The notes under the pieces: model-generated | Told to the model about the DNA's origin: nothing | What the model saw: only the letters and a program-made list of their open reading frames with translations | The model's database searches: none | Origin: Orbicella franksi | Taxonomy: Eukaryota | Direction: 5' to 3' | Length of the DNA: 64,000 bases | NCBI GenBank assembly: GCA_964199315.1 | Contig: OZ116705.1 | Location: forward strand, 6,014,001-6,078,000 | Shown: positions 1-64,000 of the stretch, piece after piece | Layout of the letters: each line of letters begins with the position of its first letter | How positions within the stretch are numbered: the stretch's first letter is position 1 | Program-made: the position numbers and the translations under genes

Positions 1-780
1 GTTTTCACTTCGTGTCTCATTCATTCCCGCTCTTCTTCGAGGTTGTTCAACAGGTGAAAACAGGTTTTCGATGGACGTCATTCACGCGTCAGGTGTTACA
101 CTCGCATCCATTTCAACCTATTTCCGATCGACACTGATAAATGTAGCAAAAAGAAACAGAGCCAGTTCCATTGCGTTTTTAATTAACATCGTTTGACTAA
201 AATCCACAACTATTATTAGATAAAAAATTGCATATAGTGTTTGTCTGGCATTGCTGTAAAGCTGGAATTTTTTCCCCATCAACTTAACGTGTGGCAGTCG
301 GTAAGAGTTCACCACAGTGTTGCCAGTTAAAGTAATTAGTTATAACTAGCCAAAGAGCAGCGACTTTTTTCATATAAAAAAAAACTACAAATTTATAAAT
401 ATCCTTACAGAGTTAACTTGTTAATCAAATTTTAAATCAATAGTTTCTAGTAGCAGCCTTACAGTTATTCCTTACTTTCCCGAGCAAAAAGAAACAAAGC
501 ATTTCATTATATGATCGTGTTGATTTTGTTTAAACAATTGACATATGCTTGAACGCAACTTAACTATAACTACCCTGAGTTTGAAACGTGACTGTATTGG
601 TACTAATTTACTGACTATGTAAAATTTCCTCATGGCATTTAGACCTTTTTCACCCCAGTTGTTGTAAATAATACCCTGATAAGTTATTCCTGTTGGTGGG
701 ATAAGCCACCCACGGAATTAAAGGAGCTCAGTCACGGTATTTTGAGTTGTTTTGGCCACGTACAAAATTAACTTTAAATT
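1..780. repeat. Duplicated 3' flank of the PARP14 unit (homologous to about 27896-28685 and 55852-56645)
   Basis: Long colinear identity, e.g. tcacttcgtgtctcattcattcccgctc...cacgtacaaaattaactttaaattg. The 27405-27895 and 55405-55850 segments also match each other. Confidence 0.9.
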
Positions 781-1160
781 GATCTGTTTAGTACAGAAAC
801 GCAAAATCCGTTTTCGGATTTAAGAATCCAATGTTGGATTTTCTTAAAGAAACGCACCCTTAGATGTGTAATAAAGGTTCATCCTAGCAGAGTGCAAGTG
901 TTTTAGAAGTCCCACTGTGCAACTTGCGTCCCAGCATGTGTGATTTTGTACCATGTGACCGAATCGTTCAAAGGGCCTATTCAATCAGTGAAGTTCTCAA
1001 GCCATAAATCATGAAATTTAGACCTCTTTCGCCCTAGTAAGGTAAAGTCTGCATATTTGAAATAACTCTTACATTTTGCGTCTGCAATTACATTCTGAGG
1101 CGAAATGATGTGTAGACATCATGATTCCCTACGAAGAGCATCGACAAAGAAATATTTCGC

Positions 1161-1441
1161 CTACTGTTGCATAGTTATAAGGTATTCAGGGTAGCACTGA
1201 TTCTCGCAAAATACAACAAAAATAGACGGGTTTCCTTGATTATTGACCACTGATTCATACAAAATCTCTGGTCTCCATGTGTACTTTGGGGGAGGCACCA
1301 TCATTGAAGAATTGCCTACACAATACTGCCCGACCAGGACCCGGGCAAGGTACATGTGGCGGACCCCGACTCCTCCCCTTGCGTAATTAAGTGAGCATCG
1401 AGCGTCTCTTGCAAAATACACACCGCGTCCATACTTAGTTC
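1161..1441 (-). CDS. PARP14: Copy A last exon, ART catalytic C-terminal half
   Basis: GTKYGRGVYFARDA...PSIFVVF...QCYPEYLI; acceptor tttgcag; TAG stop at 1161-1163. Confidence 0.9.
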
Positions 1442-4400
1442 CTGCAAAGGAACACAAAGTGTGAGTCAAAGGATGGATTCCAGCAAATAACAGCATTAAA
1501 AAATGAATAAAAACAACTATGAAAAAAAGGGCGGGTATTTCTGTGATTCACTACCTTGAAATCATGGCTAAAGAACAAAGGAAAAAAAAAAGAAAACGAG
1601 GGAGAGAAGTTAGAGGTCCCCATACTTGAACTCTTCTGATGAAATTTATTTGAAACCTATTGTCAGTTCTGTCTCAGATTTCCCGCCTAAGTATCTTGAG
1701 GTCGACATCTAATAGATAATTTAGACAGAGGGTATCTTCTTTTCTTTAAGGGAGACAGCGTAGGATTGAATAATCCGGTAAAGAATTATAAATATATTTC
1801 AAATGGTTATTCAGGGGCACAAGGATTCTTTCCTTGTTTTCTCTCTTTCTCTCTTTCACTTGGGCATCATGGATTGCACAATGGCGAGAGCGCTCGCCTT
1901 CCACCAATGTGTTCGTTGTTTTGGCAACGGTGGTCATTGTTGTTTTTTTCTCGTGATTGCTCTGGGCATTTTCCTCCGGCTTGTTGGCTTTCCTCCCTCG
2001 TTCCAAATTGTAATGCGCTCTCCATGCACGAGCCCCTCAATTGTTCGCGGGTAAAAAGGGTTATAACATTTTCTTTACATTTTTCCCTTGATGGCCTTTT
2101 GTCTCTAAATACGGTCTAAATTTGTCGCTAAAAACTTGCTCCATCATAAACGTTACTTTCACTACTCATCCCCTCCCCTACCAGAGCAATAATTTAATAA
2201 AACCACTTGCCATAGGCCCCACAGAAGCTTCTGTTAAATCCTCGAGCGTTGATATGGCAGACATTTTTAGCGTCGGTTCCATGAAACAACTGCCGTTCAC
2301 TATTCCTACCAATGTCTTTTTCCATCTTCTGTTTTCTTAACATGTAACACTGGTACAGATAAGGATTCTGTATTCTCTCTATTTTGTGAATAATCACTCC
2401 CTCAACGGTAGCTTGGAACCTGAACAGGACAGCTTGGTACTCAGAGGAACTTGGTGCGAGTTCTACGGTGTGCACTGTCATGTTAGCGCTTGGCAATGGA
2501 TCCCAGTATTCGGGAAGAGGAATTCCTAAAGACAGAAATAAAATGTTTGCTAACTTAACCTTTAGTCTAGATGGAAACAGATACAAAATCATCAATTGTA
2601 GTTTCAACTATTATCATATGGCTGAGAAAATACCTCATTGTGATTGGCTGAGAACAGGCCAATTTAAATAAGTAATTTTTAATTTGCTCTGCGGTGCAAA
2701 TTAACACTTGCGCTTTCGTAATTTTCTCAATCACAAAATAAATGACTAATCGTATGAAAACTCGCACAGTTAAGGATTTATATGCGCTACTAGCGATGTT
2801 TGAAAATTCTTTCACATTAAAGGCTCGTGAAGTTTTGAGAGAATTTCCAAATATCACTAGTTTTATAAATTCCTGATTGCACTGGCATTCCCACGATTGC
2901 CTATACTAAGCGTTAAGAAAATCATAGAAAGAGGATGAAAAGCTAGATTTCATCATGTCACGAACATGCCTTCATATCTTCATTCCCACCCCCCGGTTCA
3001 AATATATGATCTTTCATATATTCACTTGTATTCTTCACCTTCTACGGGTATATTACGAACTCACGTTGCGATCAGCTCCCAGTTGGCTTGATAGCTCCGT
3101 TGGTAGAGCATTGCGCTGGTATCGCAGAGGTCATGGGCTCGAATCCCGTTCAATCCTGAATTTTTTTTCAGGCTTTTATTTCAGAACTACGTAAGCTGTG
3201 CTTATAACTGCGATGATCAATCAAGTCTTCATACTGTATAAAAATTGGTAAAGGGTCTCGGAAAAGCTTTGGATCTGTATAATGTAAGCTAATACTCTTT
3301 AGCATGACTTATCTTTTTAAGGATGTTTTATAATTACGGCGCGCAAGAAAGTTCTGAAAAAACGAAAACGACTCTTACTTCTAACAGTTAGGCAACTAAT
3401 AAGCAATAAGGCCACAAGGTCATTCAGGACAGTGCTCAGTGTAATACCTGAAAAATATTACCCCAGCAACAGAGCAATCTGATTGGTTGATTTTAGTTAC
3501 TGGCCCTCTGAACTAACTAAGGGTGTGTTTCTTTAAGAAAATCCAAGATTGGATTCTTAAATCCGAAAACGGATTTTGTGTTTCTTTTCTAAACAGACTA
3601 ATCCAAGATCTCTCGGATCGTGGTGCACCAAAGGAACCGAAGAGTCCTTGCCCAGAGTGGATTCTTCGGTTCCTTTGATGCACCACGATCCGAGTGATCT
3701 TGGATTAATCTGTTTAGTAACGAAACGCAAAATCCGTTTTCGGATCAAAGAATCCAATCTTGGATTTTCTTAAAGAAACGCACCCTTAGTTATGCAACAA
3801 AGGTTCATATTAGCAGTGCACAAGTGTGTTTTTCACATCTGTGTAATATCTTCTGTCATTTTAAACAACGTCATTTCCAGTAATAAACTGTCACTAACCT
3901 TCTTTAGCTCCCTTCACCTTCCTCTTCAGTGTAATTTGTTCACCGGTTTGTTGTCCTCGGCCAGTTTTTGCTTTTAAATCGATAACAAACTGCTCTCCAC
4001 GTAAAGATACTTGTACTCTGGGCTCATCTTTACCGCACGCCATCTCAATCTTGGCGTTAGTTTTCCGACAGAAAGCCATTTTACTACCATGTATTTCATA
4101 ACTCCATTCTATGTTCATTGCCACCAGCAGCGCCTGTTCTTCCTTCTGGTTCTTCCTTGTTCTCTCGCTAATCTCTTTCCAGATCTCCCCGACCATGCCG
4201 GACACATCAGTCGGTTGACCCCGTACGACAATGCGATCAAGACCAGCCTCGACCACAAGTTTGACGTCACGGTCCTCGGCTTTTCTTCTCAGGCTGACAA
4301 TCTGTTTATGAGAAAGTTGACTAATGGCCTCACTTTCGACTTTCTCAGTGGTAAAAGCTTCAAAGTAACCTTTCTTCAAAGACTCCACAGCTTTTTCCAC

Positions 4401-7400
4401 TCCAGCCTTTTTCTTGCCGATCACACAAATTCGCACAGTGTGGTGTAGACTTGCTTGTTTTATTGGACTTCTTAAGCGCATTCTTGGCTGGCCAAAATCT
4501 GTGTCATCCGAAGACGAGTCGCTTTCTTCTTCGTCCAAATCTTGCATTGAGCTTCTCTGCTGTTCTTGCAAAAATTCCTGGATCATTCGAGCTTGAAATA
4601 CAACCACTCTCACTTTGCAAACACTTTTACAACTGCCGTTGAAGTTGTTGAGCGCTTGAAATATTACCTGAGCCGAGTCCGCCGCGGCCAAGCCATATCC
4701 GCCGGTACCAACACTTGGAATTGAGATCGATCGAAGGTTGTGTACATCTGCAACACGAAGACCCTCCTCCAAACATTGCTGAAGATGTTGTTTATCTGAA
4801 GAGCCCGGAATTATGTGAATGATGTGAGATACTTGTAAATTCCCGCCACTGGTCATCACAGCTGAGCCCGCGGACTGCTTTCCCAGCTGGCTACACTCTT
4901 GCTGCACCTGTTGACCGCTGGCTCTTGCTATTGCTTTGCTCAAGTCACCGGCGTTATTCATGTTCATATCTGTGCTGTTGATATTCATGATGGCGTCGGT
5001 CTTCTCTTGCGTAAGATCACCATTTATGACTTCCACACTAAAGCGGCGATCCTTACCAATGGGTGACGTCGTGCCTTTACTAGAATATGAGGAGTGCCTA
5101 TGGTGCTCCTGCTGAAATGACTGCAGCATTTGAGGTTGGAAGACCACAATCCTAACCATACGAATGGTGTTAAAGCTTCCGCTAAAGTTGCCAAGAGCTT
5201 GAAATATCAGGTTGGCCGAGTCCACAAAAGACAAACCCAATGCTCCAGTTCCAACTGCTGGGATAGAAATGGATTGAAGACCTTTCGTTTCTGCAAGACG
5301 AAGGCATCTTTCCACGCACTGCTGCAGATGATCCTTTCTCGCAGAGTCTGGGATCAAGTGAATGATGTAACGTGCCGGCAAATTCCCACCTCTAGTAATC
5401 ACCGCTGATCCACCCAACTGCTGTCCCAACTGATTGCACTCAGCCTCCACTTGAGAACCACCTGCTAGCTTCACTGCCTTGCTCAAGGAACCTGCAGACT
5501 CCATATTCATATCTTTGCTGGTTGTAGTTACAGTGGCGTCTGTTGTCTCCTGGCACAAGTCACCCGGGACAACCTCGATACGCACACGCCCCGGTGAGAG
5601 TGGCACCCTTCGTCGGAACTTAGAACGAATACTGCTGAGCAGCCCTCTCATAGTGTAGGCAGGACCGAATTTGTGCTTAGCTCTCAATTTGTCCACTTCT
5701 TGTTTGAAGGCAGCTGTTAATGTCTGATCTTGCTGGAACACGAGAAATCGAATATCCCGCACTTTAGACACAGGGTTGGCTTGGCAAAAGCTGATCGTTT
5801 CTTCCAACATGATTCTTGAGGCTACGTCCCGCGGGAAGCCGAGTTTTCCAGTGCCTATGACAGGGAATGCGATTGACCTCGCTCTAAGCTCTTCCGCCTT
5901 TTGTAGACACTTTTGGACAAGGGCCCGTAGAGTCTGAAACAAAAGGAAAAAATAAAGAGAGAAAAAGAGTGGACTTCAAAGGTGGACCATATAATAAGTA
6001 CTGCACCAATCCACTAATGCCTTTATAACTTTCCTCAGACTAATTCTAAAGAATCATACGAAAAGGGAGTCACAGCTGGGAGAAACACTAAGCTAGTTTT
6101 CATCTTGAAGTTTTGTAAAGTTGAATTGACCACCAAAATCAGTTTGTGAAGATAAAGCCTTATCGTTAGCCCTTCGTCGGAGCAAAGCGGGAGACTGTGG
6201 GTTGTATTTGGAGTGGTGGGTTTTGCGAAAGAAGGAAAAGCGGAGAACTTCGAGAAAACTCTCGGAGCAAGGACGAACCAGAAAACTTAACCCAGATGTT
6301 GCCGGGCCGGAATTTCTACACGAGCCACATTGCATGGTGGGAGCCTAGCTTTCTCCCAAATAACTATGCCACCACTGCTTTTCAACCATTATGAGGCAGC
6401 AGTTCAAGGTACGAAAACAAATGCACTTACCGCCTCCCCTTCACCACCATTCCATTGGCAACAGGAAGTGTTGACCACGTGATTGGCCAAGGGAAAACCA
6501 GGAGAGACAGCAATGTCTCCAAGGTTTGGAGTGTTCATTACAGGAACACCAGCATTGATAATCGCTCGACACGATGCTCCCACTGAACTGACCAATACAT
6601 CAGCCTGCAATTCAAATTAAAACTTCAGGTTAAAATATTGTAAAGCATTACAGAGAGGATAGCAAAACAAAAAGCCCAACAGAAGTGCCCCCTTTTCAAT
6701 GTATAGTTAATCTGAAGTTTAAGTTGCTTAATCACACTTTGAACAGATGGTTTCTGGAGAGTGTTTGAGAAACACGTGAAGAAAGATATTGTCCTAATTA
6801 AGTTGGATTTTAAGGGGAAAATGAGCGAAGCAATTGTTAAAATTATCAAAGTAGGAGACTTAAATGGAATTAAAAAGAGTTATCTGTAAATTGAGTTAAA
6901 CAGTGTGATAGCAGAACAAAGTTATAACAGACAGCTTAGAAATTATGGGTTTTCTTGGATGCATTTAAATCTGATTGATAGTTTGAAATGACCGTTTTAT
7001 AACTGAGAACTAATCAAAAGTGACACACTGATAAGTGGACAAGTATCGGGAAGTGGGTACGCAGGTTTAATCGCTCAACACTCACCTTCTCTGTCTCAAT
7101 ATTTGCAGCTCTCAAAGATATTCTGTGGTGACCTTTGGTCGTAACCAAGGTAGATGCATCAGACCTACTAAAAGCAGCCCCGTCGTAGTCGTCTTCGTCG
7201 TCTTCATCATCATCATCGTCATCATCATCATCATCATCATCAACACTGAAGTCATCACGCCTCTGGCCAAAATGCTTCTGTACGTGTATGGCACAGTTGT
7301 AAACCTTTTCCACTGATTTCACAAGACGATCTCCTTTTCTGCTTTCAAAGTACTTCTGGAGGCCTGGCTGTTTCACCTGAAAGGTTTTGGAGGCGGTGTC

Positions 7401-10400
7401 ATTTATAAGAGCGTCAAGCTTCCTTCTCAAACGAATCAAACCTTCTTTGTTTCCAGAAATGTAAAATTCGTTTTCGCCTTTTCCTTTGTTAATCTTCACT
7501 TCAAAATCCTTCAATTCATTTTCAATGGAGCGCAATTCTTCCTGACGACGCTCGGTAAGATACCTTATGACAATCTGAGATGAACATACAAACAATTCTT
7601 CCCTGATGCAGTCGCTCTCCAAGAATGTATTAAGCTTCTTCATCACCTCTATGACGTCATCCCGGAACCCAGCCACGTGGGTGTCATTCCAGTTGTTCCT
7701 ATGGATACGGACAGATGTTTCAGTGTTGATTTCGTCACACAACGAGAGCCACTCTGGTGATTTTACCAAGCATTTGCTCTTATCATCCACTTTTTCTTCC
7801 AACATCAGCTTGTTCAGGAGCCTCGTGGCATTGTCTGCATGCGCAGCTGACGTGCCCACGATCTTGGCATCTTTGCCAATGACGAACACTGCCTCCACGT
7901 TATTCTTTTCCAACTCACTCTTCACTTTCTTTAACCCTTCATCTGAGCCTAAAACTTCTAAGATGCCGTCGGACAAAGTCAAAGTGTTTTCAACCATGTC
8001 CGACATTTGTTTTTTGAACTTCATAGTTGCTTCAGTAAACTGTAGCCAAGGACCTTCAAAATAGATTTCTTCGCCTTCAGTGTCTAACTTTATCTCCAGC
8101 TCCTTGTTGTTCTCTTGAAGTTTCTCCACAAACTTGATCTTCTTCAACAGAATCAAGCGTTCTTCAGGAACGCCTGGTACGTTCTTCTTCAGGTATGTTT
8201 TTCTGGTTTCCTCCCGGTATATCTCTTCCAATTTAGATTTCAACTTCTCCTCGTAATCTTTAACATCTGAGCTCAGAGAAACAATTCTGGCAGCAAATAA
8301 ATTATCGATAGTTTTGACCAGCGGAGGATCCACTCCCAAGCAGGCGCGAATACTGGATAACTGTGTTTTCACTGCTCTCCAGAAATCCTTGTTGACTTGA
8401 ACGTCGCGCTTTGCAAATTTGCCGAGGTAATTTTGTACTTCATCAATGCACTCGGAGTGCCACGAATCACTTTCGTCTCCTCCTTGGTACACTATTACAG
8501 CCATTTTGTTGTTCGGTTTCCAGGTAATTTCACACTTCTTTGCTGCAAGGGAATTGCTTAGTTCATCACGAAATGCTGAAGTGGTGACGAATTCCATTAC
8601 ATCCGGGTCTACAGCTACAGCAACAGTTCCCAGTCCACTTGAATCGTCTGGCACGTCGCCTGCCTCGCTTTCTAGAAATTCATGGTAAATTCTAATTGAC
8701 AGTTGCGCTTGATCTAAGACATGTGGTTCTTCTTCATGCCTGGCTAAAACACTTTCCATATCTGTGAACCAAAAATAAAAGAACTATATACCCGAGCAAC
8801 AGTGCCTAAAACATTTTCTCTGCAACAACGAATGGAAATTAAACCAGGTCTGGAAAGAAAAGTCTAGCAGTGGCTACATTATAGTTTAATAATGTTCTTT
8901 AAGGACGTTCGCGCGAAAATTTTCCAACATTGATTTTGTTTTCTCAGACTTTTACCACTGTAAGATGATGAGTTAGTTATGTCTGAAATGTAAAAAATGA
9001 GGAGTCACCGACTTCGTTTTGGAGAGAACATGCCCGAAAGAACACCCAAAATATGAAAAAACGGGCTTCGCTAGCAAATAAGGCCACAGTGTCTGTAAGC
9101 CCAAATATATTGATATTAGATCTTTGAGGTTCTCTACCAAATATTGTTTAAGGGGACCTATTAAGTGAATTTAGTCAACTGGTAAGGTTCCTTAAAGAAC
9201 AAGTTCACATTTAGCGGCCAGAGTTTCACACGCCTTGCAGCCGCAAGATGGCAGGATTCGATGTCCTGTGGACAGAAATCTTGAAACGTTTTTTCCAACT
9301 TCCCACATTGATTTTTTGTTCACTTTTGGACAATGTGGAGATAATTGTAAATAAAATCTGTTCCTGGAAAGAAAAGTAGGGGTCACCGAACGTCCAAGAT
9401 CGTTAAATCCAGGCAAAGCTATAGCAATGGTCATCTGCCATATCATTGTTCATTTTATTACTTAGCGCGCGCTCATGACGTGGCGTGTGAATTTGCGTGC
9501 GCAGTAAGGATGCGTAAAAAATTAGCGCGAACGTCCTTAAATCAGAGTGATTTTAAAGTAGTTTAATTTTCCTCAAAGGGGAAGGAGAGTCGGGGACAAA
9601 TAACTTATTAGACTGGAAAATATGAGGAAATTTACAACAATTGCTTGTATAGCCTAGAGGAGGTTAAGGTGGACTACAAAGTCAGAGATTGGGTGTTCGA
9701 GTCTAGGTGAGTACAGAACAAAAAAAGTGGCTATGAGCCACTCAACTTGCAAAATGGATCGTCTGTATACAGTGACAATTTTGATGCCACTGACTTGAGG
9801 TTTATGCCAGTAAGTTAAGTTAAAGTTAAAGCCCACTGGCAAAACGCAACGGTAAGAGAATACACGAGGATATGTAACACCAACAAAAACATTCGTGAAG
9901 TTACTGGTGATCCTTGTCCGGGTCAGTTATAAAGAAAGTAAGGCTTCCTGTCCGATCAGCAAAGCAAGTATAATCGGATTCTCATTTTCATTCCTATTTT
10001 TTTCGTTCTTTATTTTCCCAGGCGATATCGGTGATTTTTTTCTTTCTATGTTACTTTTTGAGAGAAAAAAAAAAATATTCAACGCAGAGTCACACTACCA
10101 CAAAGACAGCACCGCGTCTCGCCCGCTTAAAAAAGTTAAGCCCTGTTCGGCGGGGTCCATGCTTGGATGGGTTACCAAATACGAATACCCCGTGATGTAA
10201 TAACTTCTCCTTTTTTTTCTTCCCTTTCCAAGGCGATATTAGTGACTGCTGAACTCCCAGTCTTGGGAAATGTCTTTTATTCTATTGGCAAGAACAATAT
10301 CTCAATATCTCAATATCTCTTGGTGGCAAGAACAATATCTCCCTAGTTCGCTGCGCTCACTCGTGAGATATTGTTCTTGCCACTCGAACATAAAATTCAC

Positions 10401-13400
10401 ATCTTCTCGCCACCGTGTAATATCCAGCGTCATATGATAAACTTTTTGACCAATCAGAATGTCCAGTTCTTATATTCACCTCTAGAAGTTATACTAAAAA
10501 AAAAAGAAGATTTACCTCAACAAAAAAGCTTTCAAGTTGCATAGAATGATAAATCTGCAATCATTGTACTTTACTTTCTTTCCACTTCTATTCTATAAGC
10601 CCATTATACTTGGCTTTAATTTCAATGCCTGGTGTATTAGGTACATAGCCCATGCAACAATCACGTATCTCTTTGCAATCATGGCACCCCCCCCCCCCCC
10701 CAGCTACAACACCCCCAGCCGCCTCTTTTGAGGCATTTTACCTTTTAAAAGCATAAAAAACTTTAAAGCTTAATTTCTACAAAAAAGCTCGCAAATACCT
10801 AAAAAAAGAATATCTTCACTGCGTTTGAACCAGATGATCTCAATTTTCAAGGTTGATAAAGAACATTTTTCTCTAGGTTATTAACTTGAGAAGATCACGG
10901 TACTTACCTTGATCTTCTCTTGATGTTAAAAATCAAACTTACCCAATGTATTAAATCCTTCCCCAATTATTTTGTTAATATTTGGTAAGATATATATGTT
11001 ATCTGCCGGCTGCGAGGTCCGTAGAGTGAAAAATTGTGACCGAGGTCTTGAAAATGCTGCCCTCGGCCTGCGGCCTCGGGCAGCATTTTCAAGCCCGAAG
11101 TCACAGTCTTTCACCATATGGACCGACTCTAAGCCGGCAAATAACATGTTTATTTTTTTTCCTGCAGTAAATTGGTTTTACAGATTACAAATGGGTTTGT
11201 TTACGCATTTACGCTTTGTCCTTGAATCGGCTTACGCACCGTCTACTGACGATTTGCAAAAATCTTCGCAACGAGCGGGTAACTCAGATAGTAGACAAAG
11301 AAAGATGTATAAAAAAACAGATATTTTTCGAACTACTTTATGTTGGTTGCATTTATTTCACCACTTAAGGGACTGTGCAATAATTACCTGGAGAGGGGGT
11401 TGGAAAATTAGAGGGGGGGGGGGGGTTGGATGTAAAATGTAATACATACAGAGGGGGCATTACTTTTTCATTCCTGGAAAAGTAGTGGAAGAGTTATTAG
11501 AGTTCAAATATATATATACTATCATCGGAATAAAACTGACAAATTTATCAACTCTAAGGTGTTCTGATCTGTTGTTTTCCTATCTGAAGAAAGGTCTTTG
11601 CAAGAGGTATGTTCCCAGAACAACGTGGACGAGACTGCATGTAAAAGTTATGTACAGCACCTTGAGTTCCTCGATGCAAAAGTTAAAAAAAAAGAGTCAG
11701 AGAAAGGAACACTCTCCCGCTTATTTCTTGGACAATTAAAAACGATGTAGAAGCGCTTACCAACAAGCAGCTGAAAATGTATCTAACGCTAAAAGGTCTT
11801 AAGATAAGTGGAAGCAAGGCTGAGTTGATTGATCGAGTTCTCACCCACGCACGCGGGAACCTTAGTGCTAGAGATGCTGTAGAAGATGAGGAATCTCCCA
11901 GTTCACGCGAACACGACACAAGCTCAGAGTCCAGTGATTCTGATGACTCTTCAAATGACTCTGACATACGTCGAAGAGTCATTTGAAGTGATGTTTGTAC
12001 CTGAGGAAGATCTCCAACAAGTAAACTAGGTATGAGGGAATCAATGGGAGGAGATTTTTTTCAAGGGGGGCGGGAAGGTTAGCTTTAATATTATTATGTG
12101 AGGGGGGGGGGTTGAAATTAATTTTTGCTTAATGAGAGGGGGGGTAGACTTAGTTTTGGGGCATATTTCACCCATTTCCCAACACCTCCCCTTCCAGGTA
12201 ATTATTGCGCAGTCCCTAAGTTCTCCAAAATTGGTTTTGCGATATGAAATTTCGTGCGAAGTTTGAAGTTTTACTACAAAAACAATTTCTGTCAGTCGTT
12301 GCTATCAAAATCACTTGAAATTAGACTTTTCTACCGTAAATTGTCTAACAGAAAACGAGTAAATTCGTTTAGTGTATTCCACAGAAATTCTCCTAAATAC
12401 AGCAACAATCAGACAGGTAAACTCGACTGAGATTGACTCACATTTTACGGCGAGAGAAACACAAGATTACGCGCCATTAAGCTACAAACAACCGAGCAAA
12501 CTCTCACAACTTCAAAACACTCAATTGAATTTACTTACAGTGACTTTCCTCGCCATTTTAAGGTGAACAGAGATAAACTTGCGTTGACTAATCGTCGATG
12601 GTAGTGTAAAAAAAGCAAAAGATTGACGATTACCGCCAACTTTTAGGAGCGAAATTTAGGAGCCCTAATCACTACAGCGGGGAAAAAATCCGGCCCGTGG
12701 GCCGTATCGTAAAAAGCTGGACCGGTCACGAGTGCACAATTAGCCAATCAAATTCGAGGACTTAGGATTCCGGCCTGGTCAGATGTTTGAGAAAAAAATA
12801 AACACACATTAACCAATGAACAAACAAGAACTGACTATACGTCATGACGTCGTGCGCGATCAACAACACAACTCGCAGAGCAAATATCTGCCAAGTTCAA
12901 GTGCTATAAAACTCTTATTCATTTAGTTTTTGTTCTCGCATATACAGTGTACTTAAGGATATGAATTTTGTGGAAGGAATTGAATATGGTCTATCCAACT
13001 TAAATTCAAGTCTTTGAAGGCTAAGGAGGACAGGTGAAAGCAGTGGATGGCTATTTATCCGACTACTGTGTGATGCGGATCGTTTGGGAAATTACGTTTG
13101 GACCTCCAGGAAGAAGAACAGAGCCGTTCCCGCAGTTTGTGTAATTGTTGCACTTTTAGTTGATTTAATGAATGACCAATTCAAGTTTCTTCTCTACAAA
13201 GAAAGGGCATCCCAGCAAATTTGCCTCGGTCGTTTTACCGTGTTGAATGCAGTCGTCGATCGATGAAGTACTTTTGGGAACAGCGCTTTACTTCTCTGCC
13301 GTTCGTTGCGACTTCGGTTATCAAAAAAAGATTTACAGAATTAAAGTTCCCCCAACTAATTCCGCCTTCTTTAGTTAATTCGGATTCTCTTCGGTAAAAG

Positions 13401-14093
13401 CTACATCTAAATAAGTTTATAGCATTTGTCAGGCAGCTCTCTGGTTGAGCGCTGGTTAATCTAGACTAAAATAATTCTCGATCGGGTTAAGGTGGCTTAC
13501 TTCAGTTTTGATGGATTACAACAGCCCAACTTCTAACTCTTTTGAAAAATGTTCCAAGATGTAGACTGGGCACTAGTAGGTTAAATCACGTTTTAGGGAC
13601 ATAAGTTATGAAATTCCATGTTTCTCAAGCCATACATAAGTAAGATTATTGTTCCTTTCATGAACGCCCTTTTTAAAAGTTAGGAGGTTGTTATTCATTA
13701 ACTAGTGTGGCATGTGCGTGACCTGAAAAGGCCTAAATTTAAAGTCAGGTTGTGAAGTCCATTCACACGGTACATCAACAACAAAAAACATTTTTTTAGT
13801 GGAAGACCCATCAACAAAAAATCGCTAATCATAGCTGTTAGTGATAATTGCGTTACAAACCTTTTGGATCTTCAAACACAACCACAGCCATACCACTTTT
13901 TGGAATAAATTGTACTCTCTCCACAGGTCCCCACCTCTTCTTCGACTTTCAAAGTACAGTTCAATGGCATCACGCGTGGTAGTATCCGAAATACCACTGA
14001 CAACAATGCTCTTACAGGCAGGCACTTGTTCAATGGAAAACTTTGCTGAATCCAAGCCTCTTTCTTCGCCTTTGGTCTTGATTCTACTGAAAT
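1161..14093 (-). CDS. PARP14: PARP14-like gene copy A (exons 13861-14093, 7086-8761, 6431-6604, 3899-5933, 2211-2525, 1161-1441); 5'-truncated, frameshift in first visible exon
   Basis: Six exons with compatible phases (1-1,1-0,0-0,0-1,1-1,1-stop) encode RRM/NID, KH-like, three macrodomains, WWE and an ART domain. Confidence 0.85.
2211..2525 (-). CDS. PARP14: Copy A ART N-terminal exon
   Basis: GIPLPEYW...IERIQNPYLYQCY...RQLFHGT...GFNRSFCGAY; 315 nt as in copies B and C; donor is GCAAGT. Confidence 0.9.
3050..3235 (+). mobile_element. tRNA-derived SINE-like repeat
   Basis: A-box-like gatagctccgttggtagagc and B-box-like gggctcgaatccc followed by a non-tRNA tail; decayed relative at about 47255-47345. 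Confidence 0.7.
3521..3785. mobile_element. Palindromic MITE (fold-back, about 265 bp)
   Basis: gggtgtgtttctttaagaaaatccaagattggattc ... gaatccaatcttggattttcttaaagaaacgcaccc; a right half recurs at 782-860. Confidence 0.85.
3899..5933 (-). CDS. PARP14: Copy A exon: end of macro 1, macro 2, macro 3, KH-like, WWE
   Basis: Three SI(A/S)(F/I)PxxGTG motifs; VVPGDL and VINGDL macro starts; WWE-like IEWSY...FVIDLK; 2035 nt, phase 0-1. Confidence 0.9.
6190..6390 (-). mobile_element. Decayed tRNA-derived SINE (relatives at about 1870-1930, 21215-21340, 30460-30545, 32630-32830, 58790-58895, 60955-61160)
   Basis: Recurring gagagc(g/a)ctcgcct(c/t)ccaccaatgtggccc...gggttgagttt motif. Confidence 0.65.
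6431..6604 (-). CDS. PARP14: Copy A macro 1 core exon
   Basis: ADVLVSSVG...NHVVNTSCCQWNGGEGEA; ttgcag acceptor, GTAAGT donor, 174 nt, phase 0-0. Confidence 0.85.
7086..8761 (-). CDS. PARP14: Copy A large exon: RRM end, KH-like repeats, acidic linker, macro 1 start
   Basis: Open 581-aa ORF, clearly paralogous to 33587-35586 and 62026-63977; ttcacag acceptor, GTGAGT donor. Confidence 0.9.
8903..9536. mobile_element. Non-autonomous DNA transposon with TTAA TSD (Kolobok-like)
   Basis: TTAA|GGACGTTCGCGC ... GCGCGAACGTCC|TTAA. Confidence 0.8.
10085..10270 (+). mobile_element. 5S rRNA-derived SINE-like repeat
   Basis: ctaccac...caccgcgtctcgcccgc...aagttaagc...gcttggatgggttacc...gaataccccgtgatgta follows the 5S layout, then a non-5S tail. 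Confidence 0.65.
10990..11155. repeat. Imperfect palindromic repeat element
   Basis: tgtgaccgaggtcttgaaaatgctgccc...gggcagcattttcaagcccgaagtcaca; source of spurious ORFs on both strands. Confidence 0.75.
11369..12216 (+). mobile_element. PIF/Harbinger-like non-autonomous element carrying a SAP-domain fragment
   Basis: TAA|GGGACTGTGCAATAATTACCTGGA ... TCCAGGTAATTATTGCGCAGTCCC|TAA; internal LTNKQLKMYLTLKGLKISGSKAELIDRV. Confidence 0.75.
13861..14093 (-). pseudogene. PARP14: Copy A RRM/NID exon with 1-nt deletion
   Basis: DFSRIK...SIVVSGISD...AIELYFES; 233 nt versus 234 nt in copy B; G5 run reduced to G4 near 13930 shifts the frame. Confidence 0.8.
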
Positions 14094-14877
14094 CTAAGCG
14101 ATAAACCAACAGTTATCAGAATGAAAACACATGGAAATTTATGTCGCCTTCTTATATAAAAACATAGCTAATTTACAGTACAACTACAATTGTAAGAAGA
14201 AAATACAAACAAACTTCAGAAACTCATTAAATTTTGCTCGTTTTTGAAATATTCTCATGCACAAAACTTCCATTGAACAATGTTTGCTTGCAACGGACAT
14301 TGAAGTTGAACCGACTTAACAAAAATTTTCCCTGTAGAAAACACCCTTTATTTAAAGGTTAGGGGTTACACGAGTATGACCAGAGAAATAGGCAAAGCTG
14401 TTTCTCTAGACAAAATGGATAGTAACAGAGGACAACTGCAAAATTTTGCTTGTCGAAGACAAGAAACTATTGCATGTACTTAAAGTTAAGTAACATGTTC
14501 TTCAAAACTTACGTCCATCAAAACGTAAATGAAACCAAACATGCATCAACAGATCCTAATTTAGGGCTTCAGGAATAACTGGGTAAACAAACAGAGCCAA
14601 AGAAGAAGTTTCTGTTACCTTGATTCTCACCCATGCTAACGCACAGCAAATCGTCACATTACTACGAATACGGCTACAGTTACACAACAAGTGTTGTGAA
14701 GTTTCTTAATGATACAAAGAACCATAAAAAATCTAAACTCTGTTGTAGTCATATTTAGAGAGACTTTTCATTCATGAAGAACTAATGAGCAATAAAAAAT
14801 CGGTAGATTTTACCACTTCTGGTCATGTACTAAGTAACGAGTTAAAACATAAACAACAGGGTCAGTGTTCTAGCGAT

Positions 14878-14903
14878 TCAATTATTTGCATTAGGAAGCA
14901 AAC
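14878..14903 (-). CDS. Candidate terminal exon of the GT4-TRADD-N gene (GLLPNANN*)
   Basis: Strong acceptor (ttttccttttggccttctccgagatctattcttag); phase-1 reading reaches TGA; minus-strand AATAAA near 14350. Confidence 0.35.
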
Positions 14904-16344
14904 CTAAGAATAGATCTCGGAGAAGGCCAAAAGGAAAATATAATCTAGTAGCACGCTGAAGATGAACGTCTTGTGTTGTTCCAGGTATTATTTTACATAA
15001 ACAAAGCCATCTTTGAATAGAAGACAGGAATTATCGATTGTTTATCAATTTTTGCCAATCGATAAAGAGATTTTTCTGTGAGTTATCGATTGTTATCGAT
15101 TGCTGATATCAATCGATAGCAATAAGCGATTGATATCGATTGATTTCCAATGTCGATTTTTATCGATTGACTATGCCTGGCGATCTTGAACGCATGACAA
15201 ATGGCAAGCGAACAATTTTTAGCCGTGTGAACAAATACCCATTGGTGTGCTTTTTGGCGTGAGAGGTCAAAATTGTATTTTTACAAAGAGGTAAAATTTA
15301 AGATTTACAGTTGTCGAATTGAATGTCTATTCAAGAATAAATAACGTGACCGCGTCAACATGACGTGACCGGTCAACATGACTGGCGAGTGAAGTTTTTG
15401 GCCGGTCAAGTCACCATTCTGGCCGGACATTGTCCGTTCACCGGCCATTATTTTGCGCCCTGCTGCTTGTTATTGGTGGATTCAGAGACTTGCAAGTTAT
15501 TTGGAACATTAAAGAATTTGATAAAAGGGGTTAATTTACAGGGCACTTGCATCTTAAACTAATCTTAGATTCATTTGCACTGGTTCATCACAAATACATT
15601 GTACTATAAATACTATAATATGAAGCAATAATATCAGCACCCATTGTTTGAGAAAAAAATTGTACAAGAGCACATGATACATTAATTTTTAGGCGGAAAT
15701 GGGTTAAGAAACACATTTTATTTCTAAGATTGCTTATTACATGTAGCTTAAGGAATGTGTTTTTTTGCAGTTGAGCAGAATTTTTGACACTCGCTAAAGT
15801 GGTGTTCTTTTATTCATTTCCTTTTAGATAACATCTATCTTGTACTGTACAGGGTAGGTCTCTACTTGCATTCAGTACTGCATAACAAAGGAATCTCAAG
15901 TATGAGCCCGGGGGAGGGGAGTACTCTACAAAATGACAGATTTCCCCACCCTCTCATATATCTCAACTTGTGAATTCCCTACCCCTTGATATACCTGAAG
16001 CCTGAAAAACAATTACCCCTTTTGGGCAGAGCCTCCCCCTATACAGTAGGCCTTTGTAGGGAGTACCCCCCACCCCACTGGAGTATGAGCAGCTAATTAT
16101 CTATTATGACAACTCAAGGCTGTGGTCTGAGAAAAACTATGAGGAGCCCAAAGGTTCCTAGCCATGAAATCCTGGGTGCCCAGTTCTTAAGCTAATATGA
16201 ATTTAAAAGTAACTTTTTCCATTCCCCCAAGGGCAAAAGTTAGTCACCTGTGGCATTTGGGCACTTCTAGAGCACAGCCCTGGAACTTGTGGGAAAAAAA
16301 AAAACTTTTTTTAAACTGGTTTTTACACATATACATGCACATAC

Positions 16345-16500
16345 CTTCATTATCTGATACTGAGTCATCTTTATCATCTGTTTCACCTGTTTTGGTCAGA
16401 TCATCATCATTATCATCATCATCATCATCATCATCATCAACATCATCATCATCAACATCATCATCATCTTCAACAGGTTTAGCTACACTTTCACATGGAT
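16345..16500 (-). CDS. Asp-rich exon
   Basis: Acceptor ctttatttttaaag, reads [20 protein letters not shown]...DSVSDNE, donor GAAG|GTATGT; 156 nt, phase 1-1. Confidence 0.65.
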
Positions 16501-19152
16501 CTTTAAAAATAAAGACAGACTGTTTAGTTCTCTATGAAGTAATCAATGTACATGAATACACATGTACTCTGACTTACAGAAGAATCTTTGTTTACAATAT
16601 TTGCGTCATTAGCAAAAGCGATTCAGTTTCTGATGGAGCTACAAAACCATTGGTTCTGAATATTGAAAGAGCATAGCATGATTACCTGTGCCAAGGAATT
16701 GGAGACTGATGCATTGAATACCTTTTGTGCGGCACAGGTTTAAAAACTCAAAATTTTACAAATGTATGAGCTCATTAGTGCTATTGCCACCCAGAAATTT
16801 AACAGTTTTTGAAAGCCAATTTCTCCTTGAATATTACATCCAAAGAGCCAAAACTTTCACCAATTACTGAGTTTCACAAACTCTTTAAATGCTTGTAGTC
16901 AATTCATGTCTAGTGTGATGCAAAGTCATATGTTAATGAGAAAAAAATGTAAGCAATGACGTCAGCAAAGATTTGCTTATTTAACAAAGTTCTGCATTTG
17001 TTATGCTACATGTACATGTCCATGTAACATGTGGTATTTTGAGATATAATGCCTATTATTGTTGCTTTATTTGAACCAAGAAACTAGGCACATGTAGAAT
17101 ATGAAGTTTGTTTTTCCCTCTTAACCGATTTTTTTTTTTATCTTAATGGTCGGAGGAGCCTGAGTCTTCTCCTGACATTGTGCATTCCTGAGTAATTTAA
17201 CTAAAACATTTTTAAAACTATTTACCTTCTGCTGGATCTTTCTCAAAGTACATCTTGCATGCCATATACTCCTCCTCTGAGATTGTTGTTTGTAGATTCA
17301 ACTCTGCAAGGCTCAGTTTTTTCAAGATCTCTTCTGTAACAAAACATCTTTGAACAACTTCACCAAGATGACCAGATGAATAATCTTCCCACAATATCTC
17401 CAGGATCTCAAGTGAATCACACTTCATGGTTATCAGCAAACTTCCTAACTTAACACCTGTGATAACAACTCGCATTTCTTTCAGGTACGTCAAAAACTCA
17501 TCACGATCAGCCTTGCAACTTGGAGGTGTAGTCTGCATGTAGTTTGAAGCAAGTAAACGTAAGACCTCTTCTTCTGTAGGAATGGGACTTATTGGTGCTT
17601 GGGGAGCTTCAGCACCTGTACATGAAGGCTGGGTAGGGCCTGATGACACAGGTGCCACAGATGCCTCCTGGTGCCCACCATTTTGAGACCCTCCCAATTC
17701 TACTGTTGAAAAATCCTGTGTGTTGTGTTCTGTAGGTGTCATGGTTTCCACATCAATCCTTAATTTCAAAGCTGTCAAATTGGAACAAATTTTCAAATAT
17801 TTACTAGTATTCTGTATTTAGTTTTAAACTTTTACAACATGTACATGTATTGTTATACTATTTACATGTCCATGTACATGTGCTATGTAGTTAATGCTTC
17901 TTCCCACTTGTAAGTCAAACTTCTCTTTAGATGAAGTGCAATGAAATCATCTGTCACAATGTTTTTGAAAGTGGAATGCAACATTGCAAGCTTTGGGAAT
18001 TCCTAGTAAAGGTTTTAGGCACATTCCTGGGTATGGATGGATGGATGGATGGATGGATGGATGGATGGATGGACGGACGGACGGATATACCATGCCACAA
18101 ATTTTAACAAGCGCTACAGAAACCACACAGCATCCTTTTGACACCAAAGCAAAAGAAACGAAACTGAACTGTCTAAACACATTTGGTTACTCAAAGATAA
18201 CAACAAACCTTTTACCATCAAGTGGAGAATCATTAAGAAGTGCAGACCTTATAACAACATTAGCAACAAATGTAATTTATGTAGTTTTGAGAAGTTTGCA
18301 ATCATCTGTAAGAAGAATTTGTGAAGCCTAAACAGGTGAAACGAATTAGCAAGTTCATGCCCCCACAGAAACAGATACCTACTCAAGAACTTTGTGATCA
18401 AGTATTGCAATCTTTTTGTTACACATTATTTGTTTTACACTCCATAGCAACTCTCGCATCTGTTTTTGCATCTCATAGCAACCTTAGCTTTTAATTGCCA
18501 GTTCTTGTAATTTAACGGTCATTCATTGATATTGCCTGATGAGTGTGGTCATTCTTTATCAGTTTGTCCATACAAAAGAGCATTGTCGCAATAAAACGAT
18601 GAATTGAAAACTTGCTACCATTGACCATTATGTATATAACTTTATATCATTTCATATTTCAAATTTTACTATTACAATTTTATTTACTAAAATGTCCATT
18701 TTATTTAATGCTCATTTATATTTTGTTATTGTTGTCGTGCAATTTATACATGAGCCCCTAGCTCAGATACTGAGGGCAACCTCTTCTAAAGCATGACATT
18801 AATAAATTGATTGATTGACTGATTGATTGGTTAGTTGGTTGGTTGGTTGGTTGGTTGGTTGATTGATTGATTGATTGATTGAGTGAGTGAATGAGTGAGT
18901 GATACAACAAGGAGTCTACTGTACTTGTCAGGTGTCAAGAGAATTGAGCAAATAATGCATGATCAATGATATTTTTTTGGCCCTATATCCCACCAGGGAG
19001 CCAGATAAAATTGAATCATCTGGACAAAAGATTCTCCCAGCTGGCAATTCCTCAAATGAAGGGAACCAGTGATGAGGACTGGTGAAAATTTTTGTTAAAT
19101 TCTCTATGAACTACATGAGTGTGTCAATGGGGTATAGCTCTAGTCAGTAAAC

Positions 19153-19186
<34 letters not shown>

Positions 19187-22100
19187 ATTTAGTCAGTAAA
19201 CTGTTTAAAAAAAAATGGATTTAGTCAGTAAACAGTGAAAAAGGAGATTTGTCAGTTAACTTGTACGATTTTATTACTTTTATGGGCTGTAGATGACCTC
19301 CACTTGTAAAATAAGTCATGACTGAAACAAAATCAGTTTTTCAATTAATGAAAATATGACATGATTTTTTTCACAGTATTGCACAATTAGTATTCTGCTG
19401 TGGACTCCTACATCCGCACACGATTTTCAAGACTACAGTATTATGACCATTAATTTCATAGCCAGACAATCACACTGAACACTAACAATAATTTCTGTAA
19501 TAATGCGTTCCTGAGTGTGGTCCAAGTGTGGCCGACCTCGCGAAGCAACACAATTTGGGCTCAAAGCAATTTATTCCAAACTCCCTAGCTTTCTCTTTCG
19601 CACTCTCTACTTGTATGTTTCATTTTTGAAGTTATTGAGGCTGCTTAAGTCACCTTGAAAAGAAATTCTTGAGCAAAATCATTTGAAAACTTTGCGGAAC
19701 TTTGGTAAAAAGTAATTACAGTAAAACCTGTATTAAGCAGACACCTCATTAGTGTGTGCTTAATAAAGGGTGTCCACTTTAAACAGGTTCTGATATATTG
19801 TCCAATAATAGCTCATTATTATTACCCTTTTGAAATCATCACGTTTATTGACAACTGCATGTCACCTCATATCAATTGATAATTTAACGGTGGCTGAACA
19901 CAGTTTTCACGTGCGCTTTCGCTGATGCAATTCAGGGCGCACACAAAGATTGCGAAAAACAAGCATGCTGTCAATAGAGTGATCATTTTATTTACTGAAC
20001 ACCCGCAATATCTGTGCTATTTTTCTCTATAATTAAACGCAGTGTATTGATGGCTTTAGTCTTTTATTACAAAGATATGTTAGAAGAGGTAATGATGCAA
20101 AGAACCCAGCAATTCTCAGCTTTTTCTTTGTTACCAAAAGAACCCAGTTAAATGCAGCGCATGCATAGTAAGTCAAAAAATTGCGATTGAATGAAAAATT
20201 GCACTCTCGGAAATACGCCTATTCCTTGAGAACCACTCATTAGAATTTCACGAAATTTGGCACGAAAATACTTTAGGAAATAAGCAACTAGAGTATTGAA
20301 AATAATTGAACTTTAACAAAGGAAATTCTAGATATTCCAGTGAACCTTCAACAACGGATAATTAAAGATCTCTCTGTTAAATTATTAGCAAAATGGTGTT
20401 AACTTGTGAGAATTGTTACAAGCTTCTTGCATGCAAATTATAAAGCAAATCTAATGACTAGATTTTCGACAAATAAACAAAACTGATTTTAAAGGCCTGT
20501 TTATATTTATTCATTTTGCCATGGCAATGGCACATATGTCAACTTAACCATCAAAAAACCAAAGTTTGTGTTGTTAACTTGCTTGTTGCCATTTTTGGCG
20601 AATGAAGGATCAAGGGTTTTAGAGGAAATGGTGAATGAAACACAGGTATCAAAAACTGTGTTCAGCCACCTTAACCCGGATTTTCCCTCTACACTGTCTT
20701 CTTTTTTCCTCGCCTATTGAACTAACAAAAGGCCCCTGCCTGATTGCAGGGTATTGAAAATTTGCAATCAGTATTTTCTAACTGTAAGTACTAAGTCCAT
20801 AAAAATGCAGTATAGTGTACAGAAATTCGTAAAACTGGGGCCATAAAGAGGACAGAGTATATGGACCAAAGACTGCTCATAAAACAATGTCCAGTCAGTC
20901 AATGCATCAGTCTAGAATATTCAGAGCAACTTCAGAATACCCAGCCACTTTATTTACATGTGCCGGTGTGCTTTGAAGAATGAGGTATATAACAATAGTT
21001 GCTATTCTTATTCAATGAGATGCTAATAAGTGGCTGGGTATTCTGGAGTTAAGCTGAATATTCTCCTAATAAATAGCTTTAAAACAACATCACTGAACAA
21101 TGTTAAAGGAGTCTGAGACCACTATTAAAGATAAACAGCCCTTGAAGTGTCCACTTAATACAGGCTTTGTGCAACAAAATGGCTTAATATTGGTGTCCGT
21201 GTTCACGTCTGGAGAACCCGGAAGAAAACCCTTGGAGCAAGGGAAGAACAAACAAGAAACTCAACCCATATGACACCGGGCCTGAAATGAACAGGGCCAC
21301 ATTGGTGGGAGGCGAGTGCACTCACTAATGCGCCAACCCAATGGATTATCCATATGGCTTTGTTTTTATTTTTTATGTTTACTTTTTACTTCATTCCTAT
21401 TTATTTATGTTGTAACTGGCCATTAAATTTTGAGTAAATAAATAAATAAATAAATATTGAATAAATAAATATTGAAAAATATGATAAAAACTCCTGCCAT
21501 GGTGTGGAATTTTCAAAACCTTGACTTAAAGGTTCATCAAACCTTGAGCATGTGGCTGTTATGCGAAAAACCTTAGAAAGCCAGACATTTTACACTGCTG
21601 TGATTAACATGTTGCTGTGTAGCTACATGTACATGTACCTACAAAAAGCAATGGTAGAACGATCATGACTAAAACACCACACGAGTACATACGAGTAACA
21701 TACGAGTAAATATAAGTAACATACGAGAACATACGACTACATATGAGTAACATACGAGTACATACAGACACATATGGTAATAAACAGGTTATATACGAAT
21801 ACATTGGAGCAACATAAGATAGCAGGAGGGTAGTAAACATGAAATGTACCATTTTTATCTTTATATTTCATTTTTACATGTGCACGGGGTATGTTTTACG
21901 CACACACACGAGGGTGCGCAAGTGTTACACATGTGTGCATACCACACATATGGGCCTGTGCCACATACATACATTCTCCAAGGCTTAGCATGTTACTTGT
22001 ATGCACTCCTATGTACTCGTATGTACTTGTATATACTCGTATGTACTCTTATATACTCATATGTTACTTGTATGTACTTGTGTGGTATTTTAGTCATGAT

Positions 22101-23369
22101 CATGGTGGAACTGGGAGGCTTTAAGTAAGTAAACATACCATTTAAGCTTTCTACTAAACCCTGGATCATCCTGTTGAATCTCTGACATTCATTGCTCCAG
22201 GGGTAAGTTTTACTGTAGTTGTCTCTGAGTAGCTTGGCATTGTTTTCTCTCTCTTCTGGACTTTGCCTGGACAGTTGTTGGATCCTTTGAGCCCACTCTT
22301 CAGGGTCATCTGATTCAATGATGACAGACTTTCCACCTTCTACTTCAAGTAAAGCTTCAGCTATTCCAGTTTCACCAGCAACAAGAACAGGAATACTAGC
22401 AGAAATTGCTTCCAGGGCAACCAACCCAAACCCTTCAGTGCGTGAAGGGAGGACAATGATGTCTGATGCATAGTACATCATCTTAAGTTCATCTTGCTCA
22501 GTGCAATAACCACGGACTGTTATTTGGTTAAGGCTTATGCTTGTGTTGTCAAGAAACCATTGTCTTATTTTTGTGTGTTCACCAGGAGATGAGCCAACAA
22601 ATGTCAGCTCAAACATTTTGCCAAGGGATCCTATGGCATCTGCAACAATGTCATAACCTTTGAGGGTAAGATCTTCAAAGCTAGCCCGTCCAAACATAAA
22701 GACATTGAACTTCTTCTTTACCACATGTAATCTGTCTTTGACCAGCTGTGATGACTCATTTGAAAACTTTTCAAAAATCCCAGGAGTGATGATCTCCACC
22801 TTAACATGTGGAAGACAATTGCTGTATTTCTGTTGTAGCCGTGATCCAACTGCGACAACAACATCAGCTACTTTGCACAGATCAATTTCACGTTTATGTT
22901 TCTTCTCATTCTCTTCGATTGTATCCACTGCAGCACTCTGCGTTGCTTTGAACTTTCCAAGGTCTTCACAGAACACATGGACAAAATGTATCCACTTGCA
23001 CTTTGCACTTTGGACGATACAATAGGCAGGGGTACCAAACTTTCTTCCGTGGCCTACAACAATGTCCAGATTCGGAAGTTCCGGTGGTGGAATTTTCAAC
23101 GAATCAAGAGGAACAACGGATCCAGGGATACTCCGAGCAGTGATCAAGTTAACTCCATGTTGCCTGGCATCTTCTCTGCTCAGTTCATCGCTTTGAGAGA
23201 CGTAGCAGTGAACTTTGATGCTGTCGCTTGTAGTTTTTGCCAAATTTACAGCAAATTCTCTGTTGAAAGTGGACAGACCACCTTTAGAAGACTTCCACTC
23301 GTCGCAGAGAAACATGACATTATAAATAGTTGGCCTACTTGCTGCACTCGAAGTTTGTCCGCTTGCCAT
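16345..23369 (-). CDS. GT4 (GT-B, MshA-like) glycosyltransferase - TRADD-N-like - acidic protein (exons 22139-23369, 17226-17771, 16345-16500; 3' end uncertain)
   Basis: ATG at 23369; three exons with GT..AG boundaries, each ending in phase 1 and joining in frame. Additional small exons between 17772 and 22138 are not excluded. Confidence 0.75.
17226..17771 (-). CDS. TRADD-N-like domain exon
   Basis: [54 protein letters not shown] matches the invertebrate TRADD-N-like pattern; 546 nt, phase 1-1. Confidence 0.75.
18033..18085. repeat. (GGAT)n/(GGAC)n microsatellite
   Basis: Direct reading. Confidence 0.9.
18101..18597 (+). mobile_element. Penelope-like retroelement 3' remnant (GIY-YIG endonuclease C-terminus plus terminal region)
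   Basis: [49 protein letters not shown]...[12 protein letters not shown]...[15 protein letters not shown] with three in-frame TGA stops. Confidence 0.8.
18530..18593 (+). ncRNA. Degenerate type I hammerhead ribozyme motif
   Basis: Stem I tattgc/gcaata, core CTGATGA, stem II gtgtgg/ccatac, GTC cleavage triplet; the GAAA core reads AAAA. Confidence 0.55.
18808..18902. repeat. Compound tetranucleotide microsatellite (GATT/GGTT/GAGT)
   Basis: Direct reading. Confidence 0.85.
21661..22101. mobile_element. Inverted-repeat element with internal degenerate tacgagta(a)ca arrays
   Basis: gatcatgactaaaacaccacacgagtacatacgagtaacat / atgttacttgtatgtacttgtgtggtattttagtcatgatc. Confidence 0.7.
22139..23369 (-). 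CDS. GT4 glycosyltransferase domain exon
   Basis: [17 protein letters not shown]-terminal loop, [18 protein letters not shown], and [14 protein letters not shown] (intact E-x7-E); donor AATG|GTATGT. Confidence 0.9.
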
Positions 23370-23769
23370 TATACGCACTAAAGAGCTTCCTTTCAGTAGT
23401 TAATGTCTCCTACTTCACTGAAGAGCATTTTATTCGTAAATTCCCAGAGCTACATGCAGATCGCCTTCGATGTCTTTGGGTGATTTAGTTCCTTATTGAG
23501 CCCTCGAGCTACTGACTCAGCGGTTCATATAAGTAATCAACTAAATGAATAGTGTAAGAACCGTATAGTGACTTACTATAACTGGCCTATGTCTCGTCCG
23601 CACATTTTTCCACACTTGTCTAGTACAAAAGAATTAAAATGGCGGCGCGACAGCATATGTTTAAGTACTTATCCGATGTACTAAATTTCTGTCCCTGATC
23701 CGTAGTGATTGATCTTGTATTTTCATTCTCATATACTATCGGCCGTGGCATTTTTATTACCCCAGACAA

Positions 23770-24957
23770 GAGGGTTCCCAATAGGTTTGGCGGGATGCGG
23801 GATTTGGCTTTTCTTCGCCGTGATATTTGGGATTTGAGCTGAAAACAGGGGCGAGAAGCGGGAATTACAATTACGAGTGGGAGCGGGATTTCATGTTTTT
23901 ATGGGGTTGGGATGCGGGACTCGCAAGGGGAACAGAGCGGGATACGGGATTTCAATTCCTACGTGACCTCATAAACTGTTATTGACCAGCGCAAAAACCA
24001 CAAGCTGGCAGAAACGAACCTTTTGTGCGTATAGCTGTGTCAGGTTTCAAGTAATGAATAGCAATTAACGGCTCTGTACCCTGTCAGGTTCTGTAAACGC
24101 ATGCATCATCGCTGGACTACGTTAGTATCATGAGACTGTATGAGGTCTTTGAGTCCTATTGCGACCATTTGTGTAGCCTGCCTAGCTTGGCGCTTTTTAA
24201 GCGGCGAAGCCGCACTATAACGAGCGCCAAAGCTGCGTTAAAAAAAAAAAAGGTTAAACCGCCAAGCTACGCGGGCTATCATTTGCGTTGACCCCTGACA
24301 TCAATGGCATCTGTCCATTCCGACATTTTCGATGTTTGGGTCTGTAATCCCCCCGATCCTTTCTCCTTTTTCTAGTCTTTCCACCTTTTCCGGAGCGCAT
24401 GGCTTGTTTTGGCCAGGATGGCCTCACCGAATGGCGGTAATAGTGATTTCCCGAACGAAGTATGCGGCATTATGAATTCCGTCACCATATATTACGAAAG
24501 GGATGTTCAAGCAGGAATACCTTCATTCGGAAAGAAAAGTTCTGAGCACAGATTTCAAGGAAAGTGAAGACGCTGAAAGCTTTAAAAGAAACTGTCAAGT
24601 GCGTTTATGGGCCATCTCTTGAATATGGGAATGAACAATCTTTTTCCTTCACTGATACGTGAACAAAAGAAAACAAAGCAATAAACCGTTTACAGAAAGA
24701 GACGTTAGAATCATTTGTGCTTACTTATCTGCTACCCATTGAATTTTTTTTTCATATTTTATGCGATATCTATTTTTAAAAAGTTTCTGTGTTAATAATT
24801 AAACTAATTATTAATGTAACAAATTAATCATTAACGCAGAAACGTCTTTGTAAAGTAGGCGGGATCGGGATTTCCAGGCTAAAAAGAGCGGGATGGCGGG
24901 ATTAACAGGAAAAAATGGGCGGGAAAGCGGGATCTGAGAGCCCTATTGTGGACCCTC
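23770..24957. mobile_element. Non-autonomous TIR element with many GCGGGA subterminal repeats
   Basis: GAGGGTTCCCAATAGG / CCTATTGTGGACCCTC ends, flanked on both sides by AGACAA. Confidence 0.7.
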
Positions 24958-27900
24958 AGACAACCCTCCTCCCGAGATTCAGTCGAGCTAACTCTTCACT
25001 TACAGTTGATGTGAGAGGAAAGACGTTACGTTTCTTACAGGACGTCAACCACGTGAATTCCAAGTGTCTTTCAGACGTGTCAAATACGCGCTTTAGAAAC
25101 GATCGCTACAACAAAACTTGCGACTTCAGCCGGTTTAGACAAAGTTTATTGAAGCGACGCGTTGAGACGTTGCATAGACGCTGCTGGTGTAGAGAGCGAT
25201 AACCAAAGTAGTTTCGTAAAACTAAGAAGTAAATATAACGAAAACTATAATTAGACTAACTAGAAAAAAGACTACGAAGCTTAGAAACAATTGTTCCGAG
25301 AGCAGAATGAACTATAAAATACAAAAGATGCAAAAACTTACCGGCTTCTGTGTCCGCTTGAGGAATTTCACGAGTGGTAAGTTAGAAACTTTAAGAAACT
25401 TGATGTTAACACGTTGAAAGGCTAATCCGAACTGGGACTTTTCCTGAACACGTTAGGAGTAATTCTAATTAATACAAAGGATAATAGCTTTCTTTGTTCT
25501 AAACATCGTACGTGGGTAAACATATCCTTGGACTAACCACAAAGACACGTAAAATAACAATACAAAGAAACTTCTAAAGGCTACAAAGGAAATGCAAAAA
25601 ATCATAAATATTTGCCAGCAACAGTTGAACCTTGATATAACGAATTCGAAGGGCCAAGGGACTGGCAAAATATAATCGCTGTATATAACGAGGTCTTGTT
25701 ATATCGCGGTTGTTTACCATAGAGTGCATGTATTTTGCTATTCCTGGGGAACTCCTGGGGCGAAGAATATCATTCGTTATATCGCGGACCTATTTATATA
25801 GTTCCGCTGAACTTTGAAAAATTCAACTGACCGTTTATGAGGATCGCGTCCCGGATTGGCGAGTTTTTCCGCCTCGGCCTCGGCAGGTAGGGTAGAACCT
25901 GGCAGACGGGACAACTTTTTCTCAGATAAACAGTTTGGCTCGAATACCCGAAATGTCACGCACTATTAGCTACCCAGCTATAAGGGTACAGAAATCTCAA
26001 TTTCACAAGGTTCTCTCGAGTTATCGCTTGATGTTACTAGCAAAGTTTTAGTGATCATGTCCCTTTTACTTCATTTTATTATACGGCTGAGAAGTCTGGG
26101 GCGTCTATGATAAAGATTTTTCCGCCCGGAAAAAGGATGAAATAAAATGAAAAACTCAAATTTACTTTTTGTAAACAAATTTTGGGTGAATTAGCAAGGT
26201 TGCCTCGATGTTGAAGCCAGAAACGAAACTGGCACATTGTCTTTGAAATCAGTCATAGATACGTCGATTATTATTTAGTTCTAGATTATATGAATTATTT
26301 CATATAAACTTCACATCATTTTAGTTCTAGATTACCAGAAAACAATATTTAGCCATTGAAAATGTGGTGGATAGCAAATACATGACCCACTATATCCATC
26401 TAGCACAAAACGGAGCGATCCACACTTAGATGAAGGTTGAAAATTACATGTCTCACCCCCGTACAAAAAGCATGACATTTTTTTGGTTGCATAATCCATC
26501 AAAGTCACTTTTGTGTATGAACTTGTGGCGGCATAATTTTGATTGATTTCCTAACAATGATACAAAAGCATCTACAAAAAAAATAATGTTTAAAGTCATG
26601 TTTGTAAACTCTTCAAAAAAACTTGACCATAAAAATTAAGGACACACTCTCCATCTGGCCTCGTTTCTAGTGGAACAGTGATCCATCTAGAAAAAGGCTG
26701 TAGTGAGTCCTGGGACTCACAGAACCAGTAAACTACTAGTCCCAGGCCCAAGACTATGAGTCCCAGACCCGTTAACATGAGTTCTGTACCCTTATGGATA
26801 AATAGCTTGTAGGCACAAGTTGGTTATTTGGTGTTCTTAGAGACCAGCACGTCGAAAGAGCAAAGCATTTTAAAAATTTCTGGACTGGGACAACTCGCTC
26901 ATTCCGTTAGATTTCTTAGCTTTCTTACAGATTTTACAATACATGAACACCAGCCAATTAAATGTGGCGATTGCCATTATAAAAAAGGATGACCCACCCC
27001 AAGGGCAGCTGAAAATTAAAAAACTTAGTGATTCGCTTGAGCTAGCTGTAGTTGCATTATTTCAGAGCAATCTTCGCCCTCTTGGGGAATGTTTCGTAAA
27101 AATACTTTATTGACCTCAGAGCTAAGCCAAGTTTGTTTTCGAACAAATTCGGAAGGGGCAATCGCCAAAAAAAAAAAAAAAAGAAAAAGACAAGTCCACA
27201 ATTTGGCTTTTGTGCGTGCGCCAAATTAAAATGTTGTACATGTTTGTGACTTATCTTCGAGAACTCTATCTTTTTGGTAAAAAAAAAAATGTTTTTACAG
27301 CAAAACTAAGGCCCATTTAGCGTCATGGTAGCCAAAAAACTGATTTAACGGTTAAAAACGGCATTTTTGGTGAATATTTGGGTGTTGAAGAGTTGATAGG
27401 TTCTTATTTTGCAGAGGTTGTCCTAGTGTAACTATTGGCGGAAATATTGTACAACTAATACATAATCGTTTAGCACTTGCATTTTTAACAACAAATTAAA
27501 AATGCTTGCCCTGTTTGAAAAGAAAACATATACACAATAACTTTTTGTCAGAAATTTCTCACAATTAAAATCCAGAATTTAGGCCATCAAAACTGGAGTG
27601 ATTTTTCTGTATAAGAACCTATATACTTTTCTTTGCCAGGCTAAACAAGTTCTTATATTTTTGGATATTTAAATGCCAAATTTCAGCCTGTAGTTTCTTA
27701 AATCAATAGGTTCTTCTCCGGGGTTCTCATATGCGCGGTTTTACCGTATCACTGGATTTGAACACCATTTTCCTTCTCAAAATTGTGGAATACTGAATAC
27801 AAATTCTGTAAAATATTTGCTCCTGTCGCGATGACTTTCTGACAAATGTATTCTTCTGACTTGAAAAAAAGCTTAGAGGCCTCAAAGTCACTCGACTTTT

Positions 27901-29312
27901 TCACTTCGTGTCTCATTCATTCCCGCTCCTCTTCGAGGTTGTTTAACCGGTGAAAACAGGTTTTCAATGGACGTCACTCTCGCGTCAGGTGTTACACTCG
28001 CATGCATTTCAACTCATTCCGATCGACACTCTGATAAATGTAACAAAAAGAAACAGAACCAATTTCATTGCCCTTAATTAACATTATACACCTAAAATCT
28101 ACACGTATTAGATAAAAAATTGTATATAGTGTTTGTCTGGCATTGCTATAAAGCTGGAATTTTTTCCCCATCAACTTAACGTGAGGCAGTCAGTAAGAGT
28201 TAACCCCAGTGTTGCCAGTTAAAGAAATTAATTATAACTTCTAATTGTAGCCAAAGAGAAGCGACTTTTTTTTTCATATAAAAAATGCTACAAATTTATA
28301 AATATCCTTACAGAGTTAACTTGTTAATCAAATTTTAAATCCATGGTTTCTAATAGCAGCCTTCCAGTTACTTCTTCCTTTCCTAAGCGAAAAGCGACAA
28401 AGCCTTTCATTGTGACAAGATCATGTCGATTTTGTTTTAACACTTGACATATGCTTGAACGCAACTTAACTATAACTACCCTGAGTTTGAAACGTGACTG
28501 CATTGGTCCTAGTTTACTGACTATGTAAAATTTCGTCATGACGTTTAGACCTTTTTCGACCTAGTTGTTGTAAATAATACCCTGATAAGTTATTCCTGTT
28601 GGTGGGATAAGCCACCCACGGAATTAAAGGAGCTCAGTCACGGTATTTCGAGTTGTTCTGGCCACGTACAAAATTAACTTTAAATTGAAGGAAATAATAG
28701 TTTACTAGGACAGAAATACACCAAAGAAAAAATAATAAACCTTAAAGGAACAAGGATGATTAAAGGTGGAGAAGACTGACACGGGTTACAAACGACGAAC
28801 TTGAAAAAATTTAGCCTATACGTTTCATAATGCGCAAACCGTGACTTAGCTACTTTGCCAAACCAATGGATATGAATATGTTATGTACGTTTGATTTCTC
28901 TTTCTCCTTATTTCCGTTGCTGTCAAAACAAAGTATCCGCTGAGCATTATCACGTGACCATATCAAGGGCCCAAGTTTAGAGCTCATCGAGGTCACGTGG
29001 TTTTTTGAAGTTGGCCGATAACCAAATACTGGGTTTCGATTGGATCGCGGACTCAAGCGAGGTTGAGGTTATTCAATCTCAAAAGAGAAGGCCAAACAAT
29101 ATTAACAGAAAACCTCACCACAAAGTTACAAAACTCAAATCAAATTTCTCGCTTATCCTGGGTTAGCTTAATCGGGCTTTGAACAAACCGGAACAGGAAC
29201 TCCACTTTTAGGCTTGGCTAAATCTATAATTTACATTTTGTGTGCAACGGTATTACATTTTAAATAACAATTATATTCTGTGGCGTAACAATGTGAAGAA
29301 ATATTTCGCCTA

Positions 29313-29593
29313 CTATTGCACAGTTATAAGGTATTCTGGATAACACTGATTGTCGTAAAATACAACAAAAATAGATGGGTCTACTTGATTATCAACCACT
29401 GATTCATACAATATCTCTGGTCTTAAAGGGTTCTTTGGGGGAGGCACTATCATTGCAGGGTTGCCTACACAATACTGCCCGACCAGGACCCGGGCAAGGT
29501 ACATGTAGCGGCCCCCGGCATCTCCTATCCTTGCGTAACAAAGTGAGTAAGAGGCGTCTCTCGCAAAATAAGTACCTTGTCCAAATCTAGTTC
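29313..29593 (-). CDS. PARP14: Copy B last exon, ART C-terminal half
   Basis: GTRFGQGTYFARDASYS...PSIFVVFYDNQCYPEYLITVQ*. Confidence 0.9.
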
Positions 29594-32500
29594 CTGAAAA
29601 TAAACACAATGTGTTAGTGAGGGGAAGGATCCCAACAAATAACAGCATTACAGTCGAACCTCCCTAATACGGACACCTAAAGGAAAGAGCGAAGTGTCCG
29701 TGTTAGAGAGGTGTTTGTATTGGAGAGGTCACTATGATGAAGTCACTCACTCTGATAGTTTAGAGCGTTAAGTAAATAAAATCGGGCCCAAAAGTGAGTG
29801 TCTTGTGAATATCTTAATCAATGTGTCAATGTTTGTGTAACCGCCCACGGGAAATGGCACATACCGCAAGTTATCGACACCTGGTGCCCGGAGTGTCCGT
29901 AATAAAGAGGTTGAATTTATATGAATTTGCGCCCTATGGCTGAGATTTGGCGTCCGTTTTCGGTTTTAGAGAGGGTCCGCATTGTAGAGGTTTCTTTTTA
30001 GAGGAAATGTGTGAGAATTTTGTCGGTACATAGGAAACTGTCCGTATTAGAGAGGTGTCCGTATGGAGAGGTTCGATTGTGACAAATGAATAAAAACTAA
30101 AGCTTAATTTAATACGATCAGAAAAAAGTAGGTACGATCAGATAGAATGGATATTTCTGTAATTCTCCCACTTGAAATACGTGGCCCCAAGAAAATAAAG
30201 AGGGAGAGAACAGGTCTCCCATTTGTGACCTTTTCCAATTAAAATTATTTCAATCCATTGTCAGTTGTGTCTCAAATTGTATGGCTATCTCAACATCGAC
30301 ACCTGACTGAGAATGTACACTGGCATGTTACTGTTTCTTTTAAGGGGTGACCGCGCGGTTGTAGTAACGAACAAAAACAACCCGGTGCGAGCTCTAAATA
30401 GCTTTTAAAAAATGGTATATGGGGATTCTGTCATTATTTTCTCTCTTTCACATGCAATAATGGATTGCGCAATGCTGAGAGCGCTAGCCTTCCATCATTG
30501 TGGTCCTTGTTAAAATTCTAGACCCGCTGAGGTTTTTTCTCCAGCTGGTCTGTTCTTCTCCTTTACCCCAAATTGTAATTAGATTTAGATGCACGACCTC
30601 AGATAAATTGCAAATCTCGCTCTATCATATGTAACTGTTACTTTCGTTACACAAACCCTCTCACCTTCCAAAGCAATAGTGTAACCACTTACCATGGGCC
30701 CCACATAAGCTTCTGTTAAATCCTTGAGTGTTGATGTGGCTGACATTTTTAGCGTCGGTTCCATGAAACAACTGCCGTTCACTATTCCCACCAATGTCTT
30801 TGTCCATCTTTTGTTTTCTTACCATGTAACACTGGTACAGATGAGGATTCTGAATTCGTTCTATTTTCTGAATATTTACTCCACCAGCGGTAGCCTGGAA
30901 CTTGCGCGTGACGTCTCTATACTCAGGGGAATTTTTCGAGAGTGGAACCAGGTGCACTGTCATGTCATCTTTTGGCATTTTCGCCCAGTGTTTCGGAAGA
31001 GGAATTCCTGAAGACAGAAATGAGTGCTCGTTTATCTTAATGCAGTGTATATCAAAATGGAAAAAGAGAAAACCATCACTTATTTTTTCAACTGATGAAG
31101 AACTGAGGTTGTTTCGTTTCGTCAAGGAAACCGTTCAAGAATTCTTAAATGGACGTGGGAAAACTTACAAAAATTGCGCGGCGCTGGTAGATATGCATAT
31201 TTTCAGCTAAATCTCTAGCAGGAGCCGCCTTTGAATGGAAAATCATGGACACTACTTTAGTCCAACAACTTGAAAAATATTGGGCAGTAGTAGAGCAATC
31301 TGATTGGTTGATTTTAGTTATTGGACCTCTGTATTAACCAATTAAAAGGGATTATTAAGAGGAGTTATGGTAACAGCGTTTCTCACATAACTACCTGATG
31401 CCGTACTGTGACTAACCTTCCTCTGCTTCCTTAACCTTTCTCTTCAGTGTAATTTGTTCACCGGTTCGTTGTCCGCGGCCGGTTTTTGCCTTCAAATCGA
31501 TAACAAACTGCTCTCCACGTAAAGATACTTTAACTCTGGACGCAGCTTTGCTGTACGCAATCTCAATCTTTGCTTTTGCTCTGGGATGGAAAACCTTTTT
31601 ACTACCGCGTATTTTGTAACTCCATTCTATGTTCCTTGCCACCATCTGCGCCTGTTCTTCTTCCTGGTTCTTCTTTATTCTCTCGCTAATCTCTTTCCAG
31701 ATCTCCCCGACCATGCCGGACACATCGGTCGGTTGACCCCGCAAGACAATGCGATCAACATCAGTCTCAACTTCAAGTTTGACGTCACGGTCCTCGGCTT
31801 TTCTTCTCAGTCTGACAATCTGTTTATGAGAAAGTTGACTAACAACCTCATTTTCGACTTTTTCCGTGATACAAGCTTCAGAGAAACCTCTCTTCAAAAA
31901 TTCCACGGCCTTGTCCACGGCTGCATTTTTCTTGCCGAGGACAAAAATTCGCACAGAGAGCTCTTGACTCGCTCGGTGCGCTTGTCTCCTTTCACGCTTT
32001 CCTAGCTGGCCAGTATCTGTAGCATTTAATATTGAGTCTAAATTTGTTGAGACTGATCGGTACCTTCTAAGTCCTCGAAGTTTGGAACGAATACTCTTGT
32101 ATAGCCCTCTCGCAGTGTAGGCAGGACTGCGGGATTTGCGCTTGACTTTCAATTTGTCCATCTCTTGTTTGAAGGCGTCATTTAATGCCTGATCTTGCTC
32201 GAACACAATAAATCGGATATCGTGCACTTTAGACCCAGGGTTTGCTCCGCAAAAGCTGATCGTTTCTTCTAACATGATTCTCGAGGCTGCATCCCGTGGG
32301 AAGCTGAGGTTTCCAGTTCCTATGACAGGAAATGCAATGGACTTCACTCCAAGCTCTTCACCCTTCTGCAGACACTTTTGGACGATGGCCCGTAGAGACT
32401 GAAACAAAAGGGAAAATTTGTAAGAGTGGACTTGAAAGGTGGACCATATGATAAGTATTGTGCGAGTAGTCCACTAATAGCTATATATCTTTGCTCTTAC

Positions 32501-35500
32501 TGATTCTACAGAATAATACGGGAAGTGAGTCGCAACTGACAGAGACGTCTAACTAGTTGTCATCTTGAAGTTTACAAAGTTGAATTAACCCACCAGTCAG
32601 TTTGTTGCGTTAGCCGTTCGTCGGAGCAAAGTGGGTGATTGTGTTTTGTATGTGGTGTGTTGATTTTTTGCGAAGGAAGAAAAAGCGGAGATCCCTAAGA
32701 AAAACTACAGGACGGGGCCAAGACGAGAACCTTCAAGAAAAACTCAACACACATGGAATTCCTACATGGGCCACATTGGTGGGAGGCTAGCGCTCTGGCA
32801 ACTGTGCCACCCCTACTCATCCACCGTTGTGAAGCATCAGTTCAAGGTAGGAAGAAAAATACGCTTACCGCCTCCCCTTTGCCATCGTTCCATTGGCCAC
32901 AGTAAGTGTTGATCACGTGATTCGCCAATGGAAAACCAGGAGAGACAGCACTGTCTCCAGCGTTTGGAGGTGTCATTAGAGAAACACCCGCCTTTGTAAT
33001 CGCTTGAGAGGTTGCTCCGACCGAACAGACCAGTGCATCAGCCTGCCGTTTAAAACAAAACTTCAGGTTAAAATTGCAAAGTACCAAGTAAAGGATAGCA
33101 AAACAACGACAGCTAAGATAGAGAAACACCAAAGAGATAAAAATACACCGGCCATAAAGGTATAAGGATTTGTAAGGATTAAGGATTAACACGGATTACA
33201 AACGACGAACTTGAAAAATGTGGGCTTAACTTTTCAAGAAGCATAAACCGTGACGTAGTTCCTTTAATTTGAAGCTCATGTTGCTTATTGAGAGTGAACA
33301 GCCGGGTCTAATTCTAAACGGACTTAAACTGTGTGATAGTAGAGCAGAATCATAACAGACAATTTAGACATAATGGGTCCTCTAACTGCATTTACACCCG
33401 CTTTCAGTGTTACGTGCATAGGATGTCGCCTATGCACGTAACACTGGAAGCAGGTGTAAATGTCTTTAATCTGATTGATAGTTTAGTTGAAATGACCGAT
33501 TTGTAATTGAAAACCAATCAAAAGTAGTATACCGATAATTGAGCACAGTATCAGGAACTGAATACACAGGTTTGCTCAACACTCACCTTCTCCGTCTCAA
33601 TCATTCCAGTTCTCCACGATATTTTGTGGTGGCCTTTAGTCATAATCAAGGTGAACGGATCAGTCCCGTTATCAGCATGCTCATCTTCGTCGTCATCGCC
33701 ATTACTACCACCACTACCGCCACCATCATCATCTTGTTCATCGTCATCATCAACATCAACATCAACATCTTCATCTTCATCATCAAAATCATCATCATCA
33801 TCATCATCACCATCAGCAGCAGCGCTGTCAGCTGCAGCAGCATCAGCATCAGCACCACCATCATCATCAACAGCAGCAGCAGCACCACCACCACCACCAG
33901 CACCGCCATCAGCAGCAGTATCATCATTAGCAGCAGCAGCAGCAGCAGCTCCACCATCACCATCACCAAAACCATCGCCGTCGCCATCCTTATCATCATC
34001 ATTTTCATCTAGGCTTTGGCCAAAATTCATCTGCACTTGTATCGCACAGTTTTGATCCTTTTCCACTAATTTCACAAGACGATCTCCTTTTCCACTGTCA
34101 AAGTACCTCCGGAGGCCTGGCTGTTTCACATCAAAATGTTTTGACACGGTATCTTCTTCGAGAGCGTCAAGCTGTCTCTTCACATCAGTCAAGCTTTTTC
34201 TGTTTCCAGAAATGTCAAAATCATCGTCTCCTTTTCCTTTTTTAATTTTCACTTCAAAATCTTTCAGTTGGTTTTCAATGGAGCGTAAATCTTCCTGAAG
34301 AAACTCGTCAAGATACTTTCTGACAATCGGAGATGAACATACAAACTGTTCTTCCCTGATGCAGTTGTTTTCCAAGAACGTGTTAAGCTTCTTCATCACT
34401 TCTTTGACCTCATCCTGGAACCCAGCGACGAAAATGTCATTCCAGTTGTTCCGATGGATACGGACAGCTGTTTCGGCGTTGATTTCGTCACACAACTCAC
34501 GCCATTCTGGAGTTTTTAACAAACATTCGCTCTTATCATTCACTTGGACTTTTTCGTTTAACGTCAACTTGTTCACCAGCCTCTCGGCCTCGTCCCAGTG
34601 TGCAGCTGACGTGCTCACAATTCTGGCACCGGAGCCGTTGTCAATGACGAACACTGCCTCCACATTGTTCTTTTCCAACTCACTTTTCACTTTCCTTAAC
34701 CCTTCGTCCGAGCCCAAAACTTCCAAGATGATGTCGGATAGAGTCAAATTCTTTTCAACCATGTACGACATTTGTTTGAGGAACTTCGTCGTTGCTTCAG
34801 TAAACTGTGACTCGGGACCTTCGAAATATATTTCTTCTCCTTTAGTATCTAGCTTTATCTCCAGTTCCCTGTTCTTCTCTTGAAGTTTCTCCACAAACTT
34901 GATCTTCTCCAGCAGAATTAAGTGTTCTTTTGGAACATTAGGAACGTTTTTCTTCAGGTAGGTTTTTCTGGTTTCCTCCCGGTATATCTCTTCCAATTTA
35001 GATCTCAACTTTTCCTCATAATCCTTTGCAGCTGTGCTCAAGGAAACAATTCTAACAACAAATGAATCATCGATAAGTTTGACCAGCGGAGGATATACTC
35101 CCAGGCGGGCGCGAATACTGGACAACTGTGCCACCACCGCTCTCCAGGAATCCTTCTTGACTTGAACGTCGCGCTTTGTAAATTTACTGAGGTAATTTTG
35201 TACTTCATCAATGCACTCGGACTGCCACGAATCACTGTCGTCTCCTCCCTGGTACACTATTACAGCTATTTTTGTGTTTGTTTTCCAGGTAATTTCACAT
35301 TTCTTTGCGGCCAGGAATTTGCTCAGTTGGTCGCGAAATGCTGAATTGGTGACGAATTCCATTACATCCGGGTCTACAGCTATGTGTAGTTTTTGTCCTT
35401 CCAGTTTGGGCCGCTGGCTCACTCGAGCTTTATCGGCGCCACCGGTGGTAGTTCCCAGTCCATCTGAATCATCTGGCTCGTCGCCTTCCTCGCTTTCTAG

Positions 35501-38500
35501 AAACTCATGGTAAATTCTGACTGACAGTTTCGCTTGGTTTAAGACATGTGGTTTTTCTTTCTGCCTAGCTAACACTCCTTTTATATCTGTGAACGAAAAA
35601 ATAAAACAGAACAGTTATACCGTGCGTAGAATCTTTTCTTTGGGGAGAATTTCAGTGTGGCTATCCCATGGCCAAGGGTATCCTCTCTTAAAGGGGCTCA
35701 GTCACGCTATCTTGAGTTATTTTGGCCACATACAAATTTACCTTTAAATGGTAGGAAACCTGAAAATAACAGTTTAATAACATAGAAAAACACCAAAGAC
35801 ATAATAATAAACCATAAAGGAACAAGGATGGCTACGGATGGCGAAGATTAACACGGATTACAAACGACGAATTTGAAAAATTGAGGCTAAACTTTTCAAT
35901 ATGCGCAGACCGTGACTGAGGTCCTTTAAGAACTGTTCACAAAAGATAGCCGAACAGCAGCCATAGGTTAGAATAGGACATCCCGAGTTGCCTTTTGCCT
36001 CTGTTTCAAAACAAGTCCTCGCGCAAAACGTTTCTTATGAAAATGAGTTTGATTTGCATGAAAATGAACTTATAGATGAAACGCTTTTTCATAACAATGG
36101 CTTCGCACGAAGACTCGTTTTGAAACAGAGGCAAAGAGCAACTCGGAAATGGCCTATTGTGTTACAAACCTTTTGGATCTTGAAACACAACCACAGCTCT
36201 ACCACCTTTTGGTAGAAATTCTACTCTCTCCACAGGACCCCCACCGTATCTTGGACTTTCAAAGTACAGTTCAATGGCGTCATGGGTGGTATCATCTGAA
36301 ATACCGCTGACAACAATGCTTGTACAGACAGGAACTTGCTCGATTGTAACCTTAGCTGAATCCACGCCTCTTTCTGCGCATTTGGTCTTGATTTTACTGA
36401 AATCTAAGCGATAAAACAATCATTATCAGAATGAAAATGAATGAAAACACATGGAAATTCATGTCGCCTTCCCATATAAAAACCAAGCTAATTTACACTA
36501 CAGCTACATTTGTAAGAAGAAAATGCAAACCAACTTCAGAAAACTCATTCACTATAATAACATAAAAATTGCTAAGAAGCGCTCCACCCCCCCTCCCCCC
36601 CTCACCCTGTATAATACTTAGCAATTATTCACCGTGGTGGAGGTGAATAGGTGGTGGATAATTACCCATCCCTGAAATTATGAATACCTAGCGGACACTA
36701 ATTTCCTCTTTAGTAACCGAAGCAAAACGGAAGCCATTTTTTATTTCTCTTCGGCTTTTCGGAGATGAATACTTTACTAATCTCGTCCGAGTAGACCACT
36801 CAGAACCCATGAATAGCATACATATATAGTATGCACAAACATACTTATTATAAGTGCTACATGTATTCAGAAACACAATTTTTCTTGTCCTGACGTGGGC
36901 TGCGGACAGTGGACACAAGCCGAAGGAGCAAAATTTTCTTCCCACATTTACTGTAAAATAAACCTGCATTCAGCGGACACCTCTGTTAAGCGGACGCGGA
37001 CACCAAAAATGTTAAGAAATTTTGTTGCACAAACTTGCAATAAACGGACACTTGAAGGGCTTTTTACTTCTACAAGCTCAGCTGATGCCACACTCCTTTA
37101 ACATTGCTCATCGATGTCGTTTTAAAGCTAATTGATTATTCCAGGTTGACGCATTGATTGACTGGACATTGTACTACGCTAGTCTTTGGTTTTGCACTGT
37201 GTTACAAAAGAGTTAATAATTTAGTATTATTGCACAACATATCAGAACCTGTTTGGAGCGGACACCCTGTATTAAGCGGACATTAATGAGGGTCCCAAAG
37301 ATGTCCGCATAATCCAGGTATACGTTTCACTGTATACAAGTTAGTGTGTCGAAAACTAATGCAAACTATGTATTTCCGTATTATTAAGATAGAAGAACTC
37401 TTGGGAGCAATTAAGTGCCCACTACAGGGTTTGACATTGGCTGTAGATACTCTACTGCCGCGAGAACCAACACCAGACAAAACCAACAATGCTTTGGCCC
37501 GTCACGCAGGCGTCTTGCCTGCGATTCCAATACCTGGTACAAGGCCAGGGCTTAAGAAAAATTGGTATATAACGGGCTGAAATAAGCTGACAGTAAGAGA
37601 GATACCGGTTCAAGAGAGATTTGTCAACCTCCAAAAAAACCGTGAAGTCACACCTTAACTTGACTTACCTGTTATGTCATTGGCCAATGTGATCAGAGCT
37701 TTGTCGTTTCTCCGCAGTACGTCCTCCACCTCTCCACCGCTCATAGCCTCGATGAAGTTTACCAAGCAGTCTTCGGTCGTCAACGCACTCAGCCCACTAA
37801 CGAGTAACTGATTCTGTTGAAATCGAGATTGTTCTTTTGCTTCAGCCTGCCAAGCACTCTGATCTCCTCTCTCCGTGAAACTTGACAAGCTCTGCGCACG
37901 CTTCATTCCTCCCTGACCACGCCCTCTGTTACTGCGTCTCCTTGGATCATCTCCCACAAAAGGACCTCCTAGAGAGTCGTCACAGGTGCTGTGTCTCTTC
38001 AGATTACTGTCAACGACGTGAGACGAGAACAATTGTGCGGCCTTTCCTTCATGAAGCTCCCTCTTTCCTTGATACTGTTGGCTTCCTCTTCCCCCTGGAA
38101 GACGCTGCCTTTGAGAGAACGGAGACCGATTATCGCGATACAAAACCTGATCGACATCCTGGAAACCTTCTCCAGGTGTCTGACAACTCCTGCCTCTTCC
38201 CCTGCCTCGACCCCTGTTCTTTGTTTTCGGTTTCGGGGGATGTCCTCGGCCAACGCCCCCTCCCTGAGACACTCCCATGTCATTGTCTTTGAATCCTTGA
38301 TTGTTGCTTTGGCCCTGTGCAAAACTGCCTCTTGGACCTTCCCTTGGCACTCCTCTTGGCTCTCCCCCGAATACTCCACTTGGTCTCCTGTTCTGGCCTC
38401 GATTACTTTGGTAACCGCCATTTTGTTCCAAATTGCAATCGCCAAAGCTATCTGTTGTCAAGTTACGTAATTCTTTGACTTCCCCTTGTTCCTTGGGCAA

Positions 38501-50977: not shown

Positions 50978-53875
50978 AATTTTTGAGAGTAATTATAAAC
51001 TGCTGGTGAAGTTAATGTATGAGGTACCAAGCCCTATTTTTATTTATTTATTTATTCTTTCTCTCAGCTCCATTATTTACAATCTAGTAATTATCTTCTT
51101 AACATTCCTCTACTTACAATAAACTATACAGTGAACAATCTATAATTACTACCTTTAGACCACGCCCACCGCAGTAGCATTTTTAGTGATCCTGTATTAA
51201 GCGGCCACCTTTAAGTCCCGAGGGTGGCCGCTTATATACAGGTTCGACTACTGTATATGACCGCTTGAGGAAAACATTGTCGGCATTTTTGCTGGTCTGA
51301 AAAAGAAACATAAAGCTTAAGGGTATGTGTGTGTATATGGGGGGGGGGGGAGGGGGGTGGGGTGGATTATTATTGCCCATCCTTACTGGGCACAAGTTTA
51401 ACTCAGGCCGCAACGTTAGGCAACGTGATACATCAAGCGTGCACACTGAGGAAGAAATACATGCAAGTATGAACCACTGTAGGACTTGGAACTCATTTCG
51501 ATCCGCACATCAGGGAAGAAAAACTGTTCGGTGTAACATCTGAACCATTTGGAAAAAATGTAACGAAGAAATTTAACCACACGCTGTTTTTCATGAAATA
51601 CTACATCTACACTAACAAATTGCATACTTGTTCAATCTTACTTGCTGATTTTGCAAACAAAATCTCACTTTAATACAGAATCGAACATATTGAGGCATAA
51701 ATAATATGAGAAACAAAAGATGTCTCCTCCACTTTCTTGTTAGTTTCAAAATTTTCGTTATAATTAAAGTAATTCCTAATCATTAAATGTAAAGTAACTT
51801 AAGGTTATCCAAAGCAATGTTTTCTTCTTGTATTCAGTGATTATGTAAGTATGAGAAATTAATGTAAATATAATGTTAAACGAGTGCTCTTTGTATTGTC
51901 GACAGGAACAGCGGTCATTAATGGTAGAATTTAATGTCAATTTTAATGGCGTATCATACAAAAACACTTCATGTAAGGAAACAATAGGACAATCAACACT
52001 ATGAAGCCGTCAATACTTTAAACAAGGTTCAGTGTCAAACTTGTAACTTAACAGTATAACATACGTAACCTGGTGTAAAAGTGCTGTGTAAATTGTAAAT
52101 TTACTCTAAATTGTCCTCTACGCTTCTTCGGTATACAGCACTGTATTTCTAGGAATTACAGTTCACAACAAAATATCTCATTCAGTCAATTCGTAGTTGT
52201 TAGGTTCAGGGTGGCCGCTTAATACAGGTGAAAATAACAAAGAAAGGCAAACGTAGTACTAATGCTACAGGGTGGCCGCGGCCGCTCAATAGAGGTGGCC
52301 GTCTAATACAGGTAACAAATACAGCGTTTGCATGAGCGAAAAATCGAGACTTTGAAAACTGGCCGCTTAATAGAGGGTGGCCGTGTACCACAGGGCCGTT
52401 ATTAATATATAGGTTCGACTGTATTGTTTTATATTGGGCTTTTTTTCGCGATCCTCTAAAAGAAGCTTCCACTCCCGCGCATCACATTTAGCAAAAATTT
52501 ACTCCAAGATGACTTTTAGAGAAGAATCAGGCGGTGTAGGACACTGTTCACGTGACACTATTTGACCAAGAAGACTAGGGTAGGAAAAAGAAAAAGATAA
52601 TAACAACTCTAGTTTCCCTACCCTAGCTGGCATTTTAGGTCCAATACGACAAAGCCTGTATAATCCAAGTGAAACAAGGCTCGGACTCAGTGTTTCTCTT
52701 ACCGTCAGTCTCTGAATCTTTAAGGCGTGGCCATATCTCCCGTCATTATCTGGTCGCGGTGGAAATTAAATCCGTGAGCCCAATTACATTGCACATTTTA
52801 ATTCCTAGCGCACGTATTTCTCGTGGGTGTCTTGATGGTCACACCCTATAGTGGGAACGTACTTTAAACTACAAAGGTTTAGCGTCAGATAAGTTCCATC
52901 TTTGTATCTTGAAGTTTGATCCCGACGAAGTCTCACTACTAGGAAGGAAAGTTATTTATAGTAACCTACTGAACGCTTTGTCGCGTTTTTCGCCGTTACT
53001 TCCATGAAAAGATTCCTTTAGAAGTCATTTCAAAGAAAAGCTTCCCAATCTGTATCACGTGATCATTTTTTTAATACTCATTCGAAATGAAATACGTTTG
53101 AAAAAATTATGATAATCTATTTGAAGGGAGGAACATCTGAGATCAATAGCAGAGGGTCAGTGGTCGTCGTAACAACTTCCAATTTCATTCTGGGAGTAAC
53201 CTTCCCGCGGGGGGGGGGGGGGGGGGTTCCATGCAGATACGAGACTGGATGTCAGTAATACATGTATACAATGAAGCCTTTAAATTTGTCCATCAAAAAC
53301 CTAAGAAAACTTTGAGCCTTCCCTGCCATTAACACCATTGTTAATAACTTTCACTTCCCCAATGTTCAGAACGAAAACAAGCAAACAAAAGCTAACACCG
53401 GCCTCCGAAGGGACCAAAAAACCGCAGAAGAAAGTCCTTCTACCACTTTCCATTGTATATCTTGTTCTAATCAGAAGGCTATGTCAAAAGCTTTGTAATA
53501 TTTACTCGTTCTAGCTATTTTCATTTTAAAACTAAATGAAGAAGGTTTCGTGACACATGTGGAATGTAGCGTGACAGGTGATAAAAGAAACATCAAAGAT
53601 TTTTATTTACCTATTTACCTATTTCACATCGCCAACATTGAAACATCTTATCTAGCCTTCATTTTCAGTTTATAGAACATATTTCTCAGTTTATAATACA
53701 CATAGTGATGGCCGTTTTCACTACAAGTTAATGTAAATAACACCCGCACTGCATCATGCTCACGACTGAATGGCGTGAGCATTTCCTGCCTAAGCGAGGT
53801 CAGCCAAAATTAGAAGCAGCCCTCTCTTAAATGTTGTAGCAAGATATATCTAGGTCTATAAGACAAGGTGTAAGT

Positions 53876-54061
53876 CTATAACCTCATCTCAACTTTATCC
53901 CTTGTAAGATTAGTTTCTTCGGCTACACGCGTTACCATCTCCTGGTACTGGCGACCAATACCGACCATTCCATTATCGAAATGTCGCTTGGGAATATGCT
54001 TTTGGAAGTCGGTTAACAAACTATATGTTTGAACACGTGGCTTAGTATTTTTGCTTGCCAT
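53876..54061 (-). pseudogene. Decayed exon with a homeodomain/HTH-like peptide, possibly transposon-associated
   Basis: MASKNTKPRVQTYSLLTDFQKHIPKRHFDNGM...QEMVTRVAEETNLTRDKVE resembles helices 1-3 of atypical homeodomains; no intact continuation. Confidence 0.3.
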
Positions 54062-57000
54062 AATAGCACGATAATGAAATATCGAAAAAGGGAACAGAAA
54101 TAATACGGCAGAAGTCAAATGAAGTTAGACCTTCTTGGATGTTGATTTCACAATTTTCCACAAATCGGGCGATTACGCAATGACATTTGACCACATTTCC
54201 AATTCGTATTAAACGGTCAATAAAAAATAAAAATGGCACGTTCACAAGCAAGGAGTAAAAAGTCGAAAGTCTATTATTTTCTTGTCGATCGTTGTTTGTC
54301 TAAATAACATACATTCGATACCACTTAAAAGTGATAAGAGATACACAATAACACACTACTTCAGTGATCCAAGAACGAAAAGCGAATACTCGCGCGCTTC
54401 GGGACTTGCTTATTGAAATTCTTTGTCAATCTAAAAGGAGAGAAGGCATCAGTAATTTCAAGCGCTCTAAGATCAGTTGAGAACATAACCAAGAAAAAAA
54501 TCAAAGTGGCGGGTAAGTTGAGTATTAGAAAGGGGATCATGACTTCTGTAATCACCATCTTTTTTATCTGCCATGTTGGATTTAGATTGGGAAATTCTAA
54601 TCTAAACGATGATTGGTCAGATCCCTAGTAACAGCAGCCATTGTCATGTTAGCTGGCACAGATGATCATCTAACATGGCTGCCACCCTTAGTACTAAATT
54701 TAGAGAAGGTGGGTTTAACCCATTTAGAACAGGAGATACGGGTGATTCAGCAGGCGGCAAAAACTTTACTGTCCTGATGTCAATGTAAGTTAATACGAAA
54801 GGCATTGAAATCAGGCAATTTTTCTTACTGGAGATGGCATTAAATATTCACGGAAAGGGATTTACAATTCCAAAAACCATATCGAATTGTAAAAAGTGAA
54901 AAATACCTCTAATTTGGGGTCCAAAATGGGTGGCCGTCGTCGGGGATGGTAACTCGCTCGTAGTTCGTGGAGTGTCGCCACGTAGGATAATAGTTGTCTT
55001 ATTTTGAACAAAATATGCTGTTCCTCGTCAAATTAAACCCAGAATTCTCAAGTTTACTATTAGAAGAGACCAAAGCAACTTAAGCATTGTCTTTATTTTT
55101 ATTAGCTGCGAAAGAAAAACGCTATTGTCGTGTGGTTTCGGTTGGACAGCTCAGTTTTGGCAGCCGCTCGTACAGCGGGAGCTGCCGCCGTATGCATAAT
55201 GCTCACGGCTCCCAAGGAGCTTGGGATACCTTTACTGAAACGGCTGATATTTGTTGATTGTCTGCCAGCTTTTCAGCCAGAAGGTAACAAGGTAGCCGAG
55301 TTGACTTTATTAAAGATCCAGAAAACGTCCTAAATTTTAATTAGTTTTAAAACCAAACCGTTATATTTTAGGGTCGTTTTTCACAATTCAGGCTAATTAG
55401 GTTGTTAATAGGTTCCTAATTTTCAGTGGTTGTCCTAGTGGAAGCATTCGCAGAAATATTGTACTTTTTATGCATAATAATTAATTTTAGCACTTGTATT
55501 TTCAACAACAAAACTGCTTGCGTTGTTTGCAAAGAAACAATATATACACAATAACTTTTTGTCAGAAGTTTCTCACACAATTAAAATCCAGAATTTAGAC
55601 TATCAAAGTTGGAGTGATTTTTCTGTATAAGAACCCATATATTTTTCTTTGCCAGGTTGAACAAGTTCTTACATTTTTGGGTATTTCAATGCCAAATTTC
55701 AGCCTCAAGGTTCTTATATGCAGGTTTTTACTGTATCACTGGATCTGAGATTACACCATTGTACCTCTCAAAATTGTGGAATACTGAATACTTTCTGACA
55801 AATGCATTCTTATGACTGGAAAAAAGCTTAGAGGCCTCAATGTCACTCGACTTTTTTCACTTCGTCTCTCATTTATTCCCGCTCTCCCTCGAGGTTGTTC
55901 AACCGGTTAAAACAGGTTTTCGATGGACGTCACTCACGCGTCAGGTGTTACACCAGCATCCATTTCAACTCATTTCCGATCGACTCTCTGATAAATGTAA
56001 CAAAAAGAAACAACCAATTTCATTGCCTTTAATTAACATTATACACCTAAAATCCACACGTATTAGATAAAAAATTGCATATAGTGTTTGTCTTTCTGGC
56101 ATTGTTATAGAGGTGGAATTTTTCCCCCATCATTCTATCGTAAGGCAGTCATTAAGAGTTAAGCCCGGTGTTTCCAGTTAAAGTAATTAATTATAACTTA
56201 TAATTGTAGCCAAAGAGAAGCGACATATTTTTCCTATAAAAATGCTAGAAATTTATAAATATCCTTACAGAGTTTACTTGTTAATCAAATTTTAAATCTA
56301 AAGTTTCTAGAAGCAGCCTTACAGTTATTCCTTACTTTCCTAAGCGAAAAGTGACAAAGCCTTTCATTATGACAAGATAATGTTGAACTTTGTTCAAACA
56401 CTTGACATATGCTTGAACGCAACTTAACTATAACTACCCTGAGTTTGAAACGTGAGTGTATTGGTACTAGTTTACTGACTATGTAAAATTACCTCGTGAC
56501 ATTTAAACCATTTTCGCCCTAGTTGTTGTAAAAAGTACCTGATAAGTTATTCTTATTAGTGGGATAAGCCACCCATGGAATTAAAGGAGCTTAGTCACGA
56601 TATTTTGAGTTGTTCTGGCCACGTACAAAATCACCTTTCAATTGAAGGAAATAACAGTTTACTAAGATAGAAATACACCAAGGAAAAAATAATAAACCAT
56701 AAAAGAACAAGGATGTTTAAGGATGGAGAAGATTAACACGGATTACAAATGAAGAGCTTGAAAAATATGGCCTATACGTTTCAAATGCGCAAACTGTGAC
56801 TTAGCTCCTTTAAAGATGCCAAACCAATGGAATAAGGACATTATGTACATTTGATTTCTCTTTCTCCTCATTTGCGTTCTGCTTTGTCTGCTGGTTTGTC
56901 CATGGGGTGATAACCAATCTGGGCCCATCGTAAAATTATGCTGGTTGCTTTTTAATTTTGAAAACAAAAAATTCAAAATATTTTTCGCGTAAAGAAACTT

Positions 57001-57603
57001 GCCAACCCGAATCCTGAGTTGGTACACAAAATCACATCAAGCGATATTATGTGGCCGTGTCTCGTAAGGACTGGTAACTAGTACCAAATTTCACAAATGT
57101 GATGGGCCAAAATCGATATTGCCCGCGGTCTAGGATACGAAATTGAGAAATTTTTGTAAGTAGTCCAGAAATTAAAAATACTCACTACAAGACCAAGGTA
57201 ATATTAGAAGCTAGAAAAATTAAAAAATAAACCAGTCAGTGAGTTCGACCTTCTTCTGACCAAAAGTTTTCATCCCAGTTCGCAAGCAAAACGGCAGCGA
57301 CTATGAACCGGCTGCATAAAGCGACTTTCAGCGAATTGTAGTCTTGTTTGGCCATGTAATAAACATCTTATCAACCGAGCTTGACTGCGTTCGGTCTGTT
57401 CTCACGACCACGGTCAAGATTGTCGTATACAGACTTCCTGATCTAAGTACATTTTGAGTTTGAATTCCTTGTTACATCATTCTGCATGTAAAAATATCAC
57501 ATTTTAATCTACAATTTAATTTTGTGTCAGATATTATATTCTCTGGCGGAACAACGTGTACACATCATTTCCTACGAAGAGCATTGACAAAGAAATATTT
57601 CGT

Positions 57604-57887
57604 CTACCGTTGCATAGTTATAAGGTATTCCGGATAACACTGATTGTCGTAAAATACAACAAAAATAGACGGATTTACTCGATTATCAACCACTGATTCA
57701 TACAATATCTCTGGTCTTGAAAGGTTCTTTGGGGGAGGCACTTTCAATGTAGAGTTGCCTACGCAATACTGCCCGACCAGGACCCGGGCAAGGTACATGT
57801 AGCGACCCCCGGCATCTCCCATCCTTGCGTAACCAAGTGAGTAAGAGGCGTCTCTTGCAAAATAAGTACCTTGTCCAAATCTAGTTC
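57604..57887 (-). CDS. PARP14: Copy C last exon, ART C-terminal half
   Basis: GTRFGQGTYFARDASYS...YPEYLITMQR*. Confidence 0.9.
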
Positions 57888-60800
57888 CTAAAAAGAAACA
57901 CAAAGTGTTAGTGAGGCGAAAGATTCCAACAAATAACAGCATGGCAGTCGAACCTCTCTAATACGGACACCGAAAGGATAGAGCGAAGTGTCTGTGTTAG
58001 AGAGGTGCCCATATTGAAAAGGTCACTATGATGAAGTCACTTTTAAGACTCTTCTGACAGTTTAGAGCGTTTAGGAACTACAATCAGGTCCAAAGTGAGT
58101 GCCCTGTGAATTTCTGAATCTGAATGATAAAGTGTCAATGTTTGTGTAACAGCCGACAGGAAATGGTACATACCTCAAATTATCGACACTTTGTCTCCGG
58201 AGTGTCCGTAATAAAGAGGTTAACAGTTGTATGAATTTGCTCCCTATGGCCGAGATGTAGTGTCCGTTGTCCGTTTTAGAGAGGGTCTTTGTTATAGAGG
58301 TTTTTTTTTTTACAGGAAATGCCGGTATGTGAATTTTGTCGATACATAGGAAACTATCCGTATTAGAGCGGTGTCTGTATTAGAGAGGTGTCTGTATGGA
58401 AAGGTTCGACTGTGACAAATGAATAAAAACTAAAGCTTAATTTTATACAATCGGAAAAAGGTAACTACGATCAGAAAGAGTGGATATTTCTGTAATTTAC
58501 TCGCTTGAAATACGTGGCCCAAGGAAATAAAGAGGGAGAGAACAGGTCTTTCATATGTGACCTCTTCCAATTAAAATTATTTCAATCCATTGTCAGTTGT
58601 GTCTCAAATTGTATGGCTATCTTAATATCGACACCAGACTGAGAATTTAGACTGACGGCATGTTACTGTTTCTTTTAAGGGATGACCGCGCGGTCGTAGC
58701 AACGAACAAAAATAACCCGGTGCAAGCTCTAAATATCTTTCTAATAATGGTCCACGGGGATTCTTTCATTATTGTCTCTGTTTCACTCGGGATCATGGAT
58801 TGCGCAATTGTGAGAGTGCTCGCCTTCGACCATTGTGGTCCTTGTTCAAATTCTAGACCTGCTGAGGTTTTTTTCTCCAGCTGGTCTGGTTCTTCTCCCT
58901 TACTGCAAATTGTAATTAGACTTCGATGCACGACCCAGATAAATTGCAAATCTCGCTCTATCATAACTGTTACATTCGTTACACAACCACCTCACCTTCC
59001 AAAGCAATAGCGTAACCACTTACCATGGGCCCCACATAAGCTTCTGTTAAATCCTTGAGTGTAAATGTGGCTGACATTTTTAGCGTCGGTTCCATGAAAC
59101 AACTGCCGTTCACTACTCCCACCAATGTCTTTGTCCATCTTTTGTTTTCTTACCATGTAACACTGGCAAAGATGAGGATTCTGAATTCGTTCTATTTTCT
59201 GAATATGCACTCCACCAGCGGTAGCCTGGAACTTGCGCGTGACGTCGTAATACTCAGAGGAAGTTTTCAAGAGTGGAACCAGGTGCACTGTCATGTCAGC
59301 GCTTGGCATTTTCGTCCAGTGTTTGGGAAGAGGAATTCCTGAAGACAGAAATGGTTACCACCTTTACCTTTTTGCAGTGTATATCAAAATAGAAACAGAG
59401 AAAACCATCAGTTATTTTTTCAACTGATGAAAAATGAGGTTACTTCGTTTTTTTGAAGAAACCGTTCTAAAATTCTTAAATGGGCTTGGGAAAATTTAAA
59501 AATTGCGCGGTGCTGGTAGATATGCATATTTTCAGCTAAATCTCTAGCATGGACTGCCTTTGAATGGAAAATCTTGGACAGTACTTTGGTCCAACAACTT
59601 GGAAAATATTGGGCCAGCAGTAGAGCCATCTAATTGGTTGATTTTAGTCATTGGACCTCTGCATTAAACAATTAAAAGGGGTTATTAAAAGGGGTTATGG
59701 TAACAGCGTTTTTCGCAAAACTAACTGATGCAATACTGTGACTAACCTTCTTCAACTCCCTTCACCTTTCTCTTCAGTGTAATTTGTTCACCGGTTTGTT
59801 GTCCGCGGCCAGTTTTTGACTTCAGATCAAGGATAAACTTCTCTCCACGTAAAGATACTCTAACTGTGGGCGCAGCTTTGCTGCTCGCAATCTCAATCTT
59901 CGCTTTTGCTCTGGGATCAAAAACCTTTTTACTACCGCGTATTTTGTAACTCCATTCTATGTTACTTGACACCAGTTGCGCCTGTTCTTCCTCCTGGTTC
60001 TTCTTTGTTCTCTTGCTAATCTCTTTCCAGATCTCCCCGACCATGCCGGACACATCAGTCGGTTGACCTCGTGAGACAATGCGATTAACTTCAGCCTCAA
60101 CTTCAAGTTTGACGTCACGGTCTTCGGCTTTTCTTCTCAGTTTGACAATCTGTTTATGAGAAAGTTGACTAACAACCTCATTTTCGACTTTTTCCGTGGT
60201 ACAAGCTTCAGAAAAACTTCTCTTCAAAGATTCCACGGCCTTGTCCACGCCTTCACTGTTCTTGCCGAGGACAAAAATTCGCACGGAGTGTTCCTGACTC
60301 GGGCGGTGCTTTCGTCTCCTTTCACGCTTTCTTAGCATTCCAGTATCTGTATCATTTGATATTGAGTCTAAATTTGTTGAGACTGATCGGTCCCTTCTAA
60401 GTCCTCGAAGTTTGGAACAAATACTTTTGTACAGCCCACTCGCAGTGTAGGCAGGAGTGCGGGTTTTGTGCTTGACTTTCAATTTGTCCATCTCTTGTTT
60501 GAAGGCAGCATTTAATGCCTGATCTTGCTCGAACACAACAAATCGGATATCCTCCACTTTAGACCAAGGGTTAGCTTGGCAAAAGCTAATTGTTTCTTCT
60601 AACATGATTCTCGAGGCTGCATCCCGTGGGAAGCTGAGGTTTTCAGTTCCTATGACAGGAAACGCAATGGACTTCACTCCAAGCTCTTCTCCCTTTTGCA
60701 GACACTTTTGGATGATGGCCCGTAGAGACTGGAGCAAAAGGGAAATTTTGTAAGAGTGGACTTCAAAGGTGGACCATATAATGAGTACTTTGCGAGAAGT

Positions 60801-63800
60801 CCATTTATATCTATATATCTTTCCTCTCACTGATTCTACAGAGTTTTACGAGAAGTGAGGCACAGTTGACAGAGAAGCCTAGCTAGTTATCATCTTGAAG
60901 TTGATAAAGTTGAATTAGCCCCCCAGTCAGTTAGTTGCGTTAGCCGTTCGTCGGAGCAAAGTGGGTGATTGTGGTTTGCATTTGGAGTGTTGATTTTTTG
61001 CGATGGAAGAAAAAGCGGAGTTCCCTGAAAAAACTATTGGAGGGGGCAAGGACGAGAACCTTCAAGAAAAACTCAACCCACATGGGATTCCTATAAGGGC
61101 CACATTGGTGGCAGGCTAGCGTTCTCTCAACTGTGCCACCCCTACTCATCCACCGTTGTGAAGCATCAGTTTAAAGTAAGAATACCGGTAAAAATACGCT
61201 TACCGCCTCCCCTTTGCCACCATTCCATGGGCCACAGGAAGTGTTGATCACGTGATTAGTCAATGGAAAACCAGGAGAGACAGCACTGTCTCCAGCGTTT
61301 GGAGGTGTCATTAGAGAAACACCAGCCTTTGTAATCGCTTGAGAGGTTGCTCCGACCGAACAGACCAATGCATCAGCCCGTAGTTTAAAACAAAACTTCA
61401 TGTTAAAATTGCAAAGTACCAAATAAAGGATAGCAAAACAACGACAAATAAGATAGAAAGCACCAAAGAGATAAAACTAAACCGGCCAAAAAGGTACAAG
61501 GATGGGTAAGGATTAAGGATTAACACGGATTACAAACGACGAACTTGAAAAATGTAGGCTTAACTTTTCAAGATGCATAAACCGTGACGTAGCTCCTTTA
61601 ATTTGAGGTTTATGTTGCTTAATTAGAGTTTGAGCAGCCGGGTTCTGGAGGGTATTTGAGAAACACGTTCATAAAGAAATAGTCCTGATTAAGAAGAAAA
61701 CTAGCTAAGAACTAGATTGTGCTGTAACTAAAGGAGATTACTTAAGTCGGGATTTAAAATGGGATTGAAAGGAACTAATTCTAAAGGGAGTTAAACTGTG
61801 TGATAGTAGAGCAGAATCATAACAGATAGTTTGGACATGATGGGTTATCTAACTGCATTTGCACCTGCTTTCAGTGTTACGCGCATAGGATGTCGCCTAT
61901 GCACGTAACGCTGGATGCGGGTGTAAATGTCTTTAATCTGATTGATAGTTCAGTTGAAATGACCGATTTATAATTGACAACTAATCAAAAGTAACACTGA
62001 ATACACAGGTTTGCTCAACACTCACCTTCTCCATCTCAATCATTCCAGTTCTCCACGATATTTTGTGGTGGCCTTTAGTCATAACCAAGGTGAACGGATC
62101 AGTCCCGTTATCAGCATGCTCATCTTCGTCGTCATCCCCATCACGACCACCACTACCGCCACCATCATCATCTTGTTCATTGTCATCATCAACATCATTA
62201 TCGTCATTATCATCATCATCATCATCATCACGATCAGCAGCAGCACAATCAGCAGCAGCAGCAGCACCACCACGATCATCATCATCATCAGCAGCACTAC
62301 TATCAGCAGCAGCACCACCACCAGCAGCCGCAGCTCCTGCATCACCATCACCAAAACCACCGCCATCTCCGTCGCCATCCTTATCATCATCATTTTCATC
62401 TAGGCTTTGGCCAAAATTCATCTGCACTTGTATCGCACAGTTTTGATCCTTTTCCACTAATTTCACAAGACGATCTCCTTTTCCACAGTCAAAGTACCTC
62501 TGGAGGCCTGGCTGTTTCACGTCAAAATGTTTTGACACGGTATCTTCTTCGAGAGCTTCAAGCTGTCTCTTCACATCAGTCAAGCTTTTTCTGTTTCCAG
62601 AAATGTCAAAATCATCATCTCCTTTTCCTTTTTTAATTTTCACTTCAAAATCTTTCAGTTGGTTTTCAATGGAGCGTAAATCTTCCTGACGAAACTCATC
62701 AAGATACTTTCTGACAAACGGCGATGAACATACAAACTGTTCTTCCCTGATGCAGTTGTTTTCCAAGAAGGTGTTAAGCTTCTTCATCACCTCTTTGACG
62801 TTATCCTGGAACCCAGCGACGAAAATGTCATTCCAGTTGTTCCGATGGATACGGACAGCTGTTTCAGTGTTGACTTCGTCACATAACCCACGCCATTCTG
62901 GAGTTTTCAACAAACATTCGCTCTTATCATTCACTTGGACTTTTTCGTTCAACGCCAGCCTGTTAACCAGCCTCTCGGCCTTGTCACAGTGTGCAGCTGA
63001 CGTGCTCACAATTCTGGCACCGGAGTCCTTGTCAATGACGAACACTGCCTCCACATTGTTGTTTTCCAACTCACCTTTCACTTTCTTTAATCCCTCGTCC
63101 GAGCCCAAAACTTCCAAGATGACGTCGGGTAGAGCCAAGTTCTTTTCAACCATGTACGACATTTGTTTGAGGAACTTCGTCGTTGCTTCAGTAAACTGTG
63201 ACTCAGGACCTTCGAAATAGATTTCTTCTCCTTTAGTGTCTAGCTTTATCTCCAGCTCCTTGTTGTTCTCTTGAAGTTTCCCCACAAACTTGATCTTCTC
63301 CAACAGAATTAAGTGTTCTTTTGGAACATTTGGAACTTTTTTCTTCAGGTAGGTTTTTCTGGTCTCCTCCCGGTATATGTCTTCCAATTTAGATCTCAAC
63401 TTCTCCTCATAATCCTTTACAGCTGTGCTCAGGGAAACAATTCTTGCAGCAAATGAATCATCGATAAGTTTGACCAGCGGAGGATCTACTCCCAGGCAGG
63501 CGCGAATACTGGGTAACTGTGCCACCACGGCTCTCCAGGAATCCTTGTCGACTTGAACGTCGCGTTTTGCAAATTTAACGAGGTAATTTTGTACTTCATC
63601 AATGCACTCGGACTGCCACGAATCACTATTGTCTCCTCCCTGGTACACTATTACAGCTACTTTGGTGCTCGGTGTCCAGGTAATTTCACACTTCTTAGCG
63701 GCCAGGGAATTGCTCAGTTGATCACGAAATGCTGAAGTCATAACGAATTCCATTACATCCGGGTCTACAGCTATGTGTAGTTTTTGTCCTTTCATTTCGG

Positions 63801-63977
63801 ACCGCTGACTCACTTGAGTTTTATCGGCGCCACCGGTGGTAGTTCCCAGTCCATCTGAATCATCTGGCTCGTCGCCTTCCTCGCTTTCTAGAAACTCATG
63901 GTAAATTCTGACTGACAGTCGTGCTTGGTTTAAGACATGTGGATTTTCTTTCTGCCTAGCTAACACTCCTTTTATAT
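57604..63977 (-). CDS. PARP14: PARP14-like gene copy C, 5'-partial at window end (exons 62026-63977, 61204-61377, 59747-60728, 59024-59338, 57604-57887)
   Basis: Close paralog of copy B with open frames; acceptor of the 174-nt exon is GG instead of AG. Confidence 0.88.
59024..59338 (-). CDS. PARP14: Copy C ART N-terminal exon
   Basis: RQLFHGT...GFNRSLCGAH; 315 nt. Confidence 0.9.
59747..60728 (-). CDS. PARP14: Copy C exon: end of macro 1, KH-like, WWE
   Basis: 982 nt, same length and deletion as copy B. Confidence 0.9.
61204..61377 (-). CDS. PARP14: Copy C macro 1 core exon with disrupted acceptor
   Basis: Same peptide as copy B, but preceded by CTACGG rather than CGGCAG. Confidence 0.7.
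62026..63977 (-). CDS. PARP14: Copy C large exon
   Basis: Open 661-aa ORF; 1952 nt, phase 1-0. Confidence 0.9.
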
Positions 63978-64000
63978 CTGTGAACGAAGAAAATAAAACA

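Follow-up and report, generated by a model that had tools for sequence, protein, structure and literature searches.

A PARP14-type gene of the coral Orbicella franksi, probably headed by a GT4 glycosyltransferase and a TRADD-like N domain and carrying a frameshift allele

Proteins of the HEPN-TRADD-N-RRM-KH-Macro-PARP type are known from corals (Kaur, Iyer, Burroughs and Aravind, eLife 2021, PMC8195603), the examples given including PFX17023.1 from Stylophora, of the order HEPN+TRADDN-DEDD2+RRM+KH+KH+KH+Macro+Macro+PARP, and likewise RMX48053.1 from Pocillopora. The same survey describes DED-TRADD-N-RRM-KH-Macro-PARP proteins from oysters and the sponge Amphimedon, and GT4-TRADD-N(-LRR/Ankyrin) proteins from cnidarians, cephalochordates and hemichordates, with a large expansion of GT4 in Acropora, while its supplement catalogues GT4-TRADD-N proteins devoid of further domains. 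Among the 149 GT4-GTase+TRADDN-DEDD2 rows of that supplement, none is directly followed by RRM, KH or Macro, and a eukaryotic Macro or PARP architecture is absent from the GT4 source data. The association of GT4 with a PARP14 body therefore appears to be absent from these 2021 lists of TRADD-N and GT4 architectures. The first-pass annotation of the locus reported here did not recognise its architecture, which holds for the GT4-PARP14 combination, apparently unlisted in the survey, but not for its parts, since both the effector-TRADD-N-RRM-KH-Macro-PARP layout and the GT4-TRADD-N module are catalogued there.

The window analysed here is a stretch of 64,000 nucleotides from the O. franksi contig OZ116705.1, on the minus strand of which exons encoding a GT4-conflict domain, a TRADD-like N domain and a poly-Asp stretch occur upstream of a PARP14 copy, copy A. 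Both parts probably constitute a single gene that arose by intronic recombination, is transcribed and spliced as a fusion, and segregates for an allele of a G-run. A nine-exon model of 6647 nt yields 2215 amino acids in the order GT4, TRADD-N, acidic, RRM, KH-like, three macro, WWE and H-Y-I ART; once X is written at the sole break, which lies in the RRM exon, stops are otherwise absent. By direct reading, the donors after 22139, 17226 and 16345 consist of GT and the acceptors before 14093 and 8761 of AG, all of them in phase 1, so that splicing of the head onto the PARP14 exons yields a single frame of 2215 residues. The splice phases quoted in the first-pass annotation are all correct, and both the product of 2215 residues expected from a repaired RRM exon and the open frame obtained by joining 16345 to 8761, which leaves out the RRM exon and encodes 2137 residues, were reproduced. 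A join from 16345 to 14903-14878 would yield 652 residues. The domains and the open frame, like the two RNA splice junctions and the allele considered below, are read directly, exons 1 to 9 being presumably carried by a single molecule.

Exon 1 (22139..23369, minus strand, as are all the following features) contains the start codon and the GT4-conflict glycosyltransferase (residues 1-410), and ends in phase 1 at the donor G|GTATGT. The corresponding ORF 23378-21993 (-) matches PF20706 with an E-value of 2.2e-78 (264 bits against a cut-off of 26) over nearly the full profile (positions 2-384 of 385), a family of retaining GT4 enzymes with the GT-B fold, and keeps the GT4 EX7E motif, which belongs to the C-terminal Rossmann half, in an 11-residue stretch that aligns to NESFGLVAMEA of MshA (3c4q). 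Exon 2 (17226..17771, residues 411-592, phase 1 to phase 1) encodes a linker and the TRADD-like N domain; the ORF 17796-17218 (-) matches PF20694 TRADD-like_N with an E-value of 7.7e-12 and the exon itself with 7.3e-12 (45.4 bits against a cut-off of 23.7), and its nearest Atlas clusters are all TRADD-like_N, the closest at 0.99. Exon 3 (16345..16500, residues 593-644), delimited by RNA joints and translation, encodes an acidic poly-Asp linker with a (GAT)n run at 16396-16477. The profile scan gave no match to NACHT or NB-ARC in any exon, a NACHT/STAND module being present in the relatives P0026 and P0054. The exon junction GT4|ALK(L/V)RIDVET also occurs in the paralog protein P0007, and the GT4 ORF is 100% identical in P0151. 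Searches for homologous proteins with the GT4, KH and macro exons, in which targets of 2215 residues fall outside the length range, returned mostly single-exon ORFs on genomic coral contigs, with neither a spliced product nor a gene model of sufficient length among them. Nine long proteins among the best 150 HMMER matches to the GT4 exon associate GT4 with LRR, Ank, NACHT or Death, or contain a doubled GT4, and none of these nine combines GT4 with Macro/PARP in one chain.

According to the profile scan, exons 4-9 display the order RRM, KH-like, three macro, WWE and PARP, which is the PARP14-type arrangement. Exon 4 (13861..14093) encodes an RRM called as RRM_PARP14_3, PF23085 matches flanking the frameshift on either side. 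Exon 5 (7086..8761, residues 723-1281), an open frame, comprises a KH-like region with weak, below-threshold matches to KH_PARP14_1/2 (PF23084/PF23248, E 0.009 and 0.048), another acidic run and the beginning of macro domain 1, the middle of which is encoded by exon 6 (6431..6604), a phase 0 exon with the acceptor AG|GCT and the donor G|GTAAGT. Exon 7 (3899..5933, residues 1340-2017) encodes the end of macro domain 1, macro domains 2 and 3 and the WWE domain; the macro domains match PF01661 in three stretches (E 4e-50) and the WWE matches PF02825 (E 0.0019). Exon 8 (2211..2525) encodes the N-terminal half of the ART (PF00644, E 6.8e-07) with the triad His in LFHGT, splice reasoning pointing to a GC-type donor, G|GCAAGT. 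Exon 9 (1161..1441) encodes the C-terminal half, with the Tyr in GVYFA, the Ile in PSIFVVF and the stop codon, and matches catalytic-domain structures of PARP12/15/14 with E-values of 4e-22 to 3e-20. The resulting H-Y-I triad is of the mono-ART type, not H-Y-E, and PSIFVVF aligns to PSIFVIF of PARP12 (2pqf). Exons 5-9 are stop-free apart from the terminal codon and keep the catalytic residues. The contig L007, an ortholog, shows 95.9% identity over 6 kb, and exons 5-7 are open in both sequences. Exon 5 is 98.6% identical, and dN/dS amounts to 0.44 for exons 5+6 and 0.49 for exon 7, with an uneven divergence that reaches 8% in exon 7 and 1-2% in its flanks. L007 ends 1.1 kb upstream of exon 5, short of the head-body junction, and thus cannot show the fusion junction.

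Self-BLAST of the window reveals three PARP14 copies, namely A (2-14228), B (27898-36549) and C (55854 to the window end). Copy A was said to lack the N-terminal exon of copy B, and indeed the ORF 39733-37658 of copy B has no counterpart in A; the homology between both copies ends at 14228/36549, some 135 bp upstream of the RRM acceptor, where it had been placed. Homology to the GT4 paralog L004/L005 extends from the GT4 exon down to 15928, and homology to copy B starts at 14228. To judge from these limits, the donor gene and the PARP14 paralog would have recombined at a breakpoint within 14228..15928 of intron 3. A scan of intron 3 for inverted repeats, as the trace of a transposon at this point, revealed nothing clear. 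The closest GT4-TRADD-N loci, L003/L006 and L004/L005, belong to another coral assembly (82% nucleotide identity of the TRADD-N exon to L003/L004) and are not followed by PARP14 exons within the next 12 kb or so, so that the fusion is documented only for the present species group. The PARP14 paralogs L002 and L009 possess ordinary upstream exons, and L009 retains the three-macro body behind a first exon of the copy-B type, which is likely the ancestral state. In the locus L010, neither GT4 nor TRADD-N was seen within 10 kb upstream. Both the GT4 and the PARP14 exons are members of large paralog families.

The junction 16345-14093, proposed beforehand as a test of the fusion, occurs as an exact GT..AG joint of the minus strand in Logan RNA contigs of two independent libraries from separate studies, X11 (polyA, depth 53.8) and X10 (cDNA, depth 36.2), and the joint 17226|16500 is found in X10 at a depth of 30.9. 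Over 51 nt of exon 3 the junction contigs match the window, including a T at 16372 that separates the locus from a paralog in X21. A loose-end consensus joined to 16345 in X21 matches neither the window nor the compared loci, and hence belongs to another partner exon of a paralog. RNA contigs of exon 2 with 0 differences cover 17226-17772 at depths of 24-59, close to those of the junction contigs, which identifies the fusion as the main form and not as a rare read-through. A contig of 738 nt from X11 extends 425 nt past the RRM donor and departs there from the intron sequence. The share of the words of 13800-23400 that occurs in polyA RNA runs, 0.24-0.28, fits the presence of exons 1-4 (0.23) and not of exons 2-4 alone (0.10). 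Skipping of the RRM exon (16345 to 8761), put forward as a rescue of the frame, is not borne out, the transcripts seen including this exon, in frame. The (GAT)n run of exon 3 interrupts the Logan contigs; exons 1 through 9 are spanned by no single contig or read, and the junctions 22139|17771 and 13861|8761 were not seen directly. Scans of JGI metagenome contigs gave no exact match to either spliced junction (exon 3|4 or exon 4|5), and two raw-read runs came from a diverged organism (reads 90-95% alike) and gave no direct junction count.

The sole frame break consists of 4 G at 13932-13929 of the RRM exon, where copy B has 5 G. The window copy, as assembled, shifts frame and its product ends after 727 residues. 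In contrast, spliced transcripts carry 5 G, both junction contigs having one extra base behind 13928, so that the RRM exon, regarded by the first-pass annotation as frameshifted, is broken in the window copy and intact in the spliced RNA. The 31-mers of 13899-13958, all of which span the 4-G site, occur at 1.00 in seven DNA-type runs and four RNA runs, and at 0.00 in X17 and X18, though 0.7 of the surrounding region is present there. An assembly slip is ruled out by the occurrence of the 4-G words in several DNA and RNA runs; the 4-G frameshift is a real allele, neither fixed nor an assembly error. Its product would be restricted to the GT4-TRADD-N-acidic part and half of the RRM, and its messenger is likely a target of nonsense-mediated decay. 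Compared with the window, the junction contigs show 4 and 9 substitutions per ~230 nt of the RRM exon (1.7% in X10 and 4% in X11) in addition to the extra base, unlike the exon 2 contigs of both libraries, whose sequence is that of the window. Gene conversion from copy B is not retained as the source of these differences, only 2 of the 11 variant bases being equal to copy B.

This contrast between exons could suggest that the in-frame contigs derive from a second locus, recently duplicated and nearly identical, the window locus being fixed for the frameshift and giving a truncated product or none, and the large families of GT4 and PARP14 exons would provide for such a copy. However, the only contig of X11 over the RRM site carries 5 G, whereas X29 and X30 from the same study contain the 4-G words, which is what alleles distributed among colonies would produce, and not what two fixed loci would. 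In exon 3 the contigs likewise agree with the window at the paralog-discriminating base 16372, and a similarly uneven divergence occurs along one and the same locus in the comparison with L007, so that a second locus seems rather unlikely.

A more radical separation would consist of two genes, a GT4-TRADD-N-acidic protein of 652 residues ending at 14903-14878 and polyadenylated near 14350, followed by a decapitated and decaying PARP14 pseudogene. The candidate terminal exon (14878..14903) has a phase-compatible acceptor followed by a stop after 8 codons, an AATAAA occurs near 14350, stand-alone GT4-TRADD-N proteins are catalogued in the supplement of PMC8195603, and the RRM exon is frameshifted in the assembly. 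Nevertheless, no 16345|14903 joint is listed in the contigs of X10 and X11, in both of which 16345 is joined to the 14093 acceptor, and the depth over the proposed poly(A) region 14200-14399 is 0 in X11 and 0.64 in X10. Over 14200-14999 the depth in X11 ranges from 0 to 4.5, the contigs placed there carrying 7-8 differences and looking like repeat copies. The intact exons 5-9 and their dN/dS of about 0.45 also disagree with a decaying pseudogene, and the separate gene of 652 residues, offered as the alternative by the first-pass annotation, is extremely improbable. It could also be argued that the joint reflects an occasional read-through of GT4 spliced onto a neighbouring PARP14, both genes being normally separate, as tandem, same-strand and phase-compatible genes often yield minor chimeric transcripts and protein evidence is lacking. 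This is very doubtful, as copy A lacks both a first exon and a promoter of its own, its homology to B vanishing just ahead of the RRM exon, as no other joint or coverage is seen upstream of 14093 in the RNA contigs, and as the junction is as deep as the upstream exons, no separate GT4 3' end being seen. A single fused gene with two alleles remains the preferred reading.

In such a fused gene, an intronic recombination would have placed the three leading exons of the donor gene (GT4, TRADD-like N and poly-Asp) before the RRM exon in a PARP14 paralog, and the gene would segregate for a one-base difference, the 5-G form being fully open and the 4-G form stopping after 727 residues. The fusion product may be a TRADD-N-class protein that acts against invaders in the cytosol. 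Its RRM and KH parts would bind RNA, and the TRADD-N domain would dock or oligomerise the protein with partners of the death-fold or TRAF type. Two enzyme heads, one a retaining sugar transferase of the GT4 type and the other a mono-ADP-ribosyltransferase, would target molecules of the invader or of the host, and the macro and WWE domains could read or remove the ADP-ribose marks of the ART. Both the enzyme activities and the immune role are predictions. A bolder and decidedly unlikely extension is that both heads are paired on one substrate, GT4 for instance glycosylating the ADP-ribose mark, or the RNA or protein modified by the ART, with the macro domains as proofreaders, and that the common frameshift allele is a natural switch by which colonies have either the full two-enzyme effector or GT4-TRADD-N alone, maintained by balancing selection.

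The locus offers a traceable case of exon shuffling in the building of an immune protein, the breakpoint lying within 1.7 kb of a single intron, the types of donor genes surviving as paralogs and the RNA showing splicing as predicted. It would unite in one chain a glycosyltransferase with a mono-ADP-ribosyltransferase that comes with readers or erasers of its own, a combination apparently unlisted among the TRADD-N and GT4 architectures of the 2021 catalogue (PMC8195603). The truncating allele, common to several samples, offers natural material for comparing the full protein with its GT4-TRADD-N part alone in studies of disease or viral resistance in corals.

With respect to known systems, GT4-headed NLRs of Acropora (GT4+NACHT+LRR) share only the GT4 head with the present gene, which is devoid of NACHT. 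The GT4+TRADD-N+LRR protein P0007 has the same N-terminal module and exon junction, with 78% identity in the GT4 part. Among the relatives scanned, NACHT, Ank and Death proteins likewise begin with GT4, but here it is a complete PARP14-type body that follows at the C-terminus instead of LRR, Ank, NACHT or Death. By its domains this body resembles vertebrate PARP14 (ARTD8), a macro-PARP mono-ADP-ribosyltransferase, in its RRM, KH-like region, three macro domains, WWE and non-Glu-triad ART; it differs in the Ile at the third triad position, as in PARP12 (2pqf), in its single RRM and in the foreign GT4-TRADD-N that replaces the usual first exon. In the oyster and Amphimedon proteins, as the survey presents them, TRADD-N similarly lies N-terminal to a PARP14-like body, but it belongs to the NCOA6 clade and is associated with a Death-fold partner, with no enzyme head and in other phyla. 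The HEPN-TRADD-N-PARP14-like proteins of stony corals listed there share the whole layout predicted here, an enzyme head, TRADD-N and an RRM-KH-Macro-PARP body of about 2000-2200 residues in total, whereas the gene described here has GT4 in place of the HEPN RNase, a single RRM, and three macro domains with a WWE. Its TRADD-N exon has its nearest counterparts in GT4-TRADD-N paralogs, and the joining of TRADD-N to PARP14 thus looks like an event separate from the one that gave rise to the HEPN class.

Comparison of the window with itself distinguishes three PARP14-like copies on the minus strand, copy A (2-14228), copy B (27898-36549, plus a further upstream open reading frame at 39733-37658) and copy C (55854 to the window end). 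The nucleotide homology between A and B extends some 135 bp beyond the acceptor of the RRM exon in the upstream direction, to 14228/36549, and the first exon of copy B has no counterpart in copy A. Upstream of copy A and on the same strand occur an open reading frame at 23378-21993 matching the GT4-conflict family PF20706 (E 2.2e-78) and another at 17796-17218 matching TRADD-like_N, PF20694 (E 7.7e-12). The first exon of copy B (37658-39733, minus strand; 692 open codons) gives no Pfam match. It comprises about ten Pro-rich repeats of 33 nt at 38792-39637, which encode PPPHAQPTLAP-like units, and further encodes what may be a small helical domain, a stretch rich in RGG and, at its end, a first RRM or RRM-like segment (LLVSGLSALTTEDCLVNFIE...).

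A nine-exon model was built from splice sites and frames read on the minus strand. It comprises E1 (23369-22139, GT4), E2 (17771-17226, TRADD-N), E3 (16500-16345, poly-Asp linker), E4 (14093-13861, RRM), E5 (8761-7086, KH-like region and start of macro 1), E6 (6604-6431, middle of macro 1), E7 (5933-3899, remainder of macro 1 followed by macro 2, macro 3 and WWE), E8 (2525-2211, N-terminal half of the ART, with a GC-type donor G|GCAAGT) and E9 (1441-1161, C-terminal half of the ART and stop). These exons total 6647 nt and, if one position of E4 is taken as an unknown base, form an otherwise stop-free frame of 2215 aa, the very length predicted by the first-pass annotation, whose coordinates and phases all proved correct when read on the sequence. 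In the assembled sequence, a frameshift in E4 leads to a stop five codons into E5, after 727 aa; skipping of E4 gives an open frame of 2137 aa. No GT donor fits the intron that follows E8 (2205-2215), so the frame can be kept only with the GC-AG donor; the motif CGA(Y/H)GKW, encoded across this donor, is conserved in copy A and likewise near 30700 in B and near 59030 in C. In the large macro exon region of copy A (3887-5620), about 1.1 kb (4502-5620) is without counterpart in B and C (31405-32082 and 59735-60412), whose open reading frames retain only part of one macro domain and the WWE; this short form is an older subfamily, because it recurs in two loci of another coral assembly, L002 and L003.

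Four RNA runs were aligned to 12000-17999. Two of them, X11 (polyA) and X10 (cDNA), are Logan contig sets from the window's own species group; the raw-read runs X21 and X23 come from a diverged organism, and their reads derive mostly from paralogs. The joint 16345|14093, which the first-pass annotation had named first among its tests, was found in one contig each of X11 (depth 53.8) and X10 (depth 36.2), with 2251 nt skipped and GT..AG ends on the minus strand. On the E3 side these contigs match over 51 nt, up to a masked (GAT)n run, and carry at 16372 the T of the window, versus G in the paralog seen in X21. The X11 contig (738 nt) consists of 85 nt of E3, the whole of E4 and 425 nt departing from the genome at the E4 donor, and the joint 17226|16500 is present in X10. 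Contigs of E2 with 0 differences from the window reach depths of 24-59, so that the E3|E4 junction is as abundant as the upstream exon. The share of sampled words of 13800-23400 present in polyA runs (0.24-0.28) fits exons 1-4 (0.23), not exons 2-4 alone (0.10). The alternative of a stand-alone 652-aa gene ending at exon 14903-14878 finds no support, since no joint to 14903 is listed for the RNA runs over 12000-17999 and X11 depth between 14200 and 14999 is 0-4.5. The junctions E1|E2 and E4|E5, and the occurrence of E1-E9 on a single molecule, are the parts of the model that we infer.

In X21, 184 raw RNA reads resemble the TRADD-N and acidic exons at 90-95% and, beyond the donor at 16345, enter sequence found neither in the window nor in any locus compared; a highly expressed paralog splices this same TRADD-N-acidic module to another exon downstream. 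RNA contig depths of hundreds to thousands occur within introns 2-4 (12200-12800, 13400-13600, 15200-15600, 16000-16200 and 16600-17000), with many mismatching contigs and loose ends, and suggest that multi-copy repeats or transposons are expressed there. An imperfect, ATCGAT-rich palindrome lies at 15085-15167.

The frameshift of E4 resides in a G run (13932-13929) of four G in copy A versus five in copy B. Both spliced contigs, from X11 and X10, possess one extra base at this run, which keeps the RRM in frame. As a test for an assembly slip, the run index was queried with 13899-13958, where every 31-mer spans the site. All three sampled 4-G words were present in seven DNA-type runs (X25, X26, X31-34, X16) and in four RNA runs sequenced by Illumina (X27, X28, X29, X30), which come from two studies; X11 shares its study with X29 and X30. 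X17 and X18 contain 0.7 of the surrounding 9.6 kb, yet 0.00 of the 4-G words, a value which means that the exact 4-G haplotype is missing and is by itself no proof of the 5-G form. The 4-G form is thus real, transcribed and present in several samples, and other samples have something else at the site. Within E4 the junction contigs diverge from the window by 1.7% and 4%, and copy B is not the source of this divergence; a near-identical second locus therefore has a small probability of being their origin, though the sample-by-sample pattern favours alleles.

The PARP14 part does not look like a decaying pseudogene, judging from the absence of stops in E5-E9, the retained ART triad of His (LFHGT), Tyr (GVYFA) and Ile (PSIFVVF), and the dN/dS values against L007, a 7.1-kb contig of another coral metagenome assembly (0.44 for exons 5+6, with 10 synonymous and 17 non-synonymous changes; 0.49 for exon 7). 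L007 matches 9892-3865 at 95.9%, introns included, and its exons 5-7 are open. The C-terminal half of the ART matches the catalytic domains of PARP12, PARP15 and PARP14 (E 4e-22 to 3e-20), and the GT4 domain retains its EX7E motif. Compared with this ortholog contig, exon 7 (3899-5633 vs L007:4150-6005) differs by 8.1%, versus only 0.6-2% in the flanking introns and exon 5, the increase starting near 5633; the cause may be gene conversion by a paralog, chimerism of the metagenome contig or rapid evolution of macro domains 2 and 3 (dN/dS 0.49).

With respect to the origin of the fusion, homology to the GT4-TRADD-N-acidic paralogs L004/L005 of another assembly spans the GT4 to acidic exons and ends at 15928, and PARP14 paralog homology begins at 14228, which places the join within 1.7 kb of the present intron 3. 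In another coral assembly, the paralog L009 has the three-macro body of copy A behind a copy-B-type first exon, an arrangement that is likely to represent the ancestral state of copy A before the GT4 module joined; its three-macro exon (L009:3853-5281) is 88% identical to copy A, and its first exon (L009:9894-11992) is 70% identical to 38792-37493. The upstream side of L003 is syntenic, with the 3' end of a B-like PARP14 followed by GT4 and TRADD-N. No PARP14 exons occur within about 12 kb downstream of GT4-TRADD-N in L003/L006 and L004/L005, and the fusion is accordingly shown for this species group only.

If the protein works like PARP14 and like members of the TRADD-N class (PMC8195603), its RRM and KH-like parts would bind RNA, TRADD-N would act as an adaptor linking the protein to partners or to itself, and the H-Y-I ART would mono-ADP-ribosylate targets, a mark that the macro and WWE domains might bind or remove. 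The GT4 head could serve as a second effector, a transferase that places sugar on a molecule of the invader or of the host.

No report of a GT4-PARP14 fusion was found by literature search. In the portions of Kaur et al. (2021, PMC8195603) considered here, at least 149 supplement rows contain GT4-GTase+TRADDN-DEDD2, none of them with RRM, KH or Macro directly after it, and no eukaryotic Macro or PARP architecture figures among the entries listed in the GT4 source data. The same portions record GT4-TRADD-N proteins with LRRs downstream (cnidarians, cephalochordates and hemichordates), an ankyrin-repeat form in supplement rows, an expansion of GT4 to over 500 paralogs in Acropora digitifera, and fusions of TRADD-N with PARP14-like bodies in corals, oysters and a sponge, with HEPN+TRADDN-DEDD2+RRM+KH+Macro+Macro+PARP as the coral form. 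In agreement with these architectures, the closest cluster representative of the GT4 exon is P0007, a GT4+TRADD-N+LRR protein (78% identity), and other relatives combine GT4 with Ank, NACHT or Death. Compared with the forms recorded there, the window gene carries GT4 where the coral proteins carry HEPN before TRADDN-DEDD2, and shares GT4-TRADD-N with the LRR proteins but continues into a PARP14 body instead of LRRs. The fusion gene would represent a new combination inside a described class rather than a new class.
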